From Patescibacteria group bacterium (GTDB taxonomy: Bacteria; Patescibacteriota; Patescibacteriia; Patescibacteriales; WJLG01), in contig JBAZHE010000001.1 in NCBI GenBank assembly GCA_041652555.1, forward strand, positions 66,847 through 130,846: a stretch of 64,000 bases of DNA, read 5' to 3'. Positions within the stretch are counted from its first letter, which is position 1; every line of letters begins with the position of its first letter. The notes under the pieces were generated by a model. It ran no database searches, was not told where the DNA came from, and was given only the letters and a program-made list of their open reading frames with translations. A program made the position numbers and the translations under genes. Shown here piece after piece: positions 1 through 64,000 of the stretch.

Positions 1-1
1 T

Positions 2-517
2 AACCCGAGTGATTTGTATAAAGTCGGTGATGAAATGAAGGCTGAGATTATTAATATTAACGGCTCCAAGATTTTCCTTTCCGCCAAAAAATTACAAGAA
101 GATCCTTGGGTGGAGGTGAGTAAGAAATATATTATCGGTCAGATTGTTAAAGGCAAGATTTTAAAAGTTAACCCGTTTGGTTTATTTGTGGAATTGGACG
201 AATTAATTCATGGCTTAGCCCACATCTCTCAACTTAATTTAGCCACTGGCGTAAAAATTGAAGACCTTTATAAACCTAACACCGAAATGGATTTTGAAAT
301 TTCTTCCATTGAACCAAAAGAACATCGTCTTGGTTTAATCATCCCTGGTACTGGAAAAAATGAAGAATCCGCTGAAAAGAAAGAAGAAGTTGCTGAAAAG
401 AAATCCTCCTACGCTAAAGCTACGGAGGACAAAGAGAAGAAAGCTAAAAAAGTTAAAGAGGAAAAATCCGCCGACACTGAAGTTGCAGAGGAAAAAGAAG
501 CGGAAGTTAAAGAATAA
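2..517 (+). CDS. S1 RNA-binding domain protein, C-terminal part (5' end outside window) with K/E-rich tail
   Basis: Frame is open from base 2. Two S1-like OB repeats (GQIVKGKILKVNPFGLFVEL...GLAHISQL), then a lysine/glutamate-rich tail. Confidence 0.7.
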   Translation, partial: NPSDLYKVGDEMKAEIININGSKIFLSAKKLQEDPWVEVSKKYIIGQIVKGKILKVNPFGLFVELDELIHGLAHISQLNLATGVKIEDLYKPNTEMDFEISSIEPKEHRLGLIIPGTGKNEESAEKKEEVAEKKSSYAKATEDKEKKAKKVKEEKSADTEVAEEKEAEVKE

Positions 518-539
518 TACTTGTGATAATATAAAAAAC

Positions 540-569
540 AAGACCCGCTGTAAAGGCGGGTCTTGTTTT
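540..569 (+). terminator. Rho-independent terminator
   Basis: Stem aagacccgc / gcgggtctt, loop tgtaaag, then gtttt. Confidence 0.8.
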
Positions 570-622
570 GACAAAACCCTATATTTTGTTATAGTATTAG
601 CACATAACAATTAATCTATTTT

Positions 623-2449
623 ATGAAAAATTTAATAAAGAATTTAGTGATTTTTTTGGCTATTTTTGTGGTTTTAACAGTAATTTTTGCCGCTTTCCAG
701 TCTTTAGAAGGAAAAAACAAAGATAAGGGTATTGGTTTAGGCGATTTGGCTTGGCAAGTTAATAATAATAATACAGAATTAATTTCCGTTGAAGGTTCAA
801 AAGTTACGGTAAAGTTAAAGGGTGGCGAGGAAAAAACCGTGCTTAAAGAAGACAGTGAATCTTTAACCGAGCTGTTAAAAAATCTCGGCGTGCCAGCGGA
901 GAAAATTTCTGCGGCCAATATAAAAATTAAAGAACGTTCCGGCTCAGATTTTTTCTTAACGATAATTCTTCCAATTTTGTTGCCATTTGCACTAATTGCT
1001 CTTTTTATTTATTTTATGATGCGGTCGGTTTCCGGCGCCAACAACAAGGCGATGATGTTTGGGCAATCCGGCGCTAAGGAATTCCGCAAAGAAGGAAAAG
1101 TGAAAGTGACCTTTAATGATGTGGCCGGTTCAGAAGAGGCGAAAGAAGAATTAAAAGAGGTAGTTGATTTTTTGAAGTCTCCGAAAAAATATAGTGATAT
1201 GGGGGCGCGCATTCCGCGCGGCTTCCTTTTGTTGGGTGCGCCAGGCACGGGTAAAACTTTAATGGCTAAGGCAGTGGCTGGTGAAGCTAATGTGCCGTTT
1301 TTTCATATTTCTGGTTCGGAGTTTGTGGAAATGTTTGTCGGCGTCGGTGCTTCCCGTGTTCGCGATTTATTTGCTCGTGCCAAGAAGAGCGCTCCTTGTA
1401 TAATTTTTGTGGATGAAATTGACGCTGTCGGCCGCCGCCGCGGTGCCGGCTTGGGCGGTTCGCATGATGAGCGCGAACAGACGTTAAACCAAATTCTCGT
1501 AGAGATGGATGGCTTTGAAAGCGGTACGAATATTATTGTTATCGCCGCGACTAATCGTCCCGATGTTCTTGACCCAGCCTTGTTACGCCCTGGGCGTTTT
1601 GACCGTCAGGTGGTTTTGGAAGTGCCGGACTTGAAAGAGCGTGAAGCGATTTTAAAAGTTCATTGCGATAAAAAACCTTTGTCCGCCGAAGTTGATTTAA
1701 AAAGAGTTGCTGGGCGCACTTCCGGATTTTCCGGCGCGGAATTGTCTAATCTTCTGAACGAAGCAGCGATTGCTACAGCTAAGGCCGGTGAGAAGGAAAT
1801 AAAAATACAGACGATTTTTGATTCTATTGAAAAAGTGATGATTGGGCCAGAAAGAAAAAGCCGTGTCGTTTCTGATAAGGAGAAAAAGATTACCGCCTAT
1901 CATGAGGCCGGACATGCTGTGGTTGCGCATAATTTGAAGAATATTGATCCGGTGCAAAAAATTTCTATTATTTCTCGCGGTCGTGCCGCCGGCTATACTT
2001 TGAAAACCCCGCAAGAAGATAAGCGTCTTCATTCTAAATCTGAATTTACAGAAGAATTGGCCGTCTTAGTGGCTGGACGCTTAGCCGAGAAAATATTTTT
2101 TAACGAAATAACCACCGGCGCGTCTTCTGATTTGCGCCACGCCACAGACATTGCTCGCGCTTTAGTGACAGAATATGGAATGAGCGACAAATTACCTTTG
2201 CGTACTTATGGCAATTCTGATGAATTGGTTTTCTTGGGCCGTGAAATGCACGAGGGCCGCGATTATAGCGAACGCACCGCCGAAGCGATCGACGCCGAGG
2301 TCGGCACTTTGGTTAACGAGGCCGTAAAAATTGCCACCGAAATTATTACCACTAAAAAAGCTGACATGGAAAAAATTGTCGCCGCCTTAATGAAAAGAGA
2401 AACCATGGAAAAAGCAGAATTTGAAGAAATCCTTGGAAAGAAAGAATAA
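623..2449 (+). CDS. ftsH: ATP-dependent zinc metalloprotease FtsH
   Basis: N-terminal TM segments, Walker [12 protein letters not shown]+ core, zinc motif HEAGHA. Confidence 0.95.
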
Positions 2450-2450
2450 A

Positions 2451-3110
2451 ATGAAATTTGATGTTATTACAATTTTTCCGGAGATTTTGGACTCTTATTT
2501 TAGTGAGGGGATAGTTGGGCGTGCTTTGAAGAACAAAAAAATTAAGATTAAGGTGCATAATTTGCGAGATTGGACTACTGACAATCACAAGACAGTTGAT
2601 GATTCTCCTTATGGTGGCGGTGCGGGGATGGTTATGAAGGTTGAGCCTATTTATAAAGCTTTGAAACAGGTGGCAAAAAAGAAAAATAAAAAGCAAAAAG
2701 TTGTTTTGCTTTCCGCTAAAGGTAAGACTTGGAATCAGAAAAAGGCTAGAGAATATTCTAAATTAGATAGTATAATTTTTGTTTGCGGACGTTATGAAGG
2801 TGTTGATGAGAGAATTTTGAATTTTATTGACGAAGAGGTTTCCATTGGTGATTATGTTTTAACTGGCGGAGAATTGGGTGTAGCTGTGATGATTGATTCT
2901 ATAACTCGTTTATTACCTGGAGTATTAGGAAACGAAGAAAGCGCTATAGCCGAATCGCATTCCGAAGAAGGAGTCTTGGAATATCCACAATATACGCGAC
3001 CAGAAATTTTAAAAATTGGTGCAAAAAAATATAAAGTACCAGAAGTTCTTTTAAAAGGAAATCATAAAGAAATCAATAAATGGCGAGAAGAAAACAAGAA
3101 GAGTAGATAG
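2451..3110 (+). CDS. trmD: tRNA (guanine37-N1)-methyltransferase TrmD
   Basis: MKFDVITIFPE...DDSPYGGGAGMVM is typical of TrmD. ATG at 2451 directly follows the ftsH stop; the ORF-track start at 2421 overlaps ftsH. Confidence 0.92.
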   Translation: MKFDVITIFPEILDSYFSEGIVGRALKNKKIKIKVHNLRDWTTDNHKTVDDSPYGGGAGMVMKVEPIYKALKQVAKKKNKKQKVVLLSAKGKTWNQKKAREYSKLDSIIFVCGRYEGVDERILNFIDEEVSIGDYVLTGGELGVAVMIDSITRLLPGVLGNEESAIAESHSEEGVLEYPQYTRPEILKIGAKKYKVPEVLLKGNHKEINKWREENKKSR

Positions 3111-3123
3111 AAAGGCGGTTGTA

Positions 3124-3372
3124 ATGGAATTTAGATGTAGTTTAAAGGCTCTATTCAAAATGAGAAAGATTATGTCTCGGTTAACAGGGAAACCAGAAAA
3201 TGAAATCAAATTTCAAGATAGTTTGCCGAGAGGGATGATATTTTTCGAAATAATGGGAGAGCTTGAAGAATGTTTTAGTTGGAGTTTTAAGTACTCAAAA
3301 ATTCTCACAGAAAGGGTTATGACTGTTTCCAGCCTAATCCACTACTTAAATAGTGTCGGTTGCTCTTTTTGA
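3124..3372 (+). CDS. Small hypothetical protein, possibly carrier-protein-like (DSL motif)
   Basis: 82-aa ORF. FQDSLPRGMIFFEIMGELEECF faintly resembles the ACP Ser-attachment helix. Weak hairpin plus T-run downstream. Start uncertain. Confidence 0.3.
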   Translation: MEFRCSLKALFKMRKIMSRLTGKPENEIKFQDSLPRGMIFFEIMGELEECFSWSFKYSKILTERVMTVSSLIHYLNSVGCSF

Positions 3373-3504
3373 GGTTGTTATTCTGGGGCTGTGATTTTAT
3401 CCGGCCCTTTTTTTATTTTGTCAGGAAAAGTATTTTAAGTTAAAATTAAAAATAATGTAATTGCCTGCTGGATTGATGTTGCGAAAATATATTTTAACAG
3501 TAAT

Positions 3505-3534
3505 AGATTCCTTGTTTCGCTGCGGGATGACAAA
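3505..3534. repeat. Degenerate half-copy of the dRS3/NIME-like element
   Basis: agattccttgtttcgctgcgggatgacaaa resembles the right half ctggattcccgccttcgcggggatgacaaa at 57250..57279. Confidence 0.45.
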
Positions 3535-4530
3535 TTAGATTATTTCCCAGCCGGTTTCTGTTTTAATAATACTTCCGTTTAATCGGAAGGCGGCGGCTTT
3601 TTTGTGGCCGCCGCCACCTAGTTTTTCGGCTAAGAGGGCGACGTTGATTTCGGGGAGTTTTGATCTTAAGCTTCCACGAACCACTCCTTTTTCTTCCTCT
3701 CTTAAAAATAAAGAGCCTTTTATTCCGTCTAAGTTGGTTATAATATCAGAGATAGCATCAAAGGCGCTATCTTCACCAAATTCTTTCTTTAGCTCAACAA
3801 CTTCCTCGTAAGTGAAAACTGAGCAAACTAAGTCGTATTTTTCATTGATGTATAGTTTTTCTAAAGCACGACCGATTATTTTCATAGCAGCGACTGATTT
3901 GCCTTCGTTGTTGCGCTTAATAATTTTGGGCATAGCCGCGCCGCGTAATAAAAGAGCTGAGGAAATTTTTACAGTTTCTTCGTTGACTGAACTGAAAAGC
4001 AAATTGCCGGTGTCAGTCATTATTCCGGCCAAAAGGCAATTGGCAGCTTTTTGCCCGATTTGAATATTATTGACAGTGAAAAAAAGATAAATAATTTCTG
4101 CGGCCGAAGAATGTTGGGGCAGGCGGATTTCCAGGTCGGAATAATTATCGGTTGGCGGGTGATGGTCGAATTCTAAAATAGTCTGATTTGATTTTTTTTG
4201 GACGATTTCATCAGCCAAACCGGTGCGCGTCAGAGCGCTACAATCAACTATAATAATTAAGTCAAAAGAAAAAAAATTAAATTTTTTTTTAGAGGTTATT
4301 TTTTTAAAATTCGGCAGAAAAGAAAAATGTTCCGGTGCTTGGTCGGCACAGAAAAGGTGGTAATTTTTACCAAGCTTATCTAGTAAGAGTGACAGAGCGC
4401 ACATTGAAGCTAGCCCGTCGCCGTCCGGCCGGATATGGGTGGCGACTAGGATGTTTTTCGCACTGCGAATTTTTTCTAGCGCTTGTTGAAATTTTTTAGT
4501 TAGGATTTCTTCGTTCATTTTTTGTGTCAT
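3535..4530 (-). CDS. nrnA: DHH/DHHA1 phosphoesterase (NrnA-like oligoribonuclease/pAp phosphatase)
   Basis: DGDGLAS, EFDHHPP and GGGGHKKAAAF motifs. An alternative start (MNEEIL, ATG complement ending at 4518) would sit outside the repeat element. Confidence 0.8.
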   Translation of the reverse strand: MTQKMNEEILTKKFQQALEKIRSAKNILVATHIRPDGDGLASMCALSLLLDKLGKNYHLFCADQAPEHFSFLPNFKKITSKKKFNFFSFDLIIIVDCSALTRTGLADEIVQKKSNQTILEFDHHPPTDNYSDLEIRLPQHSSAAEIIYLFFTVNNIQIGQKAANCLLAGIMTDTGNLLFSSVNEETVKISSALLLRGAAMPKIIKRNNEGKSVAAMKIIGRALEKLYINEKYDLVCSVFTYEEVVELKKEFGEDSAFDAISDIITNLDGIKGSLFLREEEKGVVRGSLRSKLPEINVALLAEKLGGGGHKKAAAFRLNGSIIKTETGWEII

Positions 4531-4596
4531 GCTGGCGAAGGCTGGTATCCAGTTTTACATAAGGACTATGGATCCCGGCCTTCGCCAGGATGACAC
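4524..4596. repeat. dRS3/NIME-like palindromic element, divergent copy (a)
   Basis: gtgtcatGCTGGCgaagGCTGGTatccag - 17 nt - ggatCCCGGCcttcGCCAGGatgacac. The left and right halves are mutually complementary. Confidence 0.7.
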
Positions 4597-4647
4597 CGTA
4601 GTTATATATTAAATGAATTATAAAGCATTTTTGGAAATTTGAAACTA

Positions 4648-4679
4648 TTGACAAAAGATAATTTAATATGTATTATAAT
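4648..4679 (+). promoter_or_regulatory. Sigma70-like promoter
   Basis: TTGACA (4648..4653), 17 nt, TATTAT, with TATAAT overlapping. Lies upstream of the 4740 ORF, which has an AAGGAG SD. Confidence 0.55.
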
Positions 4680-4739
4680 TATGGTTGCCAAATGAGTGTT
4701 TGGTAATTTTTGTTCATTTAATCAACAAGGAGTGAGCAC

Positions 4740-5084
4740 ATGTCTTTTTCTGGAGCAACTATCTTAGAAGGATCAGCCAATCGTACTGTCAATTTTTTTT
4801 ATGGGATTCGCGAAGTAAGCGAGGTTGGTAATGGTTTAACGATTAATCAATTCAAGGTATTAGCAAAAAAGGTATTGCTCAGTAATCATGCGGAAATCAA
4901 CGTGTTGATTGCAAAAGCTGAAAGAATATTTCCCAAAGAAATGGCTGGTTTCGATAATCTTTTATATATTCTTCATTCAGTGAAACGCAATTCGGTTGGT
5001 CTGTCCGGTAGCGATTATGAAAGACTTTTAAATAGGTCTTTCCGAAGGGCTGGTGCCAAACCGCACTTACCATTTTACAATTAA
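4740..5084 (+). CDS. Hypothetical protein
   Basis: 114-aa ORF with AAGGAG SD, own promoter and terminator. No motif recognised. Confidence 0.6.
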   Translation: MSFSGATILEGSANRTVNFFYGIREVSEVGNGLTINQFKVLAKKVLLSNHAEINVLIAKAERIFPKEMAGFDNLLYILHSVKRNSVGLSGSDYERLLNRSFRRAGAKPHLPFYN

Positions 5085-5097
5085 TTCTGTCTTATAG

Positions 5098-5127
5098 AGG
5101 TCGTCTCTCGTGCGGCGACCTTTTTTC
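5098..5127 (+). terminator. Rho-independent terminator
   Basis: aggtcgtc ... ggcgacct followed by tttttt. Confidence 0.7.
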
Positions 5128-5134
5128 ATGTCAA

Positions 5135-5163
5135 AAAATCACCTTTTTAAAAAAGGTGATTTT
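5135..5163 (-). terminator. Hairpin terminator at the end of rbfA
   Basis: aaaatcaccttttt / aaaaaggtgatttt palindrome, with A/T runs on both sides. Confidence 0.6.
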
Positions 5164-5545
5164 ATTTGTATTCTACTTCTTCCAGTTTGTCTATTTCTTC
5201 ATCTAGCATGGTTTCTATTTTTTTCATTTCTTCAAAGGCCTTATTCATAACGTTCACCTTTTTTTCTGTAGAGTCAAAATTCCATAGGAGCTTTGGTACT
5301 TTGCGAAAACGCATACGGTTTTTTAGTAACTTGGCGATATCAATAGAAGAAGTGCGCAGTTTTTCTAAAGCCGAACCAACGATATTGTCTGGTAAAACAG
5401 AGATATAAATTTTGGCTGTGGAAAAATTTGGATCACAGTTTACACTGGAAACAGTAATTAAACCGTCATAAAAATCAACCACTTCTTCTATGGCCAGGGC
5501 GATTTCTTTTCGTAGAGTTTCATTTAGGCGATCGATGTTCGGCAT
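5162..5545 (-). CDS. rbfA: Ribosome-binding factor A
   Basis: RbfA-like sequence (LRKEIALAIEE...AKIYISV...RFRKVPKL) immediately downstream of infB. Confidence 0.9.
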   Translation of the reverse strand: MPNIDRLNETLRKEIALAIEEVVDFYDGLITVSSVNCDPNFSTAKIYISVLPDNIVGSALEKLRTSSIDIAKLLKNRMRFRKVPKLLWNFDSTEKKVNVMNKAFEEMKKIETMLDEEIDKLEEVEYK

Positions 5546-7533
5546 TATAGTTTTGTAGTAATTTCTTTTTCTTCGTAAAACTGAACGATATCACCGACTT
5601 CAATTATCGGCTTGCCTTCGTATTGAATACCACACTCCTGGTCTTGTTCAACTGTCGGCACATCCATTTTTCCGGCTTGCACTTTAGTGACACGGCCGAT
5701 AGCGACAAGATCTTTGTTGCGTAAAACTTCTACTGGACAGTCATTTTTTATTTGTCCGTCCAGAACTTTGCCACCGACCACTTGGCTTTTATTCTCCGTG
5801 CGAAAAATCGCCAAAACTTTCAAGCGTCCGAGGTTGATACGCTCCTTGTTTTGGGGCATTATTTTTTGCATTTCGTCCTTGACGTATTTGATGAGATCGT
5901 AAATAATGGTAAAAGTTTTTGCTTCAACTTTTCTTTCGCGTAACAATGTTTCTATTTGCGGTGAAAGCCTGATATTGAAGCCAATTAGTTTAGCATCCGA
6001 CCCTTCGGCGCGAGTAATGTCGCCCTCGGTGATATTTCCTAAGCCCTTGCTAACAATTTTAACCATCACTTCCTCGGTATTTAGTTTCATCAGCGATTCT
6101 TCAATGGCTTCAGCCGAACCTAAAACATCACTTTTGATTATCAAATTTAATTTTTTGGCATTGTCGTTTTCAGCCTCTTCGCGGGCGGCCGAAGCAAGGA
6201 TTGGGCGGGCGGCTAATTTTTCTAAACCGCCTTTTACTCTTTCGCCTTCGCCGACTTCCACGACATCGCCAACGGCTGGTGCTATTTTGATGCCTAAAAT
6301 TCTCACCGGAGTAGAGGGAGTAGCTTCTTTTATTTCTTCACCTTTATAATTTTTTAGCGAACGGGCTTTGCCGATTATTTTTCCTTGCAAAATTATTTGG
6401 TCGCCGACACGTAAGGTGCCGTTTTGTACTAAGAGAGTAGAAATCGGTCCGGAATTTTTATCAACGCGTGACTCAATGATTGTGCCGATGGCATCAGAGT
6501 TGGGGTTGGCTTTCATGTTTTTTGCTTCAGCATCAGCGGTTAAGAGGATTAAATCTAAAAGTTCGTCAATACCAGTTCCGTTTAAGGCGGAGATTGGTGC
6601 ACAAACAGCTTTTCCGCCCCAGTCTTCGGGGAGGATATTTAATTTGTTTACCAAATCTTGTTTGGCTTTATTTAAGTCGGCAGTGGGGCGGTCAACTTTA
6701 TTGATGGCGACGATAAATGGTAGTCCGGCGGCTTGGATTATTTTGTAGGCCTCAATTGTTTGTGGTTGGACGCCGTCATCGGCGGCTACAACCAAAATTG
6801 CCACATCGGCGATTTTGGCGCCGCGTGAGCGCATAGCAGTAAAGGCTTCGTGTCCGGGGGTGTCAACAAAAGTTATCGGGCGGTTTTTGCGTACGACCTG
6901 ATAGGCGCCGATATGTTGGGTGATGCCACCGGCTTCTCCAGCCACAACATCGGTTTTGCGGATAGCATCCAAGAGTTTGGTTTTGCCATGATCTACGTGG
7001 CCCATAACGACAATTACCGGAGGACGGATGGATAAATTGCCTTCATTCTCTTGGTTTAAATTTTCTTCAACCTTTTTGTCATTATGAGTTTCTTTTTCTT
7101 CGTCAAGATTTTGTTTTTCGTCTAGTTGGATGTCAAAATTTAAGCTGTCGCCGATAATGGCGGCGGTATCAAAATCAATCCTTTCATTGATAGAGGCAAA
7201 AACGCCATTTTTCATTAATTCGGCCAAAACTTTATTAATCGGCAAGTTGGCTAAAGTGGCAAAGTCGCGCACGGCTAAAAGAGAGGGGATTTTTATGATT
7301 TTTTTCTCTGGGACCGCATCTTCAATTGCAATAACTTTTTCTTTGTCTATATTTTGAAAATCAGCTTGTTGAAGTTTGCGCACCAAAAAAGGCCATTCGC
7401 GTAAAATTCTCTGTGCCATCACCAAATCAATTTTAATGGCTTTTTGCCCAATATCAAACCCCAGCTTCGGGAGTTTTTCCCGCAGGTCGTTTGGGGTGAT
7501 TTTTAGAATTCTAGCGAGTTCAGTTACATTCAT
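5545..7533 (-). CDS. infB: Translation initiation factor IF-2
   Basis: GTPase motifs [13 protein letters not shown] and NKVD, plus the conserved IF-2 C-terminal domains. Confidence 0.95.
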
Positions 7534-7785
7534 AGTTTTTGTATAAAATAAAAATCCCTTTTAAGAATTGTTTTAATCTTACCGCTTTTTTTTTATTAAG
7601 TCAAATAATGCTAAGGATTTCGTACACTTCTTTTTTATCCACAGTTGCGGGGAGCTTGAAAATTTATTATAATATAATTTTGAAAGTAATTTACTAATTT
7701 ATAAGTTTGGAGGTAATTATAAATTTTTATTTTTTATTTTGCGGAAATAGTAAATCGTTATTTATTTTCAAACAGTAAACAATTT

Positions 7786-9123
7786 ATGCATCAAAGGGGG
7801 AGAAAGTTAGTGCCTGGATTTTTATTTTTAGGCATTTTTTTGTTGACAAATTTATTTTACGGCGGTTTTGAAGTCAATGAGGCCAAGGCTGGTTTAGCTA
7901 ATCATGTGGTTATAAACGAGGTTAGTATTGACGGCGTGATCGGAACGGGTGGATCAGAAGACGATTGGGTGGAGTTGTATAATCCGACCGACGAGTCGGT
8001 TGATCTTAGTGGTTGGTCAATACAAAAAACCGCCGGCAGTGGTTCCTCGGCTTCTAAAGTGGCTTTAAGCGGAGTTATTCCGGCCAATAATTATTTTTTG
8101 ATTGTCCGTAATGGTGCCTCTACGGTAGCGTCTTTGCGTTCTATTGCCAATATTTTAGTAAGTAGCTCATTTTCTTTGTCAGCTGGAAATATTATTTATT
8201 TAGTGAATGATAATGAAAAAATTTCTAGCACCACCAATCCCTATCTTGATGAAAATATAGTGGATTTTGTCGGTTTCGGCGTAGCTTCTTTTTTTGAAGG
8301 AAATTTAGCCGCTCCGGCCATTCCTGAAGCTCAAAGTATAGCGAGAATTCCGGCCGGCGAGGATACGGATGAAAATTCCGTTGATTTTCAAATACAGAAC
8401 ATTCCTACGCCGACTAACTCTTCTTTAAGTAATGACAATAGTGATATCGGCGGCACAGTGCTTTTAACTGTTGCCTTAGAGTCTGACCCTGTGCGAAACA
8501 TTAGTACTGCCGGTGCGGAAATATTTTTTCAAGTAAACTCTATTGGTAATGCTTTGGTTTATTATGGGCTGGATGAATCCTATGGGAATTCTACTGGCTT
8601 GGAATTGGTTTCTGCTAATACTGTTGAAACCATTGCTATAGATGGCTTGACTTGCGACACAAGCTATTTTTATGCGGTTCGCGCAGAAAATTTAGACAGC
8701 ACTGAAAATGATCAAACTGAAAATTCTACTTTTACTACTTTGCCTTGCGGTATTGTTATTGATTCTTTAGTTATGACTAAAACTTCAGCCAAAGCAGATG
8801 ACCAGTACGGTGACGGTTGGCAATGGGAATTTAATATAACTATTTGGGATATGCTAGAAACTTCTTTGAAGATGAAATTTGATCAATGGACCGGCGCTGG
8901 GAGTTTAGCCGCTGGAAATAATATGCAATATTCGGTTGATGAAGGGGAGAACTGGGTGAGTATAGAAGATGATGGAGTTTATCCGGAGGTCGGCGCTGAT
9001 ATAGAAAATATTGATATGAGCACTACTGACGGTCGGCAAGTGAAAATTTTGGTTAGAATGAAAGTTCCCTTTGGCACTTCAGCCGGATATTATGACTCTA
9101 GTTATGGGATATTAACAGAATAG
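7786..9123 (+). CDS. Secreted lamin-tail-domain (LTD) protein
   Basis: Signal/TM segment, then VVINEVSIDG...DDWVELYNPTDESVDLSGWSI, typical of LTD. An alternative GTG start at 7810 follows a GGGGGAG SD. Confidence 0.8.
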   Translation: MHQRGRKLVPGFLFLGIFLLTNLFYGGFEVNEAKAGLANHVVINEVSIDGVIGTGGSEDDWVELYNPTDESVDLSGWSIQKTAGSGSSASKVALSGVIPANNYFLIVRNGASTVASLRSIANILVSSSFSLSAGNIIYLVNDNEKISSTTNPYLDENIVDFVGFGVASFFEGNLAAPAIPEAQSIARIPAGEDTDENSVDFQIQNIPTPTNSSLSNDNSDIGGTVLLTVALESDPVRNISTAGAEIFFQVNSIGNALVYYGLDESYGNSTGLELVSANTVETIAIDGLTCDTSYFYAVRAENLDSTENDQTENSTFTTLPCGIVIDSLVMTKTSAKADDQYGDGWQWEFNITIWDMLETSLKMKFDQWTGAGSLAAGNNMQYSVDEGENWVSIEDDGVYPEVGADIENIDMSTTDGRQVKILVRMKVPFGTSAGYYDSSYGILTE

Positions 9124-9124
9124 T

Positions 9125-9400
9125 ATGGCCAGATTTTTAATTATTTTATTTATAATATTTCTTTTTCCTGTGCAGATTCGGGCGTCAGAGATTACCGGAA
9201 GAATAAGCACAAATCCGAAAAAAAGTGATTTTGTCAGTTCCAATTTTAATAATGCTGGGAATGAGAGTGGTACAAAAGAAGTTAAGGGAATAAAAATAAC
9301 AAACGAAGCAAAAAGGAATATTTGGCAAAATATTTATTCTCTCCTTGTAAGGTTTGTGAAGTTTATTATAGGTATTGTTGCTTTGCCTTGGCGGATTTGA
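9125..9400 (+). CDS. Small secreted/membrane hypothetical protein
   Basis: 91-aa ORF with a signal-like N-terminus (LIILFIIFLFPVQIRA), tightly following the LTD gene. Confidence 0.45.
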   Translation: MARFLIILFIIFLFPVQIRASEITGRISTNPKKSDFVSSNFNNAGNESGTKEVKGIKITNEAKRNIWQNIYSLLVRFVKFIIGIVALPWRI

Positions 9401-9455
9401 TAGAAAAGAGTTTAATAAAAAAAGAGAATGGTTTAATCCGTTCTCTTTTTGTAAT

Positions 9456-10094
9456 TTAAAAATATTTTAGTAATATTGTTACTGGTTTAAAAGTCTTTCG
9501 GTGAATTTCGCAGGGGCCGAATTGTTTTAAGGCTTCCATGTGAAATTTTGTTCCATAGCCGGCGTGTTTAGCGAAACCGTATTGCGGATATTTTTTGTCG
9601 TATTCATCCATAAGGCGGTCGCGCGTTACCTTGGCAACAATAGAAGCGGCGGCAATAGAAAAAATCAGCGCGTCGCCATTAATGATCGCTTCTTGGCGTA
9701 AGCTTAAATTTGGTATAGGGAATTTTCCATCCACCAAAAGAATATCCGGTTTGGATTTTAAATTTCCCAAAGCCATTTTCATCGCCAAAAATGTCGCTTG
9801 TAAAATATTTATCCGATCAATGGTTTGATGATTAACAACGCCAACACCAATTTCAAAAAAATTTTCTTTAATAATATCAAAAAGTTCTTCGCGTTTTTTG
9901 GCGGATATTTTCTTGGAATCGTTAATACCTTTTAATTTTTCTAATTTGACAGAATCAAGAAGTATTTCCGGATTCAAAACTGCCACTGCCGCCACAACCG
10001 GCCCAGCCAAAGGTCCACGCCCAGCCTCATCTAGTCCAGCTACTAATTTAAAACCCTGCATAAAAAGTGAATTTTCTTTATTGATTTCTAGCAT
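9456..10094 (-). CDS. rnhB: Ribonuclease HII
   Basis: GLDEAGRGPLAGPVVAAA and DSKK motifs. Confidence 0.92.
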   Translation of the reverse strand: MLEINKENSLFMQGFKLVAGLDEAGRGPLAGPVVAAVAVLNPEILLDSVKLEKLKGINDSKKISAKKREELFDIIKENFFEIGVGVVNHQTIDRINILQATFLAMKMALGNLKSKPDILLVDGKFPIPNLSLRQEAIINGDALIFSIAAASIVAKVTRDRLMDEYDKKYPQYGFAKHAGYGTKFHMEALKQFGPCEIHRKTFKPVTILLKYF

Positions 10095-10103
10095 AAGCGA
10101 ATT

Positions 10104-10955
10104 TTACAATAAGTCTTTAATTTTATCAAATTGCGTGACAGCGACTTTAGTATAAATTTGGGTTGTTTCCAGGCGTTCGTGTCCGAGTAAGGATTGGATA
10201 TAGCGAATATCTAGACCACTTTCCAAGAGGTGAGTGGCGAAGCTATGTCGGAAAGAATGAGGGGAGACCGGTTTATTTAAGCCGGCTTTTTTTGTATTTT
10301 GACTGACAATCGCTTGGATTGTTCGTGTTGTTAGACTGCCTCCGCGCATTGATTCAAAAACATATTCCAGCGGTTTGAATTCAGCTAAATATTTTTCAAT
10401 ATTTCTTAAAACAACCTTAGAAATAATTGTAACTCTATCCTTGGCACCTTTTGCGCCCTTGAGGTGAATAATCTTGCGATTAAAATTGATGTCATTAATT
10501 TTCAAGGAAACAACTTCACTGACGCGCAGGCCAGAACAGTAGAGTATTTGAATGATTAGTTTGTGCTTAATATTGTTGCAGGCATTAATAATATATAAAA
10601 TTTCTTTTTTAGAAAGCACGACTGGTAGTTTTTTGTCTTTTTTGGCACGTGGGAGGTTGAAGAAAAATTTACGATAAAGGATTTTTTCAAAATAAAATTT
10701 CAAAGCACTATAAGCGGTGTTTAAGGTGGAAGAAGAAAGTCCTTTGTCGCATAAAGATTCCAAATAATTTCGAATATGCCCATTTGTGATTTCTTTGGGG
10801 TTTTTACTTGCAAAATTCAATATTTCAGTGATATAATGCAGATAGGATTTGATAGTTTTTTGGCTAAATTTACGCAACTTCATTTCTTGTTTTAGCCCAA
10901 AAATCGGATCTTTGCTTAAATATTGATAGTTTTCTTGTAAAAAGTTTCCATTCAT
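10104..10955 (-). CDS. Tyrosine site-specific recombinase (Xer-like, SAM-like N-terminal domain); candidate cassette recombinase
   Basis: Catalytic set: R in SGLRVSE, K in KGAKDR, HSFRH, LGH, Y in QIYTKV. 283 aa. About 58 residues lie between the KDR and HSFRH boxes, so there is no IntI-type insertion. Confidence 0.9.
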   Translation of the reverse strand: MNGNFLQENYQYLSKDPIFGLKQEMKLRKFSQKTIKSYLHYITEILNFASKNPKEITNGHIRNYLESLCDKGLSSSTLNTAYSALKFYFEKILYRKFFFNLPRAKKDKKLPVVLSKKEILYIINACNNIKHKLIIQILYCSGLRVSEVVSLKINDINFNRKIIHLKGAKGAKDRVTIISKVVLRNIEKYLAEFKPLEYVFESMRGGSLTTRTIQAIVSQNTKKAGLNKPVSPHSFRHSFATHLLESGLDIRYIQSLLGHERLETTQIYTKVAVTQFDKIKDLL

Positions 10956-11008
10956 ATCTTTATTATGATTAGAAAATTATATTAATATTTTAACTAATTT
11001 AAAATAAA
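10921..11008. repeat. Direct repeat copy 1 (recombinase 5' codons plus upstream region)
   Basis: tattgatagttttcttgtaaaaagtttccattcat...ttttaactaatttaaaataaa recurs at 11694..11781, roughly 80 percent identical by eye. Confidence 0.8.
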
Positions 11009-11054
11009 GCGACAATCATTTTGTATCAAGATTTGTATGGTCTCTCCGTGTCTC

Positions 11055-11086
11055 TTGACAGTAGTATCGTGATACGATATTATAAT
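11055..11086 (+). promoter_or_regulatory. Putative higBA promoter with palindromic operator
   Basis: TTGACA (11055..11060) and TATAAT (11081..11086). The spacer is long (20 nt) and contains the inverted repeat GTATC-GT-GATAC. Confidence 0.45.
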
Positions 11087-11094
11087 TGTAGGTT

Positions 11095-11376
11095 ATGATA
11101 AAAAGTTTTAAATCCAAAGAGGCGGAGAAGATTTTTAACCGAGGATATTCTTTAAAACTTCCGTCCGATATTCAAAGAACGGCCCTACGCAAATTATCAA
11201 TGATTCAAGCGGCTATCGCTATTAATGATTTACGGATACCGCCAGCTAACCATTTAGAGCTATTAAAAGGCGATAAGTGTGGTCGGTACAGCATTAGAAT
11301 TAATGATCAATGGAGAATTTGCTTTGTTTGGCAATCGGGGGATGCCTATGAAGTTGAAATAGAAGATTATCATTAA
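11095..11376 (+). CDS. higB: HigB toxin (RelE/ParE superfamily, plasmid maintenance system killer)
   Basis: 93 aa with the typical HigB pattern (FKSKEAEKIF...HLELLKGDKCGRYSIRINDQWRICF). Toxin-first order, with HigA downstream. Confidence 0.88.
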   Translation: MIKSFKSKEAEKIFNRGYSLKLPSDIQRTALRKLSMIQAAIAINDLRIPPANHLELLKGDKCGRYSIRINDQWRICFVWQSGDAYEVEIEDYH

Positions 11377-11390
11377 AAAATTACAACAAT

Positions 11391-11693
11391 ATGATAAAGA
11401 AAATACAGCCAATTCATCCAGGTGAAATTTTGCAAGAGGAGTTTTTACTACCTTTTAAGCTTAGCCAGTATCGCCTGGCTAAGGATATTGCCGTGGCTCC
11501 AATCAGAATTAGTGAAATAATCCGCGGTTCGCGTGCCATCAGTGCTGATACTGCGTTGCGTTTGGGAAAATACTTTAATGTTTCGCCGGAATTTTGGCTA
11601 AATTTGCAGTCGCACTATGAGCTAGCTGTGGAAAGTGAGGAGTTAAGTGGAGTTCTAAAAAATAAAGTTAAGGTTTTTGAATTCGCTGTTTAG
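11391..11693 (+). CDS. higA: HigA antitoxin (XRE-type HTH)
   Basis: HPGEILQEEFL...LAKDIAVAPIRISEIIRG...TALRLGKYF, a HigA-family HTH. Confidence 0.88.
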   Translation: MIKKIQPIHPGEILQEEFLLPFKLSQYRLAKDIAVAPIRISEIIRGSRAISADTALRLGKYFNVSPEFWLNLQSHYELAVESEELSGVLKNKVKVFEFAV

Positions 11694-11781
11694 TATTGAT
11701 GGTTTATTGTAAAAAAATTTCCATTCATACTCCAGTATGATTAGAAGTTTGTATAATAATTTTAACTAATTTTAAAATAAA
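11694..11781. repeat. Direct repeat copy 2, including a 12-codon remnant of the recombinase 5' end
   Basis: The minus strand reads ATGAATGGAAATTTTTTT... (MNGNFF..., stop after 12 codons). Starts right at the higA stop codon. Confidence 0.8.
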
Positions 11782-11790
11782 TAACAACAA

Positions 11791-11829
11791 CTTCGCATAT
11801 ACCTTGTTCTACGAAATAAATTTTTTATC
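11791..11829 (+). other. Array-proximal junction: solo right arm (L'-like plus GTT box plus extended arm) of an attC-like site
   Basis: cttcgcatatacctt-GTTCTACG-aaataaattttttatc. The outer 24 nt match the reverse complement of 12587..12610 at 22/24 positions. Confidence 0.65.
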
Positions 11830-11962
11830 TAGTCGGTAATTTTAAGCTTAGTGATTTGAATGGTGACAGAAATTTTAATTTTTTTTATTAATTCAATAGG
11901 GGAAATAAGGAGTTTTTTCTGCTCTCGGAAGTCGCAGAAAAAATAAGTTATCAAAATTATTT

Positions 11963-12100
11963 ATGAATAAAACGTGGCATTTAAAAAATAAAATTCCAGC
12001 CAAAGCAACATTGGAGCAACGAATAGATTGGCACAAAAATCATCAAAAGTATTGTGCGTGCCGAGAGGTGCCGAAAAGTTTATTAAAATATTTTAAATAA
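11963..12100 (+). CDS. Small Cys-containing protein (45 aa), below the ORF-track cutoff
   Basis: MNKTWHLKNKIPAKATLEQRIDWHKNHQKYCACREVPKSLLKYFK, preceded by AAGGAG plus a hairpin leader. Lies 16 nt upstream of the VOC gene. Confidence 0.5.
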   Translation: MNKTWHLKNKIPAKATLEQRIDWHKNHQKYCACREVPKSLLKYFK

Positions 12101-12116
12101 ATTAAACAACAATTTT

Positions 12117-12476
12117 ATGATTAAAGATTATGACAATTTTTTCTTGCCCGTGAATAGTCTGGATGAGGCTAAACTGTTTTACGGCCAGACACTTGGTCTT
12201 TCTGTGAAATTTGATTTTTCTGATGCGGGGATGACTGCTTTTAAAGTCGGTGACCAAGAGCCGGCAATCATCGTAAAAGATATTAAAAAATTTCCCGACG
12301 CAAAAGTAACTACATGGTTTGTGGTGGATGATGTTCTGATTGAGTACAAAAATCTTAAAGAGAAAGGAGTTTCTTTTTTATCAGAACCATTTGAAATTTA
12401 TACTGGTTTGGCTGCGGAATTTGAAGATCCATTTGGCAATAGATTGGGAATTACCGACTATTCAAAGAAAAAATAA
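12117..12476 (+). CDS. VOC/glyoxalase-bleomycin-resistance family protein
   Basis: 119 aa with the single beta-alpha-beta-beta-beta module pattern (FYGQTLGL...FEDPFGNRLGI). Confidence 0.8.
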   Translation: MIKDYDNFFLPVNSLDEAKLFYGQTLGLSVKFDFSDAGMTAFKVGDQEPAIIVKDIKKFPDAKVTTWFVVDDVLIEYKNLKEKGVSFLSEPFEIYTGLAAEFEDPFGNRLGITDYSKKK

Positions 12477-12482
12477 TAAGGA

Positions 12483-12533
12483 GTTTTGAAAAAATGGAAT
12501 TCACCCCTAACCCCTCTTCCATTTTTTTAAAAC
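12483..12533. repeat. Cassette 3' hairpin (GTTTTGA...TCAAAAC stem, conserved 17-nt loop)
   Basis: gttttgaaaaaatggaa / ttccatttttttaaaac around the loop ttcacccctaacccctc. Confidence 0.75.
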
Positions 12534-12586
12534 AAAAAATTAAATTTTCTTAGATGCAGTCTCAAATTTAGTTTAACAAAAATCGA

Positions 12587-12748
12587 GATAAAAAATTTAC
12601 ATCGTAGAACAAGGAATATCTGGTTCAATAATTTTTCAATATAGATTACAATAAGGAATAAAAAATTATTTCACCCATATTTTTGCTCCGCTAACGCTGC
12701 GCAAAAACATCAGATATTCCTAATAGTTGTCTGAAATATTTTTTTGTC
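12587..12748 (+). repeat. attC-like site J2 (162 bp)
   Basis: R''-like cgtagAAC (AAC 12608..12610), inner arm aaggaatatctg, loop of about 88 nt, cagatattcct, then GTTgtctg (GTT 12726..12728). Confidence 0.7.
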
Positions 12749-12832
12749 TTTAGCGGTAATTTAAAATTTTGGTGCATTGAACAAAGACGAAAATTTGATT
12801 TTTAATTTATTTAAAGAGGGGTAAAAAGGAAT

Positions 12833-13417
12833 ATGTTTCAATATATAGTTTTAATCGGAGCGGTCGTGCAGTTGGTTGGTGTATTTGTTTATATTCGAGC
12901 AACTGTTCGTGGCGAAACAAAACCGAATAGAGTCACTTGGTTAATGTGGTCTGTGGCGCCATTGATTGGATCTGTTGCAGCTTTTTCTGACGGCGTTCGT
13001 TGGGCGGTGCTTCCAGTTTTTATGTCTGGTTTTGCGCCACTGCTTGTTTTTATTGCTTCTTTTGTAAATCCCAAATCATATTGGAAGCTTGAAAAATTTG
13101 ATTATGTTTGTGGAGCTTTTTCAATTTTGGCATTAGTACTTTGGGGGATTACAAAAGAACCATTGATTGCGATTATTTTTTCAATCGCCAGTGATGGATT
13201 TGCGGCAGTGCCAACTATTATTAAATCTTGGAAACATCCAGATTCTGAATCCGTCGAAGCTTACACTACTGGGTTGTTCAACTCATTAACAAGCTTTTTT
13301 GCACTGAGAACATTTGGTATTTCAGAATTGGCCTTTCCAATATATTTAGTTTTGGTAAATTCGTCATTGATTGCCGCTGTTTATAAAGGGCGATTGAAAA
13401 AAATAATCGCAAAATAA
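12833..13417 (+). CDS. Multi-pass membrane protein, unknown function (cassette ORF)
   Basis: 194 aa with about 6 hydrophobic helices and an AAAGGA SD. Confidence 0.7.
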   Translation: MFQYIVLIGAVVQLVGVFVYIRATVRGETKPNRVTWLMWSVAPLIGSVAAFSDGVRWAVLPVFMSGFAPLLVFIASFVNPKSYWKLEKFDYVCGAFSILALVLWGITKEPLIAIIFSIASDGFAAVPTIIKSWKHPDSESVEAYTTGLFNSLTSFFALRTFGISELAFPIYLVLVNSSLIAAVYKGRLKKIIAK

Positions 13418-13420
13418 GGA

Positions 13421-13471
13421 GTTTTGAATTTTTGGCATTCACCCCTGACCCCTCTGCCAAAAATCCAAAAC
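13421..13471. repeat. Cassette 3' hairpin, second copy
   Basis: gttttgaatttttggca / tgccaaaaatccaaaac around the loop ttcacccctgacccctc. The stem sequence covaries relative to the other copies. Confidence 0.75.
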
Positions 13472-13523
13472 AAAAATCAAATTTTCTTTTAGAATAACCA
13501 AAGTTTGTGCCAATAAAATAGAA

Positions 13524-13743
13524 GACAAAAAAATACATCAGACAACACGGCACATGCGGTTCAGAAATTTTGCGCAATTATAATTCAAGGTATGCAAAAT
13601 TTCTTCTCCCAAATTGCGCTGACGATATGGCAAATTTGGTGATATAATCAAGTAAAGCGATAATTAACAAGTTCAATCAATAATCCACGGCGCAACTTCG
13701 CATGTGCCGAAACGTTATACGCAATTCAAAAAATATTTTTCTG
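13524..13743 (+). repeat. attC-like site J3 (220 bp)
   Basis: cagacAAC (13544..13546), inner arm cggcacatgcgg, loop of about 130 nt containing TGaTATAAT, then cgcatgtgccg and GTTatacg (13714..13716). Confidence 0.7.
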
Positions 13744-13865
13744 ATAATAAGGAGTTTTGATAGGCAAAAAATAAGAATAAATTTGTTTTTTATTTAATTT
13801 AACAGGGGAACAAGGTGTTTTCTCCGCTCCGCCACAAAAACGATTTATTAATTTACATTTGAAAT

Positions 13866-14507
13866 ATGGCGTCAGAAAATTTTGAATTGAACCAAAAACC
13901 GGAAGTAAGCATTAATTTAATAGAGAGAATCGAAAAATTAGAAAAGATTAAAACTCCAGAAGAATTATTGTCGTTCATGAAAAAGAATATAAATTATGGT
14001 TTTATTGGTAAAGACGACGATAAAGTATATTCTCCTCGGCAAGAAGGCTGGGGTGTAGGAAAACAACCGGAAGCAAGATTACAAAGTCCTGAAGAACTTC
14101 TGAAAAGTGGTTATGGGGCTTGTTGGGAACAGACGGATTTTGAAAAACAATGGTTTGCGAAAAATAATTTTGAGTTTAAAACCCTCCTTTTGATGTTTGG
14201 AAAAGATATCAGTCAAAAAAATCCAGCCCATACGTTGTTAGCATATAAAAAAGACGATAAATGGCACTGGTTTGAAAACACACTCGATAAATATAGCGGA
14301 ATTTATGAATTTGATGATTTAGAGGATTTAATTGAGTATGCCAAAACAGTACTTATAAATAATGCTTTTAATAATGGGGCTACAGAAAACGATATTAAAG
14401 AATATAAATTGTACGACTATGATATGCCAGCATATGGCTGTAGCACTGATGAATTCATTGGGAAAATAAAATTAAATTCTAGAAATCAGGAAAGAAAAGG
14501 AAAATAA
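13866..14507 (+). CDS. Hypothetical protein with a possible transglutaminase/papain-like Cys-His core
   Basis: GYGACWEQTDF ... HTLLAYKKDDKWHWFENT. The C/H/polar spacing resembles a transglutaminase-like fold, but the assignment is weak. Confidence 0.6.
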   Translation: MASENFELNQKPEVSINLIERIEKLEKIKTPEELLSFMKKNINYGFIGKDDDKVYSPRQEGWGVGKQPEARLQSPEELLKSGYGACWEQTDFEKQWFAKNNFEFKTLLLMFGKDISQKNPAHTLLAYKKDDKWHWFENTLDKYSGIYEFDDLEDLIEYAKTVLINNAFNNGATENDIKEYKLYDYDMPAYGCSTDEFIGKIKLNSRNQERKGK

Positions 14508-14600
14508 AGGAGTTTTGGAAAAAAGGAATCCGTTATTGTATTTTTCGAAAGATCGAAATCATGATAAAATATAGATAAAGTCGAACTAATCTCAATATTC

Positions 14601-15434
14601 ATGACAAAGAAACAAAAAATAAAAGTTGAAGGTATTGAAATAGTCACTTTTACCAAAGATAATAGCGATTATATTTCTTTAACCGATATTGCAAAACATA
14701 AAAATTCAGAGGCCGGCTTGGTTATTTCCCATTGGCTAAGCACTCGTTTTGCCATTGAATTCATGGGGATATGGGAAAAAATGAATAATCCCAATTTTAA
14801 AGTTACTGAATTCAGTAACTTTAAAAATCAAAGCGGCGCCAATGGTTTTGTATTGTCTGTCCAGCAATGGGTCAATAAAACTAGCGCTATTGGAATTTTT
14901 GCCACAAGAGGGCGCTATAATAGCGGTACTTTCGCTCACAAGGACATTGCCTTTGAATTTGCTTCTTGGATTTCAGCGGAATTTAAGTTTTATCTCATCA
15001 AAGAATTTCAGCGATTAAAGGAAGATGAAAATAACAGGCAAAAGTTAGAATGGAATCTCCAGCGAACACTGGCAAAAATCAACTACAAAATTCATACCGA
15101 TGCCATAAAGGAGAAATTAATCCCCCTTGAATTAACCAAGGAACAGATTAATATGGAATATGCCAGTGAAGCGGATTTGCTCAATGTTGCATTATTCGGA
15201 ATAACCGCAAAAACGTGGCGAGATCAAAATAAAGAATTAGATGGAAACATTCGAGATTATGCCTCAATTGAACAGTTAGTGGTTCTGTCTAATCTTGAAA
15301 GTATAAACGCATTGTTAATTCGCGAAGGATTTTCCACTGAAGATCGGATTCAAAAATTAAATAGCACCGCGATAATTCAGATGAAATCGCTTTTAATAAA
15401 CACTGAAATAAAAAAATTGGAATCGCCAAAATAA
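14601..15434 (+). CDS. KilA-N domain-containing protein
   Basis: The N-terminal 130 aa match the KilA-N pattern (YISLTDIAK...W...FAHKDIAFEFASWIS), followed by a coiled C-terminal half. Confidence 0.8.
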   Translation: MTKKQKIKVEGIEIVTFTKDNSDYISLTDIAKHKNSEAGLVISHWLSTRFAIEFMGIWEKMNNPNFKVTEFSNFKNQSGANGFVLSVQQWVNKTSAIGIFATRGRYNSGTFAHKDIAFEFASWISAEFKFYLIKEFQRLKEDENNRQKLEWNLQRTLAKINYKIHTDAIKEKLIPLELTKEQINMEYASEADLLNVALFGITAKTWRDQNKELDGNIRDYASIEQLVVLSNLESINALLIREGFSTEDRIQKLNSTAIIQMKSLLINTEIKKLESPK

Positions 15435-15446
15435 AAACAATAAGGA

Positions 15447-15497
15447 GTTTTGAAAAAACGTAATTCACCCCTAACCCCTCTTCCGTTTTTTCAAAAC
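15447..15497. repeat. Cassette 3' hairpin, third copy
   Basis: gttttgaaaaaacgtaa / ttccgttttttcaaaac around the loop ttcacccctaacccctc. Confidence 0.75.
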
Positions 15498-15550
15498 AAA
15501 AAAATCAAATTTTCTTATACGTAAAGCAACGCCAGCTCAATAAAAACCAA

Positions 15551-15711
15551 GATAAAAAATTTACATCGTACAACAAGGAATATCTGGTTCAATAATTTTT
15601 CAATATTATTTATAATAAGGAACAAAAAATTATTTCACCCATATTTTTGCTCCGCTATCGCTGCGCAAAAACATCAGATATTCCTGACTGTTAGGCGTAA
15701 TTTTCACTTTT
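15551..15711 (+). repeat. attC-like site J5 (161 bp) ending in the canonical core GTTAGGC
   Basis: 15551..15685 differs from 12587..12721 at about 7 of 135 positions. Identity stops just before GTTAGGC (15690..15696). Confidence 0.75.
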
Positions 15712-15736
15712 AAGAAGTCGCCTTTAATAAATACAT

Positions 15737-16405
15737 ATGATTTACTTAAAACAATTAATCATCATTATTCCCGCCTTTGCTGTTCTATTGTATCTAACAA
15801 CTGGATACAAGATACTTAGGCCATTTCGTAAAAACCAAATGAAAGAATTGGCGGAAAAGCTAAATCTTGAATTTGTTGGAAATGAAAAACGCAGTTGGAA
15901 AGAACGATTTTTTAGCTATTCTGTTAAAAAAAATATTATTCGTGGAGAATACAACAATAAAAAAATTGAAATTTTTGACTTTGATTCAATATTGAAAAAT
16001 GCTGTAAATCCGATTACCAACGCTGTAATGACCTATTATTATGGGAAAAATCCAGTCCATATCACCTATATAAATGGGAAAATATATAAAGATAAATATT
16101 TACCATACCTTAACATTAATAAAATTGAAAAATTGATAAAAGATGAAATTTCGTTAACCGAATATGATAAAATATTTTTTAACAAAGGTGTATTTCTGCT
16201 GACTTTATTAACATCACTTTGTATAACTTCAGTAATTGGATATTATTTTTATGCGTTTTATTCGGTTAGTCTAACAAAAATTTTAATTTTTTTAGTGCCA
16301 ATTAGCTTAATAGTTGCATATTTCTGCTACAGAATAGCTAAAAAATCTGGATACAAGGTTTTAATAAAAAATGATCCAAGAGAAGTGGCGACTTCTAAAA
16401 AGTGA
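15737..16405 (+). CDS. Membrane hypothetical protein (cassette ORF)
   Basis: 222 aa with an N-terminal TM and two C-terminal TM helices. No motif recognised. Confidence 0.6.
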   Translation: MIYLKQLIIIIPAFAVLLYLTTGYKILRPFRKNQMKELAEKLNLEFVGNEKRSWKERFFSYSVKKNIIRGEYNNKKIEIFDFDSILKNAVNPITNAVMTYYYGKNPVHITYINGKIYKDKYLPYLNINKIEKLIKDEISLTEYDKIFFNKGVFLLTLLTSLCITSVIGYYFYAFYSVSLTKILIFLVPISLIVAYFCYRIAKKSGYKVLIKNDPREVATSKK

Positions 16406-16492
16406 AAACTTGCTCCGCTATCGCTCCGCACCCCGCCGCGCTCTCGTTCCGCTACGCTCCACTCGGGACGCCTAACACCGAATATGAGGTTC
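16397..16492 (+). repeat. Left arm of the last attC-like site (J6), with canonical GCCTAAC and a 58-nt GC-rich insert
   Basis: aaaagtgaaaac + insert + acGCCTAAC (16470..16476) + accgaatatgaggttc. Complementary to 15690..15711. No matching right arm found downstream. Confidence 0.6.
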
Positions 16493-16646
16493 AAAAATTT
16501 GCCTTAACGAAATATAATAATGAACGCAAATTTTTTCATCCAAATCTAATTATGACGCAAAACAATGAGTTCATTCCATTCTGGAATATGCTGTCCGTGA
16601 TGATTAAGGCATTAGATTGTTTAAAAACTAAGTTAAATATACAATT

Positions 16647-16701
16647 TTGACCAAATTCCTTAATATGGTATTATGTAAATAATTAACTAAACCATATTAA
16701 G
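16647..16701 (+). promoter_or_regulatory. fic promoter (TTGACC-16-TGgTATTAT) overlapped by an 11-bp inverted repeat
   Basis: TTGACC 16647..16652, TATTAT 16669..16674. Inverted repeat cttaatatggt (16659..16669) / accatattaag (16691..16701). Confidence 0.55.
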
Positions 16702-16708
16702 CATTTTT

Positions 16709-17671
16709 ATGACTTACTTATCATTAATTGTAAAAAATCGTTTGGAAGAAAAATTGTCTAAACTTAACAAACTTCGTCCATTACCGAAATCAGCAGTGCA
16801 AAAACTTCGGGAAAAATTTCAAATTGAGATGACCTACAATTCAAACGCCATTGAAGGAAACTCTTTAACCTTAAAAGAGACCTTTTTGGTTATAAATGAG
16901 GGTATAACAGTGAAAGGAAAACCTTTAAAAGACCACTTGGAAGCAAAAGATCACCATGCCGCACTAGAATATTTATATGATTTGATAGATAACGACAAGA
17001 AGCACACCGTTTCCGAAATGCTTATTAAAAACTTACACCAAATTATTTTGCAGGAAACAGACAAGGAGTGGGCCGGCCGATATAGAAACGCCAATGTAAT
17101 TATTGGCGGCGCCGATCATACTCCACCGGATGCGTTACAGGTACCGAATAAAATGAGGGACTTAGTTGCTTGGCTAAATTCACAAAAAAGCAAGCTGAAT
17201 ATTGTTGAGCTTTCCGCCTTGTTGCATCATAAATTAGTTCACATTCATCCTTTTTTTGACGGCAATGGCAGAACAGCACGTTTGACAATGAATTTGTTTC
17301 TAATGCAAGCCGGATACCCGCTGGTGGTAATTATGAAAACCGATCGAAAAAAATATTATGATGTGCTGGATAAAGCAGATAAGGGCAAATATGAACCGCT
17401 GATAAAATTCATTGCTCAATCTGTTGAGCGTTCCTTGGACATTTATCTAAAAACATTAACGCCGGTAACACAAAAACAGGAGAAATTTTTGACGCTTGCG
17501 GAAATAGCTAAAACCACCCCTTTTTCCGCGAAATATTTAAACTTACTATCTAGACAAGGTAAATTAGAAGCATACAAAGAGGGCAGAGATTGGTTAACCT
17601 CAAAAGAGGCTATTGAAAGGTATTTGAAGAACAGAATACGGCAAAGAAAAAATAAAATCGCCAAAAAATAA
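16709..17671 (+). CDS. Fic family protein (AMPylase-type motif) with C-terminal HTH
   Basis: Fic motif HPFFDGNGRTAR. The C-terminal LTLAEIAK...YLNLLSRQGKLEAYKEGRDWLT looks like an excisionase/MerR-type HTH. Confidence 0.9.
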   Translation: MTYLSLIVKNRLEEKLSKLNKLRPLPKSAVQKLREKFQIEMTYNSNAIEGNSLTLKETFLVINEGITVKGKPLKDHLEAKDHHAALEYLYDLIDNDKKHTVSEMLIKNLHQIILQETDKEWAGRYRNANVIIGGADHTPPDALQVPNKMRDLVAWLNSQKSKLNIVELSALLHHKLVHIHPFFDGNGRTARLTMNLFLMQAGYPLVVIMKTDRKKYYDVLDKADKGKYEPLIKFIAQSVERSLDIYLKTLTPVTQKQEKFLTLAEIAKTTPFSAKYLNLLSRQGKLEAYKEGRDWLTSKEAIERYLKNRIRQRKNKIAKK

Positions 17672-17706
17672 AAAACACTAGCTCATTGGGTTGGCCGGTG
17701 TTTTTT
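17670..17706. terminator. Bidirectional terminator between fic and trxB
   Basis: aaaaaacac...ggccggtgtttttt hairpin flanked by A and T runs. Confidence 0.6.
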
Positions 17707-17715
17707 ATTAAATTT

Positions 17716-18651
17716 TTATTTTATCAGTTTTGCCAGATTGCCTTCTTTGGTTTGGATATAGCGATAAGCGCCCAGAGCGGCGACCGTGCCGGCTCCGGCC
17801 GCGACCGTGATTTGTTTGTATGGATTAGTTGTCGCGTCGCCGGCGGCGAAAAGTCCAGACATGGAAGTTTCGCCATGTTCATCTATGATTATTTCTTTGC
17901 GACCGTTTAATTTTATTAAGCCTGCAACTAAATCAGTTTTTACTTCAAAGCCGATTTCAACAAATATTCCGTTAAGATTAATTTCGGAAGATTCACTTGT
18001 CTTCTGATTTTTTATTTTTATTTTTTCTACTTTATTACTTCCTAAAATTTCTTCCACCTTGTTTTCCAAAATTATTTCAATATTTGGCGTGGCGCGAACT
18101 TTTTTTTCTAAAGCCTCAAAAGCTTGAAAGACTTCAAATTGATGAATAAGATAAACTTTGCTGGCGATTTTAGAAAGCATTTCTGCGGAATCTAGCGCGC
18201 TATTCCCGCCACCGACAACCGCGACAATTTTGTTGCGGAAAAGCGGGCCGTCGCAATTGGCGCAGTAAGCCACGCCTAAGCCGGCAAAATCATTTTCACC
18301 CGGCACGCCAAGCTTGCGTCGATCACAACCTAGGGCGGCGATGACAGTTTTAGCTTGGAAAGTTTCTTCGCCCAAGGTGATGGAAAAATTTTTATCAGCA
18401 TTTTTTTCTAATTTTTCCACTAAGCCTAGTTTTATTTCCACGCCCAAAGATTTCACCTGCTCTTCCATTTTGGCGATTAATTCTAAAGCAGTTATTTCTT
18501 TGAAGGCCGGATAATTTTCAATTGTGGAAGCCCAGATCATTTGTCCGCCAACATGACGGGTGATGAGTAAAGTTTTCATTTCGCGTCGTGCGGCATAAAT
18601 GGCTGCTGTGAGACCAGCTGGTCCGCCACCGATTATGATAGTATCGTACAT
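17716..18651 (-). CDS. trxB: Thioredoxin-disulfide reductase
   Basis: IIGGGPAGLTAA FAD motif, redox CANCDG, GGGNSA NADPH motif. Confidence 0.93.
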   Translation of the reverse strand: MYDTIIIGGGPAGLTAAIYAARREMKTLLITRHVGGQMIWASTIENYPAFKEITALELIAKMEEQVKSLGVEIKLGLVEKLEKNADKNFSITLGEETFQAKTVIAALGCDRRKLGVPGENDFAGLGVAYCANCDGPLFRNKIVAVVGGGNSALDSAEMLSKIASKVYLIHQFEVFQAFEALEKKVRATPNIEIILENKVEEILGSNKVEKIKIKNQKTSESSEINLNGIFVEIGFEVKTDLVAGLIKLNGRKEIIIDEHGETSMSGLFAAGDATTNPYKQITVAAGAGTVAALGAYRYIQTKEGNLAKLIK

Positions 18652-18656
18652 AAAAC

Positions 18657-18684
18657 AATTATAAATTATAAATTATAAGTTATA
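18657..18684. repeat. Tandem heptamer (AATTATA)x3-4, which reads (TATAATT)n in the trxB sense direction
   Basis: aattataaattataaattataagttata lies immediately upstream of the trxB start. Confidence 0.8.
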
Positions 18685-18837
18685 GATTACTCTTTTATAT
18701 TATTATACTTTATATAGGATAATCAGCAACTTGACAGTAATAGTAAAAAAAGTTTTTTTAAAAAAAGGCTTTGACTGCCTAATTATTTTTTGCTAAGATT
18801 GTATTACTTAATTATTAAAATTTAAATTTAAAAAATT

Positions 18838-19803
18838 ATGAAAAAAATGATTGTTTTGGCGCTGGCTTTGGCCTTAATCACGACCGGCTGTGCCCTAAAG
18901 ACTGACCAAGCCGGGAAAGTTAAGAATTTAACCTCAGAAGAAGTGAAAACAAAAACTTTAGAGTATATTAATACTCAACTTTTAGCCGGTTCGGAAAATA
19001 AAGCGACGATTGAAGGGGTGATTGAAGATAATGGACTTTATAAATTATCTTTAACTGTTGCCGGCAAGCAATATGATTCTTATGCTAGCAAGGATGGTAG
19101 CAAATTTTTTGTAGAAGCTATGGATATGGATGCTAAACCGGCAGTAGAAGCTGATGCGACCGCGGCAACCGTGCAGACAGTTAGCACTAAACAAGCGAAA
19201 CCAACTGTAGAAGTTTTTGTTATGAGTCATTGTCCTTATGGCACTCAAATTGAAAAGGGGATTATTCCTGTCATTAAAACTTTGGGCGATAAGGCTGATA
19301 TTAAAATTAAATTTTGCGATTACGCCATGCATGACGAGAAGGAACTAGACGAACAAATGAATCAGTACTGCATTCAGCAAGAAGATTCCGGTAAATACAT
19401 TGCTTATCTGGAATGTTTTTTAGGTGATGGTGATACGGCCACTTGTCTGAAAGAGTCTGGCGTTAATCAATCTAAGGTTAAGTCTTGCGTTACGGCTACA
19501 GAGAAAAAGTATAATATAAAGAAAGATTATGCTGATAAAACTACTTGGGTTAATGGTACCTATCCAAAATTTGTTATTTATCAGGCAGAAGTTGACAAAT
19601 ATAATGTTGGTGGCTCCCCAACATTAGTGATTAATGGTGAAACAATTAGTTCAGCACGCGACTCTGCCAGTTTATTAGCAACTATTTGCTCCGGTTTTGA
19701 AAATCAGCCGAGCGAATGTCAAAAGCAGTTATCTTCAGAATCTCCTTCTGCTGGTTTTGGTTATAATGCTAGCGGTGCAACTACTGACGCAACTTGTAAC
19801 TAG
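18838..19803 (+). CDS. Lipoprotein with thioredoxin-fold domain (DsbA-like, CPYG motif)
   Basis: Lipobox LITTGC. VFVMSHCPYGTQ has a single Cys in the place of CxxC. Several other Cys residues are present. Confidence 0.65.
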   Translation: MKKMIVLALALALITTGCALKTDQAGKVKNLTSEEVKTKTLEYINTQLLAGSENKATIEGVIEDNGLYKLSLTVAGKQYDSYASKDGSKFFVEAMDMDAKPAVEADATAATVQTVSTKQAKPTVEVFVMSHCPYGTQIEKGIIPVIKTLGDKADIKIKFCDYAMHDEKELDEQMNQYCIQQEDSGKYIAYLECFLGDGDTATCLKESGVNQSKVKSCVTATEKKYNIKKDYADKTTWVNGTYPKFVIYQAEVDKYNVGGSPTLVINGETISSARDSASLLATICSGFENQPSECQKQLSSESPSAGFGYNASGATTDATCN

Positions 19804-20019
19804 GCTTTACAAACAGAGAAAATAATGTTAAGATAATTTCAGTTATTATTTAATTTTAAAGAAATATTTTGTTTTCAGGTGTTTTTTAGCTAATTTTGGA
19901 TTAAAATGAAACTTCATATAGGTCGTAAAAAAGAATTAACTTAAGAAAACGATAATCGTCGTTCAAGTTTTTATTTAAATTTCCATCTAAAAAGACCCTG
20001 AAAGCAGAAGCGTAAATTT

Positions 20020-21543
20020 ATGCAGATTTTGTTTTATGTTGTAACTGCGCTATTGCTTATAGGGTCTTTTTGTTTGGGTTATTTGACTCGCCGTTTTAAA
20101 GCACGTCGTCAGACGGAAAAGGCTGGTGATAAAGCCGAAAAAATTCTCAATGAGGCTAAAAGTAAGGAGAAAGATATTCTTCTTAAAGCGCAAGACAAGG
20201 CTTTCAAAATGATTGAAGAGTCAAAGGAGGATGAACGAAAAAGAAGGGCGGAGTTGGCTGGTTTGCAAGATCGTCTAGAACAAAGAGAGGGGACTTTTTC
20301 AAAAAAACTTCTAGAGCTACAAGACAAGCAACAAGAACTCTATGATCGTGTTAATAAAGTAGAGGAGGCGAAAGAAAAAATTCGCCAAATCAAAGAAGAG
20401 CAATTAGAAAAATTAAAAACAATTTCCGAAATGACTCGCGACGAAGCGCGTGAAGTTTTATTTAAGAATGTGGAAATTGAAGCCAAAGATGACTTGGTTG
20501 CTAGGATGAGAAAAGCGGAATATGAAAATGATGATATCATAGAAAATAAAGCTAAAGAATTGATAGCTTCTTCTATGCAAAGAGTTGTTTCTACTTATAC
20601 GCCGGAAATTTCTACAACCAATGTTGATTTGCCGAGCGATGAAATGAAGGGTCGTGTTATTGGTCGCGAAGGACGCAATATTAAAGTTATAGAACAATTA
20701 ACCGGTGTAGAAATTATTGTTGATGATACTCCAAACACTATCACTATTTCCGCTTTTTCTCCAATTAGACGTCATATTGCTAAACGCGCCTTAGACTCTT
20801 TGATTAAAGATGGTCGTATTCATCCAACCAAGATTGAAGAGGCAATTGAAAAAGCTAAAAAAGAATTAGCTTTAGATATCAAGAAAGCTGGTGAGGAAGC
20901 GATTTATGAAGTTGGTGTAGCTGGTTTTGATCCTAAATTAGTTTCTATTTTGGGTCGTTTAAAGTACCGCACTAGTTATGGACAAAACGCTTTGCGTCAT
21001 TCTGTTGAAGTGGCAGTTTTATCTGGATTATTGGCTGAAGAACTTGGTGTTGATGCCCCATTAGCAAAGAAAGCAGGTCTTTTGCATGATATTGGTAAGG
21101 CCGTTGATCACGAAGTTCAAGGAACACATCCAGAAATAGGTCGTGACATTGCTAAGAAATTTAATATTCCTCAAGAAGTAATTGACCCGATTGAAACTCA
21201 TCATGATGATCACCCACGTGGAATTATCGCCGTGGTTGTGAAGGTGGCAGATGCTATTTCCGCTTCTCGCCCTGGTGTTCGTAGTGATACTTTTGAACGC
21301 TATATTCAGCGCTTGGAAGAATTAGAAGGTTTGGCTACTTCATTTGAAGGTGTTGAAAAAGTTTACGCTTTGCAAGCCGGTCGTGAGGTGCGCGTATTTG
21401 TAACCGCGGAAAAACTTGATGATCTGGCCAGTGCTAAATTGGCGCGCGACATCGCGAAAAAGATTGAAGAAGAATTAAAATATCCAGGAGAAATTAAAGT
21501 TAATGTGATTCGCGAAACCAGAATTATTGAATACGCTAGATAA
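20020..21543 (+). CDS. rny: Ribonuclease Y
   Basis: N-terminal TM, coiled coil, KH domain (GRVIGREGRNIK), HD domain (HSVEVA...LHDIGK). Confidence 0.95.
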   Translation: MQILFYVVTALLLIGSFCLGYLTRRFKARRQTEKAGDKAEKILNEAKSKEKDILLKAQDKAFKMIEESKEDERKRRAELAGLQDRLEQREGTFSKKLLELQDKQQELYDRVNKVEEAKEKIRQIKEEQLEKLKTISEMTRDEAREVLFKNVEIEAKDDLVARMRKAEYENDDIIENKAKELIASSMQRVVSTYTPEISTTNVDLPSDEMKGRVIGREGRNIKVIEQLTGVEIIVDDTPNTITISAFSPIRRHIAKRALDSLIKDGRIHPTKIEEAIEKAKKELALDIKKAGEEAIYEVGVAGFDPKLVSILGRLKYRTSYGQNALRHSVEVAVLSGLLAEELGVDAPLAKKAGLLHDIGKAVDHEVQGTHPEIGRDIAKKFNIPQEVIDPIETHHDDHPRGIIAVVVKVADAISASRPGVRSDTFERYIQRLEELEGLATSFEGVEKVYALQAGREVRVFVTAEKLDDLASAKLARDIAKKIEEELKYPGEIKVNVIRETRIIEYAR

Positions 21544-21558
21544 AATTTTATTATAAAC

Positions 21559-21587
21559 AAAAGACCGCTATTAAAGCGGTTTTTTTG
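21559..21587 (+). terminator. Rho-independent terminator
   Basis: accgc tattaaa gcggt followed by ttttttt. Confidence 0.75.
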
Positions 21588-21670
21588 TTTTATTTTTTAG
21601 AACTTGCCAAATTTTTTAAGTTTGTTATAATATTAGCAAATATAACTTTTAAATTTTAAAAACTAACGCT

Positions 21671-21976
21671 ATGAACAAGGCAACTTTAATAGAGCGGATC
21701 GCCGAGAAGACCGGCGCCGGCAAAAAACTAGCTGAAGCCATGTTAAATTCTTTTGTGGATGTCACTATTGAAGAATTAAAAAAAGGTGGCGATGTGAGTA
21801 TTACTGGTTTCGGAACTTTTGAAACCATGACTCGTTATTCGCGCGGTGGTGTTAATCCGCAGAAGCCTACCGAGCGTATCCAAATTCCGGCCGTGACCGT
21901 GGCGAAATTTCGCACCGGTAAGCGCCTGAAAGATTCTTTGAAAGACATTAAGAAAGAAGCCCCGCCTAAAGTTTAG
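21671..21976 (+). CDS. hup: DNA-binding protein HU
   Basis: MNKATLIERIA...GFGTFE...R.GVNPQKP, the HU/IHF signature. Confidence 0.92.
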   Translation: MNKATLIERIAEKTGAGKKLAEAMLNSFVDVTIEELKKGGDVSITGFGTFETMTRYSRGGVNPQKPTERIQIPAVTVAKFRTGKRLKDSLKDIKKEAPPKV

Positions 21977-22095
21977 ATTCATTTTTTGATTAATTGGATA
22001 GAGGGGTGGTTTTTCCGCCTCTCTTGTGTTTTTTGGTGGAGTTGATAAAAATAAGGTTTTGTGTTAAGTTTATTTTAGCTTATTTAACGTAGATT

Positions 22096-22169
22096 GCGCC
22101 CGTAGCTCAACTGGATAGAGCGTCTGGCTTCGGACCAGAAGGTTGCGGGTTCAAGTCCTGCCGAGCGCA
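22096..22169 (+). tRNA. tRNA-Arg (anticodon TCG)
   Basis: Manual cloverleaf: acceptor gcgcccg/cgagcgc, anticodon loop cttcgga, T-loop ttcaagt. Confidence 0.85.
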
Positions 22170-22179
22170 CAGTTCAGAG

Positions 22180-22255
22180 TTCGAATTTCGAAGTGCGAGT
22201 TTCGAATTAAATTTATAAATTAGATAATTCGCACTTCGCACTTCGAAATTCGAAA
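22180..22255. repeat. Long hairpin in tRNA spacer 1 (TTCGAA-rich)
   Basis: ttcgaatttcgaagtgcga...tcgcacttcgaaattcgaa, with at least 19 contiguous complementary nt. Confidence 0.75.
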
Positions 22256-22264
22256 GTTGAAAGG

Positions 22265-22338
22265 GGCTGGGTAGCTCAGCTGGTTAGAGCACGGCACTCA
22301 TAACGCCGAGGTCGAGGGTTCAAGTCCCTCCCCCGCCA
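22265..22338 (+). tRNA. tRNA-Met (anticodon CAT; elongator-like, but Ile2 cannot be excluded)
   Basis: Manual cloverleaf: anticodon loop ctcataa, T-arm gaggg ttcaagt ccctc. One acceptor-stem mismatch. Confidence 0.8.
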
Positions 22339-22347
22339 CAATGAAAA

Positions 22348-22439
22348 GTTCGAATTACGAAATGCGAAGTTCGAATTGATTTTTTAAGAAATATTTAGTA
22401 GTATTATAATTCGCACTTCGAACTTTGTAATTCGAAATT
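22348..22439. repeat. Long hairpin in tRNA spacer 2, related to spacer 1
   Basis: agttcgaattacgaaatgcgaagttcgaatt ... aattcgcacttcgaactttgtaattcgaaatt. Confidence 0.7.
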
Positions 22440-22446
22440 TTAAATG

Positions 22447-22519
22447 GCGCTCATAGCTCAGTTGGTAGAGCAACTCCCTCTTAAGGAGATGGTCGTGGGT
22501 TCAAATCCCTCTGAGCGCA
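22447..22519 (+). tRNA. tRNA-Lys (anticodon CTT)
   Basis: Manual cloverleaf: acceptor gcgctca/tgagcgc, anticodon loop ctcttaa, T-loop ttcaaat. Confidence 0.8.
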
Positions 22520-22681
22520 CACTTCGACAAATTCAGTGCAGGCAAAGATAAAAATCGTCCAGTCGGGTGATTTTTTGATTTATTATTAAGTAGAGGATAT
22601 AATAAAATAAAATTTTGGTGTTTTCATGAGCTTTAAGGGATTTCTCTCTGCGTTTCGCTTCGTTCTAAATGACGATTTTTT

Positions 22682-25147
22682 ATGGTATTTAACGAGGAAC
22701 AGCAAGAAATAATTAATAATATTTTTGGCGCTTGCCTTATTTCCGCGCCGGTCGGTACTGGCAAGACGACAATTTTGACCGAGCGGGTGGCCAAAGCAAT
22801 TGAAGTGGGTGTTAAACCGGTGGAAATTTTGTGTTTGACTTTCACCAATCGCGCCGCCGAGGAAATGTCTGCGCGCATCAAAGAGCGGATTAATAAGAAG
22901 GAAATTTATGACGAGATAACCATAAAAACTTTCCACGGCTGGTGCGCTTATTTTATTAAGAGTGAGGCCAAGCAGATTGGCTTGCCACGCGATTTTGCGA
23001 TTTTTGAAGAAGAGGAACAGCGCGAAGTGATGGAAAAAATTTTAGAAAAACATCCAGAGATAAGAATTAATCAAGAATATGCTAAGCGTGAAATTGCCGG
23101 CTTAATAGAGCGCGCTTATGACGCTCGTTTGAATAAGCTTTTACGTGAGATTGGCTGTAAGCTGGAGGAATTAAAAGACGACCCGGCGATGGAAAAAGTC
23201 GCCGAGGAATATCGCCAAGCTATGATTGACCAGAATGCTCTGGATTTTAATGAGTTGGTTCTTTTGACTTTGCGCACTCTTTTCTTGGACGAAAAAATCC
23301 GCGTTAAATGGTCAAATCAATATCACTTTATTCAACTAGACGAATTTCAAGATACGCATTTGTCGGAATATTTAGTAGTGAAAGAATTAGCCAGAGTGCA
23401 TAAAAATGTTTCTTTTATCGGTGATCTTGATCAAACAATTTATTCTTGGCGTGGCTCGCGACCTTTCTTTTTGAGAAAATTAATCAAGAATCATTTCCCG
23501 AAGGTGAAAGAATTAAGCCTCTCCACGAATTATCGTTTTAACCCAAACGTACTCGTGGCTGTGAAATCTTTTTTAAGCAGTTTTGTAAATCCGGAAACTA
23601 AGACTTTAAATACTTTAAAAATTAACAATAGTGAAGAAAAGGCGGTTAATGTTTTTGCCGGCCATAATTTTAATGAAGAGATTTCTTGGGTGATTGAAAA
23701 AATAAAAACCTTACACGATATTTCGCCTGACGATAGAATCGCCGTTATTGCTCGGACTAATAATCTAATCAGCAAGACCGCGGAGATTTTTGCCGAAAAA
23801 GGTGTAGCGCATATTACGGTTGATAAATATGAATTTTTCCGTCGCCAGGAAGTTAAGGATGTTTACGCTTATTTAAAAATAATTTTTAACCGTTTTGACC
23901 TGGAGGCCGCTTATCGCCTCGTAAAGCGTCCGCCGCGCAATATCGGACCGGCAACGATTAAAGCGATTTTGGAAGCAGGGGAAAGCGCGGGAATTAAGGT
24001 TTCCGATTTTCTTAATTTTAAAAACTATAATTACCCTGAGCCGTTTTTTGATTTATTAAAACGCCACGAGCGCGGACGTTTGGTAGTTTTAGATACGGAA
24101 ACTACCGGCACGGATGTTTTGGCTGATGATATTATTCAGATTTTTGCCATTGAAGTTGTTAATGGCCGGGTTGGGAAAGAATTCCATTGTTATGTAAAAA
24201 ATAATATTCCGGTTGGTTTTTCTGAAACAGTTCACGGCTTGTCGGACAAATTTTTAGAAGAGAATGGTGAAGATCCGAAAAAGGCGCTACAAAATTTAAA
24301 AGATTTTATCGGTTCAGATGTGTCGGTTGGGCATAATGTTAATTTTGATTTAACTATGCTTTTGGAAAATGGCAAACGTCGCGGTGTAGCCTTTGAATTT
24401 AAAGAATATTATGACACTTTGGATTTGGCTAAAAGAATGGTGGATGCGCCGAATTATCGTCTAACAACCTTGGCAGAGCTGCTCGGCTTGGCAACGGCTA
24501 CACATGATGCTCGCGATGATGTTATGGCCACGGTTGGTTTATTAGCCGTTTTAGTGGAGAAATTAAAAAAAGGCGCCGGCAAGAGAGTGGAATTGTGGCA
24601 GGAATATTCGGCTAAGTTTTTGAAAATTGCCAGTTTGATTGATTCTTGGCAAAGAATGGTTTTGGAAAATCGTCCGGCGGAAATTCTAGAAAAAGTTTGG
24701 CAAGAATCCGGTCTGGCTGAATATTATGAGAAAGATGATAATGATCAAGAACGACTAAAATCGATTCAAGAATTAAAAAATATTTTTCAAGAAAAAGATA
24801 ATCCGGACAAACGGCCGGAAGTGTCTTTGCGCGAACTGATTCATTACGCCGCGCTAGTGAAAGACATAAATTTTCTCGGCTTGGAAAAAGGCAAAGTGCC
24901 AATTGTTACCGCTCATCAAGTTAAAGGCCTGGAGTTTGATTACGTTTTTATTATTGGTCTAAATGAATATATTTTTCCTATTGCCAAATCAGATTTAGAA
25001 GAGGAAAAGCGCCTTTTTTATGTGGCGATGACACGAGCAAAAAAGAAAATCTTCCTATCGTATAGCCGTTTTCGCGATAATAATTTTCCAGCCACCAAGA
25101 GCCGCTTTGTGGACTTTATTGATGAAAAACTGGTTGATTTTGAATGA
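22682..25147 (+). CDS. UvrD/PcrA-family helicase with an embedded DnaQ-like DEDDh 3'-5' exonuclease domain
   Basis: Helicase motifs APVGTGKT, DEFQDT, GDLDQTIYSWRG, KGLEFD, YVAMTRAK. Between them lie VVLDTETTG ... GHNVNFDL ... HDARDD. Confidence 0.88.
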   Translation: MVFNEEQQEIINNIFGACLISAPVGTGKTTILTERVAKAIEVGVKPVEILCLTFTNRAAEEMSARIKERINKKEIYDEITIKTFHGWCAYFIKSEAKQIGLPRDFAIFEEEEQREVMEKILEKHPEIRINQEYAKREIAGLIERAYDARLNKLLREIGCKLEELKDDPAMEKVAEEYRQAMIDQNALDFNELVLLTLRTLFLDEKIRVKWSNQYHFIQLDEFQDTHLSEYLVVKELARVHKNVSFIGDLDQTIYSWRGSRPFFLRKLIKNHFPKVKELSLSTNYRFNPNVLVAVKSFLSSFVNPETKTLNTLKINNSEEKAVNVFAGHNFNEEISWVIEKIKTLHDISPDDRIAVIARTNNLISKTAEIFAEKGVAHITVDKYEFFRRQEVKDVYAYLKIIFNRFDLEAAYRLVKRPPRNIGPATIKAILEAGESAGIKVSDFLNFKNYNYPEPFFDLLKRHERGRLVVLDTETTGTDVLADDIIQIFAIEVVNGRVGKEFHCYVKNNIPVGFSETVHGLSDKFLEENGEDPKKALQNLKDFIGSDVSVGHNVNFDLTMLLENGKRRGVAFEFKEYYDTLDLAKRMVDAPNYRLTTLAELLGLATATHDARDDVMATVGLLAVLVEKLKKGAGKRVELWQEYSAKFLKIASLIDSWQRMVLENRPAEILEKVWQESGLAEYYEKDDNDQERLKSIQELKNIFQEKDNPDKRPEVSLRELIHYAALVKDINFLGLEKGKVPIVTAHQVKGLEFDYVFIIGLNEYIFPIAKSDLEEEKRLFYVAMTRAKKKIFLSYSRFRDNNFPATKSRFVDFIDEKLVDFE

Positions 25148-25160
25148 ATTCACCCTTCTA

Positions 25161-25189
25161 TTGACTTTTTTATAAAAGTGTGATATGGT
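25161..25189 (+). promoter_or_regulatory. Promoter TTGACT-17-TATGGT with TG extension
   Basis: ctaTTGACTttttt...gtgTGaTATGGT. Near-duplicate of the promoter at 26229. Confidence 0.55.
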
Positions 25190-25250
25190 TTACTGTTTAG
25201 AGCAGTACCTTAAAATTAGAAAATCAACAATAACAATGAGGAGTTCTCTT

Positions 25251-26174
25251 ATGAAAAAGGCCTTTGAGTTTATCTGTTTAATGGGTATTTTTATCCCATT
25301 AATTTTTCTTCTTTCCGGCTCTGAAAAGGAGAAGGAAAAGAAGCCGATGTCATCGGCTGTTGTCTCTAGAAAAGAGAAAACAGAAAAAAAACCTTCCCAC
25401 CATTTCGGGGAGGCTTACGCAGATATTCCAAAAGCCTCCCCACCACTGTTTATATCACAGCCCCCAGTAAAAATTGAATCTTCTTTAGATTCAGTTGTTC
25501 GCCTCACCCTTACTGCAAAAGCGCGAAGAAAGCCACCTATAATACCAGGGAAAGCTAAAGCTAATAAGAAGACGGCTATAAAATATAGGCTATCTTTCGG
25601 ACAGAGAAAGTTTTTATTTAGGGACGTTTTTGGTACTACTTTAGCAGAACGTTGTTTGGAAGAAGGTTTGGATACCGCAAAATATTTTAATCTTTTAGTA
25701 TCCAAATCTGTGCAGGAGTCTGGCGCAAGGCCTTATTTAAAGAACGACAGTTCTTCTGCTAGGGGTCTTTTTCAAACAATTAATGCTACAGGGATTAGCT
25801 TGTGTCGTGAGCTTGGAATAGATCCAGCGCACTATGACCCATATAACCCTTATCAGAGCATTTTTCTGGGGGTGCGGTATTTTAAAAATAATCTAAAAAT
25901 CTTTAATGGAAATTTAGATTGGGCGATTTTAGCTCACTATACCGGACCGGGAGCGGCTAGGGATACAGTTGCTATTTATGGTGGAGTAGAAAAAACTCCT
26001 TTTGTAAGGGCTGTAAGGAATATAATGAGACAGCCTTATGAGGAACCTCCGTCAGGAGCAATTAATGAATGGCGCACATACCTTGCTTATAGATGCGAGG
26101 AATGTACCAAGAAATTAGAAGCTTATAAGGCTCCTAGTGCTGACGTACCGGTAGCTATTCGTGAAACATTTTGA
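25251..26174 (+). CDS. Membrane-anchored lytic transglycosylase (SLT domain) protein
   Basis: The start was chosen after a GAGGAG SD (MKKAFEF...). SLT-like QESG...ARGLFQ...Y motif. Confidence 0.7.
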   Translation: MKKAFEFICLMGIFIPLIFLLSGSEKEKEKKPMSSAVVSRKEKTEKKPSHHFGEAYADIPKASPPLFISQPPVKIESSLDSVVRLTLTAKARRKPPIIPGKAKANKKTAIKYRLSFGQRKFLFRDVFGTTLAERCLEEGLDTAKYFNLLVSKSVQESGARPYLKNDSSSARGLFQTINATGISLCRELGIDPAHYDPYNPYQSIFLGVRYFKNNLKIFNGNLDWAILAHYTGPGAARDTVAIYGGVEKTPFVRAVRNIMRQPYEEPPSGAINEWRTYLAYRCEECTKKLEAYKAPSADVPVAIRETF

Positions 26175-26182
26175 ACATTTTC

Positions 26183-26219
26183 AGCCCTGGACTACAACGT
26201 TCAGGGCTTTATTTTTTTA
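26183..26219 (+). terminator. Rho-independent terminator
   Basis: agccctg ... cagggct followed by ttattttttt. Confidence 0.75.
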
Positions 26220-26228
26220 TCAGTGCTA

Positions 26229-26257
26229 TTGACTTTTTTGTTGAAATGTGCTATGCT
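26229..26257 (+). promoter_or_regulatory. Promoter TTGACT-17-TATGCT with TG extension
   Basis: ctaTTGACTttttt...gTGcTATGCT. Confidence 0.55.
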
Positions 26258-26325
26258 TTTATGATAGTTAAAATTAGTACATTACAATAATTTTTGGCTG
26301 AAATCAGCCTAGAAAAGAGGATATC

Positions 26326-27093
26326 ATGAAAGGTATTATTGAATTTCCATTTCGGTTTATCAGTCGTTTTTTTAGAGGCATAGGTTTAATATTTAAATCT
26401 GTATTCCAATCTATACCTCAAAATGTCTCTGGGTTTTTGGCGTTCGTCATTATCATGCTCGCAGTCCTGTGTGTGATAGTGATTACTTTGCCGGACAAAA
26501 ATCGAGTTCCCGAAGGGGAATTTGTATTGGCTAAGGACATTAATTGGGAAGTCATAAAAGACTTCCTAAAAGATGATGCCCCCGTTATCGCTACTGTTCT
26601 TGCCGAGAAAATAGGAAAAAAGGATTGGGAGGCTCACGCTAAAAAAATGGGGCTTGATAAGCTCTATTATAAAATGGATTCTTTGTATGGCGACTTCGTG
26701 CGCGAACGTTGCATTTTTCATGGTTTTGTTCCATGGCAAGAAGTGCTTTGCGTTATTTGCAAAGAGTCTTCCGGAAAGCCTAATGCTGTTTCACCAAAAG
26801 GGGCAATCGGATTGATGGGCGTAATGCCAGTTACCGGACGGGAGCATGGAATTAAAGACTCCAGTGATTTATTTCAACCATATATCAATATTGATGTTGG
26901 TATACGGGAATTGGTCAAATTGAAAAAAAATAATTTGAGCCATTCGGAAGTTTTTTTAAAGTATAATCATGGCTCGGAAGGATCTAAAAAAGTTATTGGT
27001 CAAGAAAATCGTTCTGGGTATTACAGCGGTATTCTCGGCATCCTTGCGGCCGCCAACAAGTATCAGCCAATCGAAAAAGTGGCCAAGAATTGA
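26326..27093 (+). CDS. Membrane-anchored lytic transglycosylase (SLT domain) protein
   Basis: CKESSGKPNAVSPKGAIGLMGVM matches the ES...GLMQ SLT signature. One TM segment. Confidence 0.75.
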   Translation: MKGIIEFPFRFISRFFRGIGLIFKSVFQSIPQNVSGFLAFVIIMLAVLCVIVITLPDKNRVPEGEFVLAKDINWEVIKDFLKDDAPVIATVLAEKIGKKDWEAHAKKMGLDKLYYKMDSLYGDFVRERCIFHGFVPWQEVLCVICKESSGKPNAVSPKGAIGLMGVMPVTGREHGIKDSSDLFQPYINIDVGIRELVKLKKNNLSHSEVFLKYNHGSEGSKKVIGQENRSGYYSGILGILAAANKYQPIEKVAKN

Positions 27094-27158
27094 TTCATCC
27101 CTCTGTCTGTGCATTTTGCAGGCAGGGGGATTTTTTTTATTTGCCAAAAGGCTTTTTT

Positions 27159-27190
27159 TAAGCTAGTATTTTAAGTGAAATACTAGCTTA
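27159..27190 (+). promoter_or_regulatory. Hairpin plus T-run 17 nt upstream of the alaS start (leader structure)
   Basis: taagctagtat / atactagctta followed by ttatttttttattttt. Confidence 0.4.
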
Positions 27191-27206
27191 TTATTTTTTT
27201 ATTTTT

Positions 27207-29039
27207 ATGCTTACAGCTCAAGAAATACGCGCTAAATTTTTTTCCTTTTTTCAATCTAAAGGCCATGCCTTGATGAAAAGCGCTTCTTTGATTCCGGAAA
27301 ATGATCCGACGGTTTTGTTTACCACTGCCGGCATGCATCCTTTAGTACCTTATCTGATGGGCGAAAAACATCCGGCTGGCAATCGTTTGGTTGATGTGCA
27401 GAAATGCGTTCGGACTGATGATATTGATGAAGTTGGTGATAATCGTCATTTAGTATTCTTTGAAATGCTTGGTAATTGGTCTTTGGGCGACTACTTTAAG
27501 CAAGAGGCGATTGAATGGAGTTTTGAATTTTTGACATCTAAAGAATGGCTAGGCTTGGACATTAATCGTCTGGCAGTTTCGGTTTTTGCCGGCGATGCGG
27601 ATGCGCCATTTGATGAAGAGGCTTTTAATAAGTGGAAAGAGCTCGGCATTTCAGAAGCGCGTATTGCGAAATTGCCGAAAGAGAATAATTGGTGGCCGTC
27701 TTCCGCGATGAATGGTCCATGTGGCGCTGACACCGAAATATTTTATTGGGTTGGCGATCCGGACAAAGTTCCGGAAAGTTTTAATGATGACAATGATCTT
27801 TGGGTGGAAATCTGGAATAATGTTTTTATGCAATACAATAAGAAAGCGGATGGAGCTTTTGAATTGCTAGAGAAAAAAAATGTTGATACCGGAATGGGTT
27901 TGGAAAGAATTTTAACCGCCGTGAATGGCGCCAAGACTGTTTTTGATACAGATTTATTTCAACCTTTAATTAAAAAAATAGAAGAATTATCCGGCAAAAA
28001 ATATGGCGAGAATGAAAGCGACGATAAAGCTTTTAGAGTAATCGCTGATCATCTGCGCGCCGCTACTTTTATTATCGGCGATGAACTGGGAGTACCGCCG
28101 TCTAATACCGGGGCTGGCTATATTGTTCGCCGTTTAATTCGTCGGGCTGTTATTTATGGCCGTCGTCTAAGCATTTCACAATCGCCTTGGCTACTTGATG
28201 TCGCTGTTGAAGTTATTAAAAATTATAGTGAGGCTTATCCGGAGCTTTTGGCTAATCAGGATTTTATTTTAAAAAATATTTCTGAAGAAGAATTAAAATT
28301 TGAAAAAACTTTAGAGAATGGTTTGAAAGAGTTTAGTCAGCAATGTGAGAGCTTAACTTGCAAAATGGAAGATGATGATAATATTACTATTACAATCCCC
28401 GGTGCTATAGTTTTTCAACTTTTTTCCACTTACGGCTTTCCAGTTGAATTAATTAGGGAGATTGCCAACGAGAAAAAAATGTTAGTTGACGAAGAAGGCT
28501 TTGCTGAAGAATTTAAAAAACATCAAGAATTGTCCCGTACCGCTTCGGCCGGAATGTTTAAGGGTGGTTTGGCTGATGCTGGTGAAGAAACAAAAAAATT
28601 GCATACCGCCGCGCATCTTTTGCTAGCGTCATTAAGAAAAGTTTTAGGCGATCATATTTTTCAGAAAGGCAGTAATATCACTGCCGAGCGTTTGCGTTTT
28701 GATTTTTCTCATCCGGAAAAAATGACACCGGAACAAATTGCCGAAGTGGAGAATTTGGTTAATGAAGCGATCGCCAAAAATTTTCCAATAATTTGCCAAG
28801 AAAAATCTTTAGCCGAAGCGAAAACCGAAGGCGCGATGGGTGTTTTTGAATCTAAATACGGAGAGATGGTAAAGACTTATACAATAGGAACCTCTTCGAC
28901 AAGCTCAGAGTCTCCTTTTAGTCGGGAAATTTGCGGTGGCCCGCATGCCACAACGACCGGCGAGTTGGGACATTTTAAAATAGTAAAAGAAGAGAGTTCA
29001 TCTTCCGGCGTTCGTCGTATAAAAGCAATTTTGGAATAA
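27207..29039 (+). CDS. alaS: Alanine--tRNA ligase, short form (610 aa, no C-Ala domain)
   Basis: The N-terminal FFQSKGH...FTTAGM catalytic core and the editing-domain motifs HTAAHLL and CGGPH are present. The protein ends soon after. Confidence 0.92.
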   Translation: MLTAQEIRAKFFSFFQSKGHALMKSASLIPENDPTVLFTTAGMHPLVPYLMGEKHPAGNRLVDVQKCVRTDDIDEVGDNRHLVFFEMLGNWSLGDYFKQEAIEWSFEFLTSKEWLGLDINRLAVSVFAGDADAPFDEEAFNKWKELGISEARIAKLPKENNWWPSSAMNGPCGADTEIFYWVGDPDKVPESFNDDNDLWVEIWNNVFMQYNKKADGAFELLEKKNVDTGMGLERILTAVNGAKTVFDTDLFQPLIKKIEELSGKKYGENESDDKAFRVIADHLRAATFIIGDELGVPPSNTGAGYIVRRLIRRAVIYGRRLSISQSPWLLDVAVEVIKNYSEAYPELLANQDFILKNISEEELKFEKTLENGLKEFSQQCESLTCKMEDDDNITITIPGAIVFQLFSTYGFPVELIREIANEKKMLVDEEGFAEEFKKHQELSRTASAGMFKGGLADAGEETKKLHTAAHLLLASLRKVLGDHIFQKGSNITAERLRFDFSHPEKMTPEQIAEVENLVNEAIAKNFPIICQEKSLAEAKTEGAMGVFESKYGEMVKTYTIGTSSTSSESPFSREICGGPHATTTGELGHFKIVKEESSSSGVRRIKAILE

Positions 29040-29096
29040 AAGTATAAATGGTAAAAAATATTTATTGTTATATTAATGTTTAATATTAGCAAAAAT

Positions 29097-29128
29097 AATT
29101 TATAATTTATAATTTATAATTTATAATT
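29097..29128. repeat. Tandem heptamer (AATTTAT)x4, which reads (TATAATT)n
   Basis: aatttataatttataatttataatttataatt, upstream of the infA promoter. Confidence 0.8.
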
Positions 29129-29138
29129 GAAATATCTC

Positions 29139-29167
29139 TTGACAATTTTACAGTTTGCCTATACAAT
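29139..29167 (+). promoter_or_regulatory. Promoter of the infA-rpmJ-rpsM cluster
   Basis: TTGACA, 17 nt, TACAAT. Confidence 0.6.
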
Positions 29168-29247
29168 TTGTTTATAAAACCTAAGAAATATCAATTAAGC
29201 GTAAACGTCGTTTACCAAGATATTTTGTTTGGTAATTTTTTTTGTTA

Positions 29248-29487
29248 ATGTTAAAAGAAAAAAATCAAGCTATTAACTCCAAAGATTTTATTGAGACGGA
29301 GGGGGAAGTATTAGAACTGATGCCGGCTGGAACTTTTAAGATTGTTTTGGTCAGTGAGCACGAGATTCTAGCACATCTTTCCGGTAAAATGCGGATGAAT
29401 AAAATTCGTATTTCCGTCGGTGATCGCGTTAAAGTGCAAATCAGCCCATATGATTTGACTAAGGGGCGGATCGTTTTCCGTTTATAA
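29248..29487 (+). CDS. infA: Translation initiation factor IF-1
   Basis: S1-fold IF-1 sequence (GEVLELMP...ILAHLSGKMRMNKIRISVGDRVKV..SPYDLTKGRIVFR). ATG at 29248 (the ORF-track TTG is at 29242). Confidence 0.9.
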   Translation: MLKEKNQAINSKDFIETEGEVLELMPAGTFKIVLVSEHEILAHLSGKMRMNKIRISVGDRVKVQISPYDLTKGRIVFRL

Positions 29488-29504
29488 AATATTAATTTAA
29501 TATT

Positions 29505-29618
29505 ATGAAAGTTAGAGCTAGTGTTAAGAAAATTTGCAAAGATTGTAAGGTTGTCCGACGTGAAGGTCGGGTCTGCGTTATTTGCAAAAACCCTAAGCAT
29601 AAACAAAGACAAGGTTAA
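29505..29618 (+). CDS. rpmJ: 50S ribosomal protein L36 (37 aa, below the ORF-track cutoff)
   Basis: Manual translation: [37 protein letters not shown]. Confidence 0.9.
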
Positions 29619-29684
29619 TTATTATTAGCATTTTTCGCGGTATTCGCGTAAATTCGCGGATTTGTATCATATAATCATATAATT

Positions 29685-30080
29685 ATGGCCATAGCAAGAA
29701 TAGCCGGAGTTAACATTCCGAGCGAGAAAAAAATTAAAATTTCCTTACCATATATTTACGGTGTCGGCCGTTCTAACGCTTTGGTTATATTAACTGAATC
29801 CGGCGTTGACCCGGAAAAAAGAACTAAGGATTTAACCGAAGCGGAAGTGAATAAAATTCGCGAAATTACGGAAAAAAAATATATCATAGAGGGTGATTTG
29901 CGTCGCGAGATAACTGGTAATATTAAACGTCTAAAAGAAATTGGTTGCTGGCGTGGCAATCGTCACATTAAAGGTTTGCCGACGCGCGGACAAACCACCA
30001 AGAGAAATAGTCGCACTGTTCGTGGCGGTGGTCGCAAAACCGTTGGTTCTGGACGAAAAATATCTGCACAAAAAACTTAA
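29685..30080 (+). CDS. rpsM: 30S ribosomal protein S13
   Basis: [10 protein letters not shown]...YGVG sequence is typical of S13. Confidence 0.95.
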
Positions 30081-30115
30081 TTTAGAATTTTTGAATTTAT
30101 TGGGATATAAATATT

Positions 30116-30709
30116 ATGTCTGAAGAAAAAAAAGAGCTTGATAAAAAAATAGAAACCGCTCCAGAAAAAGTAGAGCCGAAAGTTGAGGAATCAACTTCGG
30201 TTGATTTGGATAGCAATGAAGAGGAACTCAATAGTATTCTCGGCAAGGGTGATGCCAGTGAAGAACTTCCTGATGATATTAAGAAAAAACTGGAAAGTCG
30301 CAAAGAAGAAAAATCTTCCAAAAAAGTTTTTAAGAAAAAGAAAAAGCACGTTAAGGTTAAAACAGAGATTGGTAAGATTTTTATTAAAGCAACTTACAAT
30401 AATACTATCGTCACTATTACCGATTTAAATGGAAATGTTATCTCTTGGGCTTCGGCCGGAATGGCTGGCTTTAAAGGGCCGAAAAAAGCGACTTCTTATG
30501 CCGCGCAAATCATTGCCAAAATTGCCTTAATGAAAGCTAAAGAAGATTACGGCTTAAAAGAAGCTAGTGTCTATATTAATGGTGTTGGCACTGGTCGCGA
30601 ATCCGCAGTCCGCGCTATTAATGCTAACAATATAAATGTTATTGCTATTCGTGATATTACCCCAATTCCGCATAACGGCTGCCGGCCAAAAAAACCGAGA
30701 CGCGTTTAA
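30116..30709 (+). CDS. rpsK: 30S ribosomal protein S11 with an acidic/lysine-rich N-terminal extension of about 75 aa
   Basis: The S11 core starts near [18 protein letters not shown]. The preceding 75 aa are low-complexity E/K/S. Confidence 0.9.
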
Positions 30710-30776
30710 TTAATCTTATTCGTAGATTTGTCCTGAGTGCTCTCGGGATTCGCGAAATTAGTATTATAAATTATTT

Positions 30777-31409
30777 ATGAAGAATATTGATCCAAAATGT
30801 AAGCAATGTCGTCGCTTGGGCGAAAAATTAATGTTTAAAGGGGAGCGTTGTCGTTCGGCTAAATGCGCCCTTTCCCGTAGGAATTATATTCCGGGTTTCC
30901 ATGGACCAAAACAGCGCCCTAATGCTAAGAAGAGCGACTATTCTAGGCAATTGGCGGAAAAACAAAAAGCGAGAAAGCAGTATTTATTGTCTGAACGTCA
31001 ATTTAGAAATATTTTTGATGCGGCCGCCAAAAAAATTGGCAATACTGAAGAATTATTATTGAAACTTTTGGAAACTAGATTAGACAATATTGTTTATCGC
31101 TTGGGTTTTGCTTTGTCCCGTTCCGAGGCCAGACAGTTGGTTAATCATGGGCATTTTACCGTTAATAGTCATGGTGTTAATATTCCTTCTTATCGCGTAA
31201 GAGCAGGCATGGTTATCAAAATAAGAGAAGCCAGTAAGAGAAAAAAGAAGTTCGTCGGCGTGGAGGCGAGAATAAAAAATGCTGAAATTCCCTGTTGGTT
31301 GCATATGAATATGGAAGACTTAAGCGGAAAAGTTTTGCATGATCCGGCCGTTAAAGATATAAGATCTAATATTGACACTCACGTTATCGTTGAATTTTAT
31401 TCCAGATAA
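30777..31409 (+). CDS. rpsD: 30S ribosomal protein S4
   Basis: CKQCRRLGEKL zinc-ribbon-like N-terminus and an S4 domain (LDNIVYRLGFA.SR..ARQLV.HGH). Confidence 0.95.
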   Translation: MKNIDPKCKQCRRLGEKLMFKGERCRSAKCALSRRNYIPGFHGPKQRPNAKKSDYSRQLAEKQKARKQYLLSERQFRNIFDAAAKKIGNTEELLLKLLETRLDNIVYRLGFALSRSEARQLVNHGHFTVNSHGVNIPSYRVRAGMVIKIREASKRKKKFVGVEARIKNAEIPCWLHMNMEDLSGKVLHDPAVKDIRSNIDTHVIVEFYSR

Positions 31410-31454
31410 AATTAATTCCTCCAACAAGGAGGCCTAAAATAATTTTAAAATTTT

Positions 31455-32285
31455 ATGGAAACAATAGCCAAACCAAACAAAATAGAATTTTTAAAAGGCG
31501 CTTCTGCTAAAGAGGCGACTGTAGTGGTGGAGCCGTTTTATCCTGGTTATGGTATGACCGTCGGTAATTCTTTGCGTCGCGTCATGCTTTCTTCTTTGGT
31601 TGGCACAGCCGTTGTCGGAGTGAAGATTGAAGGTGTGAGTCATGAATTCAATTCTTTGTCACACGTTAAGGAAGATATTCTGGAGATTGTGATGAATATC
31701 AAAAAATTAAAAGTAAGGATTGACGGTGAAGATGAGGAAATAAAACTAGAGCTGGAAGTCCATGGCAAGAAAGAAGTGTCCGCTGCTGATATTAAAAAAG
31801 ATTCCCGCGTGGAAATTGTTAATAAGGATATGGCGATTGCCACTATCACTGATATGGCCGGATCATTAAAAATGGAAATAACTATCGGCCGTGGCCGTGG
31901 TTATCGTCCAGTGGAGGCGACCGAGAAAAAGAATAAAGAAATCGGCTATATTGAAACGGACGCAATTTTTTCTCCAGTTTTATCCGCCGGTCTAAGAGTG
32001 GAAAATGTCCGCGTTGGCAAAATGACTAATTGGGACAAATTAATGATTGATATAATTACTGATGGAACTATTACACCAGAAGAAGCTTATCGCGATTCGG
32101 TAAAAATTTTACAAGATCAGGTTGCTTCTTTGAGTGACGAAGTTGTTGTTGCGGAAGAAATTGTTTCTGAAATTGAAGAAAGGGATGCTGTGTCTGAACC
32201 TGAAGATGTTGAAGAATCCGCCTCCGCTAAAGTTGTGGAGGACAAAGGGAAAAAAATTAAGAAGGAGAAAAAACTAAATAGTTAA
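31455..32285 (+). CDS. rpoA: DNA-directed RNA polymerase alpha subunit: NTD only, with an acidic tail in place of the alpha-CTD
   Basis: The NTD motif GNSLRRVMLSS is present. The last 50 aa or so are D/E/K-rich, with no HhH alpha-CTD-like sequence. Confidence 0.88.
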   Translation: METIAKPNKIEFLKGASAKEATVVVEPFYPGYGMTVGNSLRRVMLSSLVGTAVVGVKIEGVSHEFNSLSHVKEDILEIVMNIKKLKVRIDGEDEEIKLELEVHGKKEVSAADIKKDSRVEIVNKDMAIATITDMAGSLKMEITIGRGRGYRPVEATEKKNKEIGYIETDAIFSPVLSAGLRVENVRVGKMTNWDKLMIDIITDGTITPEEAYRDSVKILQDQVASLSDEVVVAEEIVSEIEERDAVSEPEDVEESASAKVVEDKGKKIKKEKKLNS

Positions 32286-32290
32286 ATTTT

Positions 32291-32641
32291 ATGCGTCATA
32301 GAAAGAAAAAAGTAACTTTAGATAGGAAAACTGATCCGCGTGGCTTATTACTCCGCAACTTAACGGCCAGTGTTTTGATTTACGAAAAAGTGCAAACCAC
32401 CGAAGCGAAAGCTAAGGTTATCCGTAGCCGTGTAGAAAAAATGATTACTTTAGCTAAGAAAGGAGATTTATCCTCTTTGCGTGCTTTAATTGCTTACTTG
32501 CCGCAAAAAACTGCTGTTTCTAAGGCAGTTGAAGTTTTAAATAAACGCTACAAAGATCGCGTTGGCGGTTATACTAGAATTATTAAGATTGGAAATCGCC
32601 AAGGTGATGGCGCTAAAGTTTCTCAAATTGAATTAGTCTAA
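32291..32641 (+). CDS. rplQ: 50S ribosomal protein L17
   Basis: MRHRKK...LGR...HR..L.RNL is typical of L17. Confidence 0.95.
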   Translation: MRHRKKKVTLDRKTDPRGLLLRNLTASVLIYEKVQTTEAKAKVIRSRVEKMITLAKKGDLSSLRALIAYLPQKTAVSKAVEVLNKRYKDRVGGYTRIIKIGNRQGDGAKVSQIELV

Positions 32642-32652
32642 AATTATATTAT

Positions 32653-33000
32653 ATGATCAGAAAAATCCATACAATTGACGCTACAGGTCAGGCTTACGGG
32701 CGTTTAGCTTCCCGCATCGCTATTCTTTTGCGCGGAAAAAATAAAGCTACTTATACTCCACATCTTGATGAAGGTGATATTGTTCATGTTGTTAATACTG
32801 ATAAAATGACTTATACCGGCAAGAAATTAGTTCAGAAAAAATATTATCGCGTTTCTCAGTATCCGGGTGGATTAAAAACTGTTTCTTTGGGCGTGATGAA
32901 AGAAAAAGATTCAGGAGATGCTCTTACTAAGGCTGTTAAACAAATGTTGCCGGCCAATAAATTGCGCCCAGGCATGATGAAGCGCTTAATTATCAAATAA
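32653..33000 (+). CDS. rplM: 50S ribosomal protein L13 (short, 115 aa)
   Basis: GRLAS.IA..LRGK.K..YTPH.D.GD.V.V.N motif. Confidence 0.92.
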   Translation: MIRKIHTIDATGQAYGRLASRIAILLRGKNKATYTPHLDEGDIVHVVNTDKMTYTGKKLVQKKYYRVSQYPGGLKTVSLGVMKEKDSGDALTKAVKQMLPANKLRPGMMKRLIIK

Positions 33001-33002
33001 AT

Positions 33003-33494
33003 ATGGCTATTAAAGAAGAAAAAAAAGAAGTTAAACCGAAAAAAGAAGTTTCTAAAGAAGCTGTTGTTAAGAAGGAGAAAAAAGAAAAAGAAACTATTGG
33101 TTTTTCTGGAAAATATATCCAGGCTCTTGGTCGTCGCAAAACTGCGGTCGCCCAAGTTCGTTTATATGTTGAAGGCCCAGCTGTTTTCACTGCTAATGGA
33201 AAAGATTTGGAAAAATATTTCAATGAAGCAAAAGCATCAACTGCTTTGCAACCGATAAAAGCCGCTGGTTTGGAAAAGACTGCTGGTGCTTCCATTATTG
33301 TTAAGGGCGGTGGCATCAATGCCCAAGCCGAGGCGGTTCGCCACGGTTTCGCCCGCGCCTTATTATTAATGGATCCTGAATTACAAGGCGCTATGCGTGC
33401 TAAAGGTTGGCTTACTCGCGACTCTCGTAAGGTTGAAAGAAAGAAACCTGGTTTGAAAAAAGCTCGTCGCGCACCACAGTGGTCCAAACGTTAA
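33003..33494 (+). CDS. rpsI: 30S ribosomal protein S9 with a K/E-rich N-terminal extension
   Basis: The S9 core (GRRKTAVA.V.L..G...GGG...QA.A..HG.ARAL...R.VERKK.G..KARR..Q.SKR) follows about 30 low-complexity residues. Confidence 0.92.
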   Translation: MAIKEEKKEVKPKKEVSKEAVVKKEKKEKETIGFSGKYIQALGRRKTAVAQVRLYVEGPAVFTANGKDLEKYFNEAKASTALQPIKAAGLEKTAGASIIVKGGGINAQAEAVRHGFARALLLMDPELQGAMRAKGWLTRDSRKVERKKPGLKKARRAPQWSKR

Positions 33495-33500
33495 ATTTTG

Positions 33501-33529
33501 TGTCATTCCTGCGGAGGCGGGAATCCAGC
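33501..33529. repeat. Solo half of the dRS3/NIME-like element, copy (b)
   Basis: gtgtcattcctgcggaggcgggaatccag, just after the rpsI stop. Confidence 0.7.
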
Positions 33530-33564
33530 CATTATTTTTTATCGTCTATTTCGTTTATATATTC

Positions 33565-33596
33565 AAAAAACGCATTTTCTCAAGGATGCGTTTTTT
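33565..33596. terminator. Hairpin terminator
   Basis: aaaaaacgcat ... atgcgtttttt. Confidence 0.75.
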
Positions 33597-33733
33597 GGTA
33601 TTTTTTTTTTACTCCATGCTATAATTGTTATTAATGAGAATATTTAAATATAACTCTTCTAGGTCGGGCTTGTTATTTAACAAGTGAATAGGTGAAATTA
33701 AAATATTTATTCACTAATAATTAAATTTTAAGC

Positions 33734-34297
33734 ATGAAAAATATAATCACAAGAAATTTTTTCCTTTCTATTATTGCGGCAGTTTTTGTAATTGCCGCAA
33801 TAATTTCAACAACGCATAATACTCAAGCTTATTCTTATGCAGGATTTAAATGGTATAGTTATCCTGTGTCAGTAGACATGAGCGATGCTAGCTTGCCTGG
33901 CTCATGGACTACTCCAATAGCCAACGCTATGAGTGCTTGGAATGCCGCATCATCACCATTTTATTTTAACGTGGGATATTCTGGCCATTTGATAACACTA
34001 GAAAATAAAGGTGCTGGTTACGCCGCAAGATCAAGGGTTTCTGGTTCAGGTGATCAAATTACAGATATAGATTTAGTTTTTAATACATATTATTCTTGGT
34101 CAACTTCCGGTGGTGCTGGAGCATTTGATGTTCAGAATATTGCAACTCATGAGTTTGGGCATTGGTTAGCTTTAAATGATCTTAGCGGTGCTGGCAATAC
34201 TGAAAAGACTATGTATTATCAGGCGGCATATGGTGAAACTAAAAAGCGTACTTTAGAGTCGGATGATTTAAATGGCATTAATTATATTTATCCGTAA
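33734..34297 (+). CDS. Secreted matrixin-like zinc metalloprotease (M10 family)
   Basis: Signal peptide, HEFGHWLALNDL zinc motif, downstream Met-turn (KTMYY). Confidence 0.8.
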   Translation: MKNIITRNFFLSIIAAVFVIAAIISTTHNTQAYSYAGFKWYSYPVSVDMSDASLPGSWTTPIANAMSAWNAASSPFYFNVGYSGHLITLENKGAGYAARSRVSGSGDQITDIDLVFNTYYSWSTSGGAGAFDVQNIATHEFGHWLALNDLSGAGNTEKTMYYQAAYGETKKRTLESDDLNGINYIYP

Positions 34298-34323
34298 TTA
34301 CAAAAATTAATTTAACAAAAATT

Positions 34324-34926
34324 ATGAATAAAAAAATCACAACACTTATTTTAGCCCTAATAGTTATTATATCTGGGTCTGTTGTTGCGTTTAACTTTCG
34401 CCCGCATGCTGTCTCTAAAAAGATAAATACTAGAATAAGTTCAATATTGGTAAAATTATCTCCAGAAGAAATTACTAAGCAGTCGGATGTGGTAATAGTC
34501 GGAACAGTAAAAGATTTAAAGACACTCAAGACTAAATCTAATTTTTGGTCAAAAGATGATGAGGATATTGTCACCAATGCTAATGTTGAAGTGGAAAAAT
34601 ATCTTTTTAATCCGAAAAATTTATCTGGTTTGGAAATAATTGTGCAGACCATTGGTGGAACGATTGGTAATGAAACAATGTTTGCAGAAGACGAACCAAA
34701 ACTTGAAAAAGGCCAGCGTGTTATTGTCTTTTTAAGACAGGCAAAAAATGGCGCTTATATTGTTTTTGGCGGACCACAGGGTGCTTATACGATTAATGGC
34801 AATAACGTTGCTGTCGGCGAGAAAGAACAGAATGTTTTCAGTGATGTTTTTGGCAAACAAATGGCACTTGATGAACTTGAAAAACAGATTAGCACTATTG
34901 TTTCTTCTTCGGAACAGCAAAAATAA
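34324..34926 (+). CDS. Secreted/membrane-anchored hypothetical protein
   Basis: 200-aa ORF with an N-terminal hydrophobic anchor. No motif recognised. Confidence 0.6.
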   Translation: MNKKITTLILALIVIISGSVVAFNFRPHAVSKKINTRISSILVKLSPEEITKQSDVVIVGTVKDLKTLKTKSNFWSKDDEDIVTNANVEVEKYLFNPKNLSGLEIIVQTIGGTIGNETMFAEDEPKLEKGQRVIVFLRQAKNGAYIVFGGPQGAYTINGNNVAVGEKEQNVFSDVFGKQMALDELEKQISTIVSSSEQQK

Positions 34927-35033
34927 AAGTTTGGTTTTAAAACTGCCGTTTATTAATGATAAATGGCAGTTTTATTTTTTTGGAAAGGAGCCTTTTAATT
35001 TTTATAAATTTTTGCTAAGATTATCTTATATTT

Positions 35034-36122
35034 ATGGAGAATTTACTAGATAAAATTAAAGCTTTGCAAGTTCGGCTGGGTGAAATCTGGCAGGTTTTAG
35101 ATTTAGAGAAATCAAGGGCGGAATTGATTGAAAAAAGAGCCTTGATGGAGGAGGAGAATTTTTGGCAGGATCAAGAGAGCGCCGTGAAAATTAGCAAAGA
35201 AGCCGAGGATTTGGATAAAGAAATAAAAAAATGGGAAAGCGTCAAGGCGGAAATTGATGATTTTTTTGATTTGATAGGCGAGGCGATTAAAGAAAAAGAT
35301 AATACTTTAGAAAAAGAAATTATTAAAAACTTAGCTGATTTGGAAAAAAGATTTGAGGACTTGGAATTTTTTGCTTTATTCTCTGGTAAGTATGACCGCA
35401 ATAATACAATTCTTTCTATACATGCCGGTACTGGCGGTGTAGATGCGCAGGATTGGGCGGAAATGTTGGAACGGATGTATTTGCGGTTTTGCGAGAAAAA
35501 AGGTTTTAACGCTGAAATTATTGATCGTAATACTGGCAATGAAGCTGGAATAAAAAGTTCTACTATAAAAATAGACGGACTATGGGCGTTTGGAAATTTA
35601 AAATCTGAAGCCGGTGTTCATCGCCTAGTGCGCATTTCACCTTTTGATGGCGAAGCTATGCGCCAAACGTCTTTTGCTTTGGTCGATGTGGTGCCGGAAT
35701 TTAATGATGTTGATGATATTGAAATAAAAGACGCTGATATAAAATTGGAAACTTATCGTTCGTCTGGAGCTGGCGGCCAAAATGTTAATAAAGTAGAAAC
35801 AGCGGTGCGCTTAATTCATATTTCAACTGGTATAATAGTTAATTGCCAAACTCAGCGTTCTCAGTATCAAAATCGTGAACTAGCGATTAAGCTTTTAAAA
35901 TCTAAATTAAAAGAAAGACAAATTGCCGAGCAGGCAGTTGAACAAAAAGAAGCACGCGGCGAAGTTCAGCGCGCCGATTGGGGAAGGCAGATTCGTTCTT
36001 ATGTTTTGCAACCATATCAAATGATTAAGGATCATCGCACTGAAGCCGAGACTTCCGATGTTAAGCGAGTTTTGGATGGCGAGATTGATATGTTTATAGA
36101 AGCGTATTTAAAAATGAAATAA
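35034..36122 (+). CDS. prfB: Peptide chain release factor 2 (single ORF, no programmed frameshift)
   Basis: SPF tripeptide (RISPFD) and GGQ ([10 protein letters not shown]). The full N-terminus lies in the same frame. Confidence 0.93.
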
Positions 36123-36127
36123 GAAAT

Positions 36128-36228
36128 AATTTTGAATTTTCAATTTTGAAATAAATCTAAATTTTATAATTTTAAAAATTAAGAAATTAGAAAATTATTT
36201 CAAAATTGAAAATTGAAAATTCAAAATT
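36128..36228. repeat. A/T-only long inverted repeat built from TTTTGAA/TTGAAAA heptamers
   Basis: aattttgaattttcaattttgaaataa ... ttatttcaaaattgaaaattgaaaattcaaaatt. The loop carries TATAAT. Confidence 0.75.
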
Positions 36229-36229
36229 A

Positions 36230-37795
36230 ATGAAAAGGAGGTGGATAATATTTTTTTCTTGCTGGTCGTTTGCCTTGGGTATTGCTATCGCCTCATTTTT
36301 ACCGCAAAGATTTTTGCTGTTTGATATATATTTTTTTGCCATCGCTATAATTTTTGGTTTAGTCGCGTTTTTAATTCCCTCTAAAAAGAGGGGTGGCGCA
36401 GTACTCTGCGACGGGGTGTGTCGTGTTAAGAATCAAAGCAATTTCAAGCGAGTCGTTTTGTTATTGCTGGCTTTTTTGTTTTTGGGAATTTGGCGTTTAG
36501 CTATTTCTTTTCCTGATAATTCGCCAGATAAAATTTGGTATTATAACGGAGAGAATTTAGAAATTACCGGCATTGTTGCGAGTGAGCCGGTTAATAAAGA
36601 AAAAACTCAGCGTCTGGAAATAAATGTTTTAAATATTAATCCCCCTCTAGAAAGAGGGGTGCCCGTACTCGGGCGGGGTGTGTCGAGCGTTACCAACAAA
36701 GCTGTTTCAGGAAGTATTCTCGTCTCCGTGCCAATTTATCCTGAATATTTTTACAGCGATGTTATAAAATTTCAATGCGAAATAAAGTCGCCCGGCGTGA
36801 TTGAAGATTTTGATTATGGTCGTTATCTCGCAGCAAAAAATATTTACTCAGTTTGCTATAGTCCTAAATTAATTTTATCTTATAAAGAAGGGGTGGAAAA
36901 AGGCGTGGGGCTAAACATAAAAAAATCTTTACCTTTGGAGTTTATTTGGCGTCCGATATTTTCTTTGCGCAAATTTTTTCGTTCCACTATTGAATTGGGT
37001 TTAAAAGAACCCGAGGCCGGATTAGTAAAAGCTTTTATTTTAGGCGACTCCACTGCCATTCCGGACGAGCTTAATAATTCTTTCCGTCAAAGCGGTCTTT
37101 CGCATATTGTGGCGATTTCCGGAACGCATATCACTCTAATGGTTGGAATGTTTTTCTTTTTATTGTTGGGAATAAATTTAAAACGACGCCAAGCTTTTTA
37201 TTTATCAATTCCCTTAATAATTTTTTATATCACCCTGGCTGGTTCGCCAGCTTCGGCAGTGCGTTCGGGGGTGATGGGATTTTTGGTTCTTTTGGCTTTG
37301 CATGTTGGACGCCTGAATCGTTTAGATTATTCTCTAGTTTTGTCTGGCGCAGTTATGCTTTTGGTTAATCCGAAATATTTAATTGCTGATGCCGGATTCC
37401 AGCTATCATTTTTGGCAGTTTTGAGCATGGCTTATTTGTACCCATTTTTTGATAATCGTCTTAAACCTTTTTATGAAAAAGCCCCTAAGAAAATTAGGGG
37501 AGTGGTAAAAGTTATTTGTCAAGCCTTTGCCTTAACAATCGCCGCGCAAATATTTACTTTGCCGATTTTAATTTTTAGTTTTCGCCAAATTTCTTTTATC
37601 GCACCATTTTCAAATATTTTAGTTCTTTGGATTTCTCCATTTTTAATGGGTGGAGCGTTTATCGGCATCGGTTTGTCTTTACTAATTCCTGTCGTCGCTC
37701 CATTTTTCTTTCTACCGACCGGACTAGTGGCTAAATATTTAATAGCTGTAGCCGAAATTTGTGCCACACTACCTTTCGCGTATTGGAAGTTTTAG
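36230..37795 (+). CDS. comEC: ComEC/Rec2-family competence membrane protein
   Basis: Multi-TM protein with the motif QSGLSHIVAISGTHITLM. ATG at 36230 (the ORF-track TTG is at 36206). Carries two in-frame REP-like inserts. Confidence 0.85.
   Translation: MKRRWIIFFSCWSFALGIAIASFLPQRFLLFDIYFFAIAIIFGLVAFLIPSKKRGGAVLCDGVCRVKNQSNFKRVVLLLLAFLFLGIWRLAISFPDNSPDKIWYYNGENLEITGIVASEPVNKEKTQRLEINVLNINPPLERGVPVLGRGVSSVTNKAVSGSILVSVPIYPEYFYSDVIKFQCEIKSPGVIEDFDYGRYLAAKNIYSVCYSPKLILSYKEGVEKGVGLNIKKSLPLEFIWRPIFSLRKFFRSTIELGLKEPEAGLVKAFILGDSTAIPDELNNSFRQSGLSHIVAISGTHITLMVGMFFFLLLGINLKRRQAFYLSIPLIIFYITLAGSPASAVRSGVMGFLVLLALHVGRLNRLDYSLVLSGAVMLLVNPKYLIADAGFQLSFLAVLSMAYLYPFFDNRLKPFYEKAPKKIRGVVKVICQAFALTIAAQIFTLPILIFSFRQISFIAPFSNILVLWISPFLMGGAFIGIGLSLLIPVVAPFFFLPTGLVAKYLIAVAEICATLPFAYWKF
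36373..36423 (+). repeat. REP-like element R1, in-frame inside comEC
   Basis: ccctct-aaaa-agaggg, then cgcag-tact-ctgcg, then acggggtgtgtcg. Translated as PSKKRGGAVLCDGVCR. Confidence 0.75.
36638..36685 (+). repeat. REP-like element R2, in-frame inside comEC
   Basis: cccctct-agaa-agagggg, then gcccg-tact-cgggc, then ggggtgtgtcg. Translated as PPLERGVPVLGRGVS. Confidence 0.8.
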
Positions 37796-37844
37796 TAAGT
37801 TTTGTCAAATAGGCAAAAAGACATAGAAAAGGTATAATTTATAT

Positions 37845-39335
37845 ATGATTTATGTTAATAAATTTAGAATAATTTGGATAATTGCTTTAACAGCCATGGT
37901 TTTTGTTTTGGCCTGGTTAAAAATCGTTCCGACCGGTAAAATTACCTATTTTAATAATAGCGACTTTATTAGTAATTTAACGCCAGTTGAGAGAATGAAT
38001 GTTGATAAAATTATTGGTGACCCTGTTTATTTTACTTTGCGTGTGCCTCGTCGTTTTGAGAGCGCTAAGTTGACTATAAAATTTAAAAATGAAAGTGCTT
38101 TGCCAATTATAGAAGCTGGGGTTTTGATTGATAAAAAAGTTTGGAACTATGATTTAAAGCCTTTGGACAATTCTATTTTGGATAATTTGATAGGTAAATG
38201 GAATTCTGTTCGCTCTGGAGATTTGCTTTTATTGCAGAGAGAGAAAAAGTTTAAAAGTGTAGAAGAATTTTTGAAAAATCCGCCAGTGAGTGATAAAATC
38301 GCTGCTTATAATTATTCTCTAGAACAAAATTTTTTATTACCAGATTATAAAACTTCAAAAGAAGAAATGACTTTGTGTCGTCCGCTTCAGGGTGCTTATC
38401 AATTTTATACATATATTAAGGATGAAGATTTGTCGTTTGATTTTGCTTTACAGGATTTGAATAAAAATGATGACGAAGATATAGTTGACGCTTTGGTTTA
38501 TTATAAGGATCAAGAAATATACAAAGAAACCTTACCAGATAATAATAGTAATAGTAGAAATTTAAAATTATTTTTAACCAATTTGCCAGAGGGAGTTTAT
38601 AAAATAAGTTTGCGCGCCAATAATGATATTGTGACGCGCACAATAACTACGTCACAATCAAAAATTACTTTTATAAATAAAGTCGCCTTGGCTGATACGC
38701 CCGAAGTTTCGTGCGGTCGAAATTTGTTTACCAATAGCCGAGTGGCGCAATTTCAAACAATTTTATCCAATAAGCTCGGACAAATTAAAATTACCCAGGC
38801 AATTAAATCCCCTCTAGAAAGAGGGGTGCATCAGTACTCTGAGGCGGGGTGTGTCGGCGTCTGCACACAGCAAGAAGTTAATTTGAACGAAACCTATAAA
38901 CTTTTTTCTACTGGATGCCAGAACAGGGCAGTGCCCTGTTCCTACGAGACCTTACCGTCATTTTCTGAAATTATTATGCCATCTGACGGGATAACTGTAA
39001 CTGGCGACGGTTTATTTTCTTTTTCCCTTGAACAATTTTTTAATCCGGAAATAAAAAAAGTTGACGAGAATTTTGATCCTGACCGAGAAGATGTAGATTT
39101 TATTATTGCTAAATATACACCACCAACACTCGATGGTGAATGGAAGATTGCCACCGCTGATTTTGATTTAACAAACGCTTATAAAGAATTTAATAAACAT
39201 AGTTTTTTGATTTCTATTCCAGGACTCCGCGCTGAAGATGGAACTTTGGATGGAGTAGAAGTTGGAGAGGTTAAAATTGAGCTATCTGGAGTAAGTTTGT
39301 TTGATAAAATATTTAAAATGATAAATGATAAATGA
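37845..39335 (+). CDS. Membrane-anchored hypothetical protein (496 aa)
   Basis: N-terminal TM segment and a long extracytoplasmic region. Carries the in-frame REP-like insert R3. Confidence 0.65.
   Translation: MIYVNKFRIIWIIALTAMVFVLAWLKIVPTGKITYFNNSDFISNLTPVERMNVDKIIGDPVYFTLRVPRRFESAKLTIKFKNESALPIIEAGVLIDKKVWNYDLKPLDNSILDNLIGKWNSVRSGDLLLLQREKKFKSVEEFLKNPPVSDKIAAYNYSLEQNFLLPDYKTSKEEMTLCRPLQGAYQFYTYIKDEDLSFDFALQDLNKNDDEDIVDALVYYKDQEIYKETLPDNNSNSRNLKLFLTNLPEGVYKISLRANNDIVTRTITTSQSKITFINKVALADTPEVSCGRNLFTNSRVAQFQTILSNKLGQIKITQAIKSPLERGVHQYSEAGCVGVCTQQEVNLNETYKLFSTGCQNRAVPCSYETLPSFSEIIMPSDGITVTGDGLFSFSLEQFFNPEIKKVDENFDPDREDVDFIIAKYTPPTLDGEWKIATADFDLTNAYKEFNKHSFLISIPGLRAEDGTLDGVEVGEVKIELSGVSLFDKIFKMINDK
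38806..38856 (+). repeat. REP-like element R3, in-frame inside the 37845 gene
   Basis: aatcccctctagaaagaggggtgcatcagtactctgaggcggggtgtgtcg. Translated as SPLERGVHQYSEAGCV. Confidence 0.8.
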
Positions 39336-39340
39336 TAAAT
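39316..39340. repeat. Tandem heptamer (AAATGAT)x3
   Basis: aaatgataaatgataaatgataaat. Spans the stop of the 37845 gene and the ATG of the 39325 ORF. Confidence 0.8.
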
Positions 39341-39525
39341 TAGGGAGTATATTTAAAGAATTATTTTATGCTTTAACTGTTTTCTTGGTGGTTTTAGCGG
39401 TTTTAGAGTTGCTTTTTTCTCGGATGGTGTTGGCTTATATTAATTTAAGCTATTTGTTGCTCGTCTGGCTGATAATTGGTATAATTTTATTAGTAATATC
39501 AAAGAAAAAGTTGTCATCCCCGTGA
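39325..39525 (+). CDS. Small two-TM membrane protein (hypothetical)
   Basis: 66-aa ORF with two hydrophobic helices. Its last codons run into repeat element (c). Confidence 0.4.
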   Translation: MINDKLGSIFKELFYALTVFLVVLAVLELLFSRMVLAYINLSYLLLVWLIIGIILLVISKKKLSSP

Positions 39526-39594
39526 AAACGGGGATCCAGAATTTTTTACAGCAACGCTCGAACACTGGATTCCCGCCTACGCGGGAATGACACA
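39512..39594. repeat. dRS3/NIME-like element, copy (c)
   Basis: tgtcatCCCCGtgaaaaCGGGGatccag - 27 nt - ctggatTCCCGCctacGCGGGAatgaca. Confidence 0.85.
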
Positions 39595-39671
39595 AGAGAG
39601 AAAAGAAAAAATAAAAAAGCGCTGAAAACTCGGGGAGAGTTCAGCGCTAAGGGAAACTTTGAGGAGTGCCG

Positions 39672-40124
39672 TTATTTTTTATCCAATTGTCTATTGGTGT
39701 TTAAAAATTTGTATTTAATTTTTTTTCCAAGATAAACGGAAAAAAATAAGACGCAAATTAAGATTGTTAAAAAAATGCCCATTTTAATTTTTGTAGCAAA
39801 ATTATAGCATTTTTCTACAAGTAGAAAAATCGTTAAAAATGCAGCAGTATTTAAAAAAATACCTTCATTTAAAGATGGCAAGGCTTGTTCTGGAGGTTCT
39901 TTTTTTGAGCCGAAACCTAAACCACTGAGGAATAAAATAAATGCACTCCCTATTAATATAAGCATTAAAACAATAGCCTTATATTGAAGGTTGGAATGCA
40001 GAAAGTTCGTGATTTCTGGTTGAGATAGACGGACGATTGCGGAAAGAAGTAATCCTAAAATTGCACCAAACATAATCGACGCAAAGAAGTCTGCTAGATC
40101 AAATGATTTTTTTGAACTTTTCAT
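39672..40124 (-). CDS. Membrane hypothetical protein
   Basis: 150-aa ORF with 4 hydrophobic helices. Confidence 0.6.
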   Translation of the reverse strand: MKSSKKSFDLADFFASIMFGAILGLLLSAIVRLSQPEITNFLHSNLQYKAIVLMLILIGSAFILFLSGLGFGSKKEPPEQALPSLNEGIFLNTAAFLTIFLLVEKCYNFATKIKMGIFLTILICVLFFSVYLGKKIKYKFLNTNRQLDKK

Positions 40125-40203
40125 TTTTTACCTCCCTTATTTGATTGTTAAAGACCGTAAAGATACTATATTTATACCGTATTTTATTAACTTTGTCAAT
40201 ATT

Positions 40204-42171
40204 ATGTCAAAAAAAACGCTAAAAATACCCACTTTCGCTAAAGCTATGGCGGGCAAGACTAAAAAGAAGAGTGTTAATCAGGAGTTAACTGATGTTTTGT
40301 TAGCTTCTAAGAAGGTTTATAAGCCGTCTAAGAAGGTTGTGGCGGAGGCGGCGGTTAAAGACTGGGAAAAGGCTAGACGTGAGGCTGATAAAGATCCTTT
40401 GAAATATTGGGAAGAGGCAGCTCGCGATTTAGTTTGGTTTAAGCCATGGACTCAGGTTTTAGATAAATCACAAAAGCCGTTTTATAAATGGTTTATTGGT
40501 GGCAAAACAAATCTCGCCTATAATGCTGTTGACCGCTGGCTTAATACGCCGAAAGAAAATCAAGTAGCGATTATGTCTGAGGATGAAACCGGTCGCGCTC
40601 GTAAATTTACTTACAAAGAAATTTCTCGTGAAATTAATAAAACCGTTAATGCTTTAAAAAATATTGGTGTGAAAAAGGGCGACAGAGTGGCAATTTATAT
40701 GCCAAACATTCCAGAAATTGCTTTTGCGATGTTGGCTTGCGCAAAAATTGGTGCGATGCATTCTGTGGTTTATGCCGGTTATAGCGCCACCGCTTTAAAA
40801 GATAGAATTCAAGATGCTAGCGCTAAAGTTGTTTTTACTGCTGATGGTTCTTTGCGTCGCGGTAAGGTTATTAATTTGAAATCAGTTGTAGACGAAGCAG
40901 TTAAAGATTGTTCATCCGTAGAAAAAATAATTGTTGTTAAGAATAATAATCAAGAAGTAGCTTTTAATAGTAAAAAAGATATCTGGTATCACGATTTTAT
41001 CAAGGATCAATCAGATGAGGCTGTCTGCGAGGCGATGGATAGTGAGGATCCGGCTTTTGTTCTCTATACTTCTGGTACAACTTCTAAGCCAAAAGGCGTA
41101 GTGCACGTTCACGGTGGTTATCCAGTTGGAGTTTTGCGCACAATGAAATGGGTTTGGGACGTGAAAGAGACTGATATTTTTTGGTGTACGGCTGACCCTG
41201 GTTGGATTACCGGACATTCATATATTATATACGGACCATTGCTTGCTGGCGTAACTACTCTGATGTATGAAGGCACGCCGGATTTTCCAGAACAAGATCA
41301 TATTTGGAAATTAGTTGAAAAATATAAAATTACTATTCTTTATACCGCACCGACCTTGATTCGTGCGATGATGAGCATGGGCGACGAATTACCTGACAAA
41401 CATCTAATGGAAAGTTTGCGTCTTTTGGGCTCGGTTGGTGAGCCAATAAATCCTGAAGCTTGGCGCTGGTATTTTAAGCATATCGGCAAAGGACAGTGCC
41501 CAATTATGGATACTTGGTGGCAAACAGAAACAGGTTGCAATATGTTAACTCCTTTACCAAGCGCACCTTTAAAAGCTGGTTCAGCTACAAAACCATTCCC
41601 AGGAATTGAAGCCGATATCTACGGTATGAATGGCAAAAAAGTTCCTGTTGGCAAAGGCGGTTATTTAGTTATTAAAAATCCTTGGCCATCAATGATTCGC
41701 ACAGTTTTTAATGCCCCGGAAAGATATTTAAAAACTTACTGGAAACAAATTAAAGGAGTTTATTTCACCGGTGATATTGGTTTTAAGGATAAAGATGGTT
41801 ATTTCTTTATTCAAGGTCGTACTGATGATATGTTAAAAATTGCCGGACATAGAATTGGTACTGCCGAAGTTGAGTCAGCCTTCGTGGCCCATCCTTCAGT
41901 GGCTGAATGTGGTGTTATCGGCGTGCCTGATGCTATCAAAGGCGAAACCATTAAAGCTTTTTGTATTTTGAAAAAGGGGATTATCGGCAGTGATGAATTA
42001 AAAGCTGAATTAAAAATGCACGTCCGCAAAACTATCGGGCCGGTTGCAGTTATGAGCGGAATAGAATTTGTAGAAACCCTACCAAAAACCCGTTCCGGAA
42101 AAATAATGCGTCGCGTCTTAAAAGCTAAAGAATTGGGCTTGCCATTAGGAGATACCTCAGCCCTGATTTAA
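40204..42171 (+). CDS. acs: Acetyl-CoA synthetase (AMP-forming)
   Basis: YTSGTTSKPKG AMP-binding motif, WWQTETG, and C-terminal PKTRSGKIMRR with the regulatory Lys. ATG at 40204. Confidence 0.93.
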   Translation: MSKKTLKIPTFAKAMAGKTKKKSVNQELTDVLLASKKVYKPSKKVVAEAAVKDWEKARREADKDPLKYWEEAARDLVWFKPWTQVLDKSQKPFYKWFIGGKTNLAYNAVDRWLNTPKENQVAIMSEDETGRARKFTYKEISREINKTVNALKNIGVKKGDRVAIYMPNIPEIAFAMLACAKIGAMHSVVYAGYSATALKDRIQDASAKVVFTADGSLRRGKVINLKSVVDEAVKDCSSVEKIIVVKNNNQEVAFNSKKDIWYHDFIKDQSDEAVCEAMDSEDPAFVLYTSGTTSKPKGVVHVHGGYPVGVLRTMKWVWDVKETDIFWCTADPGWITGHSYIIYGPLLAGVTTLMYEGTPDFPEQDHIWKLVEKYKITILYTAPTLIRAMMSMGDELPDKHLMESLRLLGSVGEPINPEAWRWYFKHIGKGQCPIMDTWWQTETGCNMLTPLPSAPLKAGSATKPFPGIEADIYGMNGKKVPVGKGGYLVIKNPWPSMIRTVFNAPERYLKTYWKQIKGVYFTGDIGFKDKDGYFFIQGRTDDMLKIAGHRIGTAEVESAFVAHPSVAECGVIGVPDAIKGETIKAFCILKKGIIGSDELKAELKMHVRKTIGPVAVMSGIEFVETLPKTRSGKIMRRVLKAKELGLPLGDTSALI

Positions 42172-42180
42172 TAATGTATT

Positions 42181-42244
42181 AATCCCCTCTATGTGGGGGT
42201 GCCATAGTCCCTGTACTCAGGGCTGTGGCACCCAGGTGCAAGTG
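42181..42244 (+). repeat. REP-like hairpin R4, left flank of the RAYT pseudogene
   Basis: aatcccctctatgtgggggtgccatagtccctgtactcagggctgtggcaccc... Confidence 0.8.
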
Positions 42245-42258
42245 TTTAAAAAAAAGTT

Positions 42259-42804
42259 ATGCCACCACTAAGGATAAATATTGAAAACGAGAATTCTTTG
42301 CATTTTTTGACGCTGACTATTATTGAGTGGATAGATATTTTTACTAAGCCACAATATTTTGATATTATTATTGACAGTTTGAAATATTGTCGAGAAAATA
42401 AAGGCTTAAAATTATTTGAATTCGTTATTCTAGCTAATCATTTGCATTTAATTGTTAAAGCTAAAGAGGGCTATAAATTATCGCAAATAGTTAGCGATTT
42501 TAAAAAATACACTACGAGAGAAATTCTGAAAGCTTTGCAGGTGGACAATAGGAGATATATTTTAAATTTAATTAAAAATAGTTTTTCCAGAAAAAAAGAT
42601 TACGAAAATCAAATTTAGCAAAGAGAAAATTATCCAGAAATGATTAGTTCGGAAAAATTTTTGCAAGAAAAGATAAAATATATTCATAATAATCCAGTAA
42701 AGAAAAATTATGTTTGCTTGCCGGAGTATTGGTATTATTCTTCGGCTAGAAATGATATATTAAACGATAATAGTTTAATTGAGCTTGATAATCTTTGGGC
42801 GTAG
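42259..42804 (+). pseudogene. REP-associated tyrosine transposase (RAYT / IS200-like Y1 HUH transposase) with an in-frame TAG
   Basis: HUH motif NHLHLIV, FKKYTTREI, YIHNNPVKK...YWYYSSA. TAG at 42616..42618 sits where homologs have the W of xWQR. Confidence 0.8.
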
Positions 42805-42815
42805 TACTGAGATTT

Positions 42816-42866
42816 GCAAATAGGGTGCCACAGCCTTGAGTACCGGGACTATGGCACCCCCAAGTA
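42816..42866 (-). repeat. REP-like hairpin R5, right flank of the RAYT pseudogene, inverted relative to R4
   Basis: The reverse complement reads tgggggtgccatagtcccggtactcaaggctgtggcaccc. Confidence 0.8.
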
Positions 42867-42920
42867 AAGATAATTTTAATATTAGCGTTACGAATTATGC
42901 GTTGCGCGTTATAAGAATAT

Positions 42921-45614
42921 ATGGAAATGTCACATCATTTAAGCGAAAAAAGGTTGGATAAGATTTTTAATCCGCAGACTATTGCGGTTATTGGTGCTTC
43001 TGATAAACAGGGCGGAGTTGGCAATGCTTTGATGAAAAATTTGATTGGTAATAATTATCAAGGGATTGTTTATCCGGTTAATCCTAATCGTGAAAGCGTG
43101 CAGGGGATTAAAGCTTATGTGAAGGTTTCGGATATTCCGGACAAGATTGATTTGGCAATTATTTGTACTCCGGCGGTGACTGTGCCGGCGATTGTTGAGG
43201 AGTGTGGTCAGGCTGGGGTTTCCGGTTTGGTTATTATTTCTTCTGGTTTTGATGAAATTGGCGAGAAGGGCAAAAAAATGAGTGAAGAAATTTTGTCTAT
43301 CGCTAACACTTATAATATGCGCGTAGTTGGGCCGAATTGCCTTGGCTTTATTCGTCCGTCAATCAATCTTAATGCTAGCTTTGCCAACAAAATGGCTTTG
43401 CCCGGGCATATTGCTTTTATTTCTCAATCAGGGGCGCTTTGTACTTCTATTCTTGACTGGTCAGTAAAAAATAATGTTGGTTTTTCTCATTTTGTTTCAA
43501 TTGGTTCTAATATTGATATTTCTTTTCATGATTTGATTGATTATTTCGGTGATGATCCAGAGACTGATAGTATTTTGATTTATATGGAGTCTTTGAAAGA
43601 GGCGCGAAAGTTTATGAGTGCGGCGCGGGCGTTTTCTCGTAAAAAACCAATTGTAGTTTTGAAAGTTGGACGCACTGAGGCTGGTTCTCGTGCAGCTAAG
43701 TCGCATACTGGAGCGATTACTGGTAATGATTCGGTTTATGATGCGGCCTTTGAACGTGCTGGCATTATTCGTGTTGATGGTGCTTTGGAACTTTTTCATG
43801 TAGCAAAAAGTTTGGCTATGCAAAAACGCCCACTTGATAATCGTGTGGCGGTAATTACTAATGCTGGTGGTCCTGGTGTTATTGCGGCTGATCGTTTGGC
43901 CTTAAAAGGTGGGCGTTTAGCAGAGCTGTCACATAAGACAGTTGAAGCTTTAAAAAATATTTTGCCGGCATCCGCTTCCACTGTTAATCCAGTTGATATT
44001 TTGGGTGATGCTGATTCTTTGCGTTATCGTCAGGCCGTGGAATTATGCTTAGAAGACTCTGGAGTTGATGCAGCTTTGATAATTTTGACACCGCAAGAAA
44101 TGACTAGCCCGACTGATGTAGCGCGGCAAATTGTTTCGGTCCAAAACAAAAAAGGTAAAATGATTTTTGCTTCTTGGATGGGTGGCGACGATGTAGCTGA
44201 AGGGCGGGTGATTTTGGAGCAAGGAAATATTCCAATATATAGAACGCCAGAAGAGGCGGTTGATATTTTTATGTATGTTGATAGTTACCGCAAACGTTTG
44301 GAATTTTTGAAAGAAACTCCAGGGTCTATTCCACATGCTTTTAAACCAAAAACTGAGGCAAATAAAAAATTAATTGAAAAAGTTGTTGCTTCTGGGCGAA
44401 CGGTTTTGACTGAAATTGAAGCTAAAGAAATGATTGCTAATTACGGAATTCCAGTAGCAAAAAATGGTGTCGCCAATTCGGCTACCGAGGCTGGAGAGAT
44501 TGCTGAAAAAACAGGCTTCCCAGTAGTGATGAAAATTCTTTCGCCTGATATTTTACACAAGACTGACATTGGCGGTGTAAAATTAAATATTAATTCTAAA
44601 GCCGAAGCAGAAAAGGCTTACAAAGAAATAATAGCGGGCGCGAAAAAGGGCGCACCTAAGGCAAAAATCGATGGCGTATTTATTGAGGTAATGACCAAGA
44701 AGCGCTACGAGCTTTTGATTGGTTGTAAGAAGGATGAGGTTTTTGGCCCGGCGATTGTTTTTGGTATGGGTGGTGTGGCCGTGGAAGTTTTTCGTGATAC
44801 AGCGGTTGGTTTGCCACCGTTGAATATGTCTCTGGCTTTAAAAATGATTCAAGAAACAAAAATTTATAAATTATTAAAAGGTTATCGCGGAATGCCTGGA
44901 GTTGATATTCCCGCAATTCAATTTTTGCTTTATAAATTTGCTTATTTGGTAAGTGATTTTCCGGAGATAAAAGAATTAGATATTAATCCTTTTGCGGTTG
45001 ATGAAAAGGGTGGTGTGGTTTTGGATGCTAAAGTTATTTTGGATGAAAAAGTTTTAGGCGTAAAACATAAACCTTATTCACATCTGGTAATTTCTCCTTA
45101 TCCTCGCGAGTATGAGAAGAAGATTGTTCTAGAAAATAAGAAAAATATTTTAATTCGTCCGATTCGTCCAGAAGATGAAGATTTAGAAATGGAGATGATA
45201 AATAATTTTTCTGCTACCACGATGCGTGATAGGTTTTTAGGTAAAGTTAAAAAAGTTAATTTGGAAATGTTGCGTGGTTTTACGCAAATAGATTATGATC
45301 GTGAAATTGCTTTGGTTGCAGAAACAGAGGAACGCAAAAAGAAAAAATTTGTTGGTGTTGTGCGTTTGGCTATTGACCCATACAATGAATCCGCCCTGTT
45401 AACAATCGCTCTAGTTGACTCCTGGCAAGAAATGACTTTAGGCAGTGAAATGATTGATTATATGTTAGACATTGCCCGCGCTCGAGGCGTGAAAAAAGTT
45501 TGGATGGAATTTTTTCCAACTAATAAAAGAATCATAAAAATCCTAACCAAACGCAATTTTACAATGAAAGAAAAGGGGAGTATTATGGTTGGAGAGTTGG
45601 AATTAGAAGACTAA
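42921..45614 (+). CDS. Pat-type protein lysine acetyltransferase (ADP-forming acyl-CoA synthetase-like domains fused to C-terminal GNAT)
   Basis: 897 aa: CoA-binding N-terminus (IAVIGASDK), ATP-grasp middle, GNAT-like C-terminus (IRPIRPEDE...VGVVRL...). Confidence 0.85.
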   Translation: MEMSHHLSEKRLDKIFNPQTIAVIGASDKQGGVGNALMKNLIGNNYQGIVYPVNPNRESVQGIKAYVKVSDIPDKIDLAIICTPAVTVPAIVEECGQAGVSGLVIISSGFDEIGEKGKKMSEEILSIANTYNMRVVGPNCLGFIRPSINLNASFANKMALPGHIAFISQSGALCTSILDWSVKNNVGFSHFVSIGSNIDISFHDLIDYFGDDPETDSILIYMESLKEARKFMSAARAFSRKKPIVVLKVGRTEAGSRAAKSHTGAITGNDSVYDAAFERAGIIRVDGALELFHVAKSLAMQKRPLDNRVAVITNAGGPGVIAADRLALKGGRLAELSHKTVEALKNILPASASTVNPVDILGDADSLRYRQAVELCLEDSGVDAALIILTPQEMTSPTDVARQIVSVQNKKGKMIFASWMGGDDVAEGRVILEQGNIPIYRTPEEAVDIFMYVDSYRKRLEFLKETPGSIPHAFKPKTEANKKLIEKVVASGRTVLTEIEAKEMIANYGIPVAKNGVANSATEAGEIAEKTGFPVVMKILSPDILHKTDIGGVKLNINSKAEAEKAYKEIIAGAKKGAPKAKIDGVFIEVMTKKRYELLIGCKKDEVFGPAIVFGMGGVAVEVFRDTAVGLPPLNMSLALKMIQETKIYKLLKGYRGMPGVDIPAIQFLLYKFAYLVSDFPEIKELDINPFAVDEKGGVVLDAKVILDEKVLGVKHKPYSHLVISPYPREYEKKIVLENKKNILIRPIRPEDEDLEMEMINNFSATTMRDRFLGKVKKVNLEMLRGFTQIDYDREIALVAETEERKKKKFVGVVRLAIDPYNESALLTIALVDSWQEMTLGSEMIDYMLDIARARGVKKVWMEFFPTNKRIIKILTKRNFTMKEKGSIMVGELELED

Positions 45615-45616
45615 TT

Positions 45617-45691
45617 TGTCATTCCCGTAAAAACGGGAATCTAGGATTCTGCGTGATAAAGCTGGATTCCCGCCTTCGTGGGAATGACACA
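45617..45691. repeat. dRS3/NIME-like element, copy (d)
   Basis: tgtcatTCCCGtaaaaaCGGGAatctag - 19 nt - ctggatTCCCGCcttcGTGGGAatgaca. Ends 6 nt before the murJ ATG. Confidence 0.85.
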
Positions 45692-45697
45692 CTTTAA

Positions 45698-47293
45698 ATG
45701 ATTAAAAAGTTTTTTAATAAGGAAATAAATAGTATTACGATCGCGGCGGTGATAATCGCTGGGTCGTCTTTGGTTAGTCGTTTGCTTGGGGTTTTGCGCG
45801 ACCGTATTTTGGCGGGTCAATTTGGTGCCGGGCAGACTCTTGATGTTTATTATGCGGCTTTTCGTGTGCCGGATTTTATTTTTAATATTGTGGTAATGGG
45901 CGCGATTACAGCTGGGTTGGTGCCGGTTTTTACCGGTTTAATTAACGACCGTAAAGATGGCAAACAGACGCTTTTTAGTAATGACAATAAAGAGGCTTGG
46001 GCGCTTATAAACAATCTTTTAAACCTTTTGCTTTTGGCTTTGGCGGTTTTGTCAGTACTTGGGTTTATTTTTGCCGCGCCTTTGATGAAGATTTTGGCGC
46101 CAGGGTTTTCTGATGAGGCGATGAGACAGGCAACCGGATTAACTAGGATTATGTTTTTGTCGCCGATATTTTTGGGAATTTCTAGTATTTTTGGTGGTGT
46201 TTTGCAGTCGTTTAAAAGATTTTTTGCTTATTCATTTGCCCCGATACTTTATAACCTTGGTATAATTATGGGCGCTTTATTTTTTGTGCCGGTTTTGGGT
46301 ATTTATGGATTGGCCTGGGGTGTGGTTTTTGGCGCTGCTTTGCATATGGTAATTCAGATGTCTGGTGTTTTTTCTTTAAATTATAAATATAAAATATTTT
46401 TGAATTTAACCAGCAAGAATTTGCGAAAAATTCTTTCTATGATGGTGCCACGCACCTTAACCTTAGCCTCTTCGCAAATTAATTTAATGGCTATTACAGC
46501 CATTGCTTCAACTTTGGTTACTGGTTCGGTAACTATTTTTAATCTGGCTAATAATTTGCAATATTTTCCTGTTGGTATTTTTGGAATATCTTTTGCGGTG
46601 GCAGCCTTTCCGACCTTAGCTGCAGTTGCTTGGAGTAAAGATAAAACTATTAATAGTTTTTCTGGCACTTTTCGCCAAATACTTTTTTTTATAGTTCCAT
46701 CTACGGTTTTGTTTTTGACTTTGCGCGCTCAATTAACACGTTTGGTTTTGGGTTCTGGTCTTTTTGATTGGAATGCTACGGTGTTGACGATGAATGCTTT
46801 AGGGTATTTTGCTTTGAGCTTTTTTGCGCAAGCGACAATTCCATTATTAATTAGAGTTTTTTATGCGCGTCAAGATTCACGTACTCCGTTTTTGATTAGT
46901 TTAGTTTCAGTTGGCGCTAATATAGTATTATCTATAGTTTTGGGTGGACGTATGGGCGTAGTTGGTTTGGCCTTGGCTTTTTCAATTTCTAGTATTTTAA
47001 ATTTTATTTTGCTTTGGATATTTTTGCGTCATTATCTTGGCACTTTGGACGAGAGAAGAGTTATTGTGTCAGCAGCCAAATTTTCTCTCGCTTCTCTAGC
47101 GGCTGGCTTTGCTCTGCAAGCCGTTAAAGAGTTTTTGGGTGGCAAAGTTAATATGGACAAAGTCTGGGGACTTTTGGTCCAAGGCGGAACAGCAACCTTA
47201 GTTGGCATTGGCGTATATTTGTTAATTTGCTATCTTTTACGCAGCGAAGAAATGGACAGCTTCTGGCAGTCTTTTAAGTGCCGTTTTTTATAA
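45698..47293 (+). CDS. murJ: Lipid II flippase MurJ
   Basis: 14-TM MOP-family protein with N-terminal SRLLGVLRDRILAGQFGAG..LDVYYAAFRVPD. Confidence 0.92.
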   Translation: MIKKFFNKEINSITIAAVIIAGSSLVSRLLGVLRDRILAGQFGAGQTLDVYYAAFRVPDFIFNIVVMGAITAGLVPVFTGLINDRKDGKQTLFSNDNKEAWALINNLLNLLLLALAVLSVLGFIFAAPLMKILAPGFSDEAMRQATGLTRIMFLSPIFLGISSIFGGVLQSFKRFFAYSFAPILYNLGIIMGALFFVPVLGIYGLAWGVVFGAALHMVIQMSGVFSLNYKYKIFLNLTSKNLRKILSMMVPRTLTLASSQINLMAITAIASTLVTGSVTIFNLANNLQYFPVGIFGISFAVAAFPTLAAVAWSKDKTINSFSGTFRQILFFIVPSTVLFLTLRAQLTRLVLGSGLFDWNATVLTMNALGYFALSFFAQATIPLLIRVFYARQDSRTPFLISLVSVGANIVLSIVLGGRMGVVGLALAFSISSILNFILLWIFLRHYLGTLDERRVIVSAAKFSLASLAAGFALQAVKEFLGGKVNMDKVWGLLVQGGTATLVGIGVYLLICYLLRSEEMDSFWQSFKCRFL

Positions 47294-47477
47294 AATCTAG
47301 TCTGGGAAATTGATATAGTTTTACAGAGTTTATATAATTATATTGTTGTTTGTTCATTTCTAAAGAAAGGAGATTATTGGTTTTATATGAACAAACGTAT
47401 TGTTCTTTTTTTGTTTCCCTGTATTTTAAAACAGGTAAAAATTTGTTCTTTCAATCATTCTTAATAGGAGGAAAATT

Positions 47478-48122
47478 TTGAAGAATCTTGTATTAGTATG
47501 CCTCATTGTAATCACCGCCATTTATTTTAGCAGTTGTAATCGTTCCGACATTTCACCTGTAAGCACTTCAACAATTGAACCCAGCACAACCGCCGGTATA
47601 GGGGATTATAATTCTTGTCCATGGAATTGGAACATGCCTTTCATCGGAAGTGCTTATGTTACCTGCGGCTATGGTTGTGGTTATCATACAGGCAACATAT
47701 ACTATTCCATCGATCTTTCAGGTGGAGGAGCGGCAAGCGGTGAACCTGTTAAAGCGTCTGCTTCCGGATATGTGCAATATGCAGATTGGGATCCTAATGG
47801 TAATTGGGGGTATGGAAATCAGGTAATAGTGGAAGCTGGCCCAACTGGACAACCAAATGGGAACCGATATCTTTACAGAGTTGCTCATTTAAGCAGTATT
47901 TCAGTGCAAGCTGGATGGTGGGTTGAAAAAGGAACAGTGTTGGGTTATGTAGGCTCTACTGGAAATTCCACCGGTGCTCATATTCATTTTGAAATAAGAA
48001 GAGGTAGCTATGCCGGTTATGGTGGCATATATGGAGATAGCTTTCCTCCTGATTATGATACGGGTATAGATGGATATGACGGTTGCGACGATTATTGTCA
48101 GATATCTTCGGAATTTCAATGA
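47478..48122 (+). CDS. M23 family metallopeptidase lipoprotein
   Basis: TTG start after an AGGAGG SD, lipobox-like FSSC. HTGNIYYSID and GNSTGAHIHFE match the M23 HxxxD/HxH motifs. Confidence 0.85.
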   Translation: MKNLVLVCLIVITAIYFSSCNRSDISPVSTSTIEPSTTAGIGDYNSCPWNWNMPFIGSAYVTCGYGCGYHTGNIYYSIDLSGGGAASGEPVKASASGYVQYADWDPNGNWGYGNQVIVEAGPTGQPNGNRYLYRVAHLSSISVQAGWWVEKGTVLGYVGSTGNSTGAHIHFEIRRGSYAGYGGIYGDSFPPDYDTGIDGYDGCDDYCQISSEFQ

Positions 48123-48212
48123 TTTTTCGGGAGGAGAAATTTATATTCTCCTCCCAAATTTATCAATTAAGTAATTAATATATTTACGTTAGATAATTAA
48201 ATTAAAAATTAT

Positions 48213-48833
48213 ATGACAACAAACAAAAAATTTTCTAATGGCTTATTTTTCTTTTTAGCTCTTTTAACGCTAATTTCTTGCAGTTTATTAAATAGCGAAA
48301 AAACACAAAAAATGGAAAATAATTCGGAATTATCTGAAAATAATGGCAATAATTTACTTGATTATAAAAACGCAGAATATGATTTTTCTTTTAAATATCC
48401 GAAAAATTTACAAATAAAACTTGATAAAGATAACGTAGATGAATTTAGCCCTGACGAATATTGGAGAACAACTTTCGAATCTAACAATTTAAAAACAGAT
48501 AAAAGCAAAGAAGCTTTTGAAAATGTAATCTCTGGTTATAGAGCAAGCATAGACATTGATCCGAAAACAAAAATTAAAGATTTTGAAGAATTAAAAATGT
48601 TGAGCAAATTAGGATCAGGAGGAACGCCAGTTGAAAGAGAAGAATATATTAGTAAAAATGGAGTAGATTTTATAATCCAGTATCATCAAAACGATAAAAA
48701 CAAAAATGTAAGCAGAACCGTTTTTGCCTTGTTTAATGGTTTATTTTTTAGAATGAATGTTTATGGTGAATACTCAGAAAAAGACAATGTTGATAATTTT
48801 ATTAGTGATATGATAAGTAGTTTTTCTGTTTAA
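48213..48833 (+). CDS. Lipoprotein, unknown function (paralog 1)
   Basis: Lipobox LISCS. 206 aa, collinear with the next gene. Confidence 0.65.
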   Translation: MTTNKKFSNGLFFFLALLTLISCSLLNSEKTQKMENNSELSENNGNNLLDYKNAEYDFSFKYPKNLQIKLDKDNVDEFSPDEYWRTTFESNNLKTDKSKEAFENVISGYRASIDIDPKTKIKDFEELKMLSKLGSGGTPVEREEYISKNGVDFIIQYHQNDKNKNVSRTVFALFNGLFFRMNVYGEYSEKDNVDNFISDMISSFSV

Positions 48834-48859
48834 GATTGATAAGTTTAGTGTAAAATTTT

Positions 48860-49480
48860 ATGAAAAAAATTAAAAAGTTTTTTCCAGGTTTGTTATTTTT
48901 GCTATTTTTATTATCCGCTTGCAGTAATAATTCAGTTAAAAAAAATCTCAAGAAAGAATTAAACGATAAACAAGAACCGCAAGAAATAGCCTCTTCGTCA
49001 GAAAATTATTCAAAAGAGAATGATTACGAAATTTATAAAAACGAGAAATACGGCTTGAGTTTTTTCTATCCAAATTATTTGGAAATTATTTTAGACGAGG
49101 AAGAGAATGTTCCAACTAATCATCTTTGGCGTTTGATGGTGAATAGTATTTCAAACAAGGCAAGTAGTAGTAACGTTGGTTTAATTTCTAATTTTTCAAT
49201 GGATATAAACTATCCGGCCACTGCAAAAAATTTTGAAGAATTAAAATACCTAGATAGTTTGGGTTGCGGTTCTGATGCCGTTAAAGAAGGCGAAGAAGAT
49301 AAAATTTTACCCGATCAAGAATTTTTTACTCAGATTTTTAAAAAGCCTGGAGATAAAGTTTTTATAAGAGTATCAGCTTTATATGAAGGCGCTTTTGTTT
49401 TCTTTAATTTCTATGGGTCTTATTCTGAAAAAGAAAAAGTCAAAGAAGAAGCTTATAAAATAATAGAAAGTTTTAAATAA
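48860..49480 (+). CDS. Lipoprotein, unknown function (paralog 2)
   Basis: Lipobox LSACS. 206 aa. Shares the Y.N..Y.(F/L)SF.YP, F(E/D)ELK and Y(G)(E/S)YSEK(D/E) blocks with 48213. Confidence 0.65.
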   Translation: MKKIKKFFPGLLFLLFLLSACSNNSVKKNLKKELNDKQEPQEIASSSENYSKENDYEIYKNEKYGLSFFYPNYLEIILDEEENVPTNHLWRLMVNSISNKASSSNVGLISNFSMDINYPATAKNFEELKYLDSLGCGSDAVKEGEEDKILPDQEFFTQIFKKPGDKVFIRVSALYEGAFVFFNFYGSYSEKEKVKEEAYKIIESFK

Positions 49481-49591
49481 AAGTATCAAAATGAAATTTA
49501 AAGACAAACTGCTAGTGTCATAATAGGCGGTTTTTTTTGTCGGTTGACCTTTGTGAAAAAAGGCCGTAATATGTAGATATAGTGCTAATAT

Positions 49592-49667
49592 AACACACCC
49601 TGGCCTAAGTACAGGCCACCCCCGAGATTTCGGGGTTCAGAAACCCTCTTTTTAGAGGGGAGTTAAT
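49592..49667 (-). repeat. REP-like element R6 (long variant with an extra hairpin), intergenic
   Basis: The reverse complement reads attaactcccctctaaaaagagggtttctgaaccccgaaatctcgggggtggcctgtacttaggccagggtgtgt. Confidence 0.75.
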
Positions 49668-49674
49668 ATTTTGT

Positions 49675-51459
49675 ATGAAAAATATTCGCAATTTTTGTAT
49701 TATCGCTCATATTGACCATGGGAAGTCCACTCTTTCTGACCGAATGCTAGAGATTACTGGCACTATTGATAAACGCAAGATGAAAGAGCAGTTTTTGGAT
49801 AGTATGGAGCTAGAGCGAGAAAGAGGTATTACTATTAAATTAAAGCCCGTTACCATGCACTGGAAGGGGTGTATTTTGAATTTGATTGATACTCCTGGGC
49901 ATGTGGATTTTTCTTATGAGGTTTCTCGTTCTTTGGCGGCTGTAGAGGGTGCGATTCTTTTGATAGATTCTACGCAAGGAATTCAAGCGCAGACTTTGGC
50001 AAATTTATATTTAGCTTTAAAAGAAGATTTAACTATTATTCCGGTTATTAATAAAATTGATTTGCCAGCAGCTGATGTTCCTGGTACTAAAGCAGAAATT
50101 ATTAATTTGATTGGTTGCGCCGAGGAAGATATTCTCCAGGCTTCTGGAAAAACTGGCGAGGGCGTGGAAAAGATTTTAGATGAAGCTGTAAAAAGAATTC
50201 CACCGCCAGAGCCTAACGAAGGAAAACCGGCGCGTGCTTTGATTTTTGATTCTAGCTACGACGAGTATAAAGGCGTCGTGGCGCATATTCGGGTTATGGA
50301 TGGCGCTTTTAAGAAAGGTGAAAAGATAAAATTATTCGCTTCTAAAACTCAGAGTGAGGTTTTGGATATTGGAATTTTTAATCCTGGTTATCAGCCAACT
50401 GGAAATTTAGAAGCCGGGGAAGTTGGTTATATTGTTACTAATTTTAAAACTGTAGCTGAATGTGGTGTTGGTGATACGATTACGACTTTGGCTGATTATG
50501 ATAAAATTGAGCCGTTAAAAGGTTATGAGCAGGCTAAGCCGATGGTTTTTGCCGGTGTTTTCCCGCGCGAAGGTAGCGATTTTAAAGATTTGCGCGATGC
50601 AATGGATCGTTTAAAATTAAATGATTCATCTTTGATTTATGAGCCAGAGCATTCCGAGGCTTTGGGCTTTGGTTATCGTTGTGGTTTTTTAGGACTTTTG
50701 CATTTAGAAATTTTTCAAGAACGTTTGCGTCGAGAATTTAATCTGGATTTGATTGTTACTGTTCCTAGCGTGGCGTATAAAGTTTTTTCTAGAGGAGGCC
50801 AGAAAGAAGAAATTATTCGCACTCCACAAAAATTACCATCCTTGGGTGAGGTAGATAAAATTGAAGAGCCTTGGGTGACTATGGATATTGTTTTACCAAA
50901 AGAATATTTAGGCAAAGCCATGGAATTGGCCCAGGAAAAAAGAGGAATTTATAAAAATCTTGAATATTTAGACGAAAAAAGAGCGATTGTGCATTACCAG
51001 ATGCCAATGGCTTCTATCTTGACCGATTTTTATGATAAGATTAAGAGTGTCAGTTCTGGTTATGCTTCTATAAATTATGAATATTTAGATTATCGTCCGG
51101 CTAAGGTTGTGCGTTTGGATATTTTGGTGGCCGAAGAAATGGTAGAGGCTTTATCAACTATTACTTATGAAGACGATACAACTCGTCGGGGCCGTGAAAT
51201 AGTTGAGACTTTAAAAGATTCTTTGCCCCAACAAATGTTTGTGGTTAAACTTCAGGCAGCGGTTGGTGGTAAAGTTATTGCCTCAGAAAGAATAGCGGCC
51301 TTACGCAAAGATGTTACCGCTAAGCTCTATGGTGGCGACGTAACCCGTAAGCGTAAACTCTTAGACAAACAAAAAGAAGGCAAGAAAAAAATGATGAAAT
51401 CTGGAAAAGGCTCAGTAGAAATTCCACCAGAGACGTTTGTGAAAATACTTAAAAAATAA
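49675..51459 (+). CDS. lepA: Elongation factor 4 (LepA)
   Basis: IRNFCIIAHIDHGKST, DTPGH, NKID, and the conserved LepA C-terminal domain. Confidence 0.96.
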   Translation: MKNIRNFCIIAHIDHGKSTLSDRMLEITGTIDKRKMKEQFLDSMELERERGITIKLKPVTMHWKGCILNLIDTPGHVDFSYEVSRSLAAVEGAILLIDSTQGIQAQTLANLYLALKEDLTIIPVINKIDLPAADVPGTKAEIINLIGCAEEDILQASGKTGEGVEKILDEAVKRIPPPEPNEGKPARALIFDSSYDEYKGVVAHIRVMDGAFKKGEKIKLFASKTQSEVLDIGIFNPGYQPTGNLEAGEVGYIVTNFKTVAECGVGDTITTLADYDKIEPLKGYEQAKPMVFAGVFPREGSDFKDLRDAMDRLKLNDSSLIYEPEHSEALGFGYRCGFLGLLHLEIFQERLRREFNLDLIVTVPSVAYKVFSRGGQKEEIIRTPQKLPSLGEVDKIEEPWVTMDIVLPKEYLGKAMELAQEKRGIYKNLEYLDEKRAIVHYQMPMASILTDFYDKIKSVSSGYASINYEYLDYRPAKVVRLDILVAEEMVEALSTITYEDDTTRRGREIVETLKDSLPQQMFVVKLQAAVGGKVIASERIAALRKDVTAKLYGGDVTRKRKLLDKQKEGKKKMMKSGKGSVEIPPETFVKILKK

Positions 51460-51480
51460 TTTAATTTAATCATTTATTAT

Positions 51481-51579
51481 ATGAAAAGAAAAGTGATTGT
51501 AAAAATAATGTGGATATTAATTTCCGCCATAGTTATTTTCTCCATGGTAATCTGGACTTTTGGCGCATCTTTCTTTTAA
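51481..51579 (+). CDS. Possible 32-aa single-TM peptide
   Basis: Manual translation: MKRKVIVKIMWILISAIVIFSMVIWTFGASFF. The stop lies 1 nt before the recJ ATG. No further support. Confidence 0.3.
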   Translation: MKRKVIVKIMWILISAIVIFSMVIWTFGASFF

Positions 51580-51580
51580 T

Positions 51581-53308
51581 ATGAATAAGATTTGGCATAT
51601 TAAACCGAAAGCTCGTGAAGAATTTTTTGAAAAATTTCCGGAGTACGGCCGGATTTTTTCGCAACTTTTATATAATCGCGACTTAAAAGAAAAAGAAGAA
51701 GTTGAATATTTTTTGCATGCCAAGTATGAAGATAATTTTGATCCGTTCATTTTTCGTGATATGGAGGCGGCCGTTGCTTTGGCTATCAAGAAGATAAAAG
51801 AGCGTAAGAAAATTTGTATTTATGGCGACTATGATGCCGACGGGGTGACTGCGTCGGTTTTGTTGTCTGAAATTTTGACAACTATAAAAGCGGATTGTTT
51901 TGTGTATATTCCGGAGCGGGCCGGCGAAGGTTATGGCGTGAATCAAGAAGCGATAGATAAAATTTTAAATAAAGGGGCGAATTTAATGATTACGGTAGAC
52001 GGTGGAATTAGAAATAAAAAAGAAATTGAATATGCCAAAAGTAAAGGGTTAGAAATTATAATTACCGATCATCATGAGCCGCCGGATGATGAAAAAGATT
52101 TACCGCCTTGCCTTATTATTAATCCGCATAATCACGGTGAAAAATATCCTTTTAAATTTTTATCCGGGGTGTCGGTGGCGTTTAAATTCGCTCGGGCGCT
52201 CTTGGAAAGATCAACTTTAACCGCCGAGCAGAAAAAAAAGATTTTAGAAAAGGTGATGGACTTGGTGGCGATCGGCACAGTGGCGGATTGTGTTTGTTTA
52301 ACCGGAGAAAATCGTTTGTTTTTGAAAAAAGGTTTGGAGGTTTTGAATGCCGGAAAAAGAATCGGCTTAAAAGAATTAGTAAAAAAAGCCAAACTTGATG
52401 GAAAGAATTTAGAAGCTTGGAATATTGGTTTTCAAATTGCTCCTCGTTTAAATGCTTCTAGTCGTATGGGGTCAGCTAATAATGCCTTCAATCTTTTGTC
52501 CACCAAGGAAAAGGATGTAGCCGAGAAAGAGGCGGAATTTCTGGATGAACGCAATCAGAAACGACAAAAAGAAACCGAATTGATGGTTGCCGAGGTGGAG
52601 GAGCAACTAAAAAAACAATTAGCAGAAAAAATAATTATTGGCGTCTGCCCAAAAGAAAGCAAAAATTGGAATGAAGGCGTTGTTGGCTTAGTAGCCGGTA
52701 GATTGACGGAAAAATATCATAAACCTACGTTGGTTTTAACAAGAAATGAAAATGATTATAAAGGTTCCGGCCGATCAATTGACGAATTTAATTTATTTAA
52801 TGCGGTTGAAGAATGTTCTGATTTACTTTTGAAGCACGGCGGACACAAAATGGCCTGCGGGTTTTCTTTAGCAACTTCGCGCCTCGAAGAATTTTCCAAT
52901 AAGATGCGTAAAATCGCCCGCCGTGAATTAGAGAAAGCCAGCATGGAAGCAAAGATTGAGATTGATATGGAGATAAATTTGGCCGAGGCGACTCGTCTTT
53001 TGGCGCGCGAAGTTCTTGGGCTGGCGCCGTTTGGTTATTACAATTCTCAGCCGAAATTTTTGAGCCGTAATGTTTTAATCAAAGATATTATTTTTATGGG
53101 TGCGGAAAGTCAACATTTGAAATTTCGCCTTGGTTCGGCCGACAATATTGGTGCTGGAGATTTTTGGGGCTTGAGTTTTAATCGCGCAACTGAATGGGCA
53201 GATCTAAAAATCGGCGACATTGTGGATATTGTTTATCAACTGGAAGAAAATGAATTCAATGGAAAAATAAATTTACAATTAAAAATTCAAGATATTAAAT
53301 TAAGTTGA
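51581..53308 (+). CDS. recJ: Single-stranded-DNA-specific exonuclease RecJ
   Basis: DHH motifs (GDYDADGV, DHH), DHHA1 (GGH..A.G). ATG at 51581 (the ORF-track TTG is at 51560). Confidence 0.92.
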   Translation: MNKIWHIKPKAREEFFEKFPEYGRIFSQLLYNRDLKEKEEVEYFLHAKYEDNFDPFIFRDMEAAVALAIKKIKERKKICIYGDYDADGVTASVLLSEILTTIKADCFVYIPERAGEGYGVNQEAIDKILNKGANLMITVDGGIRNKKEIEYAKSKGLEIIITDHHEPPDDEKDLPPCLIINPHNHGEKYPFKFLSGVSVAFKFARALLERSTLTAEQKKKILEKVMDLVAIGTVADCVCLTGENRLFLKKGLEVLNAGKRIGLKELVKKAKLDGKNLEAWNIGFQIAPRLNASSRMGSANNAFNLLSTKEKDVAEKEAEFLDERNQKRQKETELMVAEVEEQLKKQLAEKIIIGVCPKESKNWNEGVVGLVAGRLTEKYHKPTLVLTRNENDYKGSGRSIDEFNLFNAVEECSDLLLKHGGHKMACGFSLATSRLEEFSNKMRKIARRELEKASMEAKIEIDMEINLAEATRLLAREVLGLAPFGYYNSQPKFLSRNVLIKDIIFMGAESQHLKFRLGSADNIGAGDFWGLSFNRATEWADLKIGDIVDIVYQLEENEFNGKINLQLKIQDIKLS

Positions 53309-53389
53309 TGTCATCCCCGCGAAGGCGGGAATCTAGTAAGTTTACAAAGTGCTCGCACTCTGGATTCCCGCTTTCGCGGGAATGACACA
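53309..53389. repeat. dRS3/NIME-like element, copy (e)
   Basis: tgtcatCCCCGCgaagGCGGGAatctag - 27 nt - ctggatTCCCGCtttcGCGGGAatgaca. Ends 8 nt before the rnhA ATG. Confidence 0.85.
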
Positions 53390-53397
53390 CGTGAGTT

Positions 53398-53823
53398 ATG
53401 TCAGACAAAAAATTTTTAACTATTTTTACCGACGGCGGGGCGCGGGGGAATCCAGGGCCGGCTGGAATTGGGGCGGTTTTGAAAAATGAGAAAGGGGAGA
53501 CGGTGGCTGAGGTTTCGGAATATATTGGTAAGGCAACTAATAATCAAGCCGAATACAAGGCGGTAATTGCGGCCTTGGAAAAAGCTAAGAATCTTGGGGC
53601 CGAAGACTTGGATTTTGTTTTGGATAGTGAATTAGTAGTCAAGCAAATGAAACGCGAGTATAAAGTAAAAGACAAAGATTTAGCCGTGTTGTTTATGAAA
53701 GTTTATAATGCTTGCCAAGGATTTGAAAAAGTATCTTTTCGCCATGTGCGTCGCGAATTAAACAAAGAAGCTGATGCTTTAGTTAATAAAGCAATTGATG
53801 AAGTTTTAAAAAATAAGAAGTAG
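53398..53823 (+). CDS. rnhA: Ribonuclease HI
   Basis: TDGGARGNPGPAG, NNQAEY and D..V motifs of type 1 RNase H. Confidence 0.9.
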   Translation: MSDKKFLTIFTDGGARGNPGPAGIGAVLKNEKGETVAEVSEYIGKATNNQAEYKAVIAALEKAKNLGAEDLDFVLDSELVVKQMKREYKVKDKDLAVLFMKVYNACQGFEKVSFRHVRRELNKEADALVNKAIDEVLKNKK

Positions 53824-53850
53824 AAAATCATCTCCTGAGGAGGGTATTTA

Positions 53851-53880
53851 AAAACAACGACTTTTAGGTCGTTGTTTTTT
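53851..53880. terminator. Bidirectional hairpin terminator
   Basis: aaaacaacgac ttttag gtcgttgtttttt. Confidence 0.8.
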
Positions 53881-53887
53881 CGTTTTT

Positions 53888-54838
53888 TTATTCAGCGTTT
53901 AATTTATATTTTTCAATATTCCCATCCGCTATTTTTTGTAATAATCTTATTTCTTCTTTGCCGGCTTCGCTTTTAAATAGATGTTTGAAGCGGGCTTGGG
54001 GTTTTAGGTATTCTTCTACGCTGATTTTTTCTTTTATTTTTGAAGCCTTAATAAGTTGGCCGTTTTCAAATTCTAAAAGGGGATAGAGTCCTGTTTGTGC
54101 GGCTAATTTACCAAGGCTCATTGCTGAATCAGTGGCAATGCCCCAGCCGGGAACGCAAGGTGCCATAATTTGGATATATGACGGTCCGCCTAGTTCTAGA
54201 GCGCGTTTTACTTTACGCGTAATATCTTCCGGATAGCCGGCGGTTGATTGAGCGATATATTTTAAGCCATGTGCTTGCGCGATAGCAATCATATCTTTTT
54301 TTCTTTGGGCTGAACCGATTGATTCGGCTCCGGCTGGTGTGGTAGCGGTTGAAGCACCTGGTTGAGTGGCACCTGAGGCTTGATAGCCGGTGTTGGAATA
54401 AATTTCTGTGTCATAGCAGATATAAAGAAAGTCATCACCGCGTTCCCAGGCGCCGGAAATGAGTCCAATCCCGATATCGAAAGTCGCGCCATCACCACCT
54501 TGGGCTATAACATTTATTTTTTCGGGAATTTGGCAAGTGCCGGATTTTTTATTACCAGAACATTTCTTTTTGTAATCAAGAGCCGCTCTAATACCCGAAG
54601 CCAATGATGAGGAATTTTCAAAAATGGAATGGATCCAAGGAATTTTCCAAGCTGATTCCGGATAAGGCGTAGTCGTCACTTCTAAACAGCCGGTGGCATT
54701 AGTAATAATAGTGTTTGGCCCAAAGCCACGCGAAGCGGACATAGCAGCAATCATCTGTCCACAGCCAGCGCAAGCTCTGTGTCCGGGAGCGATTAAAACA
54801 TCGCCGAGTTTTGGTTTTATAAGATTATCTGTTTTCAT
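53888..54838 (-). CDS. porB: 2-oxoacid (pyruvate):ferredoxin oxidoreductase, beta subunit (TPP-binding)
   Basis: GHRACAGCG and GDGATFDIG motifs. Confidence 0.9.
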   Translation of the reverse strand: MKTDNLIKPKLGDVLIAPGHRACAGCGQMIAAMSASRGFGPNTIITNATGCLEVTTTPYPESAWKIPWIHSIFENSSSLASGIRAALDYKKKCSGNKKSGTCQIPEKINVIAQGGDGATFDIGIGLISGAWERGDDFLYICYDTEIYSNTGYQASGATQPGASTATTPAGAESIGSAQRKKDMIAIAQAHGLKYIAQSTAGYPEDITRKVKRALELGGPSYIQIMAPCVPGWGIATDSAMSLGKLAAQTGLYPLLEFENGQLIKASKIKEKISVEEYLKPQARFKHLFKSEAGKEEIRLLQKIADGNIEKYKLNAE

Positions 54839-54846
54839 AAATTTTA

Positions 54847-56034
54847 TTAATTACAAACGTGGAAATGATTTTTTCCACCAGCATCTTCACCGGTTTCGGT
54901 TTGGTCGCATTTTATATTTTTATTATAAGTATTACAATTGCATTTATCTCCAGGATAACATTCATATAAAATATTTAGATTAGCATCTTTAAAAGTCGTA
55001 TATATTTTTTCTATAGTTTCTATATCTTCTTCTTTTTTGGAAGACATAATACCTCTTATTGGTGTAACCATATCAATGCAAGTTCCGTTTTTATGCCCTA
55101 AAGAGGAATGGTTGACTGTTGGTGGCCAAGCTTCTGTTATTTCTAATTTTATATCACCAATGTTATTATGAGCTTCTAATAATTTTTGATAAAAAGAATT
55201 TGCAACTTGGCAACTTTTTTGCGGGTATTTACAGGAGAAATTAGAAAGTAATCCAGTTATAGTTGTTGGTTCTTCACAGGCCATACAGCTTATTAAGTAA
55301 TCCGTGCAACCAGCTGGTAGTGGCGCGCAACAGCAGATAGCATCATCTTTTTTACCATCTTCAGAACATACGTCATTAATATTTTTCCATCCATCGCCGG
55401 CAGTAGCGCAAGTCTTGTCGAAGTTAGAGGATTTTGTTGTTGTTTTGGCTATATAGTCACTGTCTGTTAATGTTGTCCATTTACAAAGATGATTACTAGC
55501 ATTTTTCGCTGTTTTAACATTTGGTTTTTGAATTTTTGTTACGTTTAATTCTGTTAGTGCCGGGTTTATTTGTTGCAAGATCAGCCAGGAGGCCATTACT
55601 AAGACCAACCCTGAAAGAGAGGCGAAAATTATTTCTTTGGCTTCACCGATGGATGAGGCGTTACCGCCGGCTAAAATCCAGCGGAAGCCACCGACCATCA
55701 ACATTATGGCCGCCAATATTCCGACAATGCCAACCGCGTAATTGTAAATAGCTTTAACATAATCGGCGATTGGTTTGGTGTCGCCGGTATTAAAAGTTAC
55801 CACGCCCTCTTTTCCAAGGCCTGGAATCGGCACTTGCATTGTATAAGTAATCGGTTCGTTTTTAGCCGCATAAGCCATTTCCGGTGCACTCAAAGAAAGT
55901 CCCAGACTGAAAGCCTGCACCATCGCGATAACCGCGAAAGAGTAAGCAAAGAAGCGAGGGAAAGAAAAAAACTTTTTGTGCTTTTTTTTCTTTTTTAGAA
56001 AAGGAAAGATTTTTTTAAGTTTAAATTTTAACAT
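54847..56034 (-). CDS. Fusion protein: TrbC/VirB2-like pilin-type N-terminal domain, Cys-rich linker, and a LAS-type (M15-like) zinc peptidase motif set
   Basis: Two TM helices flank GGNASSIGEAK...QINPAL (pilin-like). The C-terminus has HKNGTCID (Hx6D) and HFH (HxH). Confidence 0.65.
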   Translation of the reverse strand: MLKFKLKKIFPFLKKKKKHKKFFSFPRFFAYSFAVIAMVQAFSLGLSLSAPEMAYAAKNEPITYTMQVPIPGLGKEGVVTFNTGDTKPIADYVKAIYNYAVGIVGILAAIMLMVGGFRWILAGGNASSIGEAKEIIFASLSGLVLVMASWLILQQINPALTELNVTKIQKPNVKTAKNASNHLCKWTTLTDSDYIAKTTTKSSNFDKTCATAGDGWKNINDVCSEDGKKDDAICCCAPLPAGCTDYLISCMACEEPTTITGLLSNFSCKYPQKSCQVANSFYQKLLEAHNNIGDIKLEITEAWPPTVNHSSLGHKNGTCIDMVTPIRGIMSSKKEEDIETIEKIYTTFKDANLNILYECYPGDKCNCNTYNKNIKCDQTETGEDAGGKNHFHVCN

Positions 56035-56038
56035 AAAC

Positions 56039-57187
56039 CTATTTTATTATTTTTCTTAAATTTTCTTTAGTAATATCTTTTCCTCCTAAACCGACAACTA
56101 CGCCGTTAATGATTGCGGTAGTTTTTCCATAAAGAGCGGATTTTACTTCAGTCTCTAATATTCCGCCAAGACCCAGGGAAATAGATTTTTCTAAAACAAT
56201 TATTTTTTTGGCATTAGTTTTTTTGATAACAGCCAAAATTTCTTCGGCCGGAAATGGTCTAAATGTTCTTAATTTTAAAACTCCTGTTTTATTTTTGAAA
56301 ACGCCGGATTTTTTATTTTCTTCATCAATAGTTTCTTTTATAGTTCCAATTACCGAGCCTAAAGAAATAACAACAGTCTTTGCTTTAGTTGGGCCGTAAT
56401 ATTCGACTAGGCCATTATCATAACTTGAAATATTTTTTTCTTGCGGATTAAATATTTTTTGTAATTTTATCCATTCTGATTTTATTAATTCTTTAGAATC
56501 TAGAATTTTTTGATTAAGCTCTAGGCGCATTTCTTGATAGTGAGTAGGTGTGACAAGTGTGCCGAGCGAGCGCGGGTTAGCCGGATCAAGATAAGTTCCG
56601 TTCTTTGGCTTATAGTCAGGCAAGAATTTTTTAATATTTTTTTCTTCAGGAATAGAAACTTCTTCGTAGGAATGTGTTAAAACAAAACCATCAACATTTA
56701 CAAAAGCCGGAACGGAAATTTTTTCGGCGATTTTGTAAGCTAGTAAGTGTTGAAAAACCGCTTCTTGATGATTCTCGGCAAAAAAAGACAACCAGCCGGC
56801 ATCGCGAACAGACATAATGTCTTGCTGGTCATTCCAAATATTTATCGGCGCGCCAATCGCGCGGTTAGCACAAGTGATAACAATCGGCAATTGCATTCCA
56901 GCGATATTATAGATAACCTCGGTCATTAATAATAATCCTTGAGAGCTAGTAGAAGTGTAGGTGCGGACGCCAGAAGCGGAAGCACCCAAAACAATAGAGG
57001 CGGCGGCAAATTCGCTTTCAGCGCGTAATAATTCATAATCAGCAATTCCTTCAGCTTTGAAACGCGCCAAATCTTCCACAATATGAGTTTGTGGCGTAAT
57101 CGGATAAGCGGAAATAACAGCCGGGCGGATATTTTTTATAGTTAAGGCAATAGCACGACTGCCTTCTAATATTTGAGGTTTAGACAT
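56039..57187 (-). CDS. porA: 2-oxoacid (pyruvate):ferredoxin oxidoreductase, alpha subunit
   Basis: MSKPQILEGSRAIA...YPITPQT. The start is set at 57187 because the 30-codon ORF-track extension is a read-through of repeat (f). Confidence 0.9.
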   Translation of the reverse strand: MSKPQILEGSRAIALTIKNIRPAVISAYPITPQTHIVEDLARFKAEGIADYELLRAESEFAAASIVLGASASGVRTYTSTSSQGLLLMTEVIYNIAGMQLPIVITCANRAIGAPINIWNDQQDIMSVRDAGWLSFFAENHQEAVFQHLLAYKIAEKISVPAFVNVDGFVLTHSYEEVSIPEEKNIKKFLPDYKPKNGTYLDPANPRSLGTLVTPTHYQEMRLELNQKILDSKELIKSEWIKLQKIFNPQEKNISSYDNGLVEYYGPTKAKTVVISLGSVIGTIKETIDEENKKSGVFKNKTGVLKLRTFRPFPAEEILAVIKKTNAKKIIVLEKSISLGLGGILETEVKSALYGKTTAIINGVVVGLGGKDITKENLRKIIK

Positions 57188-57198
57188 ATAAGAATAGG

Positions 57199-57277
57199 TG
57201 TCATCCCCGCGAAGGCAGGGATCCAGAAATTTGTTTAGTACTTGCACTCTGGATTCCCGCCTTCGCGGGGATGACAA
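57199..57277. repeat. dRS3/NIME-like element, copy (f), inside the por operon
   Basis: tgtcatCCCCGCgaagGCAGGGatccag - 24 nt - ctggatTCCCGCcttcGCGGGGatgaca. Confidence 0.85.
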
Positions 57278-57288
57278 AAATGTTTTTT

Positions 57289-57555
57289 TTATTTTTTTTC
57301 TATTTCCATTTTAATGCATTTCACTGGGCACTCGGCGGCGCAAAGTCCGCAGCCTTTGCAGAAATCGTAATCGGTTTGCGGCTTATTTTTACCCTCGGCG
57401 TTAGCTTTCATTTTTACGCAATTTTCCGGACAAACCAAAGCACAACGACTACAGCCAATGCAAACGTCTAAATCAGTTTTTGGTATATAAGTTCTCCAAT
57501 CGCCAGTTTTATTTATAATAGTAGAGCCTGGAGCAATAGTTAAGTCTAGTGTCAT
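57289..57555 (-). CDS. porD: 2-oxoacid:ferredoxin oxidoreductase, delta subunit (2x[4Fe-4S] ferredoxin)
   Basis: CIGCSRCALVCP and CKGCGLCAAECP cluster motifs. Confidence 0.9.
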   Translation of the reverse strand: MTLDLTIAPGSTIINKTGDWRTYIPKTDLDVCIGCSRCALVCPENCVKMKANAEGKNKPQTDYDFCKGCGLCAAECPVKCIKMEIEKK

Positions 57556-57582
57556 ATTTAAGTTTTCTAAATTAATTAGCTA

Positions 57583-57603
57583 AAATGATAAATGATAAAT
57601 GAT
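57583..57603. repeat. Tandem heptamer (AAATGAT)x3, same unit as at 39316
   Basis: aaatgataaatgataaatgat, between porG and porD. Confidence 0.8.
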
Positions 57604-57634
57604 GGATAAAAAAATAAATAAAATTTATCATTAA

Positions 57635-58195
57635 TCATTGTTTATAGATTTTTTCTATAGCTTGAATATTTTTATTAACTATCTCTTTACCTTTTTCTTC
57701 AAATTTTGTTTTGATGGCTTTTTTTAGGCCGTCAATGCTTATCGTGTTTCCTGTTTTAGCTAAAAGTCCCAGGATTGTGGTGTTAGCCAGATTGCGACCA
57801 AGAATTTCTATAGCGATTTTTGAAGCATCAGCGGCAAAAATATTTTTTTCCGGTATAGGCTTTTTTTCTTTTCCAAAAGTCATCTTTAAATCTTTAATTG
57901 GCTGGGAAGTGTTGACGATTACCATAATATTTTTTTCGCAATCAGCCGCTAAATTCATACCTAATAAAGTTGAGTCAAGGATTATCAAAATATCCGGACG
58001 ATAAACTTGTTCGCGGGTGCGGATTGGCTTATCGTCAATCCTCGCAAAAGCTTGAATCGGCGCGCCGGTTCTTTCCACGCCAAAAGACGGAAAAGCCTGG
58101 GCTTGTTTGCCGTCTTCATAGGCGGCGATGGCAATTAATTCGGCGGCCGTCACCACTCCTTGTCCGCCACGGCCGTGCAGTCTAATTTGTATCAT
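57635..58195 (-). CDS. porG: 2-oxoacid:ferredoxin oxidoreductase, gamma subunit
   Basis: IRLHGRGGQGVVTAA is typical of the gamma subunit. Confidence 0.9.
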   Translation of the reverse strand: MIQIRLHGRGGQGVVTAAELIAIAAYEDGKQAQAFPSFGVERTGAPIQAFARIDDKPIRTREQVYRPDILIILDSTLLGMNLAADCEKNIMVIVNTSQPIKDLKMTFGKEKKPIPEKNIFAADASKIAIEILGRNLANTTILGLLAKTGNTISIDGLKKAIKTKFEEKGKEIVNKNIQAIEKIYKQ

Positions 58196-58835
58196 ATGTT
58201 TCTAATAATTTATCAACTATTAATTTCCAATTTTCTAAAGAAATATCGCCTTTTACTATATAACTATTAACGAAAGATGTTGGCGTTCCGGAAACTTCAA
58301 GAGCAATAGCTTCATCATCATCTTTTTTGATTTGTTCTTTATAATATTCTCCTTTATAACATCGATCAAAACGCGCTTGGTCGGCGCCAATAGCGGAAAG
58401 TTGGGCGGAAAAATTAGCTACATTCACATTTTCTTGATTAAAAAATAGCTCATCATGTATTGGCCAAAATAATCCTTGTTCTCCAGCACAGCGGGCGGCT
58501 AGCGCTAAGGCATAGGAATTGTTGTGTCCAATATAATCCTTGTAAACTATTTTTAATTTTCCTGGATATAAAGCGCGCAAAGTTTCTAAAGTGGTGGCGG
58601 AATTTTTGCAATATGGACATTCAAAGTCGGAAAATTCTATAATCGTTATAGCTGGCTTGGCTGAACCGATCCAAAAATTTCCTTCAATGGAAACATCGTA
58701 TTTTCTAGCTTCTTGATTTTCGGAAATAGGAATTTTTATGAATCGTGCGACCAGGGCGCTTAGCAAAAGAACGGCGAAAAATATTATAATCACCAGTTTC
58801 TTGTGGTTGTGTTTTTCCATTGTTTCTTCGGCCAT
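58182..58835 (-). CDS. DsbA-like thiol:disulfide oxidoreductase, membrane-anchored
   Basis: TM anchor and FSDFECPYCKN CxxC motif. Confidence 0.85.
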   Translation of the reverse strand: MAEETMEKHNHKKLVIIIFFAVLLLSALVARFIKIPISENQEARKYDVSIEGNFWIGSAKPAITIIEFSDFECPYCKNSATTLETLRALYPGKLKIVYKDYIGHNNSYALALAARCAGEQGLFWPIHDELFFNQENVNVANFSAQLSAIGADQARFDRCYKGEYYKEQIKKDDDEAIALEVSGTPTSFVNSYIVKGDISLENWKLIVDKLLETYDTN

Positions 58836-58891
58836 AAAAAGATATAATAAAGATAGTTAAATTATATCATCATTAGCTAAGTTCTCCAAAT

Positions 58892-59029
58892 ATGAAAAAT
58901 AATTTAAGCGAGTGGGAAAAAAAGCTGGAAAAAAAGATGGTAGCCAGAGCCAAAAAAGGAAAACCTAAGATGAGGGTGTCAGGGGCTAGTGTTAAGGCTT
59001 TGGAAAAAATTATAAGAGGTAAGGTATAA
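58892..59029 (+). CDS. Possible 45-aa basic protein
   Basis: Manual translation: MKNNLSEWEKKLEKKMVARAKKGKPKMRVSGASVKALEKIIRGKV. Ends 3 nt before xth. Competes with a minus-strand shadow ORF. Confidence 0.35.
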   Translation: MKNNLSEWEKKLEKKMVARAKKGKPKMRVSGASVKALEKIIRGKV

Positions 59030-59032
59030 TTT

Positions 59033-59788
59033 ATGAAAATAATCTCTTGGAATGTTAATGGGATAAGGGCAGTAATCAAAAAGGGTTTTGTGAAATTTTT
59101 ACAAACAGAAAAACCTGATGTTTTGTGTTTGCAGGAAATTAAAATTTCTGACAGCGCTCGCAATCAGGAAGTTTTTGACTTTTCTGGTTACCAAGAATTT
59201 TGGCATTCCGCTGAGCGACCTGGATATAGTGGTACGATGATGTTAGTTAAGGATGGTGTAAAAGTTTTTGGAGAAGAAAAATTTCCTGATGATTCCGAGG
59301 GGCGAGTGCAGGTTTTAGAATTTTCTAAATTTTATTTGGTGAATGTTTATTTCCCTAATTCTAATCATGAATTATTACGTTTGGATTTTAAATTAAAATT
59401 TAATAATCGTTTGCAGAAATTTTTGAAAAAATTAGAAGAGGTTAAGCCAATTATAATTTGTGGAGATTTCAATGTGGCGCATGAGCCAATAGATCTTTTT
59501 CATCCAAAAGAAAATGAAGGTAGCGCTGGGTATACTCTAGAAGAGCGCACCTGGATGACAAAATTTTTAAAAGCTGGGTTTGTGGATACTTTTCGTGAAA
59601 TGTATCCGAAAAAGGTTCAATATTCTTGGTGGTCATATCGGATGGGCGCTCGTCAAAGAAATATCGGCTGGCGGATTGACTATTTCTGTGTTTCTGCTAA
59701 GATTGTTACTAATATTAGTCGTTCTTTTATAATGAATCAAATTTTCGGCTCGGATCATTGTCCAGTCGGAATAGAATTAAAAAAATAG
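59033..59788 (+). CDS. xth: Exodeoxyribonuclease III
   Basis: SWNVNG, LQE, GDFN and SDHCP motifs of the EEP AP-endonucleases. Confidence 0.93.
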   Translation: MKIISWNVNGIRAVIKKGFVKFLQTEKPDVLCLQEIKISDSARNQEVFDFSGYQEFWHSAERPGYSGTMMLVKDGVKVFGEEKFPDDSEGRVQVLEFSKFYLVNVYFPNSNHELLRLDFKLKFNNRLQKFLKKLEEVKPIIICGDFNVAHEPIDLFHPKENEGSAGYTLEERTWMTKFLKAGFVDTFREMYPKKVQYSWWSYRMGARQRNIGWRIDYFCVSAKIVTNISRSFIMNQIFGSDHCPVGIELKK

Positions 59789-59798
59789 GAGGTAGCGA

Positions 59799-59924
59799 GT
59801 GTTTGATGATTTGAGCTTCGCGGGTTTTATTATTTTTGCGGGAGTAGTAATAACAGTGGTTCCTGTTGCTATTATTCTTGTTGCTGCACCTTTTTATTCT
59901 AAAAAAAATACTGAAAAAGTGTGA
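59799..59924 (+). CDS. Possible 41-aa single-TM peptide
   Basis: GTG lies 6 nt after AGGAGG. Translation VFDDLSFAGFIIFAGVVITVVPVAIILVAAPFYSKKNTEKV. Terminator downstream. Confidence 0.4.
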   Translation: MFDDLSFAGFIIFAGVVITVVPVAIILVAAPFYSKKNTEKV

Positions 59925-59958
59925 TTTTTATTAAAAATTGATTACGGTGAACAGTTTA

Positions 59959-59987
59959 GCGGAGTGTTTTTACCCTCCGTTTTTTTA
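59959..59987 (+). terminator. Rho-independent terminator
   Basis: gcggag ... ctccg followed by tttttttt. Confidence 0.65.
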
Positions 59988-59988
59988 T

Positions 59989-60017
59989 TTGCTTTTTTGT
60001 TATTTTTGGGATAGAAT
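59989..60017 (+). promoter_or_regulatory. Putative leuS promoter
   Basis: TTGCTT, 17 nt, TAGAAT. Confidence 0.45.
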
Positions 60018-60054
60018 ATTTCTATCAACACGCTTTAATATTAGTCATAATTAT

Positions 60055-63030
60055 ATGGAAAAATATAATCACTTAGAAATAGATAAAAAATGGCAAAAGG
60101 CTTGGGAGGAAGAAGGGGTTAATAAAACCGGAGAAGATCAAGCTAAGCCAAAATATTATGTTTTAGATATGTTTCCTTATCCGTCAGGAGCTGGTTTGCA
60201 CGTTGGTCATCCTAAAGGGTATATTGCGACTGATATTTTGGCACGCTATAAAATGATGAATGGTTTTAATGTGTTGCATCCTATGGGTTGGGATGCTTTT
60301 GGTTTGCCAGCAGAAAATTATGCTTTAAAAAATAAAGTTCATCCAAAAGTTCAGACAGAAGAGAATATCGCCACTTATAAGAAGCAATTGGAAAAAATTG
60401 GTATGTCTTATGACTGGAGTAGAGAAATTAATACAACTGACCCAGAATATTATAAATGGACACAATGGACTTTTATTAAAATGTGGGAAAAAGGTCTGGC
60501 TTTTGAATCATTTGAGCCAATTATTTGGTGTCCAAAATGTCAGACTGGTTTGGCTATGGAGGACTTGGAAGATGGTAAATGTGAACGTTGTGAATCAGAA
60601 ATAGAACGCAAGCCAATGCGTCAGTGGGTAATAAAGATAACCGATTACGCTGATAGACTTTTAGCTGATTTGGATAAATTGCCGGGCTGGGAAGATTCTA
60701 TTAAAGAAATGCAACGCAATTGGATTGGAAGATCAGAAGGCGCAGAAATTAACTTTGTCATTGCGAGCGAAGCGAAGCAATCCCGAGGCGAGAGCAACGA
60801 CATTAAGGTTTTCACCACTCGTCCTGATACGCTATTCGGCTGCACCTATGTCGTTATTGCTCCCGAGAAGCTAGTAGATTTAAAATTAGAAATTAAAAAT
60901 AAAGCTGAGGTTGATGAATATATTAAAAAAACTAAGGCTAAATCTGATTTGGAGCGGACTGATTTGAATAAAGATAAAACTGGTGTGAAATTAGAAGGTG
61001 TAATGGCGATTAATCCAGCTAATGGTGAAGAAGTCCCAGTGTTTATTGCTGATTATGTTTTGGCTGGTTATGGCACCGGCGCCGTAATGGCAGTACCAGC
61101 TCATGATGAGCGCGATTTTGAATTTGCCAAAAAATATGATTTGCCAATTAAAAATGTTATTGAGCCGGAATTTGGTGAAAAAAGAGAGAATGAAGAGTTT
61201 AGGAATAGGATTGTTGCCGTGGTGTATAATCCTAAAAATAATAAAGTTTTAACTTTAAATTGGGGAGATAAGTTTGGTGGCTATTTAAATGTTGGAGGAG
61301 GAATAGAAGAAGGGGAAAGTCCTGAACAGGCGGCACGTCGAGAAATTTTAGAAGAGACAGGTTATAAAAATCTTAAATTAGTTAATCAATCAGAAAAAGT
61401 TCGTCATCATTTTATCGCTTATAATAAAGGCGTGAATCGGGGTACGGAAATTATTGGTTTATTTTTTGAATTAATTGATGAATTGGCTGACGCACAAAGT
61501 CTATCTCCTGAAGAGGAAGGAAAATTTGAGTTGGAATGGTTATTGGCTTCTGAAGTTAAAAATAAAATTATAGACCCTTGTCATAATTATTTAGTGGATA
61601 AGTTTATTAATGATGTTGCTTTTACTGGAAATGGTTTTAATGTTAATTCTGATTTTTTGAATGGTTTGTCGACTGCTGAAGCGAAGGTGAAAATAGTTGA
61701 GTGGCTAGAAAAAGAAGGTAAGGGGAAGAAAAAGGTTAATTATAAATTGAATGATTGGGTTTTTTCTCGTCAGCGTTATTGGGGTGAGCCGATTCCTTTT
61801 GTGCATTGTGAAAAATGTGGCGTTGTGCCAGTGGCGGAAAAGGATTTGCCAGTGCGTTTGCCGGATGTTGAACATTACGAGCCGTCTGGAACAGGGGAAT
61901 CACCTTTGGCAAATATTACTGATTGGGTAAATACTACTTGCCCAAAATGTGGTGGGAAGGCTAAACGCGAAACTAATACTATGCCACAATGGGCTGGTTC
62001 GTCTTGGTATTATTTGCGCTACATTGATTCAAAAAATTCTGAAAGCTTAGTTGATAAAGAAAAAGAAAAATATTGGTCGCCAGTTGATTTTTATGTTGGT
62101 GGTGCTGAGCATGCCACACGTCATTTAATTTACGCCCGTTTTTGGCATAAATTTTTATTTGATATTGGTGTAGTAAATTATGAAGAACCGTTTACTAAAT
62201 TGCAACACGTCGGTTTAATAATGGCTGAAGACGGTAGAAAAATGTCTAAACGCTGGGGTAATGTCATTAATCCTGATGACATTATCGCACAATACGGTGC
62301 CGATGCGATGCGTGTTTACGAAATGTTTATGGGCCCATTCGGTCAGTCTTGTGCTTGGAATACTAACGGTTTAGTCGGAGCACGAAAATTTTTGGATAAA
62401 ATAAATGATTATGTTGATAGTTGGAAAGTTGAATATAAAGAAGGAGAAGTTCATGAAAGCAAGGACACAGTTATTGATAAAAAAAATAGTTTAATAGAAA
62501 AAACTATAAAAAAAGTAGGCGAGGATATTGTTGAATTTAAATTTAATACCGCTATTAGTCAAATGATGATTTGTTGGAATTATATTCGTGCGGAAGAAAA
62601 GAAGAACTTGCCGAATGGAGCTGAATATTCCGAAACTTTAGAACGTATTATTACTAAAAAGCAGTTAGGAAAACTTATTCAAATTCTTGCGCCTTTTGCT
62701 CCGCATTTAGCTGAAGAAATTTGGCGTAATAAATTGGGCAACAAGCAAAGTATTTTTGTGTCAGAGTCCCCTTCGGGAGACCATAATAAGACGGTGATGT
62801 CTGTTTGGCCTGAATATGACCCAGAATTAATAAAAGATGATATAGTTAATTTGGTTGTGCAGATCAATGGTAAGCTTCGTGCTACTATTGAAGTGGCAGC
62901 AGATATTTCTGAAGAAGATGCAAAAAAATTAGCTCAAGAAAATGATAACATTAAAAAATGGTTAGAAGGAAAAGAAATTATAAAAATAATTTTCATTCCA
63001 GGCAAGCTTCTTAATATTGTAGTGAAATAA
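60055..63030 (+). CDS. leuS: Leucine--tRNA ligase with an inserted Nudix hydrolase domain
   Basis: HVGHPKGY (HIGH), KMSKR (KMSKS), CP1 editing TTRPDT...AVPAHDERDFEFA, then the Nudix box GGIEEGESPEQAARREILEETGY. ATG at 60055. Confidence 0.95.
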   Translation: MEKYNHLEIDKKWQKAWEEEGVNKTGEDQAKPKYYVLDMFPYPSGAGLHVGHPKGYIATDILARYKMMNGFNVLHPMGWDAFGLPAENYALKNKVHPKVQTEENIATYKKQLEKIGMSYDWSREINTTDPEYYKWTQWTFIKMWEKGLAFESFEPIIWCPKCQTGLAMEDLEDGKCERCESEIERKPMRQWVIKITDYADRLLADLDKLPGWEDSIKEMQRNWIGRSEGAEINFVIASEAKQSRGESNDIKVFTTRPDTLFGCTYVVIAPEKLVDLKLEIKNKAEVDEYIKKTKAKSDLERTDLNKDKTGVKLEGVMAINPANGEEVPVFIADYVLAGYGTGAVMAVPAHDERDFEFAKKYDLPIKNVIEPEFGEKRENEEFRNRIVAVVYNPKNNKVLTLNWGDKFGGYLNVGGGIEEGESPEQAARREILEETGYKNLKLVNQSEKVRHHFIAYNKGVNRGTEIIGLFFELIDELADAQSLSPEEEGKFELEWLLASEVKNKIIDPCHNYLVDKFINDVAFTGNGFNVNSDFLNGLSTAEAKVKIVEWLEKEGKGKKKVNYKLNDWVFSRQRYWGEPIPFVHCEKCGVVPVAEKDLPVRLPDVEHYEPSGTGESPLANITDWVNTTCPKCGGKAKRETNTMPQWAGSSWYYLRYIDSKNSESLVDKEKEKYWSPVDFYVGGAEHATRHLIYARFWHKFLFDIGVVNYEEPFTKLQHVGLIMAEDGRKMSKRWGNVINPDDIIAQYGADAMRVYEMFMGPFGQSCAWNTNGLVGARKFLDKINDYVDSWKVEYKEGEVHESKDTVIDKKNSLIEKTIKKVGEDIVEFKFNTAISQMMICWNYIRAEEKKNLPNGAEYSETLERIITKKQLGKLIQILAPFAPHLAEEIWRNKLGNKQSIFVSESPSGDHNKTVMSVWPEYDPELIKDDIVNLVVQINGKLRATIEVAADISEEDAKKLAQENDNIKKWLEGKEIIKIIFIPGKLLNIVVK
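60756..60801. repeat. 46-bp palindromic element in-frame within leuS
   Basis: tgtcattgcgagcgaagcgaagcaatcccgaggcgagagcaacgaca. The ends tgtcattgc/gcaacgaca are inverted. Translated as VIASEAKQSRGESND. Confidence 0.6.
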
Positions 63031-63859
63031 TGGATCTCTTAGAAAAAACTAAACAACTTTGCGCAGAAAATAATATTCGCCCGGCGCGCTCCAAAGGGCA
63101 AAATTTTTTAATTGATGAAAATATTTACGATAAAATTATTGAGGCGGCAGATTTAAAAAATACTGACACTGTTTTAGAAGTCGGTCCGGGTTTGGGATTT
63201 TTAACTGCTAAATTATCAGAGAAAGCTGGCTATGTTATCGCCGTGGAATTAGATGACAAATTAGCCGCGTATTTAAAAGAAAACTTAAAAAAAGAAAATG
63301 TTGAAATAATAAATGAAAATATTTTGGATATTATAAATTCTAAATCTCAGATCCTAAATTCTAAATATAAAGTTGTTGCTAATTTGCCATATAATATAAC
63401 CTCGGTTTTTATCCGCAAAATGTTGACTTCTGAAAATAAGCCGACGGAAATGATTTTGATGCTGCAAAAAGAAGTGGCCGAGCGCATCTGCGCCAAACCG
63501 GGAGATATGTCGCTGCTTGCTTTGTCGGTGCAATTCTTTAGTGAACCAAAATACTTTTCCAAGTTCCACGCACAGCTTTTTATCCCGCGCCGGAAGTAGA
63601 CAGTGCAGTTGTTAAATTATCAATTATCAATTATCAATTATCAATCAAAGAAAAAGAGTTTTTTCGTTTGGTCAAAATCGGCTTTTCCGCTAAGCGCAAG
63701 ATGCTTAAAAATAATTTGGCTAATGGTTTGCATATTTCTAATCAGGAGGCAGAGAAAATGCTTATTAGCACTGGGTTAGACTTAAAAATTAGAGCTGAAG
63801 ATTTAGCAATAAACGATTGGATAAAGTTGTTATCAATTTTTTCTGCAAATCAGAATTAA
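63030..63859 (+). pseudogene. rsmA: 16S rRNA (adenine1518/1519-N6)-dimethyltransferase RsmA/KsgA, reading frame broken by an apparent 1-nt loss in an A-run (or a sequencing error)
   Basis: Frame 0 gives GQNFL...VGPGLG...NLPYNI. After aaaa at 63548..63551, conserved VPRTAFYPAPEVDSAVV...FSAKRKML continues in the frame of ORF 63668. Confidence 0.8.
63615..63642. repeat. Tandem heptamer (AATTATC)x4 inside the rsmA coding sequence
   Basis: aattatcaattatcaattatcaattatc, translated as LSIINYQLSI. Confidence 0.8.
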
Positions 63860-63887
63860 AAAATTAATAGTTTTTTATATAGTTTTT

Positions 63888-63915
63888 AATCGCCTTTTGA
63901 GGCGATTTTTTTTCC
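63888..63915 (+). terminator. Rho-independent terminator
   Basis: aatcgcc ttttga ggcgatt followed by tttttttt. Confidence 0.8.
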
Positions 63916-63957
63916 TTGTTTCGTTTTGTGATTTTGTGGTATAATAAACTTGTGAAA

Positions 63958-64000
63958 ATGGAGCAGAAAATTTTTAAAAAAAACCGCCCGGAAGAAAATG
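63958..64000 (+). CDS. Start of an unidentified gene (3' end outside window)
   Basis: ATG follows a TGgTATAAT extended -10 (63937..63945). Only 14 codons are visible (MEQKIFKKNRPEEN). Confidence 0.25.
   Translation, partial: MEQKIFKKNRPEEN

Follow-up and report, generated by a model that had tools for sequence, protein, structure and literature searches.

Compact inverted doublets of NTS/SRM-type repeats in a Patescibacteria genome, probable miniature derivatives of NTS-ssn-NTS units

Two groups of bacterial repeats provide the background for the elements described here, namely the NTS, an ssDNA hairpin that is recognised by Ssn nucleases of the GIY-YIG family (Chenal et al., Nat Commun 2025, PMC11893778), and the dRS3 units and associated NIME segments of Neisseria (Parkhill 2000; Bentley 2007, PMC1797815). 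In the NTS, a GTC situated 5' of the palindrome and a C situated 3' of it are critical for cleavage and binding, and in N. meningitidis the SsnA/NTS pair reduces transformation, whereas transposition by Ssn has been raised as a hypothesis only (PMC11893778). A role for such repeats in gene gain and loss, or in natural transformation, has been proposed in Neisseria.

Elements of this type are present in the tiny, gene-dense genome of a Patescibacteria group bacterium, known as a metagenome-assembled genome (MAG) of about 37% GC, from which a stretch of 64,000 nucleotides (hereafter the window) was analysed. The window contains five inverted doublets of about 73-81 bp, one solo half and one degenerate half, all seven at the positions given in an earlier note on this DNA, although the right ends had been drawn 1-2 nt too long, the core ends being TGTCAT...ATGACA. 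Each doublet consists of a forward L-half, a spacer of about 16-25 nt and an inverted R-half. A half-site covariance model (CM) trained on the window's own 11 halves and run unfiltered over the whole window returned the same 11 halves at 41-49 bits (E 1e-8 to 6e-11), together with one further, weak match, the degenerate half at 3502-3532 on the minus strand (16.5 bits, E 0.054), which lies just past the nrnA stop codon; this census revealed no other NTS-type copies in the window.

The five doublets, all recovered by the CM, occupy gaps between genes whose identities are backed by NCBIfam, and three copies lie within probable operons. Doublet 1 (4525..4595; L-half 4525-4553, spacer 13 nt, R-half 4567-4595; 43.5 and 43.1 bits) carries a variant stem, GCTGGC/GCCAGG, and ends 6 nt from an alternative nrnA ATG (4518-4516, minus strand), while the nrnA start chosen by the ORF-caller is the terminal CAT of the doublet's own TGTCAT. 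The solo half, a forward NTS at 33501..33529 on the plus strand (44.2 bits), is found 6 nt 3' of the rpsI stop. Doublet 2 (39512..39592; L-half 39512-39540 with a loop of the GTGAAAAC type, R-half 39564-39592) lies between convergent 3' ends, and the TGA in its L-half loop serves as the stop for an ORF of 66 aa at 39325-39525. Doublet 3 (45617..45689) separates the stop of an acs-like/GNAT gene (45614) from the murJ ATG (45698), leaving a gap of 8 nt to the latter, and doublet 4 (53309..53387) follows immediately 3' of the recJ stop (53308) and precedes the rnhA ATG (53398) by 10 nt. Doublet 5 (57199..57276) sits, as previously described, in the por operon, 12 nt past the stop of porD (minus strand, 57289-57555); the porA ATG (57187-57185) follows at a distance of 11 nt, and translation of the doublet generates a spurious porA extension that reads LSSPRRRESR..LDPCLRGDD. 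ComEC is also encoded in the window.

Each half corresponds to the published 28-nt NTS/SRM motif, within which dRS3 is contained, and differs from the Neisseria NTS 28-mer by 1-7 mismatches. The SRM pattern HGTCWYN(0-2)YYVSBRHN(0-5)WNVSBRGN(0-2)RNCYNB matches 8 of the 11 halves against 0.05 matches expected from shuffles; likewise, TCCC-N8-GGGA occurs 4 times (0.35 expected) and GGGRATGACA, with at most one mismatch, 15 times (3.85 expected). None of the 11 halves departs from T1 G2 T3 C4 A5 T6 or from C25, so the GTC and the C reported to matter for cleavage and binding are constant throughout. The likeness to dRS3 and NIME that the earlier note had pointed out thus holds, in that the halves are dRS3-containing NTS/SRM units arranged on a NIME plan with a shorter core, but the strict ATTCCC-N8-GGGAAT pattern is kept in only 4 of the 11 halves (TCCC-N8-GGGA being exact in 4), and the remaining halves carry paired stem variants such as CCCC/GGGG and GCTGG/CCAGG. 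The compensatory nature of these variants is borne out by the alignment, in which 95.5% of stem cells are paired, 3 of the 8 pairs are changed on both sides, and the covariation score is reached by none of 500 shuffles. Whole doublets fold as long ssDNA hairpins at -17 to -32 kcal/mol, with z-scores of -4.7 to -11. A chance origin of the elements is excluded.

Comparison with a syntenic relative (L001/L002), whose proteins are 68-83% identical in amino acid sequence to those of the window, reveals that the element is missing at 5 of 5 comparable sites, with no CM match across 21.6 kb of synteny. The relative's recJ/rnhA gap, which in the window is filled by doublet 4, measures 8 nt, its acs/murJ gap, filled here by doublet 3, measures 1 nt, and the solo half lies within a stretch of about 47 nt that the relative lacks. 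A second contig, L245, probably derives from the same MAG or population as the window, judging from protein accessions (MFA5247740.1 and MFA5248602.1) and tetranucleotide composition (r = 0.974), and carries at 9918-9996 a doublet that is 95% identical to doublet 4, spacer included, in unrelated flanks. The MITE-like presence and absence that had been suggested is thus found, and the comparison shown here indicates that the elements inserted into intergenic spacers after the lineage split from the syntenic relative. With protein identities to that relative of no more than 68-83%, however, the empty sites speak for gain or loss over a long time and not for recent activity. No direct repeat that would represent a target-site duplication is visible beside any window copy. 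A single metagenome scan with the subfamily spacer pattern gave two matches only, one of them on an unrelated contig of 61% GC.

Doublets with spacers of 15-30 nt are found in at least 120 genome stretches from many phyla, three Patescibacteria MAGs included. Among 35 ssn loci identified by protein homology alone, the window-derived CM has matches at 25, and in at least 14 of the 35 the gene is bracketed on both sides, with forward matches upstream and inverted matches downstream; in a separate set of ssn loci, 5-6 of 9 are bracketed by NTS halves in the same way. Such L-ssn-R units were seen only in other taxa, and within the 64-kb window there is no autonomous partner with the same ends, no GIY-YIG gene by regular expression or jackhmmer, and no ssn gene of the cd10448 type. 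The sole GIY-YIG protein tied to the source population is P0121, encoded on a contig that is probably from the same MAG, with a doublet 4 nt upstream of the gene. Its candidacy as the cognate Ssn is weakened, since P0121 is UPF0213-like and belongs to a family without an NTS link: its wider family is associated with NTS at 0 of 17 loci, as against 25 of 35 for ssn (Fisher p = 4e-7), and no NTS was found within 12-20 kb of its CPR (candidate phyla radiation) homologues, which are 79-83% identical, or near 14 homologues on viral contigs.

The explanation that we favour, and that taken as a whole is probably correct, is that these are palindromic, non-autonomous members of the dRS3-containing NTS/SRM repeat family and, more specifically, ssn-less miniature derivatives of NTS-ssn-NTS units, moved or copied via ssDNA with the aid of an Ssn-type nuclease. 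It is the match between the doublet plan and the NTS bracket around ssn genes that makes the doublets look like such derivatives; their relation to NTS-ssn-NTS units would be that of MITEs to IS elements or of REPINs to RAYTs. Because a forward NTS is paired with an inverted one, either DNA strand, when single-stranded, begins at the 5' end of the element with a forward NTS and is able to fold into a long hairpin. Copying or moving would proceed through ssDNA intermediates, whereby an Ssn-type GIY-YIG nuclease, predicted to be encoded elsewhere in the genome, would bind the hairpin and, on both strands, nick outside TGTCAT at a distance of about 3 nt. A transcribed copy would place a stable stem immediately 5' of the next gene, which would be an incidental consequence, presumably not a selected function, although expression might be affected by it.

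What the model of ssn-less derivatives leaves unexplained is a bias towards start codons. In four of the five doublets, 6-11 nt separate the end of the element from a start codon (nrnA alternative 6 nt, murJ 8 nt, rnhA 10 nt, porA 11 nt), a placement for which 8% would be expected (p about 2e-4), and the near-start placement recurs in both L245 copies and at two further loci, L169b and L207b. The earlier observation of such gaps therefore stands for these four copies but does not extend to the family, since 9 of 109 doublets in other phyla lie near starts against 9.6 expected; abutment to start codons is rejected as a general family property, and the bias is specific to this lineage. One could argue from it that the elements are kept for a role in RNA, as intercistronic or 5'-UTR hairpins or as sRNAs that set stability, processing or translation, all the more as the flanking genes have no SD-like sequence upstream, whether or not an element is present, and as related repeats are transcribed in Wolbachia (WsnRNA46) and in Francisella (FtrB, by Northern blot). 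This is nonetheless unlikely: enrichment near starts is absent in other phyla, two of the four start-adjacent placements follow from original spacers of only 1-8 nt, the relative manages without elements at the same genes, and deletion of FtrB gave no phenotype. A variant that we regard as distinctly unlikely would have the doublets inserted or retained 4-11 nt 5' of SD-less starts as portable mRNA modules, co-opted from a selfish Ssn-type repeat, with the stable stem uncoupling, processing or protecting the downstream cistron. GC-rich stems between genes of an AT-rich genome might also be taken for intrinsic terminators or promoters, yet no T-run follows them along the direction of transcription, no copy is overlapped by a consensus terminator or promoter call (genome-wide counts equalling the shuffled expectation), and three copies are inside probable operons, so that both readings were rejected and have next to no credibility.

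The remaining alternatives concern mobility and exchange of DNA. That the doublets mark sites of recombination or integration, or Ssn cuts on incoming ssDNA, and so shape gene gain and loss or transformation, would accord with the position of doublet 2, which adjoins a 3.3-kb lineage-specific segment missing in the relative (AMP-forming Acs and RAYT), with doublet 3, next to which the acs-like gene carries a lineage-specific GNAT extension, with the presence of ComEC in the window, and with the effect of SsnA/NTS on N. meningitidis transformation (PMC11893778). Against this, none of the window copies has an integrase, IS or prophage beside it, nothing here shows the use as phage or IS integration target that the earlier note gave for dRS3 in Neisseria, and neither border of another lineage-specific segment, 47294-49674, carries an element. 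Moreover, the acs-like gene enclosed by doublets 2 and 3 is a normal orthologue, 70% identical to the relative's copy as are its neighbours, on which ground replacement of the doublet 2-3 segment by HGT was rejected. We consider such a role quite improbable. More improbable still is that the doublets are REPINs moved by the RAYT-like Y1 transposase encoded at 42259-42804. With two inverted halves that fold into one long hairpin, the elements do resemble REPINs in architecture, and the gene is a homologue of REP-associated tyrosine transposases (NF047646, 108.8 bits, cut-off 80; PF01797), but it contains an in-frame TAG, the NTS elements lack a GTAG/GTGG REP head, and about 2 Mb of NTS-bearing loci hold no homologue of this RAYT as compared to 10 Ssn-like genes. 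The RAYT was rejected as mobiliser because its flanks consist of a different, 62-nt inverted repeat of the GGGTGCCAYAGYCC type, which forms its own pair in L245 beside an NTS doublet.

With these elements, the recently defined NTS/SRM-Ssn repeat family extends to the candidate phyla radiation, and it takes there the form of compact MITE-like doublets that sometimes split genes lying 1-8 nt apart in a relative. CPR bacteria depend on ComEC-mediated DNA uptake, and for this reason an Ssn/NTS system among them would, if real, be of interest. A practical consequence is an annotation hazard, as the elements yield spurious N-terminal extensions and false starts or stops (porA, nrnA and the 66-aa ORF), and the doublets account for peptides that recur in MAG annotation, SSPRRRESR and LDPCLRGDD.

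Relative to known systems, the elements resemble dRS3/NIME in the ATTCCC-N8-GGGAAT core, of which only 4 of 11 window halves keep the strict form, and in the inverted units around a short variable segment. That segment measures 50-150 bp in Neisseria, the NIME-like arrays examined having cores of about 55 nt, as compared to 16-25 nt in the window doublets; moreover, NIME often occur in arrays, whereas the window elements are single units per site, without IS or prophage, in another phylum. The same termini and long-hairpin plan recur in Rfam RF02625 (WsnRNA46, Wolbachia; consensus GGUGUCAUCC...GGAUCCAGA) and RF02748 (FtrB, Francisella; CUGGAUUCC...GGAUGACACC), which differ from the doublets in inner stem sequence and spacer length and are annotated as sRNAs. 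Window copies score 24-58 bits against these models, all below the gathering scores of 65.3 and 66 (best WsnRNA46 score 58.4 bits, for doublet 5, under its threshold of 65.3, with the others at 24-41), and an Rfam search of the window at gathering thresholds returned three tRNAs only. Like REPINs and MITEs, the doublets are short, non-autonomous, hairpin-forming and dispersed between genes with variable presence, and for them, too, there are gene-carrying units with matching ends, seen in other taxa. They show the terminal inverted repeats, small size, non-coding content and insertion polymorphism of MITEs but not the target-site duplication, and the enzyme of the REPIN/RAYT system is of the HUH-Y1 type, as opposed to the GIY-YIG family for NTS, the window RAYT having its own distinct repeats. 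The closest likeness is to NTS/SRM-Ssn, from which the window differs in that nearly all copies are tight inverted doublets with no ssn within the 64-kb window, and in a host phylum, Patescibacteria, that PMC11893778 does not mention. Judged by sequence, this is a known cross-phylum repeat family in a new host and not a new kind of element: it has the same oriented 28-nt hairpin motif, TGTCAT(T/C)CCCGCGAAGGCGGGAATC(C/T)AG here as compared to CGTCATTCCCGCGMAVGCGGGAATCYRG, is likewise multi-copy and intergenic, and is recognised by the same CM that brackets ssn genes in other bacteria.

A full-text literature search with the half-site sequence identified the repeat as NTS, a 28-nt hairpin motif, CGTCATTCCCGCGMAVGCGGGAATCYRG, that includes dRS3 (Chenal et al. 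2025, PMC11893778). SsnA, a single-domain GIY-YIG nuclease of 94 aa, binds NTS solely as single-stranded DNA and cuts a few nucleotides upstream of it, and a degenerate version of NTS, the SRM, is present across phyla, mostly flanking ssn genes (PMC11893778). Compared with the Neisseria NTS consensus, the window halves carry 1-7 mismatches in 28 positions, the inverted half of the doublet at 53309..53387 differing at position 1 only. The halves retain the GTC and the post-palindrome C, both reported as critical (PMC11893778), and the published SRM pattern fits 8 of the 11 halves (five doublets plus one solo half), versus 0.05 in shuffles. The dRS3/NIME-like reading of the earlier note is supported and sharpened: the window elements belong to a known class, the NTS/SRM doublets, and what is new is the host phylum.

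Viral contigs with the half-site number more than 120 and range from 41 to 71% GC. On predicted viral contigs (L003-L122) the half-site frequently stands alone as a hairpin just 5' of a ribosome binding site and start codon, and such contigs also carry Ssn genes bracketed by NTS halves. Among GTDB genomes, at least 120 stretches carry doublets with a 15-30 nt spacer; their hosts belong to Proteobacteria, Nitrospirota, Dehalococcoidia, Planctomycetota, Gemmatimonadota, Elusimicrobia and others, and include three Patescibacteria MAGs. In Candidatus Hatepunaea meridiana (L129, L143, L158, L192) the inverted symmetry runs on into the flanks, cccattttGTCAT...ATGACaaaatggg, which suggests that in this lineage either the element ends are longer or the target is palindromic.

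Direct reading of the five loci (4525..4595, 39512..39592, 45617..45689, 53309..53387 and 57199..57276, here doublets 1 to 5) gives a common plan of TGTCAT, stem, 4-nt loop, stem, ATC(C/T)AG, an AT-rich spacer of 16-25 nt, and then the first half inverted, ending in ATGACA, the second half being the reverse complement of the first. A solo half at 33501-33529 and a degenerate half near 3505-3534 are likewise present, which confirms the copies listed by the earlier note. Both TCCC-N8-GGGA (4 in the window, 0.35 expected) and GGGRATGACA with at most one mismatch (15, with 3.85 expected) exceed dinucleotide-preserving shuffles. A covariance model of the 11 halves (model R1, alignment A2), run unfiltered over both window strands, returned exactly those halves at 41-49 bits and, beyond them, no match except a weak one to the degenerate half (3502-3532(-), 16.5 bits), so that the list of copies is complete. 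The compensatory stem variants also held up: 95.5% of cells in the 8-bp half stem are paired, three stem pairs are changed on both sides (UA/CG, CG/GC and CG/UA), and no shuffle reached the observed covariation score. Folded as single strands, whole elements form long hairpins of -17 to -32 kcal/mol (z -4.7 to -11).

NCBIfam and Pfam confirmed NrnA-like, acs-like/GNAT, MurJ, RecJ, RNase H, PorA, PorC and ComEC proteins in this window, whose GC is 33-40% with positive GC skew throughout; the MurJ protein has 100% identity to MFA5247740.1, a Patescibacteria group bacterium MAG entry on a 136-kb contig, and PorD is an 88-aa 2x[4Fe-4S] ORF at 57289-57555. Four element ends lie close to a start codon, 6 nt from an alternative nrnA ATG and 8, 10 and 11 nt from murJ, rnhA and porA, respectively. 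Unlike these copies, doublet 2 lies between convergent 3' ends, and a conserved membrane ORF of 66 aa takes its TGA from the loop of the forward half. As had been proposed, the porA extension is spurious, a 412-aa ORF (TTG start) translating doublet 5 as LSSPRRRESR...LDPCLRGDD ahead of the real MSKPQI start. Elsewhere in the window, porB (53888-54838) and porA are separated by an ORF of 395 aa (54847-56034) whose product has a T4SS_pilin domain (PF18895), an arrangement shared by a syntenic relative; the tRNA-Arg/tRNA-Met/tRNA-Lys spacers (22173-22446) hold their own inverted-repeat family of TTCGAA/GTGCGA units (arms 29-39 nt, 76-84% complementary); and a near-perfect AT-rich palindrome (36127-36229; arms AATTTTGAATTTTCAATTTTGAA..., 46 nt, 2-nt gap) separates prfA from the comEC start.

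That relative (L001/L002, GCA_030154545.1; identity 83% for MurJ, 74% for RecJ, 70% for the acs-like protein and 68% for a 496-aa protein) can be compared from rpoA through the por operon, the sixth site, nrnA, lying outside this region. There the relative has no match to the covariance model, its acs/murJ and recJ/rnhA gaps are 1 and 8 nt, a stretch of about 47 nt with the solo half is missing downstream of rpsI, the counterpart of the 66-aa ORF has its own stop codon, and unrelated AT-rich sequence fills the porD-porA gap; thus, five of five comparable sites are empty. When metagenomes were scanned for the spacer signature common to doublets 2, 4 and 5, a family of AT-rich contigs (L244-L248, L254, L255) emerged. 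It carries a doublet that, with the spacer counted in, shares 95% identity with doublet 4 and lies between unrelated flanks. This contig (L245) probably belongs to the MAG or population of the window, since its protein accession and that of MurJ are 862 apart (MFA5248602.1, MFA5247740.1), its tetranucleotide correlation with the window is 0.974 (within-window 0.94-0.97; L001 0.949), and a second repeat family, the 62-nt repeats flanking a RAYT-like gene, is common to both. Empty sites and a near-identical copy elsewhere uphold the suggestion of MITE-like presence/absence. L001 also lacks 39595-42920, which starts directly after doublet 2 and in which a 150-aa membrane ORF is accompanied by an AMP-forming acetyl-CoA synthetase gene (40141-42171) and the RAYT gene; it likewise lacks 47294-49674, where an M23 peptidase is encoded along with two PsbP_2-like ORFs. 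The 897-aa ADP-forming acs-like protein (42921-45614), after whose stop codon doublet 3 comes, has a C-terminal GNAT/Pat-like acetyltransferase extension of ~190 aa; its 710-aa orthologue in the relative is without it (70% identity over the common part).

Abutment on start codons, also claimed earlier, stands for this lineage. Under uniform intergenic insertion in a simple map of 62 genes (87% coding; median spacer 89 nt), 8.4% of insertions would fall no more than 11 nt from a start codon, whereas four of five window doublets do (p about 2e-4). Tiny original spacers force the murJ and rnhA cases, the nrnA, porA and glyA (L245) cases not being forced in this way; L169b and L207b show comparable placements. 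Other taxa show no enrichment, with 9 of 109 high-GC doublets start-proximal versus 9.6 expected, and the low-GC set contributes essentially nothing outside this population. The bias is real in this genome and lineage-specific.

One alternative is that the doublets are REPINs driven by a RAYT-like transposase, and a RAYT-like Y1 transposase gene is indeed present at 42259-42804 (NF047646, 108.8 bits with a TAG read through; this single in-frame TAG, 42616-42618, is at a Trp of homologues). The gene, however, is flanked by a different inverted repeat of its own, 62 nt long (42172-42233 and 42823-42884), each copy a hairpin of GGGTGCCAYAGYCC...GGGACTATGGCACCC type, and relatives of the gene are absent from ~2 Mb of NTS-bearing loci, which makes RAYT-driven REPINs unlikely. 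A gene-less pair of the 62-nt repeats lies at L245:6020-6140. An RNA-level role is possible, though not likely. The WsnRNA46 (RF02625) and FtrB (RF02748) consensus models have the same termini and long-hairpin plan as the doublets; FtrB is expressed as an sRNA in Francisella, and NTS is part of its Northern probe. At gathering thresholds Rfam gave tRNAs only and no repeat family; at E-value thresholds WsnRNA46 scored 58.4, 41, 35 and 24 bits against doublets, all below its gathering score of 65.3, and FtrB 37 bits. No promoter or terminator consensus overlaps the window elements. By analogy with Neisseria, the elements may also serve as integration targets or in transformation control, ComEC being encoded in the window and two doublets bordering lineage-specific sequence.

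For NTS/SRM doublets the expected partner is an Ssn nuclease, and no GIY-YIG ORF was found in the 64-kb window. On L245 the doublet lies 4 nt upstream of an 88-aa GIY-YIG gene (P0121, PF01541), whose product is 33% identical to one NTS-bracketed Ssn protein and matches UPF0213 proteins (1ywl) at 3e-15, versus 0.004 for NTS-bracketed Ssn proteins. Close P0121 homologues are widespread in Patescibacteria. Of 17 loci with such homologues, three from CPR (79-83% identity) and 14 from viral contigs (49-64%), none has NTS nearby, as against 25 of 35 Ssn loci (Fisher p = 4e-7). The case for P0121 as the cognate Ssn is thereby weakened, and its adjacency may be one more doublet abutting a start codon. 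In a Magasanikbacteria-type contig (L250/L251, 9863-10000) a small GIY-YIG gene lies directly 3' of rpsI, where the window (33495-33733) has its solo half.

Among loci fetched by the repeat that hold an Ssn-like GIY-YIG gene, 5-6 of 9 have it between a forward half 5' and an inverted half 3'. As a control for ascertainment bias, 35 viral-contig loci were fetched by protein homology to these Ssn proteins and searched with the model built from window halves only; 25 gave matches, usually forward on the upstream side and inverted on the downstream side, each no more than ~120 nt away, and at least 14 of the 35 have the bracket on both sides. An IS-like nature of NTS-ssn-NTS has been raised only as a hypothesis (Chenal et al., PMC11893778). 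Because the inverted half is the reverse complement of the forward half, each strand of a doublet has a forward, presumably cleavable NTS at its 5' end, and nicks would fall ~3 nt outside TGTCAT on both strands if Ssn acts as in Neisseria. With Ssn genes so bracketed, the window doublets read as the same bracket, with 16-25 nt in place of the gene. Similarly, the NIME-like arrays found in the viral-contig search, which we take to be Neisseria RS elements, have this same bracket, with ~55 nt between the halves.

Follow-up and report, generated by a model that had tools for sequence, protein, structure and literature searches.

The DNA analysed here, a window of 64,000 nucleotides, comes from a Patescibacteria (CPR) genome (contig JBAZHE010000001.1, assembly GCA_041652555.1), and one locus in it raises the question of whether a run of short genes beside a tyrosine recombinase gene is an array of exchangeable cassettes and, if so, which enzyme moves them. 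A preliminary description of the same DNA had correctly judged the host to be CPR-like and had read the locus as a chromosomal integron. That reading is largely right: gene cassettes that look exchangeable form an integron-like array beside the conserved Xer gene of this genome, and three of the tests proposed with it, on gene order in relatives, on cassette recurrence and on site folding, came out in its favour. It needs correction in that the site halves are dif-like, the enzyme is probably no dedicated integrase and higBA does not belong to the array. Similar arrays were found again across CPR genomes and metagenomes, and no published account of such a cassette system was found in the searchable literature.

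Every ORF listed in the preliminary description is present at its coordinates, and most of the gene identities have Pfam support (Phage_integrase with SAM_4, HigB, HTH_3, Glyoxalase, KilA-N and Fic); the transglutaminase-like ORF is only weakly matched, and the 45-residue, 6-TM and 222-residue proteins match no Pfam family. The non-coding modules, described as 300–450 bp with a short one between the ORFs starting at 13866 and 14601, measure 356, 448, 93, 302 and 303 nt, and within the window their conserved parts are confined to this locus. No GC-skew switch was seen at the locus in the window. The recombinase side comprises the following features.

10104..10955, minus strand: xer, a 283-residue XerA-like tyrosine recombinase (Pfam PF00589 and PF13495)
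10916..11008: copy 1 of a 93-nt direct duplication of the xer 5' end and promoter region (repeat search)
11095–11376 and 11391–11693, plus strand: higB and higA (Pfam HigB-like toxin and HTH_3)
11689–11785: copy 2 of the 93-nt direct duplication (repeat search)
11790..11817, plus strand: attI, the dif-like 28-mer ACTTCGCATAT-ACCTTG-TTCTACGAAAT, 11-6-11 (right-half HMM match)

No tyrosine recombinase other than Xer is encoded in the window. Xer scores 249 bits against NCBIfam NF040815 (cutoff 220) and 205 against the integron integrase model TIGR02249 (cutoff 265), the latter match being broken into two stretches. Its closest structural relatives are XerA 4a8e and 5hxy; it is colinear with 4a8e, and about 43 residues of IntI4 (2a3v) are unmatched in it. 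The IntI-specific segment is thus missing, as the preliminary description had claimed. Its sequence and the synteny xer-rnhB-infB identify the protein as the XerA-like Xer conserved in Patescibacteria, and it is probably not a dedicated integrase. The preliminary description had named as refuting evidence a recombinase that is simply the dimer resolvase acting at a dif site elsewhere. Xer does look like the housekeeping enzyme, but its dif-like site is not elsewhere and coincides with the array's own attachment site.

The two copies of the duplication bracket higBA, which has its own sigma-70-like promoter (TTGACA-17-TATTAT, 11055–11083). Relatives align to the distal copy through 11808/11817, and alignment to the proximal copy ends at 11008. 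A search with the site HMM found no dif-like site flanking higBA. The pair had been counted as a cassette unit; we reject it as one, as it lies on the xer side of the attachment site, is enclosed by the duplication and has no flanking dif-like site.

At least 17 CPR loci, encoding Xer proteins 53–89% identical to that of the window, have a 28-bp dif-like site some 75 nt upstream of xer. The 28-mer is an imperfect palindrome with a left arm and centre that are fixed across the 17 loci and a right arm that reads TT-NNNN-GAAAT, with NNNN variable. Its G/TT crossover point (the slash marking the crossover) falls between 11806 and 11807 in the window. When the window is compared with six related loci, homology runs exactly as far as this G/TT (11808/11817), and beyond it the content is genome-specific and consists of unrelated cassettes in one direction. 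Gene order is not invariant among relatives: where the recombinase is 75–89% identical, the xer-rnhB-infB side is kept and the cassette side is wholly different, homology stopping at the xer-adjacent GTT. The first junction is this conserved site in all genomes with sequence there, and in contigs found independently through a cassette motif all eight strong xer homologues are upstream of, and divergent from, the cassettes. In the window the array consists of the following parts.

11807..12726, plus strand: cassette A, with leader, 45-residue Cys-rich ORF (11963–12100), VOC/glyoxalase (12117–12476), hairpin 1 (12483–12533) and site 1; ends GTT CTAC GAAAT and ACATC GTAG AAC, exact complements
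12599..12737, plus strand: site 1, left half 12599–12626 (R''-L''), right half 12707–12737 (L'-R'), AAC 12608–12610, GTT 12726–12728, with a three-way junction in its centre
12727..13714, plus strand: cassette B, with 6-TM protein (12833–13417), hairpin 1 (13421–13471) and site 2; ends GTT GTCT and AGAC AAC, exact complements
13535..13725, plus strand: site 2, left half 13535–13562, right half 13695–13725, AAC 13544–13546, GTT 13714–13716
13715..15690, plus strand: cassette C, with weak transglutaminase-like ORF (13866–14507), degenerate 93-nt trailer, KilA-N ORF (14601–15434), hairpin 1 (15447–15497) and site 3; ends ATAC and GTAC, matching at three of four positions
15563..15701, plus strand: site 3, left half 15563–15590, right half 15671–15701, AAC 15572–15574, GTT 15690–15692
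15691..16560, plus strand: cassette D, with 222-residue membrane protein (15737–16405) and truncated site 4; ends GTT AGGC and GCCT AAC, exact complements
16709..17671, plus strand: Fic/DOC protein with HTH_17 (Pfam), a possible member of the array, downstream of the truncated last site

The palindrome order AAC, inner arm, 88–140 nt, inner arm, GTT holds for three sites, the fourth being truncated, and the core pair GTTAGGC (15690–15696) and GCCTAAC (16470–16476) is as first described. A site size of 157–220 bp, also proposed there, applies only if the extended arms are counted. Sites 1 and 3 are 91% identical over 159 nt. The transglutaminase-like and KilA-N genes, previously taken as separate units, both lie inside cassette C, whose arm duplex is no better than that with its neighbour's end and whose 5' leader is 82% identical to that of a different, 7.4-kb cassette in locus L001; these features suggest that it is probably a fusion of two cassettes with non-cognate ends. 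In cassette D an inverted repeat pairs 15701–15722 with 16387–16408, and a 60-nt GC-rich insertion (16409–16468) breaks the R'' arm. Site 4 retains its left half (16469–16492, with a left-HMM match) and sub-hairpin A, and gave no right-HMM match to a right half. The recognisable array ends here; the site HMM found no site downstream of Fic, and trxB starts on the opposite strand at 17716.

Cassettes recur in other loci with other neighbours. Orthologues of the 6-TM cassette in loci L159 and L163–165 stand in new contexts, with homology breaking at G/TT, which is the cassette-level polymorphism that the preliminary description had proposed to look for. Among them both ends have changed jointly (GTCT/AGAC versus AGCT/AGCT), as have both inner arms, and the copy in L159 stands alone after rpsI, far from xer, and begins at G/TT. 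A gene-less mini-cassette of 203 nt occurs in seven copies, each inserted at a different G/TT junction with its own flanking sequence and one of them at the xer-adjacent site, and identity among the copies begins and ends at G/TT.

The two ends of a cassette match each other. In 26 of the 32 curated cassettes the four variable bases that follow the starting G/TT exactly complement those that precede the closing AAC (permutation over 100,000 rounds: mean 2.3, maximum 11). The rule holds as well for 24 of the 41 cassettes that were called automatically in metagenome contigs (permutation mean 3.0, maximum 11). Exact matches are absent from the remaining six and 17, some of which are probably missed sites or fusions. 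The 3' end of a cassette forms a duplex of −24.1 kcal/mol on average with its own 5' end and of −9.4 with that of its neighbour (−22.9 and −10.4 for cassette A). Complementarity about 20 nt past the core had been noted earlier; it is real but extends further, spanning 25–100 nt, so that the 5' leader can be matched to the 3' trailer over as much as about 100 nt.

Each inter-cassette site consists of two inverted dif-like halves 50–300 nt apart, with AAC to GTT distances of 48–297 nt (median 109). Read on the opposite strand, the left half is an exact 11-6-11 site, and the right half, in direct orientation, has a centre three to four bases longer (9–10 nt). A search with nhmmer gave 28 sites in ten loci, all upstream of xer and in the same orientation. 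Ten of the 11 inner-arm pairs carry compensatory changes, and 92% of cells are paired, against 19–40% in slid controls; RNAalifold independently recovers the inner-arm stem and a covarying sub-hairpin. Folding z-scores are modest, at −2.2 to −3.3, and differ little between the strands, so that the sites fold either way and folding does not single out the recombining strand. Stem mismatches (23 G.T versus 27 A.C) do not follow an RNA-type pattern. A conserved three-way junction occupies the middle of the composite site. In the dif-like sequences themselves the central regions differ from site to site, which makes it unlikely that double-stranded sites exchange both strands in the classical way. 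The variable centre always remains with the upstream cassette, as expected if cleavage is limited to the right-arm side. A further element, hairpin 1, follows each stop codon and has an invariant 17-nt loop on a covarying stem; the loop resembles an anti-Shine–Dalgarno sequence. The modules match no Rfam family and show no excess of terminators, and no common promoter of the array was identified.

What the sequences show directly is the anatomy of the array with its breakpoints, covarying stems and matching ends, and the presence of the same cassettes in different contexts. We consider it reasonably probable that the host Xer captures cassettes at dif by acting on single-stranded sites in folded form, like those of integron attC and CTXphi attP(+). 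The array would be anchored at the dif-like site of the host Xer, the lone tyrosine recombinase in the window. In single-stranded DNA the two halves of a site would pair, the inner arms together with the cassette's two ends giving a single dif-like duplex, bulged in the middle. From its position on the right arm, Xer would then exchange one strand at G/TT (AA/C on the bottom strand), either between a folded site and the double-stranded dif-like site beside xer or between two folded sites, and replication would resolve the product. Cassettes would thereby be inserted, excised and reordered as in integrons, with the substrate logic of CTXphi attP(+). Adjacency and site geometry point to Xer as the enzyme, and we infer both the single-stranded substrate and the identity of the exchanged strand. 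Hairpin 1 has no role in the proposed model, which also gives no reason for the 60–100 nt of end complementarity, far more than a recombinase needs.

The halves might instead be ordinary Xer sites in alternating orientation, forming double-stranded modules of the pdif type that recombine by two-strand exchange between replicons (by inversion, or by fusion and resolution) and pass through no folded intermediate. The layout is formally that of pdif, with inversely oriented dif-like sites bounding each gene unit and the same arm type facing inward; the left half has the canonical 11-6-11 geometry, and toxin–antitoxin and other accessory genes are the usual pdif cargo (PMC7399989, PMC12907356). 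We nevertheless find this unlikely: double-stranded sites need neither covariation between halves nor complementary ends, both strong here, the centres vary among sites and the longer centre of the direct half is unfit for classical strand exchange, breakpoints fall only at one edge of the central region and inverted double-stranded sites cannot excise a circle.

It is quite improbable that the cassettes are non-autonomous inverted-repeat elements moved by an unlinked transposase, HUH nuclease or integrase, for which the position beside xer would merely be a preferred target. No gene for such an enzyme was found in any array examined, the halves are dif-like, the first junction is the xer-adjacent site wherever sequence is available and the junctions coincide with the exact position at which a right-arm-bound Xer would cleave, according to established Xer/dif geometry. 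In favour of this reading are the long terminal inverted repeats on every cassette, the likeness of hairpin 1 to substrates of single-strand nucleases, the solitary cassette of L159 and a report that certain IS families target dif (PMC10132070). A highly improbable reading is that of immobile regulatory or structural palindromes (processing sites, attenuators or terminators) spread by duplication within an ordinary variable region. Every structure does lie on the coding-strand side of the genes, the hairpin-1 loop is anti-Shine–Dalgarno-like and leader–trailer complementarity could work inside an mRNA; however, there is no Rfam match, G.U enrichment or terminator excess, and the G/TT breakpoints, the seven contexts of the mini-cassettes, the changes of neighbour and the dif-like geometry are left unexplained.

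Capture by Xer through folded sites would place these arrays between several known systems. Shared with integrons are a recombinase divergent from a one-directional run of short, unrelated and often unannotatable genes that include toxin–antitoxin and defence genes, an attachment site adjoining the recombinase gene, the site order R''-L''...L'-R' with AAC and GTT, covarying stems with variable loops, gene-less cassettes and site sequences that are homogeneous within a lineage. With an integron-like crossover at G/TT, the first bases of each cassette complement its own R''. Unlike in integrons, the enzyme is a Xer that lacks the IntI-specific segment and is encoded in a conserved housekeeping context, a dif-like 11-6-11 palindrome serves as the attachment site, each half is a full dif-like site where integrons have 7-bp boxes, the AAC to GTT distances and end complementarity have the ranges given above, the three-way junction is conserved, a hairpin follows each stop codon and a common promoter was not identified.

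Since the site halves are dif-like, CTXphi attP(+) is as close a mechanistic precedent as attC. Its attP1 and attP2 are inverted, 90 bp apart and unequal in their centres, and XerCD uses the folded single-stranded DNA (PMC4246890). CTXphi and IMEX elements likewise lack a recombinase of their own, are located at a dif-type site and accumulate in tandem there, and in CTXphi two inverted dif-like sequences also pair in single-stranded DNA to form one Xer substrate. The units described here differ in being single-gene cassettes free of phage or replication functions, with many different units per array, and in having one XerA-like recombinase in the window rather than XerC plus XerD, with exchange inferred at the right-arm (XerD-position) side. 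CTXphi cannot reverse its integration; here both halves persist in the array, so that renewed folding and excision seem possible.

Acinetobacter pdif modules also hold accessory genes, including toxin–antitoxin genes, between inversely oriented serial Xer-type sites. They are found on plasmids and have XerC/XerD-type sites, a single one lying between each module and the next; the present arrays are chromosomal, are anchored beside xer and have two sites and a structured spacer between genes. To our knowledge, neither folded-site covariation nor a matching-end rule is part of the definition of pdif modules. XerS/difSL, XerH/difH and archaeal XerA/dif resemble the window in having one Xer protein, and we know of no cassette arrays at these single-recombinase sites. 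The 28-bp dif-like site directly upstream of the gene is shared with XerS, as difSL lies directly upstream of xerS (reviewed in PMC5357621), and Thermococcales dif sites are reported not to adjoin xerA (PMC2958812). In contrast to these single-recombinase systems, the right arm of the site described here changes with the first cassette.

The gene xer (10104-10955, minus strand) encodes a 283-residue tyrosine recombinase with the Pfam domains PF00589 and PF13495. It scores 249 bits against the XerA model NF040815 (NCBIfam), above the cutoff of 220, and falls below the cutoff for both TIGR02249 (integron integrase; 205 versus 265 bits) and NF011946 (133 versus 435 bits), each match being broken into two pieces. 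The closest structures in the PDB are archaeal XerA (4a8e and 5hxy), followed by IntI4 (2a3v). In the alignment to IntI4, query residues 192-202 lie opposite IntI4 residues 183-236 (about 10 versus 53), so that some 43 residues of IntI4 have no counterpart, and the preliminary description of the enzyme as lacking the IntI-specific domain is upheld. Homologues from Patescibacteria (CPR) number thousands in the database at 57-60% identity, and the entry for this exact protein is itself labelled Patescibacteria, in agreement with the CPR-like host suggested earlier. Downstream of xer, the genes rnhB, infB, rbfA, a DHH protein, trmD and ftsH are retained in relatives. On the basis of this synteny and ubiquity, we read the recombinase as the presumptive ordinary Xer of these organisms.

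The plus-strand ORFs listed in the preliminary description were all re-found: higB, higA, a 45-residue ORF with a VOC/glyoxalase, a 194-residue six-helix membrane protein (the 6-TM cassette), a weakly transglutaminase-like protein, KilA-N, a 222-residue membrane protein and Fic. The non-coding modules of the array measure 356, 448, 93, 302 and 303 nt, and the blocks that they share are absent from the rest of the 64 kb. The earlier inclusion of higBA as a unit of the array could not be maintained, because it is enclosed by a 93-nt direct duplication of the 5' end and promoter of xer (including the first 40 nt of the ORF) and has a strong promoter of its own. In the window it separates xer from the attachment site; the insertion is absent from relatives.

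Features of the window:
10916-11008 and 11689-11785, the two copies of the 93-nt duplication flanking higBA
11790-11817, attachment site, ACTTCGCATAT-ACCTTG-TTCTACGAAAT
11807-12726, 12727-13714, 13715-15690 and 15691-16560, plus-strand cassettes A-D, with sites 1-4 at their 3' junctions
12483-12533, 13421-13471 and 15447-15497, hairpin 1, which follows the cassette stop codon (also in contigs L039-L158)
11881-11940, 12800-12832 and 13786-13850, shared leader element (also 7483-7568 and 9590-9675 of the related locus L001)
16409-16468, GC-rich insertion in an R'' arm (also 20600-20655 of L001 in window orientation, and in the related loci L007 and L008)

The array starts at a 28-bp imperfect palindrome that 17 CPR loci have some 75 nt upstream of xer; their Xer proteins are 53-89% identical to that of the window. 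Its left arm and centre are conserved and its right arm reads TT-NNNN-(G/A)AAAT, with NNNN variable. It has the layout that defines dif, 28 bp in all, with a 6-bp centre between 11-bp arms that are imperfect inverted repeats of each other (PMC2958812). It also resembles E. coli dif, GGTGCGCATAA-TGTATA-TTATGTTAAAT. The possibility raised earlier, that Xer is simply a dimer resolvase acting at a dif site elsewhere, loses ground with this dif-like 28-mer beside xer. In Xer/dif dimer resolution the site is single and lies at the replication terminus, where GC skew switches. Cumulative GC skew climbs monotonically over the 64 kb of the window, a stretch rather than a whole chromosome, with no switch near 11.8 kb. 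Archaeal-type Xer/dif systems do not require linkage to the terminus.

Between the window and the related loci L001-L009, homology stops at 11808 or 11817, the GTT of the attachment site, and the gene content beyond it is unrelated even where Xer is 89% identical; gene order on the cassette side is thus not invariant among relatives. Breaks at this locus also seem to be systematic in CPR assemblies: in many independent assemblies the contig stops 70-470 nt upstream of xer (L003, L004, L005, L006, L009, L011, L012, L015, L016, L018, L019, L020 and L025), in two cases within the 28-bp site itself, as population-level heterogeneity would bring about in assembly. Five of the compared loci (L007, L008, L009, L015 and L020) come from MAG records titled 'uncultured Gammaproteobacteria bacterium'. 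They share the gene order of the window wherever sequence exists, with 67-80% identical DNA in L007-L009 and 53-55% identical Xer in L015 and L020, and the titles are probably a labelling error in the deposit.

The inter-cassette sites consist of two inverted halves. The left half (R''-L'') reads ACATC-NNNN-AAC-A-(4-5 nt)-AT-NNNN-G-GTTC, which on the opposite strand is dif-like with an 11-6-11 layout; the right half (L'-R') reads AC(A/T)TC-NNNN-AT-(4-5 nt)-(3-4 extra nt)-G-TT-NNNN-GAAAT and is dif-like with a centre of 9-10 nt. AAC and GTT are nearly invariant and the proposed attC order R''-L''...L'-R' is borne out. The distance from AAC to GTT is 48-297 nt (median 109), a range that overlaps the 57-141 nt usual for attC but goes beyond it. 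Over 24 sites, compensatory changes are seen at 10 of the 11 inner-arm pairs, and pairing holds in 92% of cells, compared with 19-40% when the partner is slid. Unguided RNAalifold recovers the inner stem and a covarying sub-hairpin, and the sites contain a conserved three-way junction. Folding of both strands of sites 1 and 2 gave a stem with two sub-hairpins on either strand, with similar z-scores (-2.2 to -3.3). When the stretch 10900-16800 was scanned against Rfam with a permissive E-value, matches stayed at chance level, so that no known RNA family or attC model appears to fit.

A second kind of covariation links the two ends of a cassette. The four variable bases at the ends are exact complements in 26 of 32 curated cassettes from nine loci (mean 2.3 and maximum 11 in 100,000 permutations) and in 24 of 41 automatically called cassettes from independent metagenome contigs (permutation mean 3.0, maximum 11); between neighbouring cassettes of an array, only 42-75% of the same positions are paired. 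For bases 13-60, a cassette's own end is the best among 32 candidates in 19 cases. Duplexes between the two ends of one cassette average -24.1 kcal/mol and those between a 3' end and the 5' end of the neighbour -9.4; leader-trailer complementarity spans 60-100 nt. Of the four cassettes in the window, A, B and D keep this rule; cassette C (transglutaminase-like and KilA-N) breaks it and looks like a fusion of two cassettes.

Hairpin 1 begins at the stop codon of the last gene in the cassette (..ATAAGGAGTTTTG..) and combines a freely covarying 17-bp stem with an invariant 17-nt loop, TTCACCCCTAACCCCTC. The loop (ATTCACCCCTRACCCCTCT) was matched in at least 120 metagenome contigs, and in 95 of these it is followed by dif-like sites on its own strand. 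A small peptide encoded by hairpin 1 was considered and rejected, since start codons and frame are not conserved and the stem covaries.

Direct DNA-level sharing of cassettes among the collected loci is rare (three weak pairs), and the evidence for mobility was therefore taken from protein-guided look-ups and from a mini-cassette. The 6-TM cassette (cassette B) occurs in other contigs at 89-91% DNA identity. In contigs L163-165 it comes after a cassette with Vsr and a 917-residue protein, and homology to the window ends at 13717, the G/TT crossover point of site 2, beyond which a different cassette follows. The ends of these copies are AGCT/AGCT, versus GTCT/AGAC in the window, and the inner arms have changed with them, so that pairing has been upheld within a single cassette lineage. 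In contig L159 (7894-8733) the 6-TM cassette stands alone, directly after the ribosomal cluster rpsM-rpsK-rpsD-rpoA-rplQ-rplM-rpsI; homology starts at G/TT and the 3' site is truncated. The sequence before it, ATTTCGGATAAAAAACCA/GTT, resembles a secondary target of the dif type.

The mini-cassette is GC-rich, gene-less and 203 nt long, with its own fully paired site. Seven copies are present in L001 and L007, inserted at many G/TT junctions of AT-rich arrays and once in the attachment site beside xer, with relatives of the element in L008 and L017.

Copies of the 203-nt mini-cassette:
L007, 3685-7418, five copies
L001, 8164-8407 and 9705-9948

Identity among the copies starts and ends at G/TT and their flanks are all different; the element behaves like a selfish minimal cassette. 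Synteny breakpoints thus coincide with G/TT in the attachment site, the 6-TM cassette and the mini-cassette, as the preliminary description had anticipated. The 203-nt insert never carries along the variable centre of the site upstream of it, a pattern that fits cleavage on the side of the right arm only.

A site-profile search found 28 copies in ten loci, every one of them on the upstream side of xer and with the same orientation; the cassette genes and their sites are directed away from xer throughout, consistent with the one-directional, divergent array first described. The loci include a Komeilibacteria MAG with a 45% identical Xer. The cargo comprises GmrSD-Schlafen, several DUF families, MFS, methyltransferase, toxin-antitoxin pairs and many proteins without a family. 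A test for circular cassettes yielded three contigs with terminal overlaps, two of which are accounted for by GC-rich repeats. The third, L057 (FLOH01001630.1, 10040 nt), has a 125-nt terminal overlap starting at a site GTT. It lacks xer and carries four or more cassettes whose ends match (MFS, methyltransferase, DUF4395 and a TA-like pair), and it might be a cassette circle of 9.9 kb or result from misassembly. The only contig of the viral collection with the cassette hairpin motif, L166 (IMGVR_UViG_3300001335_000566), might come from a phage with a cassette or be a CPR fragment that was classified wrongly.

We propose, tentatively and with slightly more doubt than confidence, that CPR run integron-type cassettes on their housekeeping Xer/dif system, with the chromosome's own dif-like site as attI and folded double-dif sites as attC. 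Either the integron principle would have been invented independently here, or the system would be a survivor of the transition from Xer to IntI, with folded-site recombination accomplished without the IntI-specific domain. On the mechanism we are somewhat more confident: the host Xer would recombine folded single-stranded sites, exchanging one strand, the bottom strand, at AA/C, and replication would resolve the product; in the established Xer/dif geometry, a Xer-type enzyme on the right arm cleaves at the AA/C position. With exchange at G/TT, the bases after TT would go with the downstream gene and pair with their own R'' in the excised circle. Enzyme, strand and single-stranded state are what we infer from sequence: the two kinds of covariation, the non-identical centres, the one-sided breakpoints and the lack of an RNA-type wobble pattern point to a single-stranded substrate, and the position of the breakpoints suggests single-strand exchange.

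Other explanations have to be weighed against recombination of folded sites by Xer. The palindromes might be regulatory and immobile. RNA-level structure is disfavoured, as G.T and A.C mismatches are about equally frequent (23 versus 27 in 1,173 stem pairs) and terminators are not in excess. An unlinked enzyme might instead act on the hairpins. Among the matches listed for the hairpin 1 loop, a strong xer homologue is present in eight contigs, always upstream and divergent; no second tyrosine recombinase was found in the 64-kb window and no recombinase genes were found within cassettes. The modules might also be double-stranded and pdif-like. The inverse site orientation of Acinetobacter pdif modules is formally present in the CPR array, but those modules are plasmid-borne with XerC/XerD sites, whereas the array is chromosomal, has a single Xer and places two sites and a spacer between genes. 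Reasoning from the sequences, we reject a plain IMEX insertion of double-stranded DNA by way of the 11-6-11 left half, as the genes would point opposite to the direction observed.

The attP1 and attP2 sites of CTXphi have an inverted dif-like arrangement and are used by XerCD as a folded single strand (PMC4246890). The CPR site halves are likewise inverted, with centres of 6 and 9-10 nt, 50-300 nt apart and with covarying pairs, and to judge from sequence they would qualify as a CTXphi-type Xer substrate. As in CTXphi-type IMEX, the cassettes have no recombinase of their own and the arrays begin at a dif-like site, but IMEX carry phage or plasmid replication and morphogenesis functions whereas CPR cassettes carry single accessory genes. 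With integrons the array shares the site beside the recombinase, the divergent array, the R''-L''...L'-R' sites and the G/TT crossover, and differs in that IntI has the IntI-specific domain (I2 helix region). It thus falls outside integrons by its integrase and would work like one in every sequence-level respect tested. In integrons, attC recombines as a folded bottom strand with resolution by replication, and promoterless cassettes are expressed from a common Pc promoter. In the CPR array each gene follows a long conserved leader, and a consensus promoter scan gave 31 matches versus 26.3 in shuffles, which is no excess.

CPR genomes are tiny, and few mobile elements are recognised in them. 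Should the proposal be correct, these arrays would represent a major route of gene exchange and strain variation in CPR, would account for the frequent assembly breaks just upstream of xer and would provide a natural system in which to study how Xer handles folded single-stranded sites. The cassette-array strategy would then not be bound to IntI; folded-site recombination in integrons is regarded as needing IntI with its extra domain, and how integrons arose from Xer-like ancestors is an open question (PMC4792948, PMC7790495). Full-text searches, mostly of literature outside subscription journals, found no description of CPR cassette arrays or of Xer-anchored integron-like arrays; this counts as absence of evidence and no more.

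Both the invariant loop of hairpin 1 and the mini-cassettes that lack a gene hint at further components. Some R'' arms have ACATC replaced by roughly 55-60 nt of GC-rich inserted sequence (CT.GCTCC...CCCCGC.GCGCTCTC...), and the matching 5' arms have G(T/C/A)(A/C)AT in place of GAAAT, a hint at a second type of cassette end. The hairpin 1 loop, which has the look of an anti-Shine-Dalgarno sequence, complements AGAGGGG just 5' of cassette start codons. An element common to the cassette leaders, ..TTTATTTAATT.A.AGGGGAA.AAGG.GTTTT-(CTCCGCT.CGC loop)-AAAAC GATTTATT, resembles a degenerate second form of hairpin 1. In loops within the inter-cassette sites, the motif CTCCGCTACGCT appears again.

Follow-up and report, generated by a model that had tools for sequence, protein, structure and literature searches.

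Integron integrases are defined by an extra domain, which is held to be the innovation that permits the recombination of folded single-stranded sites, and the sole Xer reaction on a folded site known to us is the integration of the CTX phage. Here we analysed a 64-kb stretch of a Patescibacteria genome (hereafter, the window), in which a tyrosine recombinase gene, described in an earlier note as array-associated and without the IntI additional domain, stands beside a series of small gene cassettes bounded by long hairpin sites. The question raised by this locus is how such an array could be built next to an enzyme of this kind, and whether the two belong together.

The recombinase gene lies at the following position.

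10104-10955, minus strand: xer, ATG start, encoding a 283-aa XerA-type tyrosine recombinase, without the IntI additional domain.

Consistently with the earlier note, the open reading frame (ORF) and its motifs were found where they had been placed (FSQKTIKSYLHYI at residues 30-42, GLRVSE at 142-147, KGAKDR at 169-174, HSFRH at 233-237, LGH at 257-259, and IYTKV at 267-271), and the catalytic residues R144, K169, H233, R236, H259, and Y268 were all present and invariant among 37 homologues. Pfam recognised a Phage_integrase catalytic domain (1e-42) and a SAM_4 N-terminal SAM-like domain, in agreement with the SAM-like N-terminus that had been proposed, and the distance from KDR to HSFRH, estimated before at about 58 residues, was exactly 58. 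With the class set by the cut-offs of curated HMMs, in place of a reference phylogeny with IntI, XerC/D, XerS, and XerH, the protein passed a single NCBIfam curated model, the XerA equivalog NF040815 (249 bits; cut-off 220), and stayed below both the integron-integrase model TIGR02249 (205.5 bits in two stretches; cut-off 265) and the integron-integrase model NF011946 (132.9 bits; cut-off 435). Its top sequence matches in the PDB were archaeal XerA (4a8e, 1e-46, and 5hxy). The alignment with VchIntIA (2a3v) splits into two blocks (query 19-192 with chain 7-183, and query 202-271 with chain 236-305), so that about 43 IntI residues have no match in Xer. In the AlphaFold model of Xer (pLDDT 85, 37 homologues), residues 194-209, a short strand and coil, are all that joins helix 180-193 to helix 210-223, and there is no additional helix of the I2 type; in fold comparison the model was again closest to archaeal XerA (5hxy and 4a8e), with IntI (2a3v) close behind. 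Because the 2a3v alignment gap, the failed IntI models, the AlphaFold model, and the XerA best fold matches all point the same way, Xer is, as judged from its sequence and predicted structure, an enzyme without the IntI-specific additional domain, of the size and type that had been claimed.

Two features flank the gene.

9456-10094, minus strand: rnhB (RNase HII), the conserved downstream neighbour of xer, which marks xer as part of the collinear core.
10956-11008, no strand assigned: region directly upstream of xer, the presumed promoter, conserved in relatives, with similarity ending before the dif-like site.

Positions 615-11008 of the window are collinear with relatives whose Xer protein is 75-89% identical, the kept neighbours of xer being rnhB, an LTD protein, infB, rbfA, a DHH protein, trmD, and ftsH, and similarity to these relatives breaks off just upstream of xer. 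By synteny comparison, the locus is chromosomal core with one xer; no second tyrosine-recombinase gene was present in the 64-kb window, and each related locus held one only. Proteins of the same length with 55-60% identity number in the thousands in Patescibacteria, Parcubacteria, and Moranbacteria assemblies, and a 'Cand' subgroup of Xer-related recombinases from candidate phyla has already been classified (PMC8138268). We conclude that xer is a vertically inherited housekeeping-type gene and not the integrase of a mobile element. The earlier note had regarded such clustering with chromosomal Xer proteins as telling against its view of the locus; the clustering was found, both in NF040815 and in the core synteny, and the link between xer and the array is not undone by it.

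Between this conserved segment and the array, the window carries an insertion and a short site.

11095-11693, plus strand: toxin-antitoxin pair of higB (11095-11376) and higA (11391-11693), between xer and the dif-like site.
11689-11789, no strand assigned: imperfect repeat (~78%) of the xer 5' end together with the region upstream of it.
11790-11817, plus strand: dif-like site (attI analogue), ACTTCGCATAT / ACCTTG / TTCTACGAAAT, with the junction G|TT between 11806 and 11807.

The higBA pair, which is no hairpin cassette, is bracketed by the duplicated segments 10916-11008 and 11689-11789 and separates the dif-like site of the window from xer. A strong promoter-like site precedes higB (11055-11083) and was the only one picked out by a promoter/terminator consensus scan of the array, which otherwise did not rise above shuffle expectation. 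Since a separate 4-kb contig (L043, 99.8% identical) shows the same order of xer, higBA, and site, this arrangement is not an assembly artefact.

No other dif-like site was found in the 64-kb window. The upstream regions of 19 Patescibacteria loci, and then of four more (xer identity 45-89%), were aligned, and a dif-like 28-mer of the same 11-6-11 form lay ~65-95 nt upstream of xer in 21 of the 23 related loci readable there, with the consensus AgTTCGcATAT / AACTtG / TTATnCGAAAT. Compared with E. coli dif (GGTGCGCATAA TGTATA TTATGTTAAAT, a string checked in the literature), the two arms match at 7-8 and 7-9 of 11 positions in most loci, and dyad symmetry between the arms reaches 6-8 of 11, again in most loci. 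Genomes cease to resemble one another immediately past G|TT, where the centre of the site meets its right arm. Across different assemblies, about a dozen contigs terminate ~70-470 nt upstream of xer, and at least three of these do so within a few to ~50 nt of the G|TT point, as an assembler would be expected to do where strains differ. Of the 14 related loci tested for GC skew, 10 show, like the window, no change of sign across xer, and only locus L020 shows a clear flip, so that the dif-like site probably lies away from the terminus; an array at the replication terminus was considered and rejected, there being no skew switch at that place.

The array runs from 11807 to ~16490 on the strand opposite xer, with all ORFs pointing away from xer, and its hairpin-bounded cassettes bear out the description of the recombinase as array-associated. 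In the lines below, R'' and L'' are boxes of the 5' half of a site and L' is a box of its 3' half.

11807-12726, plus strand: cassette 1, with a 45-aa ORF (11963-12100), a glyoxalase-family ORF (12117-12476), an 86-nt element (12463-12548), and site a.
12586-12728, plus strand: site a, with R'' flank 12586-12610, L'' 12612-12622, L' 12711-12721, and GTT 12726-12728.
12727-13714, plus strand: cassette 2, with a membrane-protein ORF (12833-13417), an 86-nt element (13401-13486), and site b.
13522-13716, plus strand: site b, with R'' flank 13522-13546, L'' 13548-13558, L' 13699-13709, and GTT 13714-13716.
13715-15690, plus strand: cassette 3, probably composite, with an ORF (13866-14507), a KilA-N ORF (14601-15434), an 86-nt element (15427-15512), and site c.
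15572-15692, plus strand: site c, with AAC 15572-15574, L'' 15576-15586, L' 15675-15685, and GTT 15690-15692.
15691-16488, plus strand: cassette 4, with a membrane-protein ORF (15737-16405), followed by the truncated site d.
16469-16488, plus strand: site d, 5' half, with R'' CGCCTAAC 16469-16476 and L'' 16478-16488.

The complete hairpins span 12608-12728, 13544-13716, and 15572-15692, and site c is 91% identical to site a. The R'' box of site d (CGCCTAAC) is complementary to the start of cassette 4 (GTTAGGCG, 15690-15697); a pattern search for its L' partner gave nothing above chance, and site d is thus a 5' half only, at the distal end of the array. Besides the 45-aa, glyoxalase-family, KilA-N, and two membrane proteins, the array encodes one protein with a weak transglutaminase-like match. 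The cassettes measure 0.9-2 kb, are co-oriented, and hold no replication or recombinase genes, which makes the architecture of the array integron-like. A separate 86-nt hairpin element stands after three of the array ORFs. In a search of the window and three arrays, Rfam returned three tRNAs only, and assigned the hairpins and the ORF-less element to no known RNA family.

The hairpin sites share one layout over 64-190 nt, ..CATCGyyyAAC-A-[11 nt]..loop..[11 nt rc]-NNNN-GTTrrrCGAAAT, in which the loop is branched, variable, and 60-170 nt long, and their folding compared with shuffled sequence gives z of about -3. A strict structural scan returned three perfect sites in the window and 16 more in nine Patescibacteria loci. 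Profile HMMs of the half-sites, which use sequence only (E<0.01), gave 41 matches to the 5' half and 45 to the 3' half, every one of them upstream of xer, on the strand opposite xer, and in a Patescibacteria locus; there were none in 13 Bacteroidota or Firmicutes loci and none elsewhere in the window. The 3'-half HMM also matches the dif-like site. Half-sites found by sequence alone, outside the training set, also pair with each other, several of them with one extrahelical base or 1-nt bulge (for example CAGAT[G]ATGCGT in a 3' box). Two loci, L020 and L021, have the dif-like site, and no hairpins were detected in them.

Pairing was assessed on an ungapped alignment of 17 distinct sites. Paired cells amounted to 94.5%, against 24-44% in slid controls, a figure that is partly circular, complementarity having been the criterion by which most of these sites were initially selected. 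No such circularity affects the variety of compensatory pairs: double changes occur in 9 of the 11 pairs of the L boxes, which form the inner stem, and none of 500 shuffles reached the observed covariation score. On the ORF strand, the mismatches comprise no G-T and four C-A, plus the conserved C-A of the outer arm, a weak hint that the folding strand may be the complement of the ORF strand, with numbers too small for a conclusion.

The folded form resembles the site next to xer. The right arm of the dif-like site recurs as the outer arm, GTTrrrCGAAAT, and its left arm as the 3' strand of the inner stem, aaCTTCGCATA; AAC and TATGCG are six nt apart on the 5' strand, as in the duplex dif-like site, and the 3' strand has three extra unpaired bases. 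The bubble, a 2-nt bulge past the inner stem, and a 2-nt mismatch in the outer arm occupy fixed, conserved positions. Since both arms and the 5'-strand spacing correspond to the dif-like site, the hairpin would, once folded, be a dif mimic with two 11-bp arms and a small asymmetric bubble.

The sites also keep what looks like a trace of circular cassettes. We compared the 22 nt that end in the AAC of each site with the 22 nt that begin at the GTT of the preceding site, that is, with the start of the same cassette. In most consecutive pairs of the window and of four other loci (L007, L009, L012, and L023), 19-20 of the 22 positions of the R'' flank pair with the start of its own cassette, and between the R'' and R' flanks of one and the same site the pairing falls to 7-15 of 22 in these five loci. 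The two positions that fail to pair, 10-11, never vary: CA faces AA in every case. When cassettes 1 and 2 were closed end to end in silico, the hairpin gained a 24-bp arm and the folding energy went from -20 to -34 and from -30 to -45 kcal/mol. As an exception, the hairpin of cassette 3 matches the attI-side flank and not the start of its own cassette. This footprint is the signature that would be expected if circles inserted by a crossover at G|TT, as they do in integrons.

These features recurred in a blind set of four further loci chosen solely for their long contigs. In all four, the dif-like site was accompanied by 2-5 hairpin sites, placed on the strand expected, and by 3-7 co-oriented small accessory genes, among them NUDIX, methyltransferase, cupin, deaminase, and GIY-YIG genes. 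By blastn, no ORF cassette was common to the compared arrays of different genomes, even at 82-89% xer identity, and the arrays shared only the hairpin sites and the ORF-less element. Cassette content thus turns over completely between close relatives, and with no ORF cassette common to two arrays, cassette movement cannot be demonstrated by such comparison. When viral contigs were scanned with the 3'-half-site pattern, a single 37-kb contig (L038) came up, with a small site cluster and no xer in the 12.9 kb examined; it was dropped as a sign of phage carriage, being uninformative.

Our preferred reading, to which we assign a probability of roughly 0.7, is a Xer/dif-based integron analogue that would work mechanistically like CTX-phage integration. 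The insertion point would be the dif-like site in the upstream region of xer itself, with its 11-bp arm, 6-bp centre, and 11-bp arm, and the incoming cassettes would each consist of one or two promoter-distal, co-oriented ORFs plus a 64-190-nt imperfect palindrome. As a single-stranded circle, the cassette would fold so that the palindrome rebuilds a dif mimic: an outer arm (..CATCGyyyAAC / GTTrrrCGAAAT..) of at least 22 bp with the conserved 2-nt mismatch, then a 1-nt/4-nt bubble in place of the central region, then an inner stem of 11 bp with the left-arm sequence CTTCGCATA, and at the end the 2-nt bulge and a branched, variable loop. With the duplex dif-like site and the folded cassette hairpin both bound, Xer would swap a single strand at G|TT (AA|C on the complement), where the centre gives way to the right arm; the resulting junction would be resolved by replication, as in the integron reaction of attI with attC and in that of CTX-phage attP(+) with dif1. 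Repeated insertion would lead to an array, and recombination of site with site to cassette excision. Xer as the catalyst, folded single-stranded DNA as the substrate, the strand used, and replicative resolution are the parts of this scheme that we infer. A precedent for the reaction exists in XerCD, which has no I2-like domain and recombines the folded single-strand site of the CTX phage, a mimic of dif (PMC4792948).

This reading bears on two proposals of the earlier note. The first, that an enzyme without the IntI domain must recognise its hairpin sites differently, is plausible and can be made concrete: hairpins that fold to a dif mimic have no obvious need of IntI-style recognition, although one extrahelical base is present in some sites. 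The second, an IMEX-like situation, stands as far as serial insertion next to a single-Xer dif-like site is concerned, and fails as to the units, which are not phages or islands.

The alternative that survives best, improbable as we judge it, keeps the same Xer and lets it act on double-stranded DNA. Each hairpin would then be two inverted dif-like half-sites (R''-L'' and L'-R'), as in pdif modules, and modules would move by ordinary recombination between direct L'-R' sites. Each cassette is indeed flanked by L'-R' on its left and by an inverted R''-L'' on its right, the spacing in the 5' half is the canonical 6 nt, the best arm sequences are those of the 3' half, and terminal inverted repeats of 22-34 bp would be expected from duplex modules too. 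In the duplex 3' half, however, the arms are separated by 9 nt and not 6. The centres of the sites differ (CTCGGATAC, TTCCTAATA, and GTGCCGAAAC), so that a complete exchange of both strands would give mismatches, and the central positions of the L'' and L' boxes change in concert within a site, for which the duplex model has no need. The conserved bubble, bulge, and 2-nt mismatch also belong to fixed positions of the folded form.

A further possibility, very unlikely in our view, is an ordinary integron array (CALIN) whose IntI is encoded elsewhere in the genome, with Xer a mere neighbouring dimer resolvase. The integron consensus (GCCTAAC / GTTAGGC) is matched by the R boxes of many sites, most attC arrays of archaea have no IntI nearby (PMC9668308), and the window covers 64 kb of the genome. 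Against this, the head of the array is a dif-like site whose distance from xer is fixed in lineages down to 45% xer identity, all arrays share one side and strand relative to xer, and the hairpin arms resemble the xer-proximal dif-like site. The hairpin geometry, with its 1/4 bubble and 11-bp inner stem, is unlike that of the classical attC, and no IntI-type gene was present in the 64-kb window or in any of the 20-kb loci.

That the palindromes are terminators or REP-like elements in a generic variable island beside xer scarcely merits belief: they are AT-rich hairpins placed after ORFs, and the separate 86-nt hairpin element likewise follows three ORFs, but this model predicts neither the 20/22 pairing of a cassette start with its own distal arm nor the invariant AAC/GTT, the likeness to the xer-proximal site, and the synteny break at G|TT, and a simple terminator scan does not pick the hairpins out.

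Taken as a Xer/dif-based analogue, the locus invites comparison with four known systems. With integrons it shares a recombinase gene divergent from adjacent, co-oriented, mostly single-gene cassettes and an insertion site next to that gene. Its cassettes end in imperfect palindromes whose outer (AAC/GTT) and inner boxes pair and keep structure over sequence, and in pairing and covariation, if not in geometry, these are attC-like. The junction is G|TT in both, the bases that follow it complement the distal site of the same cassette, and toxin-antitoxin genes occur in the array region. Archaeal integrons have been reported to encode an IntI with the additional domain (PMC9668308). Unlike integrons, the present locus has a XerA-type recombinase in core synteny, without the IntI-specific domain, and a recognisable dif-like 11-6-11 insertion site, and its hairpins combine an inner stem of 11 bp with a 1-nt/4-nt bubble and outer arms that reach 22 bp or more, extrahelical bases occurring in some sites only.

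The single-recombinase systems XerS/difSL, XerH/difH, and archaeal XerA/dif resemble it in having a single Xer gene, and the best sequence and fold matches of the protein are archaeal XerA. In xerS/difSL, the site immediately adjoins the gene, and we know of no report that ties XerS, XerH, or XerA systems to hairpin-bounded cassette arrays; here, in contrast, the dif-like site heads such an array. As in the CTX-phage IMEX, the substrate of an I2-less Xer would be a folded single strand, imitating dif and unpaired at its centre, integration would take place at a dif-type site, serial insertions would form arrays, and the element has no recombinase of its own (PMC4792948), the use of Xer by the cassettes being what we infer here. 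In contrast to that system, the units are gene cassettes of 0.9-2 kb that carry neither replication nor virion genes, their target is next to xer and apparently not at a GC-skew switch, and there is one recombinase where the phage uses XerC plus XerD. The Acinetobacter pdif modules are likewise accessory-gene modules bounded by inverted Xer-type sites (PMC7399989); they differ in being plasmid-borne, with XerC/XerD duplex sites common to the modules, and are not known to have a long covarying hairpin or to form an array anchored at a recombinase gene. Overall, the system is integron-like in architecture and Xer/IMEX-like in its parts. In the searchable full-text literature, outside which most subscription journals lie, we met with no account of hairpin cassette arrays linked to Xer in the Patescibacteria, and searches based on IntI miss such arrays by design.

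We lean, if only slightly, towards the broader proposition that this is a widespread integron analogue of the Patescibacteria, made of Xer/dif parts only, in which a single I2-less XerA-type enzyme would stockpile cassettes by means of dif-mimic hairpins. A Xer-like enzyme with IMEX-like elements has been speculated to be the ancestor of integrons (Escudero et al., PMC4792948), and the system described here would, if true, be a living counterpart or a convergent twin of that ancestor, with the I2 domain dispensable for hairpin-based cassette arrays. A phylum-wide system that runs on a plain Xer would make the ancestor hypothesis directly testable, and could offer a compact structure-specific recombination tool. 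For the Patescibacteria themselves, it would account for the frequent breaks of assemblies just upstream of xer, and would extend cassette-based gene capture to their reduced genomes.

The cassette array downstream of the dif-like site shares a sequence of 86 nt between three unrelated cassettes of the window and one related genome, that of the L001 locus:

Window 12463-12548, 13401-13486 and 15427-15512, and L001 307-382: 86-nt element (TAAGGAGTTTTGAAAAAATGGAATTCACCCCTAACCCCTCTTCC...).

This element begins at the stop codon of an ORF or just past it and lies about 37 nt ahead of the hairpin site, and it may be a terminator or a piece of a shared 3' module. In cassette 3, hairpin site c (15550-15692), along with its 86-nt element, duplicates site a (12586-12728) at 91% identity, and the outer arm of site c matches the attI-side flank at 11806 in 19 of 22 positions, versus 11 of 22 for its own cassette start. 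Since it contains two ORFs, cassette 3 looks composite or rearranged.

At related Patescibacteria xer loci, a structured unit that carries no ORF recurs as a "cassette" in its own right:

L001 about 9920-9700, 8380-8160 and about 100: structured, ORF-less unit, about 215 nt long.

Further copies were found in L006 (4-5), L007 (three) and L016 (two), and none in the 64-kb window. After the G|TT junction the unit opens with TTACGCAAAATGTTGCTCGCTTCGCTA; its terminal hairpin has 1/1 spacers, and the loop of this hairpin contains an inner hairpin in which right-arm-like sequence is paired with left-arm-like sequence. No Rfam family matched the unit. Hairpin sites also occur on L038, an IMG/VR contig labelled viral (IMGVR_UViG_3300031565_000157):

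L038 9638-10504: three or four hairpin sites, closely clustered.

The units of this cluster are very short (150-260 nt), one of them overlaps an ORF of 90 aa, and xer was not found in the 12.9 kb of the contig examined.

The segment between xer and the dif-like site is occupied by an insertion with its own promoter-like site:

Window 11095-11693: higBA toxin-antitoxin pair.

The xer 5' end and the sequence upstream of it are duplicated on either side of the pair (10916-11008 and 11689-11789, about 78% identical); the pair itself is not a hairpin cassette. The same order of xer, higBA and dif-like site is present in the independent contig L043, which is 99.8% identical to the window. Separately, at L043 3754-4043 the match to the window is lost within the neighbouring gene rnhB (window below 9565), which may reflect a difference between strains or a chimeric end of the contig.

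Outside the array, the window holds further repeats:

22096-22519: three tRNA genes with near-palindromic repeats (TTCGAATTTCGAAGTGCGAG...) between them.
33498-33528 and 39565-39595: 31-nt inverted repeat pair (TTGTGTCATTCCTGCGGAGGCGGGAATCCAG), 94% complementary.
36369-36423, 36635-36662 and 38802-38856: repeat family of 2-3 copies containing CCCTCTAGAAAGAGGGGTG.

One arm of the tRNA-spacer repeats is 70% complementary to 11752-11798, just ahead of the dif-like site, which is probably due to chance.

At the Magasanikbacteria locus L020 (xer at 5485-6261), no hairpin sites were detected. GC skew changes sign at xer there (-0.22 / +0.25), a pattern from which most other tested loci differ. The locus of xer and the dif-like site may lie at an origin or terminus in this lineage.
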